Shown here in pieces: positions 1 through 62,901 of a stretch of DNA of 62,901 bases; positions within the stretch are counted from its first letter, which is position 1, and every line of letters starts with the position of its first letter. Position numbers and translations under genes: made by a program. The DNA comes from Octopus sinensis (taxonomy: Eukaryota). A model generated the notes under the pieces. It ran no database searches, was not told the origin of the DNA, and was given only the letters and a program-made list of their open reading frames with translations. Location: the NCBI RefSeq assembly GCF_006345805.1, contig NW_021833089.1:1-62901 (forward strand). Reading direction: 5' to 3'.

Positions 1-200
1 GGCAGCAGTACCTCTTCCAGGCACTTGATGTAGGCCTCCATGTTGTGTCTGGGGCCATGTAGGAAGATGAATGGAGGCATAATTTTGCCATCACTAGCGA
101 TCACTCCAAACACCATGATGTTGAATGGGTGTTTGATTTTTATGACTCTCGGTACATGTTTTGGGGACATGGCAAGTCAACAGTTATTCACCATCTGTTC
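1..200 (-). mobile_element. Tc1/mariner superfamily (DD37D/maT-like) transposase fragment
   Basis: Minus strand reads VPRVIKIKHPFNIMVFGVIASDGKIMPPFIFLHGPRHNMEAYIKCLEEVLLP, homologous to the DD37D copy at 62050-62901 (VMVLRAVSNEGHVMPPYFFPKGLRVNSAAYIEVLE). Confidence 0.75.
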
Positions 201-302
201 ATATTAGAGTTTCTAGCATGAATGCCAAGCAGTACAGCATGTTTCCAAATTTCTGGCAGTGTTGTTTTTCTCACAGATGGTGCCCAACTGGCACTACTAT
301 AC

Positions 303-304
<2 letters not shown>

Positions 305-345
<41 letters not shown>

Positions 346-446
346 ATTGAGATTCAGTTGAATTAGGTACTTAAGTTGAAGCACTAAGTCTGTCTGATAT
401 TATCCGCACAGCTCGAAGATTTGATATATATATACATAATATATAA

Positions 447-477
<31 letters not shown>

Positions 478-590
478 CATAATATATAAATATATACATA
501 TATACATATATATACATAATATATAAATATATGCATATATACATATATGTACATACCTACATATATATGTATATATACATACATATATGG
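305..590. repeat. (TA)n / (TACA)n microsatellite cluster
   Basis: Directly visible runs; the YIYI-type ORFs here are artefacts. Confidence 0.95.
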
Positions 591-799
591 GTACAGGACA
601 TCAAAAAATCATGAACAAAAGGAAAAACGAGAACATAAAAAACAAAAGCATAGAAAACGAACTTTTTTTCCAACATCAAAAGAAACAAATAGAGAAACAA
701 GACAGACAACATAAAGAACATTCCCTTCATCAGTTGTCCCCTGTTTTATCTACTCTGTGTTTCGAAGGTAGGGACATTATGTGACTTCATTAAAACAGT

Positions 800-1410
800 C
801 CTTCCTGCAAAGCAAATTAAATAGAGTGATTTTCTCAGATGAATCCAGATTTGCATTATTTTCAGACAGTGGACGTGTTTGGGCCTGGAGGCTTCCCAAT
901 CAAGAATTTGATTTGAAACGACTCCAACCAACTGTGAAATGTGGCAGTATCTCTGTAATGGTATGAGTAGCTGTCATCAGCAATGGTTGTTCTGAGCTGA
1001 TCAAATTTGTTGGAACCATAAACTCTGAAAAATACATTGAAATACTTAAGCAAGGATTACTTCTGATGTATTCACACAATAACATAATGAAAAATGAGTT
1101 TTATTCATGGAAGATAGGGCTCCATGCCACACAGCAAAAAGGAATCAACAATGGTTGACTGAAAATGGGATCAAAAAACTTCCTTAGCCGAGCCTATCTC
1201 CTGACATGAACCTAATTGAAAATCTTTGGAGCATACTAGATAAAGCTATACGAAAACTCGACAGAAACCTAAATCTAAAGATGAATTGTTTTGATTGTTG
1301 CGTGAAAACTGAGCAGAAATTCCACAAGAGACAATCACAAAGCTCATCAGTTCATTGCCAAAAAGAGTTTCTGAATTAAAAACTGCAAAGGGAATGTCTA
1401 CTAAATACTA
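800..1410 (+). mobile_element. Degenerate Tc1 (DD34E) transposase
   Basis: VIFSDESRF (first D); then EDRAPCH...SPDMNLIENLW with 34 residues between the second D and E; ends KRVSELKTAKGMSTKY*. In-frame stops and frameshifts. Confidence 0.9.
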
Positions 1411-1959
1411 AAGTATATAGTCCTACCTATTGATTACATTTCAGTCATTCACTTTGCATATTAAATGAAAGATTTTGGAAAGTAAAGGTGTCTATTTATT
1501 TCCTGCATGTCTGTGTGTATATATACATATTACCTAATTAGTATCTCAGCATTACTTGCATTCCTTCCTATTTTCCATTTGCCTCCCTTCTGAAGGAAAG
1601 TGTCTTCTAATCTTCAAATGTTGATATAAATTAGTAGGTTTGCACAAACAGCTCAGTTTATGTCTGATTTTGCTATAACTAACCATTCAGCAACAGATAC
1701 CGGAGTGATACTTTTCAGTTATGTAGGCTGAGACATGCAGAGTTAATGTCTGAGTGGTTGATTTAATGAGTATATTGATTGTCAGTGCCTTAACAGATGA
1801 ACCTCCAGCGGATACCTTACAAGCCAGCAAGAGCCTTCATGTAATCACTTGCTAGAACTAACAGCCAAAATATCCTTCGAACTGTACTCTCATATCTGTT
1901 TTAAGAGATGAATGATACATTATACATTGGATAATGTAGTTCTTAATATCTCTGGAGAA

Positions 1960-2530
1960 AACAAGGACAGGATGGTTTGGAATCAAAGGACCTTAGAGTT
2001 AATTTAGCAAAGACCAAAATCCTAGTAAGTAAGAAAGCAGACACAGCATCAATCCTTTCAGGGAGATGACCCTGCTTGATATATAGAAAAAGTGTTGGTA
2101 GAAGTTCCATACTTCCCTCATACAAACACACACACACACTCACTGTTCCACAATCAATTTCTCTTTAACTCTATCTCTCCTTTCTCTCCCTACAGGGATA
2201 GCCAAGTTTCTCCTCTATAGCAAGATACCTATTTCTATCCCTCTATTATACTTTAACCTTTCACCTGGATCAAAGCCACATCCCTTAGTTCCAGTCCCTC
2301 TCCCAGCTGAGAGGTCTTCATCCCACAAGTTACTTGGAGACCCTGCTGATGACTGTGCCACATAAAAAGCACCCCGTACACTCTGTAAAGTGACTGGTGT
2401 TGGGAAGGGCATCCAGCTGTAGAAACCATGCTGAAACAGATATGGAACTTGGTGCAGCTCTCTGACTTGACTAGCTCCTGTCAAACTGTCATTCATGCCA
2501 GCATGGAAAAAAGATGTTAATTGATGATAT
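1960..2530 (+). mobile_element. RTE-clade LINE 3' remnant
   Basis: GLESKDLRVNLAKTKILVS..SGR*PC (RT C-terminal region) followed by the GGAAGGGCATCCAGCTGTAGAAAC...CATGCCAGCATGGAAA 3' end with a GAT tail, which recurs elsewhere in the window. Confidence 0.65.
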
Positions 2531-2770
2531 TGTTAGCTGTTCATAAGCATCATATCTAATCGCTCGCATGCTGGTAGTTGTTCACTAATTTGTTGTTAGC
2601 TGGTCACTGGTATACAAGTAGATGTTCATTTGCTTGATGCTTGTCATTTGTATATTTTATCATGCATTTGATTATCTCTTTATCTAGCATATGCATAAAA
2701 ATGTGTGACGACATTTGTATGTCCTAATGTCACTCATTTATATATTTGCTATTTTTTCCTCTCATTGCAG

Positions 2771-2872
2771 GTTTTTAACTTTGCCTTGACATATAATGCC
2801 ATTGTGGGAATCCTTCTTGCCTTTTCTGTAGCATTTGCCTCTAAAGTGATAATGGATGAGGTTGTTATATAA
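2771..2872 (+). CDS. Candidate (terminal) coding exon of an unidentified membrane protein
   Basis: Strong acceptor (tttttcctctcattgcag|), open frame VFNFALTYNAIVGILLAFSVAFASKVIMDEVVI* with one hydrophobic helix. No homolog recognised. Confidence 0.3.
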   Translation, partial: VFNFALTYNAIVGILLAFSVAFASKVIMDEVVI

Positions 2873-3181
2873 CAAGAAGAAAAGAAGAAACAAAATATCA
2901 GCCAGTACTGAAAATGCTAATTTAAACAACCAATGAACAAAAAGAAAAAATACTGAACCAATGAGATTATTCGCTTAAAAATTCAAAGAGCACAAATCTT
3001 TGGATCATTCTTTTCTTGCTTTCGTCTACTCCATTTTCAACTGAAATGCTACCCACATAAATTCTCGGGGTAGCAGCAGTTGTTTTTAAATAACTACTCT
3101 TTAAGTCTGTCCTGCATATATATATATATATGGATGATGATCCGTACCAAAGTATTCCAGTAATGTCCTGTATATATATAT

Positions 3182-3214
<33 letters not shown>

Positions 3215-3641
3215 TTGTATGGAGGATGATCTATACGAAATTATTTCAGTAATGTCATACCGGTCAAATTTACTTTAGTTTGTTTTTTTTGTTTTGTTTT
3301 TGTTTTTGTTTTTGTGGGAGATGGGGATGATATTTTATTGTTATTTGTTTTAAAAAGTTATCACATCACTGTTGCTATGAACACTTCTACTATCACCATC
3401 ATATTTTCTAACCAAAAAAACTGTTACTTTCACTGAACTTCTACTGCAACTACTACCATTGTAACCAATAATGTATGGATTAAAACAAGTTCTTAGTAAA
3501 GTACTCTCATTTCATGAAATAGGAAGTTAGTGATTTTTAAAATCTTTTTTAATCTGTTACTAATTCACTTAAATTTTTTTTACTAAACAAAACTACCAAA
3601 ATCTAATTCCAGATACTACAAGTTTTCTGTTTTTTTACCTG

Positions 3642-3682
<41 letters not shown>

Positions 3683-5390
3683 TATATATATGAGAGAGAG
3701 AGAGAAGAAGAAAAAGAAGAAGAGAAAAGAGTGCACTAAGAGAGAACTCAATTTTATAAAGATTTATGGTAAGAACTAGGAAAGTTCATTACCTAATTGT
3801 AACTGAGTTTCATCCAGGATTGGGTATTTTTTGATTAGTGAACAGTTGAAGAATGGATGTTACATTTATAGTTGGTGTGTTTGGTTGGAAGTGTTTGAAT
3901 CACATGGAATCTTAACTTCCGGCATTTAAACATTTACCATACAAAAAAAGCAGTAAGACCATCCAATGTGTGTGTGTGTGTGTGCTATGGACCAGAAGCA
4001 ATATTAGATCAAAATAGCCATCTGTGTATCATACGTAGTTATAAATACATCATGAAAATCACTGTGTATAAACACTGACAATGCTTATATAGGCTGAAAT
4101 GTATTGAGCATTCCCACCAGCCACTGCTAGGATGATTTTTGCCTGCCTCTGGTAGATATATGTATTGCTTTTAAACCCAGTATTGTTGTAAATTTACTTT
4201 TTGTGATGTATTTGCTTTAAGTAGGAAACATAAGTGGCTATTTTAATCTCATACTACTTGTGTTGCTTGTAATGGATTTTTATTCAGGTGGATGGCTGTT
4301 TGCAACATCAGTGATTGTTCATTCACTGTTAATGTACATCAATGATAAGATTTTATCATTGCATGAGGTTGGCCATGAGTACATGCTACTGACAATATGC
4401 AAATAGGCAGAAATTCATCTAGCATTCTCGCTAGTCATGATTTTCATTTGGCCCTGGTACATATTGTGTTTTTAAACACAGCACATCCATAAGAGTTATT
4501 TTGGATGGATACCCAGCAAATTTGCTTCTGGCAATGTATCTACATTGAGTATGATACACAGTGTATGTGTACATTCATGCATACTTTATATATACATATT
4601 CACTCCAGATAGTGCATACTGTATATCATCATTTTATATTTGACATGAGCTGACTGAGTTATCATGATCCATTAGGGGGACAGTAACGCCTATACCCTTT
4701 TAAATGGATCAGAAGACCACATGTCACATTTACATTCCATTTTTGGCATGTTTTGTATGGCTAGATGCCTTTCCTAATGCCAACCACTTTATAGAGTATA
4801 CTGGGTGCATTCTGTGACAGTAACATTAGAGAGGTTGTCATCTCCTCAGACAGACTAAAGAGTACTCTTGACCTTACTTTGTTATTACTCATTCACTACC
4901 CACTTTGCAGAGTGTACTGAGTACATATTATCATGGTGCCAACAAAAGTATGTTGCATTGTACCCTACAAGACTAAAGAGTCCTCATTACTTTACAGTGT
5001 CTGTATTCATTCAAGACAATCTTATCATTAAGGTAAATTGGAAAGAGTCTGATCACAAAACTGGGATGATTAGGTGAAGGAAGCAAGAGTATGATGAGAG
5101 AAATTGTGATCAAGTTAAGAGGGTTTGAAAGGAGAGAGTAATGGAAGTGAGACGATGATAGCAACTATATGTATACTAGTAAGAGAGAGATTCAGTGATG
5201 GATAATAATTTAGATAATGGTAAGAGAGAGAGAGAGTAACAGATGTCTGTAATGAGTGTCCTGGAAAAGAGGAAATGCAGGCTGGTAGCACAGAAAGTGT
5301 GTTGGTAGAGTGTATCAGATACAAACCGACTTATTGTCATGGAGAAGAGAGGTTAAGTGATAAGGAAGGTAGTTGAGGGGTATTGAATAG

Positions 5391-7665
5391 CACTGGACAA
5401 CAAGGGATGCTAATTCCGAATTTGCACTCAGAATTGTTCTAGCACGTCAGGATTTTGAGTTATGCACATGCCCAAGATTATAACTATACTTTTGGCTAAA
5501 TATAGGCTGTATTATAAAATTTGCTAAAAGGAAAGCAGTCTTAATTCAAAATTAAAGAAATAACAGCAATAAAATAAATGATGAGGAAGTTCTTTAGTTT
5601 AGTAATAGATGGCACTGACATATTGTGTGCAAGCACCAAATATGTCAATTTGTTCTTGGTAACTCTCAGTGTCGTTTGCACTACTGTCACATATGGTATG
5701 TGTATCTCTTGCACTACGTGGTTACTGTTTTAACTGTGTTCATTGTGTTAGGTCATGAATAGGAGAGGCTGTGTGACCCACCCAAACAACTTTTGTTATG
5801 TCTGTGGAAAATTTGCTCCATGTGACCAATGGAAGAACATTCCCACCAAATTAAAAACTGCTTGTAAATATTATTTTGGAACCAAGTCAGCCTGTAAATA
5901 TTATTTTGGGACCAAGACAAAAGGTGGGCACCTCATATGCTGTACCATGTGTTACTCAGGGCTTACACTGGCTGAATGGAAAAATGGAAGGGAATGCCTT
6001 TTACTGTACCAATGGTATGGCATGAACCAACCAATCATGTCTCTGATTGTTACTTTTGCATGACTAATATTAGTGGTTTCTCAAAGAAAACCAAAGCAAA
6101 AATTGTGTATGCAGGTTGTAAGTCAGCTCTAAAGCTGGTCCCACATGATTTTGAGAACTCTGTCTAAGTTCCCCTCTCACTTGATTCACTTGAAGACCTA
6201 GACATGTTGCCCATTGAACCCCCTGATTTTCCTATCGACGAAGAGTATGTAGTTGATTCCAAAAAGAATAAGCCATGCTTGTTTAATCAAGAAGATTTGA
6301 ACAATTTAGTATGAAACCTAGCATTGTAAAAGGAGAAGGCAGGAGTTTTGGAATCCAGACTGCAGCAAAGGAAACTCCTACAGCAAGGTGTGAAAACTTC
6401 CTTTTTCCGTTCTTGCCATGAAGCTTATCGGTCTTTTTCAAGCAAGAAAATAATGATTGTTTGTGTACTGATGTTAATGCACTCATGCAAAAACTAGGAC
6501 ACATGCATGTGACTAACGAATGGAGTTTGTATATAGACTCATAAGGTTAGCCTCAAAGCTGTGTTGTTACATAATGGTAATGAAAAACTTTCCATTCCTG
6601 TAGGTCATGTTGGTATGGAAGAAACTTAAGAATCAATGGAACTCATTCTGAAAGGAGTTAATTATTCAGTTCAAACGTGGAATATTTGTCATGATTTAAA
6701 GGTGATTTCCCTCCTCCTAGGACTGCAGCTGGGATATATCAAAAATATGTGTTTCTTGTGTGTTTGAAACAGCTGTGACGACAGCAATGTGCAGCATATG
6801 CCTCTGGTAGACCCGAAAAAGATCTTCCTTCCACCATTTCACTTCAAACTTGGCCTCATTAAAAAACTTTGCAAAAACAATGACACATGATGGTTGTGGC
6901 TTCCAGTACCTATAAGTAAAATTTGATGCAGAGAAAAGTGAAACAAAACTGAAAGCAGACATTTTCATTGGACCCAAGATCAGAGAACTGATGTCTGATA
7001 GCAAATTCAGTTGAGCTGATGGCATAGGATTCATTCATGTTAGTTGTACAGAACTTTCTTGGAAAGAGCTGAAAACTATGTTGATTTAATAAACAACATG
7101 CTAACAGTGTATGAAAGAATGGGATGCCAAATGTCCCTTAAAATACACTTCTTGCATTCTCATCTCAATTTTTTTTCTAACAAATCTTGGTGCCTTTAAT
7201 GATGAGCATGGGGAGAGGTACTACCAGGACATATCTGAGATGGAAATGAGGTATCAAGGCTGGTTCAATCCACACATGATGGGTGACTACTGCTGGTTCC
7301 TACAACAGGAGACCAGTATGATGCATAAGCTCAAGAGCAAGTGTCTCAAACATTTCTGAGCTGAGCATATCAAAAATAAAGTGAGTATTCCCTTAACATA
7401 AATATACTATGTACCATTATATTATGATACTATTTGCCTTAAACATAAATATGCTATATACAGTACTAATGTATTGTTATAATTATTATTTACCTTGAAC
7501 TGAACTATTCCTGATATTAATATAGTATCAATATATAATTATACACATAACTCAGAATCCTGATGTGTTACAGTAATTCTGAGTTCAGATTTGGAATCAG
7601 TGTACTTGATTTAGTCTAGCACAGCTCCATTTGTCTGGATAGCAACAATATTTTGTTTCCCAGTG
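5391..7665 (+). mobile_element. Degenerate full-length Chapaev3-like (CMC superfamily) DNA transposon
   Basis: Termini CACTGGACAACA... / ...TTTGTTTCCCAGTG, 3-bp TAG duplication on both sides, and subterminal inverted motif CT(A/G)ATTCC(G/A)AAT(T/C)TG(C/A)ACTCAGAATT. Transposase remnants 5755-7359: CVTHPNNFCYVCG, PMVWHEPTNHVSDCYFC, LPPLHFKLG, DEHGERYYQDI..MMGDYCW. Confidence 0.75.
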
Positions 7666-8305
7666 TAGTCAGTTCCAATGCTACCCCTTGTTACATGGTT
7701 CAATGAATGGAAGAGACAACATTGTTATCTCTAATTACATAGGTAGCCTGACATAGTAAATAGGAGAAATAAACATGAGTTTATCAAAAAGATTTACAGG
7801 GACATGTTGAGCAACAGACCCAAACGTATATGTGTCTCCTAGCCTCCTGTTTTTTTTTTATCATTCAGGGAGAGCACTATCCAGTTAGCTCTTATCTCAA
7901 GGGAGATTACTTGTTGTACATCGTAAGGAATTAGCCAGCAGTGTTTCATGTATGGATGAATAGCGTGAGCATTGCCTTTTTCATACGTATATAAACACCA
8001 CCAGCACCAGCAGATGATAAATAAATAAAAATAAAAAGACCTCTTTTTCCCCACCACCAAAAAGAAAACACACAACCTCTAAATTCACTTGTATTTTTTC
8101 TCAATTCTTCACTAGTCAAAAGAGTTTCATCACTGATCACTGTGAGGCATTGAACTTTCCAGTTACCACTACCACGCATGTGTGTGCATGCATGTGCAAT
8201 TGGATAAAGATAAAATTATTCAAGTTTAAATGATCTATATCATTAAAAACAATTTTTACCAATGCCACCAGTTTCCTTAGACTGTATTTATATATATATA
8301 TATAT

Positions 8306-8342
<37 letters not shown>

Positions 8343-8604
8343 ACACTCCATCGGTTATGACGGCGATGGTTGCACTTGATTCAATCAATGAAACAGCCTG
8401 CTCATGAAATTAACATGCAAGTGGCTGAGCACTCCACAGCCATATGTACCCTTAATGTAGTTCCCAGGAAGATTCAGTGTGACACAGAATGTGACAAGGC
8501 TGGCCCTTAGAATTACAGGTACTACTCATTTTTGCCAGCTGAGTGAACTGGAGCAACATGAAATAAAGTGTCTTGTACAGGGACACAATGCGTCACCAGG
8601 AATT

Positions 8605-8800
8605 CATCATCATCATCATTTAACATCCACTGTACATGCTGGCATGGGCTGGACAGTTTGACCAAGCTGGCATGCTGGAAGGCTGCACTAGACTGAAGTC
8701 TGATTTGGCATAGTTTACAGCTGAATGCCCTTCCTAACACTAACCACTCTGAGAGGACAATGGGTGCTTTTACATGTCACTGGCATGGATGCCATTTGTG
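8605..8800 (-). mobile_element. RTE LINE 3'-end fragment
   Basis: (CAT)n tail plus reverse complement of the RTE 3' end seen at 2330-2530; related copies near 12635-12840 and 57700-57810. Confidence 0.6.
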
Positions 8801-8944
8801 TGACACCAAGGTACTTTTACATACCACCACCACAGGTGCCAATTTTCGTGACACCAGTATCTGCAACAACTGCAATTTTGCTTGGCTTGATGGGTCTTCT
8901 CAAGCACAATATAATGCCAAAGTTCTTGGTCATTGCCTTCTTAT

Positions 8945-9260
8945 GGAAGAAATGTAGACAGAACTAAAGAGAAGAGTTCATCAGAAGAATCTATGCAATC
9001 TTGAAGAGTTGTGGGAACTCAGCAACAGAGAATGGCATCTCATTCCTGTGACGATGGTGGATGATTTGTATGCATCTCTTCCCAGGTGCCTTGAAGCCTC
9101 AAGCTAAGGGAAACCACACAAATTTTAACAATGTACAGTAACTTCTTGAAATGAACGTTATGTAATAAATTTTCATGATAGACGTTTTTCTGTTTTAAAA
9201 CACTGTATCTTGATCAGTTTATGCGAGGTGGCCGAAGACTTTTGCACAGCCATTTTTGGT
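8945..9260 (+). mobile_element. Tc1 transposase C-terminal fragment with end remnant
   Basis: ELKRRVHQKNLCNLEELWE...MVDDLYASLPRCLEA..KGNHT, followed by GGTGGCCGAAGACTTTTGCACAG, a Tc1-type terminal motif that is repeated near 9400. Confidence 0.65.
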
Positions 9261-9549
9261 GGTCTTCTCTCATTGAGAACTCCTACAAAATATGATTAGG
9301 TATGGAAATTACTCCAACAGGGCCAATGTTTCATCTGTAAAAGCACGATGTGAAACATCCACTTATAAGTTGGCAGTTATTAGAAATTTACAATAGTTTA
9401 AAGTGGCCAAAGACTTTTTCACATGTGTATATATATATATATATGTATATATAAGTGTATATATCAGTTGAATAAAGTTAAAACAAAGTCTGGTTTTCAT
9501 GTTTTCTATTATGGTATTTTGATACAACTAGCGCTTTCATACATAATGT

Positions 9550-10913
9550 ACTCATCAGATTTCAAATGTGTTCAACTGACATGGGGATGTGATTTGCTCC
9601 AGTTTTCGTGAACTCAGTATTGGGATACTTGGAACAAAACATATATTAAAAAAATGAAGAAAACTACAGCATGACCTCTAAAAGACATATAGAGGACACA
9701 TGGAAAAGATACCGCGATGATTGTTTCCTAATTTGGACCAAATCCATAGAAAATTTAGAAGAATTCAGCACCCTCCTCAATAATCTGTACCCTAGTCTTA
9801 ACTTCACAAGAGAAATGATCAACACACAATTATCATTTCTTGACATAATGGTATTTAAAAAACAACACCTCAATCACAACTGATATTTATTACAAAAGCA
9901 GATACACATCAGTACCTAAATTTCAAATCATACCACCCAACACACACAAAACGCAACATCCCATACAGTCTAGTCAGGAAAATTTGAACTATAGTCGGTA
10001 ATCCAAATATCAGAAACACATGACTTATAGAACTCAAAGGATTTCTGCTCAAGCAAAATTATCTTCTCCTACTTATAGAAAATAGCATAAAAATGAGCAA
10101 AAGGGATACCTATAAAACAACTTAGAGCAACACAAAAAAGACAAACCCCTCAAAGAAACACAATACCATTTCTAGTAACACACAATCCGCATCACCAAAA
10201 CATTTTTAACATCATCAAAACTAAGTGAAAGATTAAAAAACAATAACTAATCAAATATTTATCTTAAGCAAAAGGTAACTACATAACCTAAAGAAACTAT
10301 TAACAAAGGCAAAATTCAACATGAATAAATGGGATAACACATTCACAATATCCAAGTGTAATAATAACAGATGTGGAAAGTGTCAATACATGCATATGGG
10401 TTGATCCATTAGAACAAAAAAGGAACTGCAAAAGTAGAAATTTGATCTGCATTAAGTGCCCAAATTGTGAGGAATTATATGTTGGTGAGACAGGGAATAC
10501 ATTATCAGAACTCTCACGAGTCCACAGACAACAAATCCGGAACACCAATGTTTGCCAAATTCCACTGGGCAAATATATAGAGACATGTGGTCAGAAAATG
10601 TTTCTAATTTTTCCTTTCCACAAACTAAATGACACAAGTAAGGTTGGAAGAAAGATAAAAGAAAAACAGTTAATTAAAATTATTTAAACCTGTTCTGAAA
10701 GGAAATAACAGCAATAATATGACAACCAGTTAATGATCTGGATTAATAAACGTAAACAAGTTATGGAATATCGGTCCGCCTGACAAACTGTGATGATTAA
10801 GAGCATATGGATTGATAATAAAAGGATTCTAAAAATTCAGCTGGTTGAGTTGTCGAGAACTCAACTGTCAGTTAAACATATTTTAAATCTGGTAAGTACA
10901 CTATGTATGAAAT

Positions 10914-10956
<43 letters not shown>

Positions 10957-11140
10957 ACACCATGCTAGACCGCTGAAATCAACAAGTTTTTTTCATTCTC
11001 TTTCTGCTTATTTTCTCTTATTCCTTTCTGCTGAAGAGCGTAAGCTCAAAACGTAAAAGACTTTTTCATTTTTCCCAAGTGTCAAACTAATATACTTGCT
11101 TGTTCATACACCTGTCTTTGTCTTTTGTTTTTCTATAAAT
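9550..11140 (+). mobile_element. Degenerate Penelope-like element (RT + GIY-YIG) with 3' pLTR remnant
   Basis: FAPVF..LGYLE, WKRYRDDCFLIW, LSFLDIMV, HQYLNFKSYHP..KRNIPYS, LICIKCPNCEELYVGETG; downstream pLTR-like tract with CTGAAGAG..AAAACGTA hammerhead-like core at 11024-11060. Confidence 0.85.
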
Positions 11141-11639
11141 TTCAACTATATATATATATATATACACACACACACATACATACATACATACATACATAAT
11201 ATGATCTTGCTAGATAAGTTTATAGATAGATATTTATATCTGGATAGATATATATGTATGTATCTTCATTTAAATATACATAAACTTGGCCTTCCACAAA
11301 TTTTCAAAAGAATCCACAGTGCTGTACTACAAGATAGGGCTATTGTTTGAGGAAATGTTTCACCAACTGCAGACTTCATAAGGTTAAGTAAAATACTAAA
11401 TAAACAGTTCCAAAGTGTCTTCACTTTTCTCACTGGGAGATATGCAAATAAGTAAGCCTGGTAAGTTCTTCAACACTGCAGATTCACACAGGGAAGAGGT
11501 AACTTCTGACTGCATCAATATAAAAGGGGATGTGATATCAGCCATTGATGAAAGAAACTGAACTCAGTAATGGATTCTGATGGTTTTCTTGATTTTCTTT
11601 TAAAGACATGCAAGAAAACTTTCCTAAAACCACTGCAGA

Positions 11640-12170
11640 TATTTTCCCAGAATGTTTGCATTTGGCAGACTTCACAAAGTGTTAAAAGACGATACAATAC
11701 ATCCTTTCCATCAAGGAGGAAGTAGAGCAGATGCTAAAATTTACAGGCCAATCTCTTTGTCCTCACATTTAGCAAAGTCATGGAACATATTGTCAGAAAG
11801 AGGCTGATCATTTCCTAGAAGAAAATAGCTTGCTTACTAATATGCAGCATGACTTCTGTTCAGGAAGCAGCTGCATTACACAGCTGCCATAGCATTAAGG
11901 CTTGGTATTGAAGCAACAGCTTAACCATCTAAATATGATTGTGATGTACCTCAACTCTGCTTGGGCCTTCAACAATGTTGATCACTGAGTGATGTGTCAC
12001 AAATGGCCTGACCTTGGCATCATTGGAAAACTAGAGGAGTGACTGCATGACATTTTCAAAGGGTTGATGTCAGAGATATATATCCACTGGTTCTCTTTCT
12101 GAAGAAACATCAATTGTAAATGGTGTCCCTCGGGGGCCACTATTGTTTGTAGTGGCTTTACAAAGATAGC
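11640..12170 (+). mobile_element. CR1/L2/Jockey-type LINE reverse transcriptase remnant
   Basis: PFHQGGSR.DA..YRPISL.SHFSKVMEH..FLEENSLL..MQHDF.SGSSCITQL, later GVPRGPLLF; many lesions. Confidence 0.7.
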
Positions 12171-13796
12171 TATGGATATACATGTGCATCTGAGTGTTTA
12201 TGATTGTGCTCATTTGTATGAAAGTCACGAGTTTTGAGCTGTGTTGCTTACACTTCTATCAATAAGTGCCTGCCCATTCAGTGCCTTCAAAGTTATCTGG
12301 AATAATAAACCTGTTTCTTGAAAAACAGTTAAAGGCTAGAATGAAGAAGGGCATCTAACTGTAAAACAATGCCTCAATAATATATTCATCAAACCCATGC
12401 TTGCATGGAAAAATGAATGAGCAAATATATATATATATAGGGAGAGTTTATGAAAAAAACAAAAGACGAGGACAGGTGGTGTACAAAACAAACAGATGCA
12501 TTAGTATAACACTCAGGAATAGAAAAAGTCTTTTACATTTCGAGCCTACACTCTTCTACAGAAAGGGACACAGAAAAAAATATATATATATATATTTAGT
12601 ATATTAATATTTAGCAAAAGCAACAGATTGACACTTATCATTCAACTTTCCATGCCGGCATGGATTAGATGGTTTGATTGGAACTGGTAAGCTGGGCAGC
12701 TGTACCAGGTTTCAGTCTGATTTTGATTGGTTTCTACAGCTGGATACCCTTCCCAATACCAACCACTCCAAGAGTGTAGTGGGTTCCTTTTACATGACAC
12801 CAGTACCAGTCACAACTACAATTTCACTTGGCTTGATGAGTATTCTCAAGTACTGCAAATCACCAAAGGTCTCAATCACTTGTCATCGCCTCTGTAAGAC
12901 CCAACATTCAAAGATCATGTTTCACCACATCGTTCCATGTCTTCCTGGGTCTACTTCTTCCACAGGTTCCCTCCGCAGTTAGAGATCAGCACTTCTTTAT
13001 GTAGCAGTTTTTGTCCATACGCATCACATAACTATATCAGTGCAGTCATCTCTCTTGCACACCACATCTGATGCCTCTTATGCCCAGTTTTTCTCTCAAG
13101 ATGCTTACACTCTGTCATATATGCATGCTGAAATTGCATATCAAGAAAAGCATACAAGCTTCATTTCTTTCAAATTCAAATAATTAAAACAACCTACACA
13201 TTGAATTATAATGTATGTAGCTGAGCATTCTACAAACATCTCTCCTTGACATAATTTTCAGACACATTTCTTGATTCTGTCTGTGTAACAATACTGACCC
13301 TTCAAATTACAAGGGCTGCCTATCCAATGGGCTTTCACATACTTCCTTTCTAGCTAATTTCACACACAAGACTTGGGATGATCCAATGCTATAGTATAGG
13401 ACACTTTGCCAAGATTCTTCATTATGGGATGGGAACTGAATCACTGTAATTACAAAACAAACTTAACCACACAACTATGCACCCATTTACTTTGCATTTG
13501 AAGTACCAAGCCACACACACACTAATGTTGGGTATAAAAGTATACTTCACCATAAAAGTAAATCATTTCATATTTCATCTTCCATTTATTTATAGTTTTT
13601 TTGTTGTTGTTTTTTTTTGGTGGAGTCTTGTCTCTGTTAAAAACATCATTAATAGAAAAATTAGGATTTATCCAATACTCATTTTTTTAATAAAATAAAG
13701 TGTATGTAAATATATTATTTAGTTTCTTTAACTTTTTTAAAGTATTTTAATTTTTGTTGAAGTAATTTCATTTATTTGTGATGCCTGTAAAGAAAT

Positions 13797-14570
13797 GTGC
13801 GGCCTGGCAGTGTCATAAAGAAAGACAATGCCCTAACCGTTAGCAAACACTGGACACTTCTGGTGGATAGCTGTGTTTAGCTTGCCCAGCTATTGACAGT
13901 TTATGTTCGAATTGATGACCTTGTTAGTGAGAAGAAGCTCATAAAAGACAACACCCTTCTAATCCTACCAGATTGGAAGAATAACCTTCTTCGAGTGAAG
14001 TCTTGCTTTGGAGGTTATTTGTGATGGTTCATCATGCTTCCCCTATGATCGTTTGTGTTCCACATTGTTATAGACGATCCATTTTCTGTGTCCTGATATT
14101 GTTTTCTTCAAAATGGATAGTTTTCTTCACGTTTCTGCAACGAATCGCAGATGGAAATCCGTTGGGGGAGGTTACTCTCATTCAATTGATATGGGACCCA
14201 AACACTGAATCTGCTGACATAACGAAGCTGATGCAGATGGTTTTCAACACGCCATTTGGTTAGTTGGAGAATATATGCGATCATCCTAGTCGTATAACGG
14301 GGGTTGGTGTCGACTCACTCCTTCATTTTGTTGTTAATCTCAGTTGGCTGGCCTGAGCAAGGTGCATCTTGAACCGAAAAATTTCCCGATCGAAATCTTG
14401 AAAACCACTTCTGGCACACAAGTTTCGTAGCAGCATTCTCTCCGTATACAACGCATATCTACCAGCAGCATTCCGCTGCTTTCTTACCATTTTTGAAATA
14501 AAAAATGTATCACACATCGATAATGCTCGTTTTTAGGGTGATCACAAGCACGCAAAATACAAGCTGCCTC
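13797..14570 (-). mobile_element. Degenerate mariner (DD34D-type) transposase
   Basis: ENEHYRCVIHFYFKNGKKAAE..ICVVYGE...CQKWFSRFRSGNF..QDAP.SGQP at the N-terminus; GIVFLYDTARPH at the second catalytic D; truncated. Confidence 0.85.
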
Positions 14571-14671
14571 ATCACAAGTTCGTGTTGAACAACGTTGAAG
14601 TGTCAAGTATCAAACGAGTGCGGATGCATAAGAAACAAGTTACACACACACACACACACACACACAGAGAC

Positions 14672-14708
<37 letters not shown>

Positions 14709-14809
14709 TGCATATCGTTAGTAAATCATAAATCCAAAAGAGAAGCACACTAAGTTATAGAGCAGTAGAGTAATTAGGTAAAAATAGCTATGGCCGGTTT
14801 ATGGGGTTA

Positions 14810-14942
14810 CCTAGGGTTTCGCGTCCATAAAGCGCTTAGCTTTACAACGTCTCTTCAGACCCTAGTGACCGGTGGCTTACTGGCCACTAGGGTCTGAAAA
14901 GACGGTGTAAAGCTAAGCGCTATATGGACATGAAACCCTGGG
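14810..14942. repeat. 133-nt near-perfect inverted repeat (64-bp arms, 5-nt loop)
   Basis: Arms 14810-14873 and 14879-14942 differ at 8 of 64 positions (3 become G-U pairs on the + strand RNA). A truncated relative lies at ~57125-57260. Confidence 0.9.
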
Positions 14943-15439
14943 TGTCTCCAAAACAGAATAATATAGTTAGATTATGTCTTTAGTTTCGTTTATTAATTAA
15001 GATTGTTTACTTCTTGAAGTAAATGAGAAAATTAATAACAACTCTCAAAGTAGAAGAGGTAACTATAACGAGACACAATAACTTTCAGAGATATTTCCTA
15101 AGACTGAACATTCAATACTACTTATATGGATCTTTTCACTATCTGATCAGATGTTTGAAACAAAATGTCATTTGAAAAGAAATTATACATATTTCGCGGT
15201 TTTTTTATAAACTTCCGACCACCTTACACTTTTCAAAATAACTGTAATTTCCAAGAATACTGCTAGTCTCTGCACATATATAGAAATTATAGACGTTGAG
15301 AAAAGCACGAAAGAGAAAGATATTTTCCTTCAAATACTGCCGAACTCAACTTCGCCTTTCTCCTTGCTGAGTCCATGAAATAAAATACCAGGAAAGTTAC
15401 AGAGTTCGATTTAGTTGACTTAGGCTTACATTTTTATTT

Positions 15440-15660
15440 AGCCCAAGAACTCATGAGGCCGGTTACCCGGTTTCTAGATCGCAATATTCCTCTGAACGAG
15501 ACACCGACCAGTTGCAGGGTTCAAGGCAAGCTATTCTGGGGGGAGGGACCGAGGAAATTACGTCGACCAGGTATTTATCTGGTACTTTATTTTATCGACT
15601 CCGAAAGGATGAAAGGCAAAGTTGACCTCGATGGGATTTGAACTTATAACATGAAAAGCC
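15440..15660 (-). mobile_element. tRNA-derived SINE fragment
   Basis: Shares the TTTATCGAC(T/C)CCGAAAGGATGAAAGGCAAAGTTGACCTCG core with the SINE at 25275-25502. Confidence 0.7.
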
Positions 15661-15979
15661 GGAAGAAATGCCAATGAATCTATTCTTGAAAGATCGAGTA
15701 ATGGTGGCGAACGCTGCATCGCCACCGTTATGCTTTGTTCCAGTTTTCGTTTGATCACATTATAATGTCTGCCATTTGCTTCTTGTCGATGCGAGGTGTT
15801 CCATTGGGCAAGCGGCCTACCACCAAAATCATCAGCTTAGAGGGTTCGAGATACTATGGTTGGTGAGGTTCAGGATGTGCCGAGGCTGCGACATTTGCGA
15901 GAGATTCCTGGATGGTGAGTGGGTTCCCTCTACATACACATCACACACAGCTTGTCCCTTTGACAGAGCTGCAGCCCCG

Positions 15980-16400
15980 AGTGAAGCAAAAACCCAAACT
16001 GGTGCTTGGTATCTGGTATATTGTCAGGTACTCAGAGCCCTTTCAAATCGAGCGATACGACCGAAGGAAGAGCGATAATATTTACAGAAAAAAACTCTAG
16101 GCATCGACGAGAATCCATTGTAGGCGTTGCTAGAAGTGCCGTTAGCTGGGCCTATCTGAGATGCGCCCAGAGAACTATGAAATCAGTCTACCCATAGTCA
16201 TCCATTGTCCGAACATTTAAGAATTTTGAATTTTTATCAAACAGCTGTACTCACATGCAGAACAGATCAGTTGTGTGAATTGCCCCTGCTACCTTCCTCT
16301 GACCAGGAAGCACGAGTGTTTTTCCTCTATCTAATGGTGAAAGATGTTCTGTGCTGGTACAACCGAAAAGACCGAGGACGACCTACTAGAAATAGTAACT
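15980..16400 (+). mobile_element. Highly decayed RTE-type endonuclease remnant
   Basis: KLVLGIWY (cf. xxIGTWNV) and LGLSEMR (cf. LGISEVR) motifs in broken frames. Confidence 0.4.
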
Positions 16401-16819
16401 AATCCTTTTGTAAAAAAATTGGAGAATACATTGAGAAATATAGTTGTAGATATACAAAAAAAAAACCGGTTGGGATGCCTTTGATCATAGGTTTGTTCGA
16501 TCGGGGATTAAACAAACAACATTTAAAAACTGATATGAAGGCCCAATATTTTAGGTACGTAAATAGGATGTTATGTTCCTGCTTTATCTAAAGACATTAC
16601 CAGGTAAAGAAAAATTAACTGGTTTCAACTGAAAATCGAAACCGGATTGCAAAATTGTCGGCTGTTTGATATTTCTCTTTGGTTAAGTGTAGAAAAAAGT
16701 GTAAAAACTTTGAGCACTATAAAAAGTTGAAAGCTTGGTTAGTTTACACAGTCTTTTACAGGCAGTGCCATATTCAGATGTAACTGTGCTGTGTTTCCAG
16801 AATATCTGCCCAGATAAAA

Positions 16820-18052
16820 ATGAATTCTAATCAAAACAGAGAAAATGTTTCTTTGTGCCTTGGAGAAGGAAATTATACGTATCGTTCACGAACTGCAAAC
16901 CATCCATGCCTGTATTCAAACGTTGTGAAATATGGGGCTACAACACATAAGGACAATGTTCAGCTGAATGAAAACGAGTCAAATCTACAATCTTCCACTG
17001 CATTTTCTAATCTATCGTTACCGCTTTTAGACGATAAACTAAACCTTGATTTACATATCACCATGGATCAATCAAGTGGCAAAATATATAATAAAATATC
17101 AGACTCTAAAACTGTTAGTCATCAACCCAGTATAACGCACAAACAAAACAAAACCAGGTTCAAATCGACTACATCTCGCGAAATTCAGGAAAGACATGCA
17201 CAATTCAATGCCTCAAGAGGAATAGTCCCTACCTATGCTGATGTTTCCAAAACTTGGATGGATCCAAGCACTTGTGCATCAACGTGGCAGTGGGCAGGGA
17301 AGCAGGAGAACGTAATTCCTTCCACTAATACTATCCTCGACGATTATGCGACTCCAAAAGGCACGACTTTCTCACTTACTAGTGATCATTCAGCGTTATC
17401 AGGAATTACACCAGTACAGCAGTTCCCACACGAACATCCAAGTATCACAGACGGAAGAAAGAAACCTCCTCTAAACGTGCGAGGTAGTATGCCGGAATCT
17501 AGGTACAGTGCAACAAAAAATCGAAACATTAATGCTGGTTATGATTTTGGGCTCTTGTCTTTCTTTCAAGACTTAGAATTAAAACGAAGTTTGCCACCGG
17601 GTAACGAGCATTTGACTGGCCTGAATTTAAACAAATTGTTACCGAATAAAAATGGAAGTCAATTGGACAAATTCAAAACCCCCTGGACACCGATTCCTGC
17701 TCAACCAAAAAACATTGATCAATATAATCCCACCGAATACATAAACAATTACAGAATAAAGGAGCAATTGCCTCCAGTAAAACTTTCAAGGTACTCCGAT
17801 GATGTATTGTTTTATCTATTTTACGTATATGTTGGAGATACGATGCAAATGGCGGCTTCGTTTGAACTCTTCAAACGAGAATGGCGTTATAACAAAATTG
17901 AAAAAATATGGATGTCCAGAATTCCTGGTGTCATTCCCGATGCCACCGGCAGTGACTGGGAACGGGGGTGTTTCTTTTACTTTAATACAAAAACTTGGCA
18001 GAAGGAAATCAAAACATTTACAATCGACGTAAGGAAGACCATTGTTATGTAA
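16820..18052 (+). CDS. CNOT2: CCR4-NOT subunit 2-like protein (NOT2/3/5 domain), intronless divergent paralog
   Basis: Intact 410-aa ORF. C-terminal FKTPW...PKNIDQYNPTEYINN.RIKEQLPPVKLSRYSDDVLFYLFY..GD.MQ.AA.FELFKREWRYNK.EKIWMSR.PG..P......ERG.F.YF...W.K..K.F aligns collinearly with CNOT2/Regena; FGLLSFF..LTGLNLN matches the NOT1-anchoring region. AATAAA near 18335. Confidence 0.9.
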   Translation: MNSNQNRENVSLCLGEGNYTYRSRTANHPCLYSNVVKYGATTHKDNVQLNENESNLQSSTAFSNLSLPLLDDKLNLDLHITMDQSSGKIYNKISDSKTVSHQPSITHKQNKTRFKSTTSREIQERHAQFNASRGIVPTYADVSKTWMDPSTCASTWQWAGKQENVIPSTNTILDDYATPKGTTFSLTSDHSALSGITPVQQFPHEHPSITDGRKKPPLNVRGSMPESRYSATKNRNINAGYDFGLLSFFQDLELKRSLPPGNEHLTGLNLNKLLPNKNGSQLDKFKTPWTPIPAQPKNIDQYNPTEYINNYRIKEQLPPVKLSRYSDDVLFYLFYVYVGDTMQMAASFELFKREWRYNKIEKIWMSRIPGVIPDATGSDWERGCFFYFNTKTWQKEIKTFTIDVRKTIVM

Positions 18053-18620
18053 TGCAGTCTTTTAACTCCGATTCCATCATTGCTCAACCGTTTTTATTTC
18101 AAATGAACACTTTATATGCCTAATTTTTCGACAAAAATTCTTCTGTTTAGATGTATCATGCATGTACGCACATTTTGTTCATTGAAGCATAGAATAAACT
18201 TATTTCACCCTATTCTGTTTATATGTATTTATCTCCTGTTCGTGTCGGAATTGAAGCCCTATGATAACATTTCTAAAACGTGGATGGAAATTAAGGGAGC
18301 AAATATGTCAAATATTTAAAATATATTATGAAGAATAAATTTGTTTTTAATTTTTGAGTGTAACTATTTTACACTCTCCTCTTTCACTGAAAAATAATTT
18401 CAAGGCAATACCTTTTTAGCCAAAATTTATAAAGTTATCTTTTATGGAATAATAAAATTAACTCCTCCAAACTGAGGTTTTTACGCTGTCATCTGCATTT
18501 ACAATGTGTAAAGAAAAAACGCATGCATTTCACCAGTCAAGATAACGTGTTCCTAACAACACTTCACTATTATATATCAACTTCAACATACTATTTCTCT
18601 GTACATTTTTTGTCATTACC

Positions 18621-20697
18621 TTACTCTGATGACTTGCACTGGATGGAATCAGCCAGGAATGCATAGTCCGGACAGTAGCTGCTGGTAGCTAGCCTAAAGC
18701 ACACTTCCAAATGATTATCAGTCCTGGTAGAACGATATTTGGACTTGATAATCTTCATTTTATCCGAGAAAAGGTTGACTCTCATAAGTGAAGCCAAACA
18801 ATGCAGTCAAGGAGGTAGCACATTTCCTCATGTCGGGGTACTTTTCCTCTGTGAGTAAGTTCCAGAACTGTCCGTGAGCCCTTGACTTCAGCTGAATGTC
18901 AGCCTGTAGTATCAAAATCTCACCCTCCACTCTAGAAGAGTTCAGATGGAGCAGTGTTACAATTTTTGATGCGAGTGAATCAACCTCGGTATCTTTCCGA
19001 AAAGGGTAGCGACTGGCTTGAGTAAAACAAAGTCTTGAAAACGTTTGTCAAACTCTGACAGACAATTGTCAATCTGCTTTGTGTAGCGTGCACTGTCAAG
19101 TTGCACACACACACACCTTCCCTTGGCTCTCTAGTTCTGATGTGAGGTTCTTTAAGTTTACCAAATCATGGCACTGCAGCTTTGAGGAGAGATGTTGCAT
19201 TTTTCGTTTGAAAGCATTAACTGAGCTGATGATATTGATCACGGTTTTATCTTTTTCTTGCAGCTCTACACTAAGGTCATTCAACATGTTGGTCAGATCG
19301 GTTAAATATGCCAAGTCTAGTAGTCACAGATTGTCATTTAGTTGGTTGTATTCTGCATGTTTAACTTCACGGAAAATCTCCTTAATCTCCGGACAGAACT
19401 CCTGAAATCATTGCAGGAATTTTCCTCGACTAAGCCATCTCACGTCAGTGTGTAGCAACAACTCAAATTGGTGACAGTCAACCTGCTCCAGATGCGCACG
19501 GAATACCCGTCTTTGAAGAGATCTGGCACGAATAGAACAAGCGATCTTCGTTGCCACATCCATTATCTCTTTCATGTTGAGCATTTTTGCGCATAACGCT
19601 CGTTGGTGTATTATACAGTGGTAATTGAGGAAGTCCGGGAAAGCATCGTACTCCCTGTACTTGGCAATAAATCCATTTGGCCGGCCAACCATCGTGGGTG
19701 CTCCGCCCGTGGTTATGGACACCAATTTGCACACTGGGAGCTGAGTTTTCTCGATAAAGTTTTTGGAAGACTGAAATATGTCCTCTCCTCGCGTATGTTC
19801 TTTCAGGGGCAGTACTGTTAACAGCTCCTCTTTTGTAGTCATATCGGTAAACACCATCCGAATAAAAATGCACAGCTGGGCCGTGTCACTCACATCTGTA
19901 GACTCGTCCAACTGCAGTGAGAAACACTCGCAGTTCGCGATGTCTTTCCAGAGTTGTTGGGTCAAATCCTCGACCATGGCTTCACTGCGCCGTATAACCG
20001 TACTTCGTGATAGTTGGAGAGCTTTGATTGAAGATAGTATTTCTGGTTTGTTTTTAAAGTCTCGGAACAACGAGTCAGCTGCTTCAATGAATGCCTCTTT
20101 TACCATCTCTCCATCTTGAAAGGATTTCTTGTTCTTAACGATGAAGTGGCTCAACTGGAATGAACTTCGGTGGCTACCTTTGCTTTTGAAGTTAGCTGTG
20201 TGAAAAATGACAACTGTCCAGACAACTGGGATTTTAGTTCCATCACTACTCTCTTTCTCAGCTCGCTTTTCGGGGGTGGGGTCAGTGCCATAGTTTTATG
20301 AAAGATCCGAAAATGCCGCACCACATTTCTCTTCTTCGGAATAGCAATGGCACACTGGCAGATGAGGCAAACGCACTTCGAATATAACATTTTGAAAAAA
20401 AAAGTCCTCCTCCCATTCTGTATGGAAGTGGTAGATTTTTGGTTTCTTACTTGGTCCAGCTCCCCCACTAACTAGCTTGCGAGAGTTTTGCAGCACTTAG
20501 CACCGTTGTATGCGCATGCGTGGTGACGCATGTTTCAGAGAAGGTCAGATGTCAGACTGGCTGCCCTGTATGCCAATCAAGTGACAAATTTCATAGCAGT
20601 GGATAGGCTGACGTCTGTTTTTTTAATGCCATGCGATCTACCCACACTGCCTTTGCGATCGATCGGTAGATCGTGATCGACGTACTGGACACCCCTG
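18621..20697 (-). mobile_element. hAT (Buster/SPIN-like, 'GTF2IRD2-like') transposon, frameshifted, one TIR retained
   Basis: BED-like CVCLIC..K..NV.RHF, FSLQLDESTD, HCIIHQ, VRWLSRG, C-terminal ES.FS..K..KSKYRS..T..HL; ends SIQCKSSE* at 18621. 5' end CAGGGGTGTCC at 20697; the other TIR was not found. Confidence 0.92.
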
Positions 20698-21394
20698 ACA
20701 TAAGTAATTCTCCGCAGGAACAAGCATAAGAATTTGCGTGGATAGTGGGGTTTTGAGTTGTATGTAATGAAGGAATTAAAAGTATTTCAAAAGCATTTAT
20801 AAAAATGAATTATTTTTATATTCACTGATATTTGTCCTACGAATGTTTCAAATCTATGACGATTTTCAATTGTTTCTAATCTTTTGATGATGACTAAAAT
20901 TCCTGTAGAAATGAGGAAATTTGCACCATGGAAAATTCTGAGTGCGTAGTGGAAGTATCATGCGGTCTAAATTTAGGTAAGACAATTTCAAATCAAATTC
21001 TGATTTCACTTTAGTGTAAAAGTAACCAAGGTAACACTAATAATAATAAAAAAAGAAGAGAAAGCATTGAAATTACGTAAGCACGCGCGCATATGTTTGC
21101 GTGCGTGCCAGTGTATGAATTTTGTCGAGGACCGGGATATAAATTCTGGATGAGCTGCCGATAGCTTTGCGCAGGCACAAACAAAAAATAAACGTCAGTC
21201 TAACGGCCTTGACGTCATCAAACAAAGGTCACTTCTGTATGAAGTCATATACCAAACATATGAAAACAGAAATATGATATAAAAACTACATATTTGGCAT
21301 TCTTGTATTAGTTAAACAATTAAATATATACAACCGATGCACAGCCACTAAAGAAATCTATTGCTACTATTCACGGGAATTAATGAATAACAAT

Positions 21395-21417
21395 AAAGTG
21401 AAAAGCAATATCAGTGA
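21395..21417 (+). promoter_or_regulatory. Putative snRNA proximal sequence element (PSE), present upstream of every array copy
   Basis: AAAGTGAAAAGCAATATCAGTGA at -73..-51. The otherwise dissimilar copy-8 promoter has AAAGCTGATAGCTAACGCCAGTGA at -75..-52, and both end TCGGT immediately before +1. Confidence 0.6.
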
Positions 21418-21467
21418 TTGTATAAGGTTGATTTTCTGTTAAGTTGACAAATGGCGTTATTTTCGGT

Positions 21468-21607
21468 AGCTTTGCGCAGAGGCGGTACCATGGCCAATGA
21501 GGTAAATCCGAGGCGTGGTTATTGCTAGTTGAAAACTATTCCCAATACCCCGCGTTGCTATCCATAATAGATAGCAAACGCAATTTTTACTCACCTCTGA
21601 GGAGGTG
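21468..21607 (+). ncRNA. U4: U4 spliceosomal snRNA, array variant, copy 1
   Basis: AGCTTTGCGCAGAGGC (U4/U6 stem II), GCCAATGAGG-TAAAT-CCGAGGC k-turn 5' stem-loop, TTGCTAGTTGAAAACT (stem I), CCCAATACCCCGC, 3' stem-loop, Sm-like AATTTTTAC, terminal CACCTC-TGAG-GAGGTG. Collinear with known metazoan U4. Confidence 0.96.
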
Positions 21608-21611
21608 CAAT

Positions 21612-21628
21612 ATCAATTAAAGAATAGA
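21612..21628 (+). terminator. Putative snRNA 3' box
   Basis: ATCAATTAAAGAATAGA 5 nt after the U4 end; copy 8 has ATCAATGTAATAATAGA (14/17 identical) at +6 in otherwise unrelated flank. Confidence 0.55.
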
Positions 21629-22449
21629 CATTAATATAGCCTTTTGGTTGGAAAACTTACTGCAGTGGTGGTCTCCTCAGAACTTAGAGTTCCGTTGATC
21701 ATTTAGTGTGTATCGTCGTCATTTTTTGGCAATGATGCATAGGAACGACAGCTACATCAAAATTTAATAACTCACTATTTCGGTAGCTAAAAGGCACTAA
21801 ATATTAAAATATAAAAGTTACAGGTATCAAAGAATAGCAACTGAGCAAAAAGTCACATAAAGGGGTGTAAATATCAATATATTTATTAACAACAATAGAG
21901 GAGCTAACGTAATTGAATTAAAATCAAATTAACATAATTGCTTTCACACAATTACTTTTGATGTTCAAACAGCAGTTTCTCATGATTTATAAACATCTAT
22001 GGGTCCAGTTTTCTTCAACAGTTTGCTAAGATGTTTATAATCATAACAATTTTCACTTCGGTAAAGTGCATGTGTGATGTTCAAACTTTCTATGCTCATC
22101 TGATTTCATAAAATTCATATTGTTGAATACTCTGGACATTTCAGGAAATTATGTGGGAAAAGGAAAAGCGAATTGGTATTAAACAGTCGAATGCGATGAT
22201 ACTACAATCCAGAAATAAACTGTTTTCTTTTTTTTTTTTTGTTTTTTTAGCTAAACATTAAAAATTGCAATTTAAAAATATAATATAATCAGAATGTTGA
22301 AAATTTATATATAAAAAATAACTGCAAGAATATTGTTATACTCTACTGCTTTATAATATCAAAATGACTGTGATAGTCATATTTTACAACTTTTATTGTT
22401 ACACTTGTTTATTCATTCAATGTCGATTTTGTTTTTTAATGAAGCAGCA

Positions 22450-22646
22450 GGGGATTTCGGCCTTTCCAACGTGGGTTGTCGAGGTGTTAAGACGTGTGAA
22501 GACGTTGCTAAGGTTGGGTGAAGCAGCTGCTATCTTTAGCGTTCGGGTCGGGGCTGTGACGAAGGATCCGTTACCACTGAAGGGTCTCTATCGGAGCGAA
22601 GAGAAGGTAGGTGCCTTTATATATCAACTATCTCGCACACACCACA
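22450..22646 (+). mobile_element. Solo LTR (5'-truncated) of the Gypsy element at 39052-43124
   Basis: 197 nt essentially identical to 39052-39248. Left junction equals that of the 5' LTR; right junction (CACCACA|GAACAAAC) equals that of the 3' LTR. Confidence 0.93.
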
Positions 22647-23601
22647 GAACAAACATAAAAGTTTGCATGGATTGCGGGTTTTGCGCTTGTTATAATGAAG
22701 GGATTAAAAGTATTTCAAAAACGTTTATAAGAATAAATTATTTTTATATTTAGTGTAATTTGTCCTACGAATATTTCAAATCTATAATGATTTTTATTGT
22801 CTCTAATATTCTGATGATGATTGAAATTCCTGGAGAAATGTGGAAATTTGTACAACAGCAAATTCTGAGTGCGTAGTTGAAATGACATGCGACCTAAATT
22901 TAGGTAAGAAAATTCCGAATTCAATTCTGATTTCACTTTGGTGGAAAAGTACTCAATGTAACATTACATTTAATACTAAAAAAAAGAAAGAGAAGGCATT
23001 GAAATCACGTGAGTGCGCATGTGTGTGTGTGTGTCCGTCCGTGTATATACGCGCATGTGGACGTATGTGCATAGGTCCGGTCGTGCATGCGTATGTATGA
23101 GTGTTTGTACCGATGAGTTTTGTCCTGGACCGGGAATTAAATTCTAGATTAGCTGCCGATGGCTTTGTGCGGGAATAAACAAAACTTACGTGGGTGATTG
23201 TGTGTGTGCGTGCATGCATGCATGCGTGTGTATGTTTGTTTGTCAGTGTATGAGTTTTATCGAGGACCGAGACACAAATTCTGGATGAGCTGTCGATAGC
23301 TTTGTGCAGGCAAAACAAAAAATAAACGTCAGTCTAACGGCCTTGACATCATCAAACAAAGGTCACTTCTGTATGAAGTCATATACCAAACATATGAAAA
23401 CAGTAATATGATATAAAAACTATATATTTGGCATTCTTGTATTAGTTAAACAATTAAATATATACAACCGATGCATAGCCACTAAAGAAATCTATTGCTA
23501 CTATTCACGGGAATTAATGAATAACAATAAAGTGAAAAGCAATATCAGTGATTGTATAGGGTTGATTTTCTGTTAAGTTGACAAATGGCGTCAGTTTCGG
23601 T

Positions 23602-23741
23602 AGCTTTGCGCAGAGGCGGTACCATGGCCAATGAGGTAAATCCGAGGCGTGGTTATTGCTAGTTGAAAACTATTCCCAATACCCCGCGTTGCTATCCATA
23701 ATAGATAGCAAACGCAATTTTTACTCACCTCTGAGGAGGTG
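23602..23741 (+). ncRNA. U4: U4 snRNA, array variant, copy 2
   Basis: Identical to copy 1. Confidence 0.96.
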
Positions 23742-25033
23742 CAATATCAATTGAAAAATAGACATTAATATAGCCTTTTGGTTGGAAAACTTACTGCAGT
23801 GGTGGTCTCCTCAGGACTTACAGTCCCGTTGATCATTTAGTGCATATCATCGTCATTTTTTGGCAATGATGCATAGGAACGACAGCTAGTTCAAAATTTA
23901 TTAACTCACTATTTCGGTAGCTAAAAGGCACTAAATATTAAAATATAAAAGTTAGGTATCAAAGAATAGCCACTGAGCAAAAAACCACATATAGGGGTGT
24001 AAATATCAATATATTTATTGAAAACAAAAGAGGAACTAACGTAATTAAATTAAAATCAAATTAACATAATTGCTTTCACACAATTTCTTTTGGTGTAACA
24101 TCAATGGATCCAATTTTCTTCAACAGTTTGCTAAGATGTTTATAATCATAACAACAATTTTCACTTCACTTCGGTAAAGTGCATGTTAGATGGTGCAATA
24201 TCAATTAAAGAATAGACATTAATATAGCCTTTTAGTCGGAAAACCTATTGCAATCGTTCTCTGTTTAAATGATTCCCTTAACTTAGAGTCCCATTGACCA
24301 TTTAGTGCGTATCGTCGTCATTTTTTGGCATGATGCATAGGAACGACTGCCAATACAAAATTTTATAACTTACTATTTCGATAGCTAAATATTAAAACAT
24401 AACAGTGATAGGTATCAAAGAATAGCAGCTAAGCAAAAAATACATAAAGGGGTATACATATCAAAATATCTGTTTAAAATAAAAAAGGAACTATCGTAAT
24501 TAAATTGAAATCGAATTAACATAATTGCTTTCACACAATTTCTGTTCCTTTTCTTTTGATGTCCAAAGAGCAGTTTCTCGTGATTTATAAACATCTATGG
24601 GCCCTGTTTTTTTTTTTGTTTTTGTTTTTTTCAACAGTTTGCTAAGACGTTTATGATCATAACGACAATTGTCACTTCGGTAATGTGCATGTGAGATGTT
24701 CAAATTTTCTTAGTGTTCAAACTTTCTATGCTCATCTGATTTCTTAAAATTCATATAGTTGAATACTCTGTCCAAGTCAGCATATTATGTGGTAAAATGC
24801 AAAGTGCTAAAGCTAATTTACACTATGTCCGAATTAACATTACATAGTTGAATGCGTTGATACTCCAATCCAGAAATAAACTGTTCTTCGGACATTTGAA
24901 TTTTCTTTTATAGCTAAACACTAAAAATTGCAATTTAAAAATGAATCAGTATGTTGAAACGGTATATATAAAAATTAACAGCAAGAATATTATTTACAAT
25001 TGATGGATATTTGTCCTCATCTTGTTTGTTGTT

Positions 25034-25079
25034 AACACAACGTTTCGGCTGATATACCCTCAAGCATTAATCTGGTGTC
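25034..25079 (-). ncRNA. Minimal hammerhead ribozyme motif in pLTR (core mutated CAGATTA)
   Basis: GACAC-CAGATTA-..AGCC-GAAAC-GTT-GTGTT; stem I GACAC/GTGTT; palindromic AACGTT stem III. Confidence 0.6.
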
Positions 25080-25274
25080 TTGGGGAAATTTCGAACCTGG
25101 GTTCTCATTCCTAAGGTATTTTTCGATGTTGTTATTATTATTAAGGTCACTGCCTGGAATCGAACTTGGAGTTAGTAGCCAGCGCTCTTAACCTACGCCA
25201 TATGCCAGTGGGCAATTATGGAGTGAATTTTTAGGACTCATAAGTCTAATATTCTCCTATCCTTCCTTGATACC

Positions 25275-25502
25275 TATTTCTTTATTACCCACAGGGGCTA
25301 AACATAGAGGGGACAAACAAGGACAGACATAGGTATTAAGTCGATTATATCGACCCCAGAGCGTAACTGGTACTTAATTTATCGACCCCGAAAGGATGAA
25401 AGGCAAAGTTGACCTCGGCGGAATTTGAACTCACAACGTAACGACAGACGAAATACCGCTAAGCATTTCATCCGGCGTGCTAACGTTTCTGCCAGCTCGC
25501 CG
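25275..25502 (-). mobile_element. tRNA-derived SINE inserted only in Penelope copy 1
   Basis: Flanked by CCTTCCTTGATACC duplication (25261-25274, 25503-25516); the site is empty in copies 2 and 3. Head AAGGCGGCGAGCTGGCAGAAACGTTAGCACG. Confidence 0.88.
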
Positions 25503-27451
25503 CCTTCCTTGATACCGGTTCCCATATGCTGTTCATATCTGCACTTGGTCTGCTTAGGAGGTTGTTGTGTCCTAGCACATGTGCTGCTTCTTTTAGTTCT
25601 CGTATTTTCCAGTGGTGTTCACTGTCTATTATTTTAACTTTATCCCACAGGGGGAGGTGGTCTCCATTTTTTCATACATGATCAGCTATACCCGATTTAT
25701 CAATATCTCCTCGTGTCACAGCTTTGCGATGTTTCTCTATCATTATTTTGAAAGGGCGGCATGTTTCGCCTTTGTATAACCTACGACAACTGCATGCGAT
25801 GGAGTACACGCAGTTCTTAGTCATATTCTCTTCTGTTGGTGGTTTTACTCGAAAGAGATATTTGCGAAGTGTTATATTACTTTTGAATACTGTCCTGATG
25901 TCATATGGGCTACATATCTTTTGTATCTTTTCGGAGGGGCCTTCCACATAGGGTAGACAGACTGTGGACAGTTTATTGGTTTTATCCTCTCTTTTATTCA
26001 TAATTGGAGTGGAGAGAATGCTTTTGGGTAGTTGTTGCTCAATAGAGTGTTACTGAGCTTAATCAATTCTTTGTGGTGGGTATCACGATCGCTACTTATA
26101 TTCATTGCTCGATGTTTTAGGCACTGAGCAATCCATATCTTTACACTGTATGGATGACGGGAGTTGAAGTTGAGACATCGTCCAGTGAAGGTCGGCTTGC
26201 GGTATACGGATGTCCTGATAATTACTTGGTGCGTATAATTAATACGTCCAGGAATGCTAGCTGATTGTCTTTTTTCTTTTTCCATTGTGAACTGTATGGA
26301 TGGCTTTATTGAGTTCACATGATCTAACAGCACTGGGATATCTTCCTGGTGAGGCCAGAGTATGAAGGTGTCATCAACATATCGCAACCATAGGGTTGGT
26401 TTTAGTGTTGTAGATCCTAAAGTCAAATTCTCAAAGTATTCCATTATATATTGGCTATTATCGGTGATAATAGCGAACCAATAGCTAAACCCTCTTCTTG
26501 TTGATATATAGCAGTGTCCATATTTAAGTAGGTAGTTTCTACACAGAAGGTTGTAGTGACGCTATACAGCGGCGCGCGCGCGCACCGTCCATTCCTGTTT
26601 CGCGCGTGCGGGGTTGGTGCTTTCACCACGGAAGTAGGACCCTTTTGCCTACGTGGCAGTTAGCCGAGGCAAGGGGATCGTAGAGCGTTTGACCACTAGC
26701 AGCAGTCAGCAGCGACTTGAGACATGGCTATCGAAGGTACAACACGTATATTCTCTCTGTCCAATTTTGATAGCAGTCGGCCGAAGGCTTTAACCAAATT
26801 GTTGCAGACTACATCATCTTCCTTTCTCCGGACGCCATCTTTGACAAGTGTCGTTTTGCATTTGAACACTTTCTTATTTTACAGCGATAAGGTTCAGCTG
26901 AGACACATCTATACCAAAGGGATGCCAGATACACCAATTATCTGTTACCACATAAGAGAATAAAGTAGATATATATTATTTACGTCTGCGTCTTGTTGTT
27001 TCTGACTGGTAGAGAATCTGGATTATTAAAGCAACGGAAAGTGATTGCTTCTCGCACCCCCAAAAGGTCCAGAGAAGATATTCACACGAGTTCGTTACAA
27101 GGTTAACATTTCCATCAAGTTTCTTATTGGTATACTAGTGCGTTCTTTTAGATGGATGACTATCACTAGTTTTTCTTGAATCACCGATAGTGCTTCACCA
27201 GTTGGGACTTTAGTGAACAGACTTATCACATCTAGACTCACCATCTGGTTGTATTCATCCACTGAGCCGCTTCCTTGTGGATATAATCAGTCCATTAGCA
27301 GAACAGTCAACATCGTACGTGAAGAATTCCACCCACTTCACAGAATTGAATCAAGCCAAGTGGTGAGTCTAGATGTGATATCAACAACACCAACAACAAC
27401 AACATCGAAAAATACCTTAAGAATGAGAACTCATGTTCGAAATTTCCCCAA

Positions 27452-27497
27452 GACACCTGATGAAGATTGGGGGGTATGTCAGCCGAAAAGTTTTGTT
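27452..27497 (+). ncRNA. Minimal hammerhead ribozyme motif in inverted pLTR (CTGATGA core intact, stem III mutated)
   Basis: GACAC-CTGATGA-agattggggggtatgtcagcc-GAAAA-GTT-TTGTT; equivalent motifs occur in copies 2 and 3. Confidence 0.65.
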
Positions 27498-28492
27498 AAC
27501 AACAAAAAAGATGAAGACAAATATCCGTCAACTGTAAATAACGTAAATAATGTACATAATTCCTCATCTCTTATATATAGAACAGCAAGAATATTGTTAT
27601 ACTCTGCTACTTTACTATATCAAATTGACTGCAATAGTCATATTTTACAACTTTTACTGTTCCATATAAATTTTTTTTTGTTTTTTGTTTTTGAAATCGT
27701 AATCGAATGGGCCAAAGGCATAAGTAATTCTCCGCGAGAACAAACAAAAGTTTGCATAGATAACGGGGTTTTATCTTCATTATATATAATGAAAGAATTA
27801 AAAGTATTTCAAAAACGTTTCTAAAAATGAATTATTTTTATATTCAATGTCATTTGTCCTCTGAATATTTCAAATCTATAATGATTTTCAATTGTTTTTA
27901 ATATTCTGAAGATGCCTAAAATTTCCGTAGAAAGGTGGAAATTTGCGCCATGGCAAATTCCGTGTGCGCAGTGGAAGTGCCATGCGGCCTAAATTTAGGT
28001 AGGAATAATTCTGAATTAAATTCTGATTTCACTTCCGTAGAAAAGTACTCAATATAACACTAAACTTAATAATTAGAAAAGCAGAGAAAGCATTGGAATT
28101 ACCTTTGTGTGTGCGTGTATATGTGTGTTTGTCAGTGTATGAGTTTTGTCGAGAACCCAGATACAAATTCTGGATGAGCAACCGATGGCTTTGTGCAGGT
28201 ATAAACAGAAAAATAAACGTCAGTCTAATGGCCTTGACATCATCAAACAAAGGTCACTTCTGTATGAAGTCATATACCAAACATATAAAAACATAAATAT
28301 GATATAAAAACTAAATATTTGGCATTCTTGTATTAGTTAAACAATTAAATATATACAACCGATGCATAGCCACTAAAGAAATCTATTGCTACTATTCACG
28401 GGAATTAATGAATAACAATAAAGTGAAAAGCAATATCAGTGATTGTATAGGGTTGATTTTCTGTTAAGTTGAAAAATGGCGTCAGTTTCGGT

Positions 28493-28632
28493 AGCTTTGC
28501 GCAGAGGCGGTACCATGGCCAATGAGGTAAATCCGAGGCGTGGTTATTGCTAGTTGAAAACTATTCCCAATACCCCGCGTTGCTATCCATAATAGATAGC
28601 AAGCGCAATTTTTACTCACCTCTGAGGAGGTG
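28493..28632 (+). ncRNA. U4: U4 snRNA, array variant, copy 3
   Basis: As copy 1 except GATAGCAAGCGC (A>G in the 3' stem-loop, shared with copy 6). Confidence 0.96.
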
Positions 28633-29879
28633 CAATATCAATTGAAAAATAGACATTAATATAGCCTTTTGGTTGGAAAACTTACAGTCCCGTTGATCAT
28701 TTAGTGCATATCGTCGTCATTTTTTGGCAATGATGCATAGGAACGACAGCTAGTTCAAAATTAATAACTCACTATTTCGGTAGCTAAAAGGCACTAAATA
28801 TTAAAATATAAAAGTGAGGTATCAAAGAATGGCAACTGAGCAAAAACAACATAAAGGGGTGTAAATATCAATATATTTATTGAAAACAAAAGAGGAACTA
28901 ACGTAATTACATTAAAATCAATTAACATAATTGCTTTCACACAATTTCTTTTGGTGTCTAAACAGCAGTTTCTCATGATTTATAAACACCAATGGATCCA
29001 ATTTTCTTTAACAGTTTGCTAAGATGTTTATAATCATAACAACAATTTTCACTTCACTTCGGTAAAGTGCATGTTAGATGGTGCAATATCAATTAAAGAA
29101 TAGACATTAATATAGCCTTTTAGTCGGAAAACCTATTGCAATCGTTCTCTGTTTAAATGATTCCCTTAACTTAGAGTCCCATTGACCATTTAGTGCGTAT
29201 CGTCGTCATTTTTTTGGCATGATGCATAGGAACGACTGCCAATACAAATTTTATAACTTACTATTTCGATAGCTAAATATTAAAACATAACAGTGATAGG
29301 TATCAAAGAATAGCAGCTAAGCAAAAAATACATAAAGGGGTATACATATCAAAATATCTGTTTAAAAAAAAAAGGAACTATCGTAATTAAATTGAAATCG
29401 AATTAACATAATTGCTTTCACACAATTTCTGTTCCTTTTCTTTTGATGTCCAAAGAGCAGTTTCTCGTGATTTATAAACATCTATGGGCCCTGTTTTTTT
29501 TTTGTTTTTTGTTTTTTTCAACAGTTTGCTAAGACGTTTATGATCATAACGACAATTGTCACTTCGGTAATGTGCATGTGAGATGTTCAAATTTTCTTAG
29601 TGTTCAAACTTTCTATGCTCATCTGATTTCTTAAAATTCATATAGTTGAATACTCTGTCCAAGTCAGCATATTATGTGGTAAAATGCAAAGTGCTAAAGC
29701 TAATTTACACTAATGTCCGAATTAACATTACATAGTTGAATGCGATGATACTCCAATCCAGAAATAAACTGTTCTTCGGACATTTGAATTTTCTTTTATA
29801 GCTAAACACTAAAAATTGCAATTTAAAAATGAATCAGTATGTTGAAACGGTATATATAAAAATTAACAGCAAGAATATT

Positions 29880-32223
29880 ATTTACAATTGATGGATATTT
29901 GTCCTCATCTTGTTTGTTGTTAACACAACGTTTCGGCTGATATACCCTCAAGCATTAATCTGGTGTCTTGGGGAAATTTCGAACCTGGGTTCTCATTCCT
30001 AAGGTATTTTTCGATGTTGTTATTATTATTAAGGTCACTGCCTGGAATCGAACTTGGAGTTAGTAGCCAGCGCTCTTAACCCTACGCCATATGCCAGTGG
30101 GCAATTATGGAGTGAATTTTAGGACTCATAAGTCTAATATTCTCCTATCCTTCCTTGATACCGGTTCCCATATGCTGTTCATATCTGCACTTGGTCTGCT
30201 TAGGAGGTTGTTGTGTCCTAGCACATGTGCTGCTTCTTTTAGTTCTCGTATTTTCCAGTGGTGTTCACTGTCTATTATTTTAACTTTATCCCACAGGGGG
30301 AGGTGGTCTCCATTTTTTCATACATGATCAGCTATACCCGATTTATCAATATCTCCTCGTGTCACAGCTTTGCGATGTTTCTCTATCATTATTTTGAAAG
30401 GGCGGCATGTTTCGCCTTTGTATAACCTACGACAACTGCATGCGATGGAGTACACGCAGTTCTTAGTCATATTCTCTTCTGTTGGTGGTTTTACTCGAAA
30501 GAGATATTTGCGAAGTGTTATATTACTTTTGAATACTGTCCTGATGTCATATGGGCTACATATCTTTTGTATCTTTTCGGAGGGGCCTTTCACATAGGGT
30601 AGACAGACTGTGGACAGTTTATTGGTTTTATCCTCTCTTTTATTCATAATTGGAGTGGAGAGAATGCTTTTGGGGTAGTTGTTGCTCAATAGAGTGTTAC
30701 TGAGCTTAATCAATTCTTTGTGGTGGGTATCACGATCGCTACTTATATTCATTGCTCGATGTTTTAGGCACTGAGCAATCCATATCTTTACACTGTATGG
30801 ATGACGGGAGTTGAAGTTGAGACATCGTCCAGTGAAGGTCGGCTTGCGGTATACGGATGTCCTGATAATTACTTGGTGCGTATAATTAATACGTCCAGGA
30901 ATGCTAGCTGATTGTCTTTTTTCTTTTTCCATTGTGAACTGTATGGATGGCTTTATTGAGTTCACATGATCTAACAGCACTGGATATCTTCCTGGTGAGG
31001 CCAGAGTATGAAGGTGTCATCAACATATCGCAACCATAGGGTTGGTTTTAGTGTTGTAGATCCTAAGTCAAATTCTCAAAGTATTCCATTATATATTGGC
31101 TATTATCGGTGATAATAGCGAACCAATAGCTAAACCCTCTTCTTGTTGATATATAGCAGTGTCCATATTTAAGTAGGTAGTTTCTACACAGAAGGTTGTA
31201 GTGACGCTATACAGCGGCGCGCGCGCGCACCGTCCATTCCTGTTTCGCGCGTGCGGGGTTGGTGCTTTCACCAACGGAAGTAGGACCCTTTTGCCTACGT
31301 GGCAGTTAGCCGAGGCAAGGGGATCGTAGAGCGTTTGACCACTAGCAGCAGTCAGCAGCGACTTGAGACATGGCTATCGAAGGTACAACACGTATATTCT
31401 CTCTGTCCAATTTTGATAGCAGTCGGCCGAAGGCTTTAACCAAATTGTTGCAGACTACATCATCTTCCTTTCTCCGGACGCCATCTTTGACAAGTGTCGT
31501 TTTGCATTTGAACACTTTCTTATTTTACAGCGATAAGGTTCAGCTGAGACACATCTATACCAAAGGGATGCCAGATACACCAATTATCTGTTACCACATA
31601 AGAGAATAAAGTAGATATATATTATTTACGTCTGCGTCTTGTTGTTTCTGACTGGTAGAGAATCTGGATTATTAAAGCAACGGAAAGTGATTGCTTCTCG
31701 CACCCCCAAAAGGTCCAGAGAAGATATTCACACGAGTTCGTTACAAGGTTAACATTTCCATCAAGTTTCTTATTGGTATACTAGTGCGTTCTTTTAGATG
31801 GATGACTATCACTAGTTTTTCTTGAATCACCGATAGTGCTTCACCAGTGGGACTTTAGTGAACAGACTTATCACATCTAGACTCACCATCTGGTTGTATT
31901 CATCCACTGAGCCGCTTCCTTGTGGATATAATCAGTCCATTAGCAGAACAGTCAACATCGTACGTGAAGAATTCCACCCACTTCACAGAATTGAATCAAG
32001 CCAAGTGGTGAGTCTAGATGTGATATCAACAACACCAACAACAACAACATCGAAAAATACCTTAAGAATGAGAACTCATGTTCGAAATTTCCCCAAGACA
32101 CCTGATGAAGATTGGGGGGTATGTCAGCCGAAAAGTTTTGTTAACAACAAAAAAGATGAAGACAAATATCCGTCAACTGTAAATAACGTAAATAATGTAC
32201 ATAATTCCTCATCTCTTATATAG
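29880..32223 (-). mobile_element. Penelope-like element with inverted structure, copy 2
   Basis: Same TSD (29865-29879, 32224-32238) and organisation as copy 1, without the SINE. Confidence 0.9.
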
Positions 32224-33135
32224 AACAGCAAGAATATTGTTATACTCTGCTACTTTACTATATCAAATTGACTGCAATAGTCATATTTTACAACTTTTAC
32301 TGTTCCATATAAATTTTTTTTTGTTTTTTGTTTTTGAAATCGTAATCGAATGGGCCAAAGGCATAAGTAATTCTCCGCGAGAACAAACAAAAGTTTGCAT
32401 AGATAACGGGGTTTTATCTTCATTATATATAATGAAAGAATTAAAAGTATTTCAAAAACGTTTCTAAAAATGAATTATTTTTATATTCAATGTCATTTGT
32501 CCTCTGAATATTTCAAATCTATAATGATTTTCAATTGTTTTTAATATTCTGAAGATGCCTAAAATTTCCGTAGAAAGGTGGAAATTTGCGCCATGGCAAA
32601 TTCCGTGTGCGCAGTGGAAGTGCCATGCGGCCTAAATTTAGGTAGGAATAATTCTGAATTAAATTCTGATTTCACTTCCGTAGAAAAGTACTCAATATAA
32701 CACTAAACTTAATAATTAGAAAAGCAGAGAAAGCATTGGAATTACCTTTGTGTGTGCGTGTATATGTGTGTTTGTCAGTGTATGAGTTTTGTCGAGAACC
32801 CAGATACAAATTCTGGATGAGCAACCGATGGCTTTGTGCAGGTATAAACAGAAAAATAAACGTCAGTCTAATGGCCTTGACATCATCAAACAAAGGTCAC
32901 TTCTGTATGAAGTCATATACCAAACATATAAAAACATAAATATGATATAAAAACTAAATATTTGGCATTCTTGTATTAGTTAAACAATTAAATATATACA
33001 ACCGATGCACAGCCACCAAAGAAATCTATTGCTACTATTCACGGGAATTAATGAATAACAATAAAGTGAAAAGCAATATCAGTGATTGTATAGGGTTGAT
33101 TTTCTGTTAAGTTGAAAAATGGCGTCAGTTTCGGT

Positions 33136-33275
33136 AGCTTTGCGCAGAGGCGGTACCATGGCCAATGAGGTAAATCCGAGGCGTGGTTATTGCTAGTTGA
33201 AAACTATTCCCAATACCCCGCGTTGCTATCTATAATAGATAGCAAACGCAATTTTTACTCACCTCTGAGGAGGTG
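33136..33275 (+). ncRNA. U4: U4 snRNA, array variant, copy 4
   Basis: As copy 1 except CTATCTATAATAGATAG (C>T, extends the 3' stem by one pair). Confidence 0.96.
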
Positions 33276-34526
33276 CAATATCAATTGAAAAATAGACATT
33301 AATATAGCCTTTTGGTTGGAAAACTTACAGTCCCGTTGATCATTTAGTGCATATCGTCGTCATTTTTTGGCAATGATGCATAGGAACGACAGCTAGTTCA
33401 AAATTTAATAACTCACTATTTCGGTAGCTAAAAGGCACTAAATATTAAAATATAAAAGTGAGGTATCAAAGAATGGCAACTGAGCAAAAAACAACATAAA
33501 GGGGTGTAAATATCAATATATTTATTGAAAACAAAAGAGGAACTAACGTAATTACATTAAAATCAAATTAACATAATTGCTTTCACACAATTTCTTTTGG
33601 TGTCTAAACAGCAGTTTCTCATGATTTATAAACACCAATGGATCCAATTTTCTTTAACAGTTTGCTAAGATGTTTATAATCATAACAACAATTTTCACTT
33701 CACTTCGGTAAAGTGCATGTTAGATGGTGCAATATCAATTAAAGAATAGACATTAATATAGCCTTTTAGTCGGAAAACCTATTGCAATCGTTCTCTGTTT
33801 AAATGATTCCCTTAACTTAGAGTCCCATTGACCATTTAGTGCGTATCGTCGTCATTTTTTTGGCATGATGCATAGGAACGACTGCCAATACAAATTTTAT
33901 AACTTACTATTTCGATAGCTAAATATTAAAACATAACAGTGATAGGTATCAAAGAATAGCAGCTAAGCAAAAAATACATAAAGGGGTATACATATCAAAA
34001 TATCTGTTTAAAAAAAAAAGGAACTATCGTAATTAAATTGAAATCGAATTAACATAATTGCTTTCACACAATTTCTGTTCCTTTTCTTTTGATGTCCAAA
34101 GAGCAGTTTCTCGTGATTTATAAACATCTATGGGCCCTGTTTTTTTTTTTGTTTTTTGTTTTTTTCAACAGTTTGCTAAGACGTTTATGATCATAACGAC
34201 AATTGTCACTTCGGTAATGTGCATGTGAGATGTTCAAATTTTCTTAGTGTTCAAACTTTCTATGCTCATCTGATTTCTTAAAATTCATATAGTTGAATAC
34301 TCTGTCCAAGTCAGCATATTATGTGGTAAAATGCAAAGTGCTAAAGCTAATTTACACTAATGTCCGAATTAACATTACATAGTTGAATGCGATGATACTC
34401 CAATCCAGAAATAAACTGTTCTTCGGACATTTGAATTTTCTTTTATAGCTAAACACTAAAAATTGCAATTTAAAAATGAATCAGTATGTTGAAACGGTAT
34501 ATATAAAAATTAACAGCAAGAATATT

Positions 34527-36856
34527 ATTTACAATTGATGGATATTTGTCCTCATCTTGTTTGTTGTTAACACAACGTTTCGGCTGATATACCCTCAAGC
34601 ATTAATCTGGTGTCTTGGGGAAATTTCGAACCTGGGTTCTCATTCCTAAGGTATTTTTCGATGTTGTTATTATTATTAAGGTCACTGCCTGGAATCGAAC
34701 TTGGAGTTAGTAGCCAGCGCTCTTAACCCTACGCCATATGCCAGTGGGCAATTATGGAGTGAATTTTAGGACTCATAAGTCTAATATTCTCCTATCCTTC
34801 CTTGATACCGGTTCCCATATGCTGTTCATATCTGCACTTGGTCTGCTTAGGAGGTTCTCGTATTTTCCAGTGGTGTTCTCTGTCTATTATTTTAACTTTA
34901 TCCCACAGGGGGAGGTGGTCTCCATTTTTCCATACATGATCAGCTATACCCGATTTATCAATATCTCCTCGTGTCACAGCTTTGCGATGTTTCTCTATCA
35001 TTATTTTGAAAGGGCGGCATGTTTCGCCTTTGTATAACCTACGACAACTGCATGCGATGGAGTACACGCAGTTCTTAGTCATATTCTCTTCTGTTGGTGG
35101 TTTTACTCGAAAGAGATATTTGCGAAGTGTTATATTACTTTTGAATACTGTCCTGATGTCATATGGGCTACATATCTTTTGTATCTTTTCGGAGGGGCCT
35201 TTCACATAGGGTAGACAGACTGTGGACAGTTTATTGGTTTTATCCTCTCTTTTATTCATAATTGGAGTGGAGAGAATGCTTTTGGGGTAGTTGTTGCTCA
35301 ATAGAGTGTTACTGAGCTTAATCAATTCTTTGTGGTGGGTATCACGATCGCTACTTATATTCATTGCTCGATGTTTTAGGCACTGAGCAATCCATATCTT
35401 TACACTGTATGGATGACGGGAGTTGAAGTTGAGACATCGTCCAGTGAAGGTCGGCTTGCGGTATACGGATGTCCTGAATAATTACTTGGTGCGTATAATT
35501 AATACGTCCAGGAATGCTAGCTGATTGTCTTTTTTCTTTTTCCATTGTGAACTGTATGGATGGCTTTATTGAGTTCACATGATCTAACAGCACTGGGATA
35601 TCTTCCTGGTGAGGCCAGAGTATGAAGGTGTCATCAACATATCGCAACCATAGGGTTGGTTTTAGTGTTGTAGATCCTAAAGTCAAATTCTCAAAGTATT
35701 CCATTATATATTGGCTATTATCGGTGATAATAGCGAACCAATAGCTAAACCCTCTTCTGTTGATATAGCAGTGTCCATATTTAAGTAGGTAGTTTCTACA
35801 CAGAAGGTTGTAGTGACGCTATACAGCGGCGCGCGCGCGCACCGTCCATTCCTGTTTCGCGCGTGCGGGGTTGGTGCTTTCACCACCGGAAGTAGGACCC
35901 TTTTGCCTACGTGGCAGTTAGCCGAGGCAAGGGGATCGTAGAACGTTTGACCACTAGCAGCAGTCAGCAGCGACTTGAGACATGGCTATCGAAGGTACAA
36001 CACGTATATTCTCTCTGTCCATTTTTGATAGCAGTCGGCCGAAGGCTTTAACCAAATTGTTGCAGACTACATCATCTTCCTTTCTCCGGACGCCATCTTT
36101 GACAAGTGTCGTTTTGCATTTGAACACTTTCTTATTTTACAGCGATAAGGTTCAGCTGAGACACATCTATACCAAAGGGATGCCAGATACACCAATTATC
36201 TGTTCCACATAGAGAGAATAAAGTAGATATATATTATTTACGTCTGCGTCTTGTTGTTTCTGACTGGTAGAGAATCTGGATTATTAAAGCAACGGAAAGT
36301 GATTGCTTCTCGCACCCCCAAAAGGTCCAGAGAAGATATTCACACGAGTTCATTACAAGGTTAACATTTCCATCAAGTTCTTATTGGTATACTAGTGCGT
36401 TCTTTTAGATGGATGACTATCACTAGTTTTTCTTGAATCACCGATAGTGCTTCACCAGTTGGGACTTTAGTGAACAGACTTATCACATCTAGACTCACCA
36501 TCTGGTTGTATTCATCCACTGAGCCGCTTCCTTGTGGATATAATCAGTCCATTAGCAGAACAGTCAACATCGTACGTGAAGAATTCCACCCACTTCACAG
36601 AATTGATCAAGGATACCCCCATTGAATCCAGCCAGGTGGTGAGTCTAGATGTGATATCAACAACACCAACAACAACAACATCGAAAAATACCTTAAGAAT
36701 GAGAACTCATGTTCGAAATTTCCCCAAGACACCTGATGAAGATTGGGGGGTATGTCAGCCGAAAAGTTTTGTTAACAACAAAAAAGATGAAGACAAATAT
36801 CCGTCAACTGTAAATAACGTAAATAATGTACATAATTCCTCATCTCTTATATATAG
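34527..36856 (-). mobile_element. Penelope-like element with inverted structure, copy 3
   Basis: Same TSD (34512-34526, 36857-36871). Has a private ~30-bp deletion near 34855 and retains a short in-frame segment (ELIKDTPIES) near 36605 that is deleted in copies 1 and 2. Confidence 0.9.
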
Positions 36857-37767
36857 AACAGCAAGAATATTGTTATACTCTGCTACTTTACTATATCAAA
36901 TTGACTGCAATAGTCATATTTTACAACTTTTACTGTTCCATATAAATTTTTTTTTGTTTTTTGTTTTTTGAAATCGTAATCGAATGGGCCAAAGGCATAA
37001 GTAATTCTCCGCGAGAACAAACAAAAGTTTGCATAGATAACGGGGTTTTTATCTTCATTATATATAATGAAAGAATTAAAAGTATTTCAAAAACGTTTCT
37101 AAAAATGAATTATTTTTATATTCAATGTCATTTGTCCTCTGAATATTTCAAATCTATAATGATTTTCAATTGTTTTTATATTATGAAGATGCCTAAAATT
37201 TCCGTAGAAAGGTGGAAATTGCGCCATGGCAAATTCCGTGTGCGCAGTGGAAGTGCCATGCGGCCTAAATTTAGGTAGGAATAATTCTGAATTAAATTCT
37301 GATTTCACTTCCGTAGAAAAGTACTCAATATAACACTAAACTTAATAATTAGAAAAGCAGAGAAAGCATTGGAATTACCTTTGTGTGTGCGTGTATATGT
37401 GTGTTGTCAGTGTATGAGTTTTGTCGAGAACCCAGATACAAATTCTGGATGAGCAACCGATGGCTTTGTGCAGGTATAAACAGAAAAATAAACGTCAGTC
37501 TAATGGCCTTGACATCATCAAACAAAGGTCACTTCTGTATGAAGTCATATACCAAACATAGGAAAAGAGAAATATGATATAAAAACTAAATATTTGGCAT
37601 TCTTGTATTAGTTAAACAATTAAATATATACAACCGATGCACAGCTACTAAAGAAATCTGTTGCTACTATTCACGGGAATTAATGAATAACAATAAAGTG
37701 AAAAGCAATATCAGTGATTGTATAGGGTTGATTTTCTGTTAAGTTGACAAATGGCGTTATTTTCGGT

Positions 37768-37907
37768 AGCTTTGCGCAGAGGCGGTACCATGGCCAATGA
37801 GGTAAATCCGAGGCGTGGTTATTGCTAGTTGAAAACTATTCCCAATACCCCGCGTTGCTATCCATAATAGATAGCAAACGCAATTTTTACTCACCTCTGA
37901 GGAGGTG
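37768..37907 (+). ncRNA. U4: U4 snRNA, array variant, copy 5
   Basis: Identical to copy 1. Confidence 0.96.
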
Positions 37908-38639
37908 CAATATCAATTAAAGAATAGACATTAATATAGCCTTTTGGTTGGAAAACCTACTGCAGTTGTAGTATCAGTCGGTCTCTGTTTAAATGGTCTC
38001 CTCAGAGTCCCGTTGATCATTTAGTGCGTATCGTCGTCATTTTTTGGCAATGATGCATAGGAACGACAGCTACTTCAAAATTTAATAACTCACTATTTCG
38101 GTAGCTAAAAGGCACTAAATATTAAAATATAAAAGTTACAGGTAGCAAAGAATAGCAACTGAGCAAAAAGTCACATAAAGGGGTGTATTGTAATATCAAT
38201 ATTTATTAACAACAAAAGAGGAGCTAACGTAATTGAATTAAAATCAAATTAACATAATTGCTTTCACACAATTACTTTTGATGTTCAAACAGCAGTTTCT
38301 CATGATTTATAAACATCTATGGGTCCAGTTTGCTAAGATGTTTATAATCATAACAATTTTCACTTCGGTAAAGTGCATGTGTGATGTTCAAACTTTCTAT
38401 GCTCATCTGATTTCATAAAATTCATATTGTTGAATACTCTGGACATTTCAGGAAATTATGTGGGAAAAGGAAAAGCGCTAAAGCTAATTTAGATAAATGT
38501 CCGAATTGGTATTAAACAGTCGAATGCGATGATACTACAATCCAGAAATAAACCGTTCATCGTACATAATTTTCTTTTTTTTTTTTTTTTAGCTAAACAT
38601 TAAAAATTGCAATTTAAAAATATAATATAATCAGTATTG

Positions 38640-38912
38640 ATTGATTGATTCTAGTTTCAGCTTATGAGCTGTGGCCATGCTGGGGCACCGCCATTTGGTG
38701 TTGCTACTTGGTTTCACTTCATGGAGGCTTTCTAGCAACTGCTATTTTGTGCATGAGAGAGTTCGATGCAGCTGCCCTCATCTGCCCCTCCTGCCGTGAA
38801 GTTGGTTCATCTGGGACACCTGACAGGAAGAGATCCAGCTTCATTTTAAAGACATCTGTATCCACCCCATGCAGGTCTCTCAGGTTCTTCGGGAGGATAT
38901 TGAAGAGCTGTG
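38640..38912 (-). mobile_element. 5'-truncated CR1-type LINE 3' end
   Basis: LFNILPKNLRDLHGVDTDVFKMKLDLFLSGVPDEP...AAASNSL followed by a (TCAA)n tail; interrupts the spacer motif AATCAGTAT|GTTGAAAATT that is intact in unit 1. Confidence 0.8.
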
Positions 38913-39283
38913 TTGAAAATTTATATATAAAAAATAACTGCAAGAATATTGTTATATTCTACTGCTTTATAATATCAAAATGACTGTGATAGTCATATTG
39001 TTTCACTTGTTTATTCATTCAATGTCGATTTTGTTTTTTAATGAAGCAGCAGGGGATTTCGGCCTTTCCAACGTGGGTCGTCGAGGTGTTAAGACGTGTG
39101 AAGACGTTGCTAAGGTTGGGTGAAGCAGCTGCTATCTTTAGCGTTCGGGTCGGGGCTGTGACGAAGGATCCGTTACCACTGAAGGGTCTCTATCGGAGCG
39201 AAGAGAAGGTAGGTGCCTTTATATATCAACTATCTCGCACACACCACAAGCTATTTCGGCGTTCCACGTAAGTCGTCACCACG

Positions 39284-40029
39284 ATGTCTGCGAAAATCAG
39301 GATCGCCAGCGACATCATCAGACCCTTCAATGGCGAAGGCGATGTAGTGGCCTGGATGCGGAAAATCAGGCTGGTGGCAAGACTGCAAGGTATAAGCGAT
39401 GTGGAAAGTTTTATGGCGCTGTATTTAGAAGGGAGTGCGTTAACGCTATACCTTGAGATGGACGAGGAAGAACGTCTGAACGAGGAAAAAATAGAGCAAC
39501 GATTGCGGGATGCCGATACAGTATGTGAATACACAGCTTTTGCTAAGCTGGGTACGATTCAGTGGACGGGGGGACAAGTGGACGAGTATGCGGCAGAAGT
39601 TAGAAGGTTAGCGACGCTGGCTGGGTTTACGGGAGAAGGGCTGGGGCGAGCGGCGCGGCTGGCGTTCGTAAATGGGTTCCCCGACGATGTAGGGATTCAC
39701 CTACAACGATTGCCCGGGATTAAAAAGATGGCACTGAGCGAACTGTGACTCAAGTCCGCGTGTTGACGCGACAATCTGGGCGGAAGGCGATAGCGATGGC
39801 GGTGACGGAGGTGCGTAAAGACGGACGACGACCGGAGAAAGACGTACAGAAGCGGCCGTTCACAGGTCGGTGTTTTAGATGCCAGGGGTCGCACATGGCG
39901 CGGGACTGTACGCAAATGGGGCCCGTTTGCTATCGATGCAGGCAGACAGGGCACATCGCCCGTGATTGCGACCAGGGAAACGACTGCGGGGAAGTTGCTG
40001 CCTCTCGAACTTTCCCCGCAAACGAGTAG
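39284..40029 (+). pseudogene. Gypsy gag with two CCHC zinc knuckles (one frameshift/stop near 39745)
   Basis: IIRPFNGEGDVVAW.RK..LVARLQ; CFRCQGSHMARDC and CYRCRQTGHIARDC; -1 slippery heptamer GGGAAAC at 39975-39981. Confidence 0.88.
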
Positions 40030-42831
40030 AGGCGTTATTGGAGACGCTGCCATTAATTGACGTGGAAGCCGAGGGGAAGACGTTCAAGGCCCTCGTGGAT
40101 ACGGGCTGTACGACCACCCTTGTGACTTCAAGGGTGACGAAGGAATGGAACGGGGCTAGTAGCGTCCGGGCGGTCGACGGCAGCGAAATCCGTTGCAGAG
40201 GCAGCAGCAAGGTAGAGATAGTGGTGCGCGGCGCGACGCTAAGGCTGCAGGTAATTGTGGCTGAACACGTGATAGATGGTGTTGATGTGGTGATGGGGAT
40301 GGACGCCATCAACTGCCTTGGTGGCGTCGGTGTTGTGGGAAATGAGGTCACGTTCGGAAGCGTGGGGGCGTCGTGCACTGCGAGCCAGGATCGCCAGAGA
40401 GAGCAGAGCCCCGCGAGGGACTGCGCCGCTTACACCATCGAGGAAAAAGACTTTCAGGCGGTGTTCGATGGTCAGCGGTGGACGATAGAGTGGCAATGGA
40501 AGGACGAGCACCCGACGCTGGAAAACAGGGTGAGCTGTTACCAACATACCCTTAAAGGCCACGCCAGGGTTGCGTTTGAAGACGGGGTGGAGAGGTGGAT
40601 CGAGAAAGGGGTCCTTCTCCCTTGGAAGGAGGAGGTAACGGGCGGATTGCTACCCCTGATGGCGGTGGTGCAGCCTACGAAGGGAAAAGTCAGACCGGTG
40701 TTGGACTTCAGGGAGCTAAACCAGCATATATCGTGTCACAAGGGAGGTGAGGCGACAGACGTATGTGGCGAGACGTTACGTGCGTGGAGACAGTCGACCG
40801 AGGCAGCGACGATTGTCGACTTGAAATCGGCATACTTGCAGCTCCATGTGAGCGACAAACTGTGGCGATATCAGCTGGTGCGGTACAAAGGCCGGACGTA
40901 CTGTTTAACCAGGCTGGGTTTCGGGCTGAATTCCGCTCTGAAGATCATGGCGGCAGTGCTTAAGTCCGTCCTAGGGAAAGACGGCAAGATTAGAAAGGCC
41001 ACCAGCTCCTACATTGACGACATTTTGGTGGACGAAACTGTAGTGCCAGCCAACGAGGTAGTTAGACATCTGGCGAAGTTTGGACTGATTGCGAAGCCAC
41101 CGGAGTCGATGGAAGGGGGATCCGCGCTGGGGCTGAAGCTGCGGAGAGATAGATCGGGTGAATTGGTGTTCCGGAGAGTGAATGAAATCCCAGAGCTGAG
41201 TTCCAGCGTCAGCAGGAGAGAGCTGTTCTCGGTGTGTGGGAAGTTGGTCGGTCACTACCCGATCGCCGGATGGCTGCGCACGGCGTGTAGTTACACGAAG
41301 AGACGAGCAGAGGGGGAGAGTTGGGGCGACAAGGTGGGGGAAGGGACGGTGGCGATGATGCAGGAAATCCTAGAGAGGACGAGAGCGGAAGACCCGGTCA
41401 GGGGGAACTGGTACGTTCCCAAGACGGAATGCGGGACCGTCTGGTGTGCTGCTAGCAGTATAGCGATAGGGGTTGTGTTGGCAATCGAAGGTGCTGCGGT
41501 GGAGGACGCGGCCTGGCTTCGGAAAGCAGATGATTTCAAACACATCAATGTCGCCGAATTAGACGCGGTGCTGAAAGGGGTGAACTTGGCCCTGAAATGG
41601 GGGCTGCGCACAATTGAGATCGGACGGATTCGGCCACTGTGCTTGGCTGGGTAGGATCGGTGATCACCGGTGAAAGGAGAGTGCGGACGAAAGGTGCCGC
41701 GGAGATGTTAGTGAAGCGCCGTCTAGGAGTTCTAGGTGAATTGATCGCCGAGTTCGGACTGAAGCTGAATGTGGTTTTCGTGCCTTCGGAAAAAAACAGG
41801 GCAGACGCACTGACCAGGGTGAAAAGAGCGTGGTTGGAAGAACCGGAGGAGGCCCGGAAAGGGATAGCTGCGGCGTGTCGGTTGGATGACTGCGAACTGA
41901 AGAGACTGCACGCTATGCATCACCTGGGTGTGGACAGGACTCTGTATCTGGTGAAGAAAATTGATGCTGACGTCACTAGGAGAAGCATCCGGAAGGTGGT
42001 TGGGAGCTGCGACAGGTGTCAGTCCATCGACCCTGCTCCGTGTGGGCATGAACAGGGAAGCCTTTCGGAGGAGCAGAACTGGAAAAGGCTAGCTGTGGTT
42101 GTGACACTCTACCGTCAGGGAATTACCTCTCCATGGTCGACTGCGGGTCAGGCTGGCTGGCCATTTGGAGGGAGTTAAGAACGGGCATTGCTGACGAGAT
42201 CGCGCAGATCCTGAACGGGATATTTTTAGAGAGAGAACTACTGATGGACACCGGGGCGGCGTTTCGTTCGGAAGCATTGAGGGTTATGCTTGATCGGTGG
42301 AATGTGCGTCGCTTGTTCAGAGCAGCGTATAGGCCGAGCGGTAACGGGATCGTGGAGAGGCACCATTGGACAGTCAAGGCCATAGCAGAAAGAGGGCACA
42401 TTTCGCCGCTTGAAGCAGTTTTTTGGTACAACTTGTCTCCCCGATCCGGGTAAGCTGAGGAATCTGCGCCGCAGAGAGCTGTGTTCAAATATGAATGGAG
42501 GCACCCGAGCAAAGCGCCGGAGGGTCACGAGGAAGAGAAGGGACCCGTTCGCGTGAAAATAGGGGAGGAAGTCTGGGTTAAGCCACCAAAGGCACACTGT
42601 ACGTCTCAATGGAGCAGAGGAACGGTGACGGCGGTCAATTCCAGAAACAACGTATCCGTGGATGGAATGCCGCGACACGTCTTGGACCTTCGCAGGATTG
42701 TCGCTTCGACCGACGACGATTCTGGAGAGGGGGAGAACGAGGTGCCCAGCTTGAGAAGATCTCGACGCGCAAGGCGCCCTCCCGGTTGGATGGTGGACTA
42801 CGACATGGAGCGGAGAGATTGTGATCTTTAA
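39975..42831 (+). pseudogene. Gypsy pol (protease, RT, RNase H, integrase) with frameshifts and a stop
   Basis: ALVDTGC (PR); KVRPVLDFRELN, VDLKSAYLQ, RLGFGLN, YIDDIL (RT); WCAASSIAIG, HINVAELDA (RH); HAMHHLGVDRT..CDRC, MDTGAAF, GNGIVER (IN). Lesions near 41630, 42120 and 42450. Confidence 0.9.
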
Positions 42832-43945
42832 GATGAGGGTGGCGTGTGGGATGACGTCAGCAGCTGGGTGCGTTGACCGGAAGCTGGGGCAACCGGAAGG
42901 GGCTGCAGTGAGGCGTGCGCAGGCTGCGGGGATTTCGGCCTTTCCAACGTGGGTCGTCGAGGTGTTAAGACGTGTGAAGACGTTGCTAAGGTTGGGTGAA
43001 GCAGCTGCTATCTTTAGCGTTCGGGTCGGGGCTGTGACGAAGGATCCGTTACCACTGAAGGGTCTCTATCGGAGCGAAGAGAAGGTAGGTGCCTTTACAT
43101 ATCAACTATCTCGCACACACCACAGAACAAACATAAAAGTTTGCATGGATTGCGGGTTTTGCGCTTGTATATAATGAAGGGATTAAAAGTATTTCAAAAA
43201 CGTTTATAAGAATAAATGATTTTTATATTTAGTGTAATTTGTCCTACGAATATTTCAAATCTATAATGATTTTTATTGTCTCTAATATTCTGATGATGAT
43301 TGAAATTCCTGGAGAAATGTGGAAATTTGTACAACAGCAAATTCTGAGTGCGTAGTTGAAATGACATGCGACCTAAATTTAGGTAAGAAAATTCCGAATT
43401 CAATTCTGATTTCACTTCAGTGGAAAAGTACTCAATGTAACATTACATTTAATACTAAAAAAAAGAAAGAGAAGGCATTGAAATCACGTGGGTGTGCATG
43501 TGTGTGTGTGTGTGTGTGTCCGTGTATATACGCGCATGTGGACGTATGTGCATAGGTCCGGTCGTGCATGCGTATGTATGAGTGTTTGTACCGATGAGTT
43601 TTGTCCTGGGCCGGGAATTAAATTCTGGATGAGCTGTCGATAGCTTTGTGCAGGCACAAACAAAGAATAAACGTCAGTCTAACGGCCTTGACATCATCAA
43701 ACAAAGGTCACTTCTGTATAAAGTCATATACCAAACATATGAAAACAGAAATATGATATAAAAATACATATTCGGCATTCTTGAATTAGTTAAACAATTA
43801 AATATATACAACCGATGCACAGCCACCAAAGAAATCTATTGCTACTATTCACGGGAATTAATGAATAACAATAAAGTGAAAAGCAATATCAGTGATTGTA
43901 TAGGGTTGATTTTCTGTTAAGTTAAAAAATGGCGTCAGTTTCGGT

Positions 43946-44085
43946 AGCTTTGCGCAGAGGCGGTACCATGGCCAATGAGGTAAATCCGAGGCGTGGTTAT
44001 TGCTAGTTGAAAACTATTCCCAATACCCCGCGTTGCTATCCATAATAGATAGCAAGCGCAATTTTTACTCACCTCTGAGGAGGTG
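43946..44085 (+). ncRNA. U4: U4 snRNA, array variant, copy 6
   Basis: As copy 3. Confidence 0.96.
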
Positions 44086-45335
44086 CAATATCAATTGAAA
44101 AATAGACATTAATATAGCCTTTTGGTTGGAAAACTTACTGCAGTGGTGGTTTCCTCAGAACTTACAGTCCCGTTCATCATTTAGTGCATATCGTCGTCAT
44201 TTTTTGGCAATGATGCATAGGAACGACAGCTAGTTCAAAATTTAATAACTCACTATTTCGGTAGCTAAAAGGCACTAAATATTAAAATATAAAAGTGAGG
44301 TATCAAAGAATAGCAACTGAGCAAAAAACAACATAAAGGGGTGTAAATATCAATATATTTATTGAAAACAAAAGAGGAACTAACGTAATTACATTAAAAT
44401 CAAATTAACATAATTGCTTTCCCACAATTTCTTTTGGTGTCTAAACAGCAGTTTCTCATGTTTTATAAACATCAATGGATCCAATTTTCTTCAACAGTTT
44501 GCTAAGATGTTTATAATCATAACAACAATTTTCACTTCACTGCGGTGAAGTGCATGTTAGATGGTGCAATATCAATTAAAGAATAGACATTAATATAGCC
44601 TTTTAGTCGGAAAACCTATTGCAATCGTTCTCTGTTTAAATGATTCCCTTAACTTAGAGTCCCATTGACCATTTAGTGCGTATCGTCGTCATTTTTTGGC
44701 ATGATGCATAGGAACGACTGCCAATACAAAATTTTATAACTTACTATTTCGATAGCTAAATATTAAAACATAACAGTGATAGGTGTCAAAGAATAGCAGC
44801 TAAGCAAAAAATACATAAAGGGGTATACATATCAAAATATTTGTTTAAAATAAAAAAGGAACTATTGTAATTAAATTGAAATCGAATTAACATAATTGCT
44901 TTCACACAATTTCTGTTCCTTTTCTTTTGATGTCCAAAGAGCAGTTTCTCGTGATTTATAAACATCTATGGGCCCTGTTTTTTTTTTGTTTTTTTTTTTT
45001 CAACAGTTTGCTAAGACGTTTATGATCATAACGACAATTGTCACTTCGGTAATGTGCATGTGAGATGTTCAAATTTTCTTAGTGTTCAAACTTTCTATGC
45101 TCATCTGATTTCTTAAAATTCATATAGTTGAATACTCTGTCCAAGTCAGCATATTATGTGGTAAAATGCAAAGTGCTAAAGCTAATTTACACTAATGTCC
45201 GAATTAACATTACATAGTTGAATGCGATGATACTCCAATCCAGAAATAAACTGTTCTTCGGACATTTGAATTTTCTTTTATAGCTAAACACTAAAAATTG
45301 CAATTTAAAAATGAATCAGTATGTTGAAACGGTAT

Positions 45336-45558
45336 ACTCTTTTTACTCTTTTACTTGTTTCAGTCATTTGACTGCGGCCATGCTGGAGCACCGCCTTTAG
45401 TCGAGCAAATTGACCCCGGGACTTATTCTTTGTAAGCCCAGTACTTATTCTATCGGTCTCTTTTGCCGAACCGCTAGGTGACGGGGACGTAAACACACCA
45501 GCATTGTCAAGCAATGCTAGGGGGACAAACACAGACACACATACATATATATATATAT
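45336..45558. mobile_element. SINE (Octopus-type) inserted into the spacer TATATA site
   Basis: CTTGTTTCAGTCATTTGACTGCGGCCATGCTGGAGCACCGCC...TTTGCCGAACCGCTAG core; related copies at 48655-48850 (inverted) and 61740-61930. Confidence 0.85.
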
Positions 45559-45939
45559 TCATCGAGCAATGAATATAAGTAGCGATCGTGATACCCACCA
45601 CGAAGAATTGATTAAGCTCAGTAACACTCTATTGAGCAACAACTACCCCAAAAGCATATCGTCGTCATTTTTTGGCAATGATGCATAGGAACGACAGCTA
45701 GTTCAAAATTTAAGAAAGAGAAGGCATCGAAATCACGTGGGTGCGCATGTGTGTGTGTGTCCGTGTATATACGCGTATGTGGACGTATGTGCATAGGTTC
45801 GGTCGTGCATGCGTATGTATGAGTGTTTGTGCCTATGAGTTTTGTCCTGGGCCGGGAATTAAATTCTGGATTAGCTGCCGATGGCTTTGTGCGGGAATAA
45901 ACAGAAATTACGTGGGAGATTGAGTGTGTGTGTGCGTGT

Positions 45940-47598
45940 TAGCTCAAGTTTTGTTCAGGTCGCACGTGTTTTGAGGAGCTGGAGTATTTCTATCGTAAGT
46001 TGCCATATTTGTTATTTGAATAATTGTTGATACGGTTTCGCGTCACACGGCGTCTGTTCTGGCGGCCGTTGTCTGTCTGAGGTGAGACAGACAAAGGATT
46101 ATGAACCGCCTCTCCCTCGGGAAGAATTTATTTGAAAGTTTGTCGGAATTATCGTCATCTGAGGAGGAGGAGTTGGAAAGAGCAGTGGAAGAAATGGATA
46201 GAAGGCTGGAAAAGACGTATGCAGGAGTGATGAGGCCGAAAGAAAAAGAGGTGGACCTGGCTAAATTACCAGGCTTCCAGGATTTTATGAAAGAGGAGGA
46301 GAACGGCGAAGTCGAGCTGTCACCTCCAGCAAAGCGTGGCGAGTGGTTCAACCGTAGAACCATCAAATATAGAGTGTACGTGAATGGAGGAAGAAGGATT
46401 GAAATAGTAAATATGGAAGCTATTGAAGAGGCATTGAAACAGACTGGAGAGGAAATTGTTTACCTGACAAGAGGAATGGAGTATGGAACTGTAACGGTTC
46501 AATATAGAAGTGAGAACGTCGCCAGAAAAATAGCAACCAAGGTGGTAAAAACGGAGAAGATATACTTACTGCCCTCGTATCTAAATAGAAGAACCACAAG
46601 AATTAGGGTGGAGGGAATACCCCCACACCTAGAGGGTGAATACATAACGGCAGCGGTGATTAAGGGAAACGAGGAAAAGGTGGACATCCTCCACGCCACT
46701 ATGAAATACGAAGGCGTGAGAGGTGCCACCTTGGACATGAATGTACAGACAGAAGCGGAAACAATAGAAAGGTTGACAGAAAATATAAGAACAGGGAACA
46801 TTATTATGAGAGTGTGGGTGGAGAGCAGAGCCCCACGATGTTATAAGTGTGGCCAGAGAGGCCACATAAGAGCCAACTGCCCACCCCCACCAAAGGAAAA
46901 GGAAACGGAACCCCCAAAAAAGGAAGACACTAAGGAAAGGGAGAACCAAACAGAAAGGGAAGCAACTGAAGAAGAGGAGAACCAGCAAGAGTGGGAAGAA
47001 GGGAGAAAAAAAAGAAAAAGAAAGAAAAAAGCAAACAGTATGAAACCCCAACCCACCCCAACACCACCCGCACCCTCTGAGTCCCATCCTTCCTCTGCAA
47101 ACAGTGATTCCACCCACTCCCCGCCTACAAGAAAAACAAAAACAAATGCAGACACACAGAACGAACGAAGTCCCAGGCACTATTTTTTATGTGTTGTGAG
47201 GAAGAAGGACACCCAGAACTCAAAGAGAATAATACATAAAGATTTATGGCATGAACGTGAAGACGGGAGTTGCGCGGTGTTGAAAGATGAAATTATGGAC
47301 ACAATGGTGATGTTGTGTGAGGAAAAGGGTATAAAAGTGATGAAAGTGACAATGCAGGATGAAGAGATAGAGAAGTATGAAAGGAAAACGAAGAGTGTGA
47401 TGGGAAAGGAAGGAATTGTGATTGGAAATGGGTGATGAAGGACAGGTAAGTGGTGCTGGCGGATGGGGCCGTTCAGCACCGCTTTCATTTTATCATTTTC
47501 ATTTTAAAATTAATTTCTCATAATTTTAGATTGTTCTATGTCCTCAATGTGTTGTGATGTATTTCTCTGTGTCGCCCCTAGTGGGTAATAAAGAAATA
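45940..47598 (+). mobile_element. ORF1-only non-LTR (Tx1/L1-like) element, 1.66 kb, in a (GT)n target
   Basis: 16-bp duplication GTGTGTGTGTGCGTGT (45924-45939, 47605-47620), 161-nt leader, single ORF, ~160-nt trailer with AATAAA, no ORF2. Confidence 0.8.
46101..47435 (+). CDS. LINE ORF1/Gag-like nucleic-acid-binding protein (RRM-like regions + CCHC knuckle)
   Basis: Uninterrupted 444-aa ORF; TRIRVEGIPPHL RRM-like strand, PRCYKCGQRGHIRANCP knuckle, charged and Pro/Ser-rich linker, basic KKRKRKKK NLS-like motif. Confidence 0.85.
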   Translation: MNRLSLGKNLFESLSELSSSEEEELERAVEEMDRRLEKTYAGVMRPKEKEVDLAKLPGFQDFMKEEENGEVELSPPAKRGEWFNRRTIKYRVYVNGGRRIEIVNMEAIEEALKQTGEEIVYLTRGMEYGTVTVQYRSENVARKIATKVVKTEKIYLLPSYLNRRTTRIRVEGIPPHLEGEYITAAVIKGNEEKVDILHATMKYEGVRGATLDMNVQTEAETIERLTENIRTGNIIMRVWVESRAPRCYKCGQRGHIRANCPPPPKEKETEPPKKEDTKERENQTEREATEEEENQQEWEEGRKKRKRKKKANSMKPQPTPTPPAPSESHPSSANSDSTHSPPTRKTKTNADTQNERSPRHYFLCVVRKKDTQNSKRIIHKDLWHEREDGSCAVLKDEIMDTMVMLCEEKGIKVMKVTMQDEEIEKYERKTKSVMGKEGIVIGNG

Positions 47599-48016
47599 GT
47601 GTGTGTGTGTGTGTGCGTGTGTACGTACATGCATGCATGCGTGTGTATGTCTGTTTGTCAGTGTATGAGTTTTGTCGAGGACCGGGGCACAAATTCTGGA
47701 TGAGCTGCCGATAGCTTTGTGCAGGCACAAACAAAAATAAACGTCAGTCTAATGGCCTTGATATCATCAAACAAAGGTCACTTCTGTATGAAGTCATATA
47801 CCAAACATATGAAAACAGAAATATGATATAAAAGCTACATATTTGGCATTCTTGTATTAGTTAAACAATTAAGTATATACAACCGATGCACAGCCACTAA
47901 AGAAATCTATTGCTACTATTCACGGGAATTAATGAATAACAATAAAGTGAAAAGCAATATCAGTGATTGTATAGGGTTGATTTTCTGTTAAGTTGAAAAA
48001 TGGCGTCAGTTTCGGT

Positions 48017-48156
48017 AGCTTTGCGCAGAGGCGGTACCATGGCCAATGAGGTAAATCCGAGGCGTGGTTATTGCTAGTTGAAAACTATTCCCAATACCCC
48101 GCGTTGCTATCCATAATAGATAGCAAACGCAATTTTTACTCACCTCTGAGGAGGTG
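48017..48156 (+). ncRNA. U4: U4 snRNA, array variant, copy 7
   Basis: Identical to copy 1. Confidence 0.96.
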
Positions 48157-48654
48157 CAATATCAATTAAAGAATAGACATTAATATAGCCTTTTGGTGAT
48201 CGTGTGTGGGCGCTTATACGTGCTTGTGTGTGAGTTTTGACGAGGACTGGGTATTAAATTCTGAATGAGCTGCCGATAGCTTTGTGCAGACATAAACAGA
48301 AGAAATATGCGTCAGTCTAATGGCCTTGATATCATCAAACAACTCATAACCACGTAAGAGCACTTTTCTAACGGCTGACAAGGGAGACACTCTCCCTCCC
48401 TACCTTGTGTGTGTGTGTTTGCAGGGCTGGGATGGACGGTTTGATAGGATCGGGCAAGTCCGATCTCTTTCGCGGGACCGGGGCGTAAACAAACTAGCAC
48501 CGGCAGTCAAACGGCAGCTACACATTCAGATAGACACATACTCACACTAATATATAAATCAAAAGACGCTTGCACAATATGCCGCGCAGTGGGGTTAAAT
48601 CTGAGACCACGTTTGAGATGCAGGCTTCTTAACAAAACAGCTACAAACAACATA

Positions 48655-48850
48655 AATGTGTGTTTGTCTCTCCAGCATCGCTTGACAACTGATGCTGGTG
48701 TGTTTGCGTCCCCGTAACTTAGCGGTTCGGCAAAAAAGACCGATAGAAAAAGTACTAGGCTTACAAAGCATACGTCCTGTGGGCGATTTGCTCGACTAAA
48801 GACGGTGCTCCAGCATGGCCGCAGTCAAATGACTGAAACAAGTAAAAGTA
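48655..48850. mobile_element. SINE (same family as 45336-45558, opposite orientation)
   Basis: Reverse complement of the core at 45350-45500. Confidence 0.8.
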
Positions 48851-49136
48851 TATATAAATTATATATACATACGTATATGTACATACATCTATACGTATAT
48901 ATATGTATGTATATATATAGAGATAGAGTGTGTTAGGTGTGACTTACAGAAATTGAATATTGAGAAAAAAGTTCGTTATTATTAACGCTTTCGTTCCTTT
49001 CTCGAGCTTATCAAATAAAAATTTGTGAATGTACTAACAGCTTGTTCATTTATATAAAACTTTTTTTGTTTTCGTGGCGGGTTGTTTAGAAGAGAACATT
49101 GTTTTTGTTTTTTGGGGTGAGGTTCCATGACAATGG

Positions 49137-49227
<91 letters not shown>

Positions 49228-49372
49228 CAGACAGACTGACAGAGAAGGGGTAACCCCCTTCCTATTCAGCATTCATTCATTTATTTATTTATTTAGTCCT
49301 TTACCATTGTATTGGAATGGGTTTAAGGATGGCGACCATATAAATCTCTGTGTGTGTATGTATATATGTATG

Positions 49373-49466
<94 letters not shown>

Positions 49467-49467
49467 T

Positions 49468-49505
<38 letters not shown>
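49137..49505. repeat. (AGAT)n and (TA)n/(TATG)n microsatellites
   Basis: Directly visible. Confidence 0.95.
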
Positions 49506-49511
<6 letters not shown>

Positions 49512-51055
49512 GATGTATTAAACTGATGCTTAATAAAACTACTTTCAAGTATTTACAAATTCGTTTCGCTTTGGGATACCCATGTTTAATTTTATACAAT
49601 CTCGGCGTCACACTTTCTTTTCGTTTTCCGTTACTTCTACGTCCCTGGAACGAAAGGCAACCTATTTCATTATTTAACTGTTTTAAAAATTGACTTATCA
49701 TTAATAGTATTAAATAATATTTTCATTTTCCGAAACATTTTCTTCACATGAATATGTTCTCTAATAGTAATGAATTATTTAGTAAAGCGAGTCCCACCTT
49801 TTTACATTTCTGGTTTTTACGTTCCAATTGTAATAATTCAGAACATAGTCAAATTCTCCCGCATGTCACACCCTGTTATTTAAAAGGTGCATTGGATAAT
49901 GTAGTCGTGTATTTGGATCATGAGGTTGCTGGATCAGAACCGACCTGGAGCTAAAAACAATTACAAGTGGTAAACTTATGTGTGTTAATGTTTATGTACT
50001 CTTGCTGTTCAACATGCTAGAAATAACAGCTTCATTTATCTTCAATACATATATTTTCGTCGTTAAGGTTAGTCCTATTTGGCTTAAAAAAAAAAAAAAA
50101 GATGGAAAGGTCACTGTTGACTCTTACAAAAGACTAGATGGTTACATTTGAATCCCTAATCATGGTTGAAACACTTAATAAATGACGAGCATTTGGTAAA
50201 AGACATGTCGGATCTTTTCAGTTTGAACGGCAGTTTTTTAAAATAATTTCCACGTAACTAAACACTTTTAAACTTCGTATACTGGTTGAATGTGTTTATA
50301 AAACATCTTTTTCTCTTGGCTTTATTGAGAAGATTCAATGGTTTGTAAGATATTTGTTGTTGTTTTTTCTTCAATTTCAACCAATCAATGACGTCTATTG
50401 AGGTAAAAAAATTCTGTGCCCTATGAATATGTCCTTCGTTTAAGAAACAGGTTGGGTTTATTTACATTTGTGAAGAAAAAAAGATACCCTTACCCCCACC
50501 CCTAACACTAAAACATTGAAATGCAATAGATCGATAGTAGGGTCATAATTGTGGGTGACAATTGTTTTTCAGTCGCTAAAGTAAAGTATACCCAAAATTA
50601 GATGACTGGTCTTATTGTCCAGAGAGCCAGCAGTGAATGATGGAATTGATAAAGCTTCGAACACTATACCTTACGCCGTATTCAAATCCCGATGAAGGTT
50701 AAAAAGCATTTCTCCTGCGGATAGGCGAATTAATCAGTATTGCAATAATCTGCAAGTCGAAATAAAAATACGGGAGTGTGTTACCAGTTAATGAAATGTA
50801 TTTATCTGTATTGTACTGATCCACTGGATTGTAATAAATAATGATATTCCATTTTTAACAATCGAGAGGCCCTCAGTGTGGTTAATCGATGTGCTAGATA
50901 TAACAGCGAATACTGCATAATCTACCATGCGTAAATTAGCAGGGACACTAGTAAACAAATTCAAAAGCAACGAACAACTTAGTTATAGGTTTACCTGGGT
51001 TATCATCTCTGCAACTTACAAATAAAATTACAATCTATTATTACATTGATTTCTA

Positions 51056-51196
51056 CACCTCCGTAGAGGTGCGCAAAAATTGCGCACAGCACCCTCGTGG
51101 GATGCCATACGCGGGGTATTGGGAATAGTTTTCAACTAGCAATAACCACGCCTCGGATTTACCTCATTGGCCATGGTACCGCCTCTGCGCAAAGCT
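51056..51196 (-). ncRNA. U4: U4 snRNA, second (canonical-looking) isoform, 141 nt
   Basis: First ~87 nt identical to the array copies; then GCGTATGGCATCC-CACGA-GGGTGCTGTGCGC stem-loop, canonical Sm site AATTTTTG, terminal CACCTC-TACG-GAGGTG. Confidence 0.96.
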
Positions 51197-51247
51197 ACCG
51201 ATACAGTGAAATTGACATATATTTAGCCTTATACTAAAATGTATTAT

Positions 51248-51271
51248 TCACTGGCGTTAGCTATCAGCTTT
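51248..51271 (-). promoter_or_regulatory. Putative PSE of U4 copy 8
   Basis: AAAGCTGATAGCTAACGCCAGTGA at -75..-52, positionally and sequence-similar to the array PSE candidate. Confidence 0.55.
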
Positions 51272-52604
51272 TTGTTTATTATTAATTGCCATCAATTGTT
51301 TGCTAAAATATTAATATTTTTTCAATTATAAATTTTTATTTCCAATAGTTTTGTCTTATGCAACAATATTTTACTGTTATTAAAGAACACTTTCATAATC
51401 ATTTACAGAAATTAATCACCACCAACCCATTTTTTGAGACCATTAAGTGGGATGAAGGGGAGAGAAGAGGAAGTTAAAAGGGGCTAACTTCCTGTTGTTT
51501 ATAAGTTCTAACAAAATATTAGCCTTTAATTACAAGAGGAAAATGTATAAAGAATAACCGCTTGACACTGCTAAGAATAAATTAAAACTACATATATATA
51601 TATAAGTATTTATGATTTTGTTAACGTACTTTACAGAAATTGATAAACTTATGTTTTAACATTCGATCGCCGGTGACATAGGTCATGAGCGAAATGTCAA
51701 TTTAATTTAGTGGAACTAAAGAAGAATGTTTATACACATATTTAAGAAATAGTAAGAGAAATACATTTTTAGAAATTTAATATTGTCGTTCAGCCGGAAC
51801 CGCTCAGAATTTCGAGAACTTATATTATAGAAGGGAGAGAACTCTTGTTAGGAAAACAATTTCGTTAAACTTAAAAGACGTGTTTTGTTTTGTAACCCGG
51901 ATCAGCTCTGGTCGAAAAGACTTCTAATCGAGAACATTCTTCTGAACCCATAATGTTTCTTTTTAATGTTATTTTTTCGCGCCTGTGTTTTTAGGACTAG
52001 ACGTTATTGGAGTTTAACGTACCAGTTTCACTTTTTCAAACATTAGTGTCAGTTTTTTTAGTGTAAGAGGAAGATATTTTCCTTGCGGCGAAAAAAACTT
52101 TTATTTTTTTACATAAGTAATGAGAGCGAAAGAGACTAAGAGGAAGCGATTTTATGACGAGGAAATTTCTCTTTGAAGTCCCCGTGTGTGTGTTTGATGG
52201 GGTGTGGGAGACAGACAGTATGTTGTGTAAGTGAAGTGCTTCTGTTAGTGTGTGCGAAGAGACAGAGAGAGTAATGTGTGAAAGAGAGAGATAACTGAAA
52301 TTTTTTACTCGGTGTATGTGTATATGTATGTCTGCATGTATGTGTATGTGTATGTATCTATGTGTGTGTGTGTGTATGTATGTGTGTGTGTATGTATCTA
52401 TGTATGTGTGTATGTATGTATGGACGATTCAGTGTTTACATTTTTTACGGAAACGTGTGTTACGACAAGCGAAACATCGCCAAATAAATAAAAGAAATTA
52501 TTGGTCAGTGCTTGACCAACGTATTTACAAAAAATCTTGGCATAACTAGATGTGTAGTCTCTCCCCCACAACTATTTTGCCTCATAACGTCCAGGAAAAC
52601 GGAT

Positions 52605-54068
52605 ACTTTTTAACGACATTTAAAACAAATACCACTTAGATGCTGTGGATTCAGAGTATATAGCTATTTATTGGAAATAATTTTTCCGAAAGGGTGAGGA
52701 GAAGAAAATTCACACGCTCTGGCTCATAACTTTCAGGAAAACGGTTATCTTTTAATGAAATTTTATACAAATACCTTTCAAACGGCATAGATTACAATTA
52801 TAAAGAAATTTGTGAGGAATTTTTTTCCGAGGGGATGAGGAGATGAGTTTCGGATCAGGAAGACCAAATAGGTTGGAACTTTTTCCCCCATTTTTTATTT
52901 AACCACACCATTCGAAATGATGGGTGGGGGAATATCTTTTTATGAAAAAAAAAGTTTTGAATTTTTTTTTTTTTTTTTACAATTCCCCCACCCTCATCCT
53001 CATCATCCCACTCCGGATTGATTTTGGCCAGCTATTTTGCACTTAAAAGCCATGGGAGGAGTCTTTTCGATAAAAAAAAACATTAAAAAAATTAATATTT
53101 TCAGAGGAAAAGCTATTTAAAGGAGATTTGGCTGTTGTTTCTAACACATCTCAGACAACCCCCCACCTCGCTTTAAATGCTATAAAAAAAAAAGAATTTT
53201 TTGCAACCCCCACTTCTTGCCTGTCATTGTTTCTGCTTATAATTTAAAATATTGTAGAGACTGAGAAGGTTATTACTGGTATTTATCCATAGTGATTTTT
53301 AAAAAAGAGGTATGTAAACGATAATTCATATTAATAGCACACTCTTCTGTTAGGAAATGTTCTTTCGGATCTTTTCAATTTGATGGTCAGAAGATCCTTT
53401 TTTTTTTCTTACGCATACACACAGCTTCGCTTGATTGAGGTGGGGGTAAAAATTTAAATTACAATTTTTTGTTGTTGTTGTTGTTGTTGCTTATATCCCA
53501 CCAATGGACCATGCATTTGTTAACTTGGGCATCATCATTCCATAAAATATGTTTAATAGGAGAAAAATATTTGAAAAACATCAATACATTTGAGAGGTGA
53601 AAACGGAGGGTAGTTTGGGATGTGCTAGAAGGTTTTTAATTTTTAAAAAATGGCCAAAGTCGGTCTGGAATGGACTGGTGAAGAATGGAGGTGAAAAAAT
53701 TTTCAAAACTTTTTTTCATAAAAAGATGCTTCCCCCCGACCATTTCGAAGGCTGTGAGGAAATAAAAAACAGTGTAGTTCCAACTTAATTGGTCATCCTA
53801 ATCCGAAACTCCTCTCCTCACACCTTCGGAAAAAATTTTCTCCACACATTTCTTTATAATCGTAATCTATGCCGTTTGAAAGGTATTTGTATAAAATTTC
53901 ATTTAAATATAACCATTTTCCTGAAGGTTATGCGGGAGAAAAGTTGGATTGTGTGAATTGTCCGAAACTCTTTTCCCCACTCCTCAGAAAAATTCTTTCC
54001 CATAAATCCTTATATACTTTGAATCTACAGCATCTAAGTGGCCTTTGTTGAAAATGACGTTAAAAAAT
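52605..54068. repeat. Large imperfect inverted repeat (foldback/MITE-like), ~300-bp arms
   Basis: ~52605-52885 is the reverse complement of ~53770-54068 (e.g. CACTTAGATGCTGTGGATTCAGAGTATATA vs TATATACTTTGAATCTACAGCATCTAAGTG; ATACAAATACCTTTCAAACGGCATAGATTAC vs GTAATCTATGCCGTTTGAAAGGTATTTGTAT). Confidence 0.8.
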
Positions 54069-54332
54069 ATCTCTATATCTATAAATGGCAAAATGTCTGT
54101 ATTTTGATTGGACGGAGATAATTTTACACCTGACAGCTGGATGTACTTGTGCATTTGCAGACAGTCTGTATGACTGCGCATTTTTGTGTTTTGCGAAGAA
54201 GTGTTGTTATCATGTGTTTTGGCTTTCAAACGTGCATGCTTTTTTGATTTGAGAAATACAGGGAATAATTAACGAGTTAGGCCAAGTGAATGACGAGAGA
54301 GAGGGATTTTCATGAAAGACCAAATATGCTTG

Positions 54333-54372
54333 ACTAGCACTAGACCCGACAGCGCCGGGTCATAGTGCTAGT
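54333..54372. repeat. 40-nt palindrome resembling Helitron 3' ends on both strands
   Basis: ACTAGCACTAGACCCG-ACAGCGC-CGGGTCATAGTGCTAGT; ends in CTAG|T on either strand. Confidence 0.6.
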
Positions 54373-56847
54373 CTTATATATCTAGGACTGCATTCTCCAG
54401 TACATCCTGTTTTTGAAGGCAATATGGTGTGAATTGAAAGAAATTTGAGTGTTATTTCTAGACAGTAGAGCTGCCCCTCATTTTTTGTTGCCTTTGTTGT
54501 TGGGTAGCCCTTATTACCTCTTCTGGATTTCAAATGTTTGAAGGTAGCTATTCAAAAAGAAAACAAATACATTCATATGATGTTTTCTAATTATCCTATG
54601 TTTATTAAGTTTATTAAGAGCTTATATGTTATAGCATTTAGAGTTTCAAATGTAATCTCCTATTTTAAAGACAGTAAGGAGCTTGTTGATAAGAAATTTT
54701 TGTGGGTGCCACTTCATACATGGTAAACAAATAAATAGAAGTTCTCTTGTTAAATTGTGCATCACTAAATTTGGTTAGGCTTAACTTTGAATGACATTTG
54801 TTTAAACATCATCTAGTTTAACACCATAATGCAATCATTGCATGCATTTAGCAGACTTCATTCTGTAGCAAGCATTCAGAATAATGCAATTATCATAGCT
54901 CCCTTTCAAGCCCCCTTTTTTTTTTTCCAGCAGATATCAACTCTCAGATGGTTGACTTGTGCATTATCTGCATCAATCTTACCATTCCAGTCAAAGGCAT
55001 TGCTAACATTAGTTAATTTCTAGTTATTTTTTCATGTAGACTTATTCTATCACCCAGTTTAACACCATTTTCTAGAACTACAGTAGATGGCTTTAGCAAA
55101 ATCTATTCTGTAGTCAGCATTTGTGCCAGGTCTTAAATTTGAGAATACCTTCTTCTCCATTCCCATCAGTTTTGGAGGCCCTGCAAAGGGTCATGGACGC
55201 TGCCGTTTCTTCTGATTAAAATATATATTTAAAAAATGTCCTTTTATTTTTCTGCTGAGATCAACTTTGTTTCATCCTTTTAGAGTTAGTAAAATAAGTA
55301 ACAATCAAGTATTTGAATAAACTAAATTACCTATACCCTCCCTTTAAAATTTAGGGCCTTGTGTCTATGTTAAAAATCAATATTAATTATTTCTAAATTA
55401 GAAATCTGTACATCTGTGTAAATTTCCAATAACATTGTTCTTCCTTCCAAGTTAAAACCAATTTGTATCTCTTAAATAACCAACACACTTGGCAAATCCA
55501 TGGACATCTCAAATTCCCAATTTCCCCCTGTTAACCCTTTGCCTGTTCAAAGCATTTTCATAAGTTTGTCTTAAATGTCCATGCTTGTTTTCGGACTTTT
55601 AGTTAACCTTTATTTCATATGTTGTAGGTAATATAAAGATCTCCTTTCATAAGTCCTCAGTTACTCTGATGATCAATAAATTGTGAATATGTATCATATA
55701 TGATGCAGAGACACCAGGAAAGTATTTCCTGTGTATCACATGTGATATACAGGACAGGCAAAAGGTTAAAAGTCTACAGAAACAATTTTTATTCATAAAA
55801 CTCTGAATTCTTAAAAAATCCGAATTATGTCGGACATGTTTGGAGAAAGGGGGGTTGTCAAATTAATAGCATTAATAATTTTATATCAAAACTTTCCATT
55901 TGTCAGCACAGTATCTTTATGTGTGTGCATGCTCACACTTGAATGGGACACATAATATCAAAATAGTTATCTATCCTGATATTTCTCAGCTGTTCTTTCT
56001 TCTTTAGCTTGCTAAGTGTCATTAGTCACTCACTGTAATTTATATTGTGTAAGAGATATTAACATTGAATTGTTGTCACACTTTTCTGAAAGTGTTGTCT
56101 TATTTTTTGCATGTGTGTGTGTGTGATCATCATCATTTAACATTTGTTTTCCATGCTGGCATGGCTTAGGCGGTTTGACTAAAACTGTTAAGCCAGAGAT
56201 AGTGGCGGCTCATGTATTGGCACTGTGCAACTGCAGCACCCCCTATTTCCATTCAATATTTTCGATAACATTCAATATAATGAGTCCTTTTTTCTTTAAT
56301 TCTTTCTTTATACTTGTACATTATATAACCCTTAAGCTTAATGTTAGTAGCCATCCCCTAGTTTATGAAAAAAATACAAAAATCCTTGTATAGAACTGTG
56401 CATTTCACAATTCCAGTGACATGGTGTTTGGCTGTTGTGCACATGTTCACATGTCTGAGATAAGAAGCTTCATGCTAGGGAGAGAGAGCACTGCATGAAC
56501 AACAGTACTGACCCCATGTGTGTTATGCTTAAAAATGTGTTCATATTCTTGAATATAATAATGTGTAGGATTAGATTATTATCCTACTTCCTGCTTCAGT
56601 GTTGCTGCCAGGATTTAAAAAATAGGGCACATTTCCCCACTTTATTTTGTGATTTAGAGGGGATTTTTGAAAAACAAGTGGGAATTTGTAGTGGTGTTCA
56701 GTGAACAAATTAAATACACTACTCAGCAGTGGCTAAAATGCGGACAGATCAAGTTTATGTATAAATTTTCTTTTTATATGTTTGTTTCTTTTTACACAAT
56801 ATCAAAACAGTGGCTTAAAATTTTCTGAAGCAGCACCCCTACTAATT

Positions 56848-57040
56848 TTACCTACAAGCAACACCTTTATCTTTGTAGCAGTAGTCTATGGTGCTGTTAT
56901 GCCAGTCATTGGGTATGACTCCATCATGAACTAACTGTTTTACAATATGGGTGACTAGGCCATAGCCCACACCACCAGATGTTTTAAGCATCTCAGCGAT
57001 GATTCCTGATGGGCCAGGGGCTTTTCCTGGCTTCATATCC
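56848..57040 (-). mobile_element. RTE LINE reverse transcriptase fragment
   Basis: MKPGKAPGPSGIIAEMLK.SG..G...VT.IV...V..GVIP.DW..S....YK.KG. Confidence 0.85.
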
Positions 57041-58360
57041 TCAAGTCCTATACAATAATAATATTTTATAGAGCTTGAGATGTTTGCCTTGCCTGAATGT
57101 TTGTTGTCCTCTTTAACAACTATTTATATATCATTAGCAAATCATACATCCAAAAGAAAAGCACACTAAGTTAGAGAGCAGTAGAGTAGTCAGATGAAGA
57201 TAATTATGGCTGGTCTATGGTGTTACCTAGGATTTCATGTCCATAAAGTGTTTAAGCCCTGAGCCAATCAAAACCTTGTGAATGAATTTGAGAATTGGAA
57301 ACTGAAAGAAGCCTGTTGTATATATATATATATACAACAGGTTTCTTTCAGTTTGTATGTATGTAAGCAGTGAATGGTAACCACAGGTGAGGGCATGGTC
57401 AATGGTAAATATCAATATTTAGGGTGAAGGTGAAGGAAATAGAAGAGGGTTAGAGAAGAGGAGTTGATAGATGGCAATGCATAAAAAGGAGCTGGAGAGC
57501 AACGGTGTAATAAAATGTAGACAGATGAGAAATAATGGGATAATGTGAAATGCATGTAGTGAGGAGGGATGCACAGTGATTGAGACAGAGGTCAGAGGTA
57601 TGTAGGGTTGAAAATAATGAATGATGAACATAGATGGGAGTGGTATCAGTAGTAGATATGACAATGTACTGAGGAAATGAGGAAATATAACTCTGCATAG
57701 AAACAAGTTAGGGTTAGTGACAGAAAAGTTATCCAGCTCTAGAAAATTTGCCTCAATGAACTCCATCTGACCCATACAAGCATGGAAAAGTGGACATAAA
57801 ACAATGATGATGTAGTAGTTCAATTCATGTTAATGATCACAACCAGACAAAGACCATAAAGTCTAGATTTTAAGAGAAAATTTACTTAGAAAATTGAAGG
57901 TATTTATAATGATTTTTTTCCCCTAACTTTCATGTGGAAAAAGTCTTTTCACATTTTGATTCTGTTTCTCTTTAATCCTCTTTTAAAACTCTTGTATAAT
58001 TACAAATGTATCTACAGTTCTTAGTTGTTTCTGAAACACTAAGGTAGTGGGTAACCAACTGAGAAGTCAACTGTTTATTTCATATTATTGGTGTTGTCTA
58101 TGGTCAAACTGATAGGTTACTGGACAACCAATTGTGAGGTCAGTGGTTTATACTAGTCTCCCTGTGTTGTGTTTGTGGTTAATGCTTAAACAGTTGAAAG
58201 GTCAAACAAATTGAGCTCAGTACTTATGTTTTCCAAAGCCTTGTACTTATTCTATCAGTGACTTTTTGCCAAACCTCCAAGTCACAAGGATTTAAAAACA
58301 AACCAAGTGGTAGTGTGGAATAAACACAAAGACACACACGCACACAGATATCCATATTCA

Positions 58361-59161
58361 TCTCTCGATATATAAACGGCAGTTTGTCTGTCTGTGTGTC
58401 TGTCAGGTTGTGCCCTCACCCTGACCACGGCTTTCAACCGATTCTGATGAAACTTGACACACACATAGCCCAATGTCATAATTCAAAACTAACGCAGCGA
58501 AAATTTTGAAAAGTTCCCCCAGTTCTGAAAAAAAATCGATAAATTCGACATGGGTCGAGAATCTAAGCTTTTTATAAGCAACACATTTTCTACAGACTGT
58601 CTAGGGGACGCAACTCGACCTTTTTAACTCTCGGAACATGTGGGGTAAGTATCCCAAAATGTATAAAAATGTACAAAAACGGCAAAAAAGCGGGCAGCAA
58701 TGTGAGTGACAACAACGAAAAAGTCAAAAGTGACCAAACTGAACAAACGAATAGAAAAGGTTTTTTGGTGCACACGACAAAAGCGGTTTATAATAAACCA
58801 AGAATTTGCAAGTAGCATCCGAGGACCCTTAGGGTACGTCAAAAATTTAAGGTAAAACGTTTGGGATGGTAGTTATAAAGAAAGTTTAAACAAAAAGAGT
58901 ATTCGAATAACTTGCAGCTGCAGCAGCTATTAGCAGAAGTGTTGGGGGTAAAGTCTCGAATGTAATTTCTTCCTGGTAGGAATTGATTGGGTTGAATTAT
59001 AGTTATTTTGATAGCTGTTTGATAGTTATTTGGGAGTGAAGAGAAGATATTGCAACCTACACATGTGCCTTCGTTCCCTAGAGGGAAAGGACTAGATTGG
59101 GATTATTCATTGCCTACTAGGGGCTCTTACATATCCGGGCAACACCAGGCTATGCTGCTAG
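58361..59161 (+). mobile_element. Non-autonomous Helitron
   Basis: A|TC..TATATAAA 5' end, GGGCAACACCAGG hairpin remnant, CTAG|T 3' end, no TSD, CpG-richer than flanks. Confidence 0.7.
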
Positions 59162-60691
59162 TATATATATATATTCACACACTCAACAGGCTACTTTCAG
59201 TTTCCATCTACCAAATCCACTCACAAGGCTTTAGTTAGACTGGGGTTATAGAAGAAGACACCTGTCCAAAGTGGCATGCAGTGGGACTGAACCAAGAAGC
59301 ATGTGGTTGGAAAGCAAACTGCTTACTACACAACCATGCTGCATGTGTGTGTGTGTGTGTTTGTATGTATACATTTTTAAGCCACTGTAGCCAACCTAAC
59401 AAATAGCCTATTTTAAGTTTAGGTCTATATGAGCAATCTTACTATAATGATGATAGCTTTTCCTTGGGGGAAAGTAAAAGCTTAGCTTTTACTGCTGCAG
59501 GTACAAAACAACTACTGCTGCTGTAAAGCTGTTGGATATTACTTATGTAATTGGAGATAATGAATGACGTAAAAGAGTTGTTATTATTGCTGCTACTACT
59601 ATTACAGCTAATCTATAGGCACATCAATCCTTAACCAAAAAATTATTTTCATTGGTTGGTTTCCTGGTTATTTTTATTTCATTCTTTGGTCTAAGGAAGA
59701 AGAACCTGGATCATAACCATTTCAGGCTTTCTTAGACTGTGAAGTAATTGTTGTTATTTAGACCCAGAGTAATTCTGAGTTAGCAAATATGTGATCAAAA
59801 TCATTCTAGTTGTGACCATCCAATCTTTTTTATAGGAATAATGTATCCTTATCTTTTTTATCTACTCCATACATTTGTGAACAACAGCCTTGTTGGCCAT
59901 TTGAGCTGGAAAAAAATTGTGTTATGGAGTTACACTATTTAATGTATTCTTCCTCTTTGAAGATTCAGTGTGATTTGGGGGAAATTTGACTGTTTTTTTC
60001 TAGCAGGTCATGCAACAAAAGAGGTTCCTTGTTGGCTTGTTGTTGATGTTTAGCTCCAGGTGAGCCTTGATCAATTAGTCCTGTAATCAGGAAGATGGAT
60101 ACAGTTGGTGTTCCAACTATAACCATCCTTCTTTTAGTTAGGTATACTGCATATAAGACTTCATTACATATTGCCAGATGTTAACCTTTGACAGAGTGAG
60201 AGTTAAGGGAGATTTAGTTGCTATTTCTAGCAAGTTGAATAAATGCATAGAGACTCTTTTTAACTTTGGAAGTTTAGAGAAAATATAGGCAAGGAGAGTG
60301 CTCGGGAGAAGAATGGTTTAGTGAAATGCTTAGTGCAAAATTTACAGTGAAGAGAAATATGACCTGATAAGAATGATGAGAAGGAGAAAGGCTAGTTGAT
60401 CAGGTGGGCCTAGGCAAGGCCTGATGGACCTTGGCTGTTCACATGTCCAGGTCAGAGGAAGCAAAGCATTTTCACATTGTAATACATCAATAGCTTTTCT
60501 CTTTAGAGCAATAAAATATTGCACTACTAGTTAATTTTGATCTTATGCAAATTTCAAACCTGCATCGGAGTACTGCTTACATATCTGAGATGGTACTGCT
60601 CTCTCTCTCTCTCTCATTCACACACACATACAAAGGTTTTAGATTACATCCAAAAGAAAGCTAACTGATTGACTGGTTAAGATTTACTCAC

Positions 60692-60725
60692 CACAACCAC
60701 TAGACATAGATGTGCTGCATACTTT
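60692..60725 (-). other. Candidate 34-nt mini-exon of an unidentified host gene
   Basis: Near-consensus acceptor (ttgtcttctctgcctgtag|) and donor (|gtgagtaa); two open frames (KYAAHLCLVVV or KVCSTSMSSGC). Confidence 0.3.
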
Positions 60726-61135
60726 CTACAGGCAGAGAAGACAAGTAGGAAATTCTATCTCACAGTGAACTTACATTAATTTTCTGTAGTTGAAATCTTC
60801 AATAACAGAAGAAACTTGAAAAACATTTGATAAAAAGAGAATATTTTGAAAATTAGAATTTGTAAGAACTTTGTAAGCAGCATAGACTTTAATAATTGCT
60901 TTCTTTTAGTAAAAATTACATACTCCAAACTAATTAATAAGCAGCTTTCATACAATACAGCTGCACCAGCTGATGATTGAAAATGCAATAAAACACTGTT
61001 TTTCACACTCAAGTTATTGACAGAAATCAATTAAGTTACTAGATATCAAATACATTTGATTACCCTCAAACATATTAATTACATTCAATTATCAAACATA
61101 GCAATAAACAAACAGTATGTATATATATATGTATT

Positions 61136-61184
<49 letters not shown>

Positions 61185-61425
61185 CCAAACGTGTACGCTG
61201 TTGTTTGTATTTGTAATTGTGTACCATTTCTTCATTTTTTTGTCATTATTTTTGTATACATTCGCTTGCTTTCTACCAAAGAATCTAGTGCTCTTAGCTT
61301 AGATTTTCTTCTTGAGTGTAACTGGCTGAAACTGCAATGACGATCTAGAACTCAACTGAAGATAGTAGGCTCCGAATGACCCGTCCTTGTTTTTCCTGTC
61401 CTTTTTATATTGTCTAACTGTCTGC

Positions 61426-61484
<59 letters not shown>

Positions 61485-61516
61485 TATATATAATATATAT
61501 ATATATATACATACAT

Positions 61517-61585
<69 letters not shown>

Positions 61586-61739
61586 ATACACTTTATAATA
61601 AAAGCTGCAAAAACATCACAAAAAACTGCTATGCAGAGTTTTACGTTTCCGTTCATTGGGCAGTTGTGATCCACTGTGTGTGTGTGTGTATGTACATGTG
61701 TGTGTCTGTATGTATGTATATATCTTTTATATTTTTATC

Positions 61740-61930
61740 TTTTGCTTGTTTCAGTCATTAGACTGCAGCCAAGCTGGGGCACCACCTTGAATTTTTTTTA
61801 GTAGAATGAATTGACCCTGGTACTTATTCTATCGATCTCTTTTGCCGAACTGCTAAGTTATGGGGATGCAAGCACATCAACACTGGTTCACAAGTGGTGA
61901 TGGGGAGACAAACACAGACACAAAGAAACA
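61740..61930. mobile_element. SINE (family of 45336-45558), diverged
   Basis: CTTGTTTCAGTCATTAGACTGC...GGTACTTATTCTATCGATCTCTTTTGCCGAAC core. Confidence 0.75.
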
Positions 61931-62049
61931 CATGTGCACATGTGAGTGTATGCAGGGTGTGTAAGGTATTTGAGGACATACCTTTTTTCATCACTGCAGC
62001 ATTTGTTGCTCGCTATATAATCTATATAATCTTTGTTTCAGAAAATAAT

Positions 62050-62901
62050 AAAAGCAGACCCTCAGCTTACTTAAGAAATGAAGAAGCATGCTGTTATCAT
62101 GGCTATAAAGGCTGAGCATAGCAATTTAGAAATATCTCGATTTTTAAAAGTCACCAGTTCTTTCATCTATGAAGTTTCTAAGAAGTAAGAGACCGAAAAT
62201 GGAATCGTATCATGAGTATCAAAATGCAAAAAGCATTCTAAACACTCTGAAATCATCAGAACACCTGAATTCATCCAGTAAGTTCAACAGATTAGAATCC
62301 AAGAAAATCCATGAAGTCAATTGCAAAAGATCTCTGTGTGTCAGAAGGAACAACCAGTAATGAAGACATTAAATATAAGTCTTGTATGGTGAGGAATGGC
62401 TAATTTATGTCAGAAAAAGCAAAAACAAATTACTGCATCAGAACTAAAAGGCCCTTAAACCAACTGAAAAATTCAGCAGAAGAAGATTTAATTTGGTTTT
62501 TCTCAGACGAGAAAAACTACTACCAAGATCAAAAAGTTAACATAAGAAATGACAGATGGTTATGTGCAGGCCCTTCTAAAGTTCCACGAGTTATGCATAC
62601 AAAATTCCATGCAACTGTCATGGTTTTAAGGGCTGTCAGCAATGAAGGACATGTTATGCCTCCTTACTTCTTTCCAAAAGGCCTTAGAGTTAACTCTGCT
62701 GCCTATATTGAGGTCTTGGAAACAATTGTTAAGCTCTGGATAGACAATGTACACAATGGAAAGCCATGTGTTTTAGCAAGACTCTGCACCATCACACAAG
62801 GCTCAAGCAACACAGGAATGGATAGCTGAAAATTTTCAAGATCACACAACCCCTAACATTTGGCCTCCTAATTCTCCAGATCATAATCCGTTGGACTATT
62901 A
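62050..62901 (+). mobile_element. DD37D (maT/Bmmar1-like) transposase pseudogene, runs off the window
   Basis: WFFSDEK (first D); DSAPSH...WPPNSPDHNPLD with 37 residues between the second and third D; frameshifts. Confidence 0.9.

What the first reader, a model, noticed from the sequence alone, without database searches (positions are those of the whole stretch)
21468..51196. Two structurally distinct U4 snRNA isoforms: a 7-copy amplified variant with a rewritten 3' domain beside one canonical gene
All eight genes share an identical 5' ~87 nt (U6-pairing stems I/II, k-turn). The seven array copies have a 3' stem-loop (GCGUUGCUAUC/GAUAGCAA-CGC) unalignable with that of copy 8 (GCGUAUGGCAUCC/GGGUGCUGUGCGC), yet both fold fully. 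The array copies also change the Sm site from AAUUUUUG to AAUUUUUA and the terminal c(UACG)g tetraloop to c(UGAG)g. Structure kept without sequence similarity suggests a functional variant rather than decay (inference). Stage- or tissue-specific snRNA variants are known in Drosophila, Xenopus and sea urchins. I am not aware of an amplified U4 variant with a non-canonical Sm site in a cephalopod. It could supply, for example, a maternal or embryonic U4/U6 snRNP pool.
Basis: partly seen in the sequence, partly recalled or inferred. Interest (0 to 1): 0.85.

Follow-up and report, generated by a model that had tools for sequence, protein, structure and literature searches.

The report
Octopus U4 snRNA gene array with paralogs
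The window holds a real tandem array of seven intact U4 spliceosomal RNA genes plus one diverged neighbour, but this is the ordinary way animals keep snRNA genes (a main cluster plus a few variant copies) rather than a new kind of spliceosomal RNA.

Summary
Rfam U4 (RF00015) matches eight genes at the stated coordinates. Nucleotides 1-88 are identical in all eight. The 3' stem-loop, the base after the Sm U-run (A in the array, G in copy 8) and the terminal loop (UGAG vs UACG) differ as described.

- **Both forms look functional.** All eight genes carry the promoter shared by this genome's U1, U2 and U5 genes (AATTAA at -90, CAGTG at -56) and a 3' box. The stem differences are compensatory. Within the array, promoter and gene are far better conserved than the spacers.
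- **The labels "variant array" and "canonical single copy" do not hold.** The array copies score higher against RF00015 than copy 8. They have the best promoter match and make up 6-7 of the genome's 8-9 octopus-type U4 genes. A third full-length isoform lies on another chromosome.
- **The "non-canonical Sm site" is overstated.** The ring-bound heptad AAUUUUU is intact and only the eighth base changes. The same change is borderline in human U4 saturation editing. Three related U4 genes from metagenomes also lack G there.

U1, U2, U5 and U6 are clustered in this genome too. Stage-specific use is untested. Verdict: a new member of a known kind, of low to moderate interest.

The parts
20699..48197 (+). 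Tandem U4 snRNA gene array: seven head-to-tail units. Spacings between genes are 2134, 4891, 4643, 4632, 6178 and 4071 bp.
   Evidence: Self-BLAST shows units 88-99.7% identical; units 3 and 4 are 99.66% identical. The C4 haplotype has one unit fewer.
21378..21629 (+). Array copy 1 transcription unit: promoter 21378-21416, gene 21468-21605, 3' box 21619-21629.
   Evidence: RF00015 119.6 bits; promoter pattern; 3' box.
23512..23763 (+). Array copy 2 transcription unit: promoter 23512-23550, gene 23602-23739, 3' box 23753-23763.
   Evidence: RF00015 119.6 bits.
28403..28654 (+). Array copy 3 transcription unit: promoter 28403-28441, gene 28493-28630 (A>G at the bulged base of the 3' stem-loop), 3' box 28644-28654.
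   Evidence: RF00015 118.5 bits.
33046..33297 (+). Array copy 4 transcription unit: promoter 33046-33084, gene 33136-33273 (C96U extends the 3' stem to 13 bp), 3' box 33287-33297. This unit is absent from the C4 haplotype.
   Evidence: RF00015 123 bits.
37678..37929 (+). Array copy 5 transcription unit: promoter 37678-37716, gene 37768-37905, 3' box 37919-37929.
   Evidence: RF00015 119.6 bits.
43856..44107 (+). Array copy 6 transcription unit: promoter 43856-43894, gene 43946-44083 (A>G at the bulge), 3' box 44097-44107.
   Evidence: RF00015 118.5 bits.
47927..48178 (+). Array copy 7 transcription unit: promoter 47927-47965, gene 48017-48154, 3' box 48168-48178. Unit homology ends about 20 bp after the 3' box.
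   Evidence: RF00015 119.6 bits.
51033..51287 (-). Solitary inverted paralog (copy 8, isoform B): promoter 51249-51287 (AATTAAT ... GCCAGTG), gene 51196-51058, 3' box AATAATAGAT at 51042-51033. Its flanks are unrelated to the array units.
   Evidence: RF00015 114.8 bits. Its 3' half occurs only here and at the allelic C4 site.

Best explanation
The array at about 20.7-48.2 kb is this octopus-like genome's principal U4 snRNA gene cluster.

It consists of seven independent RNA polymerase II snRNA-type transcription units (six on the other haplotype). Each has a distal AATTAA element at -90, a proximal ATCAGTG element at -56 and a 3' box 14 nt past the RNA. The units are kept nearly identical by unequal crossing-over or gene conversion together with purifying selection.

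Copy 8 is an old solitary paralog. It lies in inverted orientation with unrelated flanks. It therefore escapes homogenisation with the array but is still under selection.

The 5' 88 nt hold the two U6-pairing stems, the k-turn stem-loop and the central single-stranded region. This part is strongly constrained and stayed identical. The 3' stem-loop only needs to remain a helix, so it drifted through compensatory substitutions. A third solitary paralog on scaffold C15 shows the same pattern.

All three RNAs should pair with U6 in the same way. All three should assemble an Sm core on an unchanged AAUUUUU heptad followed by a 6-bp terminal hairpin.

Shown here: gene identity, copy structure, promoter and 3'-box conservation, compensatory pairing and the conservation gradient. 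Inferred: transcription, Sm binding, and that the array supplies most of the U4.
For: **All eight are U4 genes.**
- Eight RF00015 hits at 2.5-2.7 times the gathering score.
- U4 nt 2-16 and 54-61 pair with this genome's own U6 at -24.3 and -8.4 kcal/mol.

**All eight carry this genome's snRNA gene signals.**
- AATTAA-N27-30-CAGTG occurs 8 times in the window, exactly upstream of the 8 genes, against 0.29 expected.
- The same two elements sit at -89..-91 and -55..-57 in U1, U5 and U2 genes of this genome.
- The array's GCAATATCAGTGA and GAAAAATAGAC are identical to the U1 PSE and 3' box. Copy 8 (GCCAGTG) and the C15 gene (ACCAGCA) match less well.

**The array is under selection.** Variable sites among the seven copies:

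| Region | Variable sites |
|---|---|
| -350 to -121 | 17% |
| Promoter (-120 to -1) | 5.8% |
| nt 1-88 | 0% |
| nt 89-140 | 2 sites |
| Beyond +181 | 82% |

- Gene versus far-upstream flank: Fisher p = 5.7e-7.
- The two variable gene sites fall at a bulge and at a loop-closing position.

**The stem differences are compensatory.**
- A vs B: 6 two-sided and 2 one-sided changes in 11 pairs. A vs C: 5 two-sided. B vs C: 6 two-sided and 3 one-sided. All positions stay paired.
- All isoforms fold into the two canonical 3' hairpins.

**Census and genomic context.**
- The array-type 3' half occurs in 13 copies (7 in the window, 6 on C4). The copy-8 type occurs in 2.
- U1, U2, U5 and U6 also lie in clusters or arrays in this genome.

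**Literature.**
- The Sm heptad is AAUUUUU and the G125 pocket is not G-specific (PMC4756616).
- The 3' stem-loop is not among the regions depleted in human RNU4-2 saturation editing (PMC13253345).
- In that assay n.125G>A scores -0.317 (borderline), n.126A>C +0.015, n.135A>G +0.035 and n.136C>A -0.177.
Against: - No expression, cap or Sm-binding data could be obtained.
- The array promoters lack the TATA-like element near -30 seen in U1, U5, copy 8 and the C15 gene. U2 genes also have only a weak one.
- The array's 3' stem-loop is the weakest (-12.5 kcal/mol against -19.5 and -19.6). By comparison with the metagenomic relatives and the Rfam consensus it is also the most derived.
- Human n.125G>A is formally just below the depletion threshold, so A at that position may not be fully neutral.
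- 5'-truncated U4 pseudogenes with the C15-type 5' loop (6) outnumber those with the array/copy-8 type (3). This could mean the single C15 gene is, or was, strongly expressed in the germ line.
- No other cephalopod genome could be searched.
Confidence: 0.7

Rival explanations
1. The amplified array encodes a specialised U4 isoform, for example for a maternal or embryonic U4/U6 snRNP pool. Copy 8 and/or the C15 gene is the constitutive somatic U4.
For: - Developmental switching of U4 isoforms is documented in Drosophila, Xenopus and chicken (PMC4291461).
- The array differs from copy 8, the C15 gene, U1 and U5 in lacking a -30 TATA-like element. That difference could underlie different regulation.
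- The array has the most derived 3' domain.
- C15-type 5' pseudogenes are more numerous than array/copy-8-type ones.
Against: - Seven copies is a small amplification.
- U1, U2, U5 and U6 of this genome are clustered too, so clustering is the default state here and not a mark of specialisation.
- The array has the best consensus PSE and 3' box and the highest Rfam scores.
- There are no expression data either way.
Confidence: 0.2
2. The array copies are non-functional. On this view they are pseudogenes carried along in a segmental tandem duplication.
For: - A at the eighth Sm-site position departs from the Rfam consensus.
- The 3' stem is weaker than in the other isoforms.
- Retrotransposon fragments lie in the spacers.
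Against: - Promoter, gene and 3' box are selectively conserved against 17-82% variable flanks.
- No copy carries a disabling change.
- The only two polymorphisms are structure-neutral or stabilising.
- The bipartite promoter is intact at the exact spacing in all seven copies.
- If the array were dead, only two U4 genes would serve a 2.7-Gb genome in which the other snRNAs are multi-copy.
Confidence: 0.03
3. Copy 8 is the inactive or decaying member: an orphon left at the array edge. If so, there is effectively one working isoform at this locus.
For: - It has the lowest RF00015 score (114.8 bits).
- Its PSE is weaker (GCCAGTG).
- Five of its 13 stem pairs are G-U.
- Sequences flanking its Sm heptad are self-complementary and are predicted to pair with the 5' end in the free RNA.
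Against: - nt 1-88 show no change at all.
- The 13-bp stem is fully maintained by compensatory change.
- AATTAAT at -91, a TATA-like element and a 3' box are retained at the correct spacing although the flanks are otherwise unalignable.
- The gene is identical on both haplotypes.
Confidence: 0.15

Closest known systems
U4 snRNA isoforms in Drosophila (U4:38AB, U4:39B, U4:25F) and in vertebrates (two U4 groups; Xenopus and chicken U4 switching), as summarised in PMC4291461
   Same: - Several U4 genes in one genome that differ in sequence while keeping the fold.
[quoted passage not shown]
   Different: - Here the difference in the 3' stem-loop is much larger: most pairs are replaced, whereas vertebrate U4 paralogs differ at only three nucleotide positions.
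- Drosophila paralogs also differ within nt 1-47.
- One isoform here is in a tandem array.
- Expression is unknown here, whereas it was measured in those species.
Tandemly repeated snRNA gene arrays under concerted evolution, such as the human RNU2 array (cited in PMC4291461). Sea urchin and Xenopus U1/U2 gene repeats are a further example, from my own knowledge.
   Same: - Head-to-tail units, each with one complete transcription unit.
- Near-identity of the genes within the array.
- A copy-number difference between haplotypes.
   Different: - Only 6-7 copies.
- Units are irregular in length and interrupted by retrotransposon fragments.
- It is U4 rather than U1 or U2.
Human variant snRNA genes (variant U1, U2, U4 and U5; PMC8457000 and PMC7328512, listed)
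   Same: Multigene families in which sequence variants with intact promoters coexist with the major genes.
   Different: Many human variants are unstable or weakly expressed and carry scattered point changes. Here every isoform keeps full pairing through compensatory changes, and the multi-copy form is the one called 'variant'.

Membership tests
U4 spliceosomal snRNA (Rfam RF00015) | Covariance-model score at or above the gathering score (46 bits) over the full model | tested here: met
   All eight genes score 114.8-123 bits over model positions 1-138. The C15 isoform scores 121.3 bits.
U4 spliceosomal snRNA (Rfam RF00015) | Complementarity to U6 forming stems I and II | tested here: met
   RNAduplex with this genome's own U6 (L061): U4 nt 2-16 at -24.3 kcal/mol and U4 nt 54-61 at -8.4 kcal/mol. 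These regions are identical in isoforms A, B and C.
U4 spliceosomal snRNA (Rfam RF00015) | 5' stem-loop with k-turn (AAUGAGG ... CCGAGG) | tested here: met
   It aligns to the model's 5' stem-loop without non-canonical pairs. It is invariant in all eight genes.
U4 spliceosomal snRNA (Rfam RF00015) | Sm site followed by a 3'-terminal stem-loop (the 'snRNP code') | tested here: met
   The AAUUUUU heptad is present in all genes, followed 3 nt later by a 6-bp hairpin. The eighth base is A in the array and G in the consensus. Structural papers place that base outside the seven-protein register (PMC4756616).
U4 spliceosomal snRNA (Rfam RF00015) | Transcribed, TMG-capped and Sm-bound RNA | not testable with these tools
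   No RNA data were reachable. Look-ups of antisense ORFs in public assemblies found nothing.
Pol II snRNA-type gene of this genome | Distal AATTAA at about -90, proximal (A)TCAGTG at about -56, and an AAnAnnAGAY 3' box 9-16 nt past the RNA, as in the genome's U1, U2 and U5 genes | tested here: met
   All eight window genes and the C15 gene have them. The array lacks the -30 TATA-like element seen in U1 and U5.
Tandem snRNA gene array under concerted evolution | Head-to-tail units with one gene each; genes more alike within the array than to paralogs elsewhere; copy number variable | tested here: met
   Caveat: the copy-number difference rests on two assembled haplotypes.
Developmentally switched snRNA isoforms | Reciprocal stage- or tissue-specific abundance of the isoforms | not testable with these tools
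   Only literature precedent in other animals is available (PMC4291461).
snRNA retro-pseudogene | No promoter, truncated or mutated RNA body, dispersed location | tested here: not met
   The eight window genes are full length, with promoter and 3' box. True 5'-only pseudogenes exist elsewhere in the genome.

The most novel reading that the evidence does not exclude
The three octopus U4 isoforms are deployed differently. For example, the array isoform could supply a maternal, embryonic or neural pool. Its A at Sm-site position 8, its weaker 3' stem-loop and its promoter without a TATA-like element could give its snRNP different assembly or turnover kinetics. The result would be functionally distinct tri-snRNP populations in a cephalopod.
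Probability: 0.12. Interest if true: 0.5.

Novelty: new member of a known kind. Interest (0 to 1): 0.25.

Why it matters
This is a clean example of how an snRNA gene family evolves. The functional 5' half is frozen. The 3' helix is replaced pair by pair. A homogenised array sits beside paralogs that escaped homogenisation.

The work also yields the snRNA promoter grammar of this genome: AATTAA at -90, ATCAGTG at -56 and an AAnAnnAGAC 3' box. That grammar is useful for annotating cephalopod snRNA genes and for building expression cassettes.

If isoform-specific expression were later shown, it would extend developmental U4 switching to molluscs. As it stands, the finding does not challenge what is known about U4 or Sm-core assembly.

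Tried and rejected
- **Wider C4 region.** I used the 3.1-kb loci already held instead.
- **Other octopus data via ORF look-ups.** Exact-protein look-ups of ORFs overlapping the U4 genes found nothing.
- **Cross-species comparison.** No cephalopod genomes are reachable. The single metagenome scan gave four U4-bearing contigs of unknown eukaryotes. They are useful only as unnamed outgroups.
- **Literature.** No paper in the library combines 'U4 snRNA' and 'octopus'. A broader cephalopod search returned only genome papers.
- **Gene conversion of the 5' half between array and copy 8.** By inspection, all 4 informative 5' sites group A with B. Only 6 of 24 informative 3' sites do so. However, 3 of the 4 sites are one contiguous loop change, so the test is inconclusive. 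Plain purifying selection explains the identity equally well.
- **A-to-I editing turning the Sm-flank A into a G-like base.** Considered and set aside. The site is single-stranded and nothing here can test it.
- **The fourth U4 type (L015, L018, L019) as an octopus isoform.** Rejected as unlikely; see Noticed in passing.


Full report
**1. What is there**

Rfam's U4 model (RF00015, gathering score 46 bits) matches eight times in the window and nothing else reaches threshold. Seven matches are on the + strand, starting at 21468, 23602, 28493, 33136, 37768, 43946 and 48017 (118.5-123 bits). One is on the - strand at 51058-51196 (114.8 bits).

An alignment of the eight genes shows nt 1-88 invariant. 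After that, the seven + strand copies and the - strand copy differ in three places:
- the 3' stem-loop;
- the base after the Sm U-run (A in the array, G in copy 8);
- the terminal tetraloop (UGAG in the array, UACG in copy 8).

Two small polymorphisms exist inside the array. Copy 4 has C96U, which lengthens the stem. Copies 3 and 6 have A>G at the bulged base.

**2. Array structure**

Self-comparison shows a real tandem array from about 20.7 to 48.2 kb. Units are about 4.6 kb, with one of 2.1 kb and one of 6.2 kb, and are 88-99.7% identical.

The long unit and the last spacer contain retrotransposon-like ORFs: aspartyl protease, integrase zinc domain, DUF7047 and a gag zinc knuckle. Copy 8 shares nothing with the array outside the gene and short motifs.

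**3. Genome context**

The assembly has 2.72 Gb in 13,516 contigs. The window is collinear, in reverse orientation, with scaffold C4 at about 104.34-104.37 Mb at 97.6-99.97% identity. It is therefore an alternative haplotype or a duplicate assembly of that locus. C4 has six array copies and the same inverted copy. The window's extra unit is one of the 99.66%-identical pair, units 3 and 4.

Searching the genome with each isoform's 3' half finds the array type only in these 13 copies and the copy-8 type only in these 2.

- **A third isoform.** It lies at C15:56012735-56012870 and scores 121.3 bits. It has four changes in the 5' stem-loop and its own GC-rich 3' stem. Its Sm region is AAUUUUUAG and its terminal loop is UACG.
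- **A fourth, very different U4 type.** It sits on unplaced scaffolds and is probably foreign (see section 9).

U1 (C15, about 29 Mb), U2 (C3, about 19.7 Mb), U5 (C25, about 19.1-19.4 Mb) and U6 (C1, about 141.93-141.95 Mb, at least 20 copies) are all clustered or tandemly arrayed. A small tandem array is the normal state of snRNA genes in this genome.

**4. Are the genes live?**

Upstream regions of this genome's U1, U5 and U2 genes share a strict architecture. AATTAA lies at -89 to -91 and (A)TCAGTG at -55 to -57. Downstream there is an AAnAnnAGAY 3' box.

All eight window genes and the C15 gene have the same elements at the same spacing. In the window, AATTAA-N27-30-CAGTG occurs eight times, exactly in front of the eight genes, against 0.29 expected.

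The array's proximal element (GCAATATCAGTGA) and 3' box (GAAAAATAGAC) are identical to those of U1. Copy 8 (GCCAGTG) and the C15 gene (ACCAGCA) are weaker matches. One difference goes the other way. U1, U5, copy 8 and the C15 gene have a TATA-like element near -30 that the array lacks. U2 has only a weak one.

Among the seven array copies, the share of variable sites follows a clear gradient:

| Region | Variable sites |
|---|---|
| -350 to -121 | 17% |
| Promoter (-120 to -1) | 5.8% |
| nt 1-88 | 0% |
| nt 89-140 | 2 sites |
| 3'-box region | 5% |
| Beyond +181 | 82% |

For gene versus far-upstream flank, Fisher p = 5.7e-7. This is the signature of selection, or of homogenisation plus selection, on seven working transcription units. 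It is not the signature of decay.

**5. The 'rewritten' 3' domain**

All three isoforms fold into the canonical 3' stem-loop plus a 6-bp terminal hairpin, both as isolated domains and in the full RNA. Counting pairs from the base of the stem:

| Comparison | Pairs compared | Changed on both sides | Changed on one side |
|---|---|---|---|
| A vs B | 11 | 6 | 2 |
| A vs C | 11 | 5 | 0 |
| B vs C | 12 | 6 | 3 |

Every position remains a standard pair.

The array stem keeps the one-base bulge on the 3' strand that the Rfam consensus has, which is why it scores higher than copy 8. It is the most AU-rich and least stable of the three (-12.5 kcal/mol against -19.5 and -19.6). Compared with the metagenomic relatives it is also the most derived.

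[quoted passage not shown] The 3' stem-loop (n.85-117) is not among them (PMC13253345). Free compensatory drift in exactly this helix is therefore what one expects.

**6. The Sm site**

- The re-refined U4 core structure shows that the seven Sm proteins hold A118-U124, that is AAUUUUU. G125 lies between SmD1 and SmD2 in a pocket 'not specific for G'. U5 has U at that position. The heptad alone assembles at least as well (PMC4756616).
- Gemin5 also reads AAUUUUU rather than AUUUUUG (PMC5131779).
- The array keeps the heptad and the 3-nt spacing to the terminal hairpin.
- In the human saturation map, n.125G>A scores -0.317 against a depletion cut-off of -0.302, which is borderline. n.126A>C scores +0.015. 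The loop equivalents n.135A>G and n.136C>A score +0.035 and -0.177, which are not significant.
- Three related U4 genes recovered from metagenome contigs (organisms unknown) have U, C and A at the eighth position. The C15 isoform has A as well.

Calling this a non-canonical Sm site overstates a mild change at a flanking position.

**7. Most likely explanation**

The array is the main U4 gene cluster. Copy 8 and the C15 gene are solitary paralogs that escaped homogenisation. All three are probably functional.

U6 pairing is unaffected. Stems I and II form with this genome's own U6 and those regions are identical in the three isoforms. Which isoform is ancestral is mixed:
- Copy 8 keeps G at Sm position 8.
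- Copy 8 and the C15 gene keep the UACG loop.
- The array and the C15 gene keep the bulged stem and the UAAU-type loop.
- The C15 gene keeps the ancestral A25.

**8. What remains open**

Expression is the main gap. Precedent makes some stage or tissue bias plausible, given U4 switching in Drosophila, Xenopus and chicken (PMC4291461). The missing -30 element is a possible handle for differential regulation.

The 5'-only U4 pseudogenes give a weak and ambiguous hint. Six carry the C15-type 5' loop, three the array/copy-8 type and two another type. One of them mixes states. The C15-type loop is also closer to the outgroups, so these may simply be old.

**9. Comparison with known systems and verdict**

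This is a multigene snRNA family with a homogenised tandem array and diverged paralogs. That arrangement is known from human RNU2 and from fly and vertebrate U4 isoforms.

I found no prior description for a cephalopod, so it is a new member of a known kind. Interest is low to moderate.

The fourth U4 type (L015, L018, L019) is probably not octopus U4.
- It lacks the octopus promoter elements and has its own upstream motif.
- It left no pseudogenes on the chromosome-scale scaffolds among the loci examined.
- It lies on unplaced scaffolds; one of them (C9530) also carries a shorter U5 type that is otherwise found only on unplaced scaffolds.
- It sits next to an SmD3-like exon that is only 65% identical to the chromosomal copy.

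Noticed in passing
G000:C15:56012735-56012870 (- strand), locus L002:1501-1636: A third full-length U4 isoform (121.3 bits). It has a different 5' stem-loop (A25, GUUAU loop) and its own GC-rich 3' stem. Its Sm region is AAUUUUUAG and its terminal loop is UACG. It carries the same promoter and 3'-box architecture.
   Followed up: yes
window 1-62901 versus G000:C4:104339755-104367351 (L003-L006, L011, L012, L016): The window is collinear with a chromosome-scale scaffold at 97.6-99.97% identity in reverse orientation, so it is an alternative haplotype or a duplicate assembly. It has seven array units against six there.
   Followed up: partly
L015 (C12598), L018 (C9068), L019 (C9530), each U4 at 1501-1634; SmD3-like exon at L019:438-620 (-): A very different U4 type (begins AUCUUUGCGCAGUGGCAG; Sm region AAUUUCUG) on unplaced scaffolds. 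It has its own upstream motif (TTTAAMGCAGA). A shorter U5 type found only on unplaced scaffolds includes two copies on C9530. The adjacent SmD3-like exon is only 65% identical to the chromosomal copy on C6. This looks like DNA of a second eukaryote, or a very divergent paralogous set, in the assembly.
   Followed up: partly
L021-L029 (for example C24:23006511, C1:72708525, C21:20262645, C14:30492814): Dispersed copies of U4 nt 1 to about 68 joined directly to (ATT)n/(TAA)n microsatellites, followed by shared tails. L022 and L024 share one tail; L028 and L029 share another. They look like chimeric retrocopies or a U4-derived repeat family rather than simple pseudogenes.
   Followed up: partly
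U1: C15 about 28.98-29.18 Mb (L043-L054); U5: C25 about 19.09-19.41 Mb (L031-L042); U2: C3 about 19.70-19.73 Mb (L055-L060); U6: C1 about 141.93-141.95 Mb: All major spliceosomal snRNA genes are clustered. The Pol II-type genes share AATTAA at -90, ATCAGTG at -56 and an AAnAnnAGAY 3' box. Intact U6 genes (L061, L066) instead have ATGC(A/T)AATTAGAT near -65 and a TATA box near -30.
   Followed up: partly
window 39272-43065 and 46086-47435: Retrotransposon-like ORFs lie in two array spacers: aspartyl protease, integrase zinc-binding domain and DUF7047, and separately a gag-type zinc knuckle. They explain the GC-rich block and the 6.2-kb unit.
   Followed up: partly
window 16784-18052 (+): An uninterrupted 422-codon frame with a NOT2/NOT3/NOT5 C-terminal domain (E = 3.4e-25) lies just upstream of the array. 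It is either a large CNOT-family exon or a processed copy.
   Followed up: no
window 51058-51090 (- strand), 3' end of copy 8: In copy 8 the Sm heptad is flanked by perfectly complementary GUGCGC and GCGCAC. In the predicted fold of the free RNA, the region just after the heptad pairs with nt 7-14. This could occlude the Sm site before assembly. It is not seen in the array or C15 isoforms.
   Followed up: no
L069 (U6 1112-1217, U4 480-617) and L072 (U6 342-447, U4 1239-1377), metagenome contigs: In unknown eukaryotes, U6 and U4 genes lie linked within about 0.5-0.8 kb. These U4 genes have an upstream element (ATG[CT]AAATTAGGTG) resembling the octopus U6 promoter element, and Sm regions AAUUUUUUC and AAUUUUUCU.
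   Followed up: no
window 20822-20832 (- strand): An extra exact copy of the 11-mer AATATCAGTGA lies at the array's left edge with no snRNA gene behind it. It is probably chance or a remnant.
   Followed up: no
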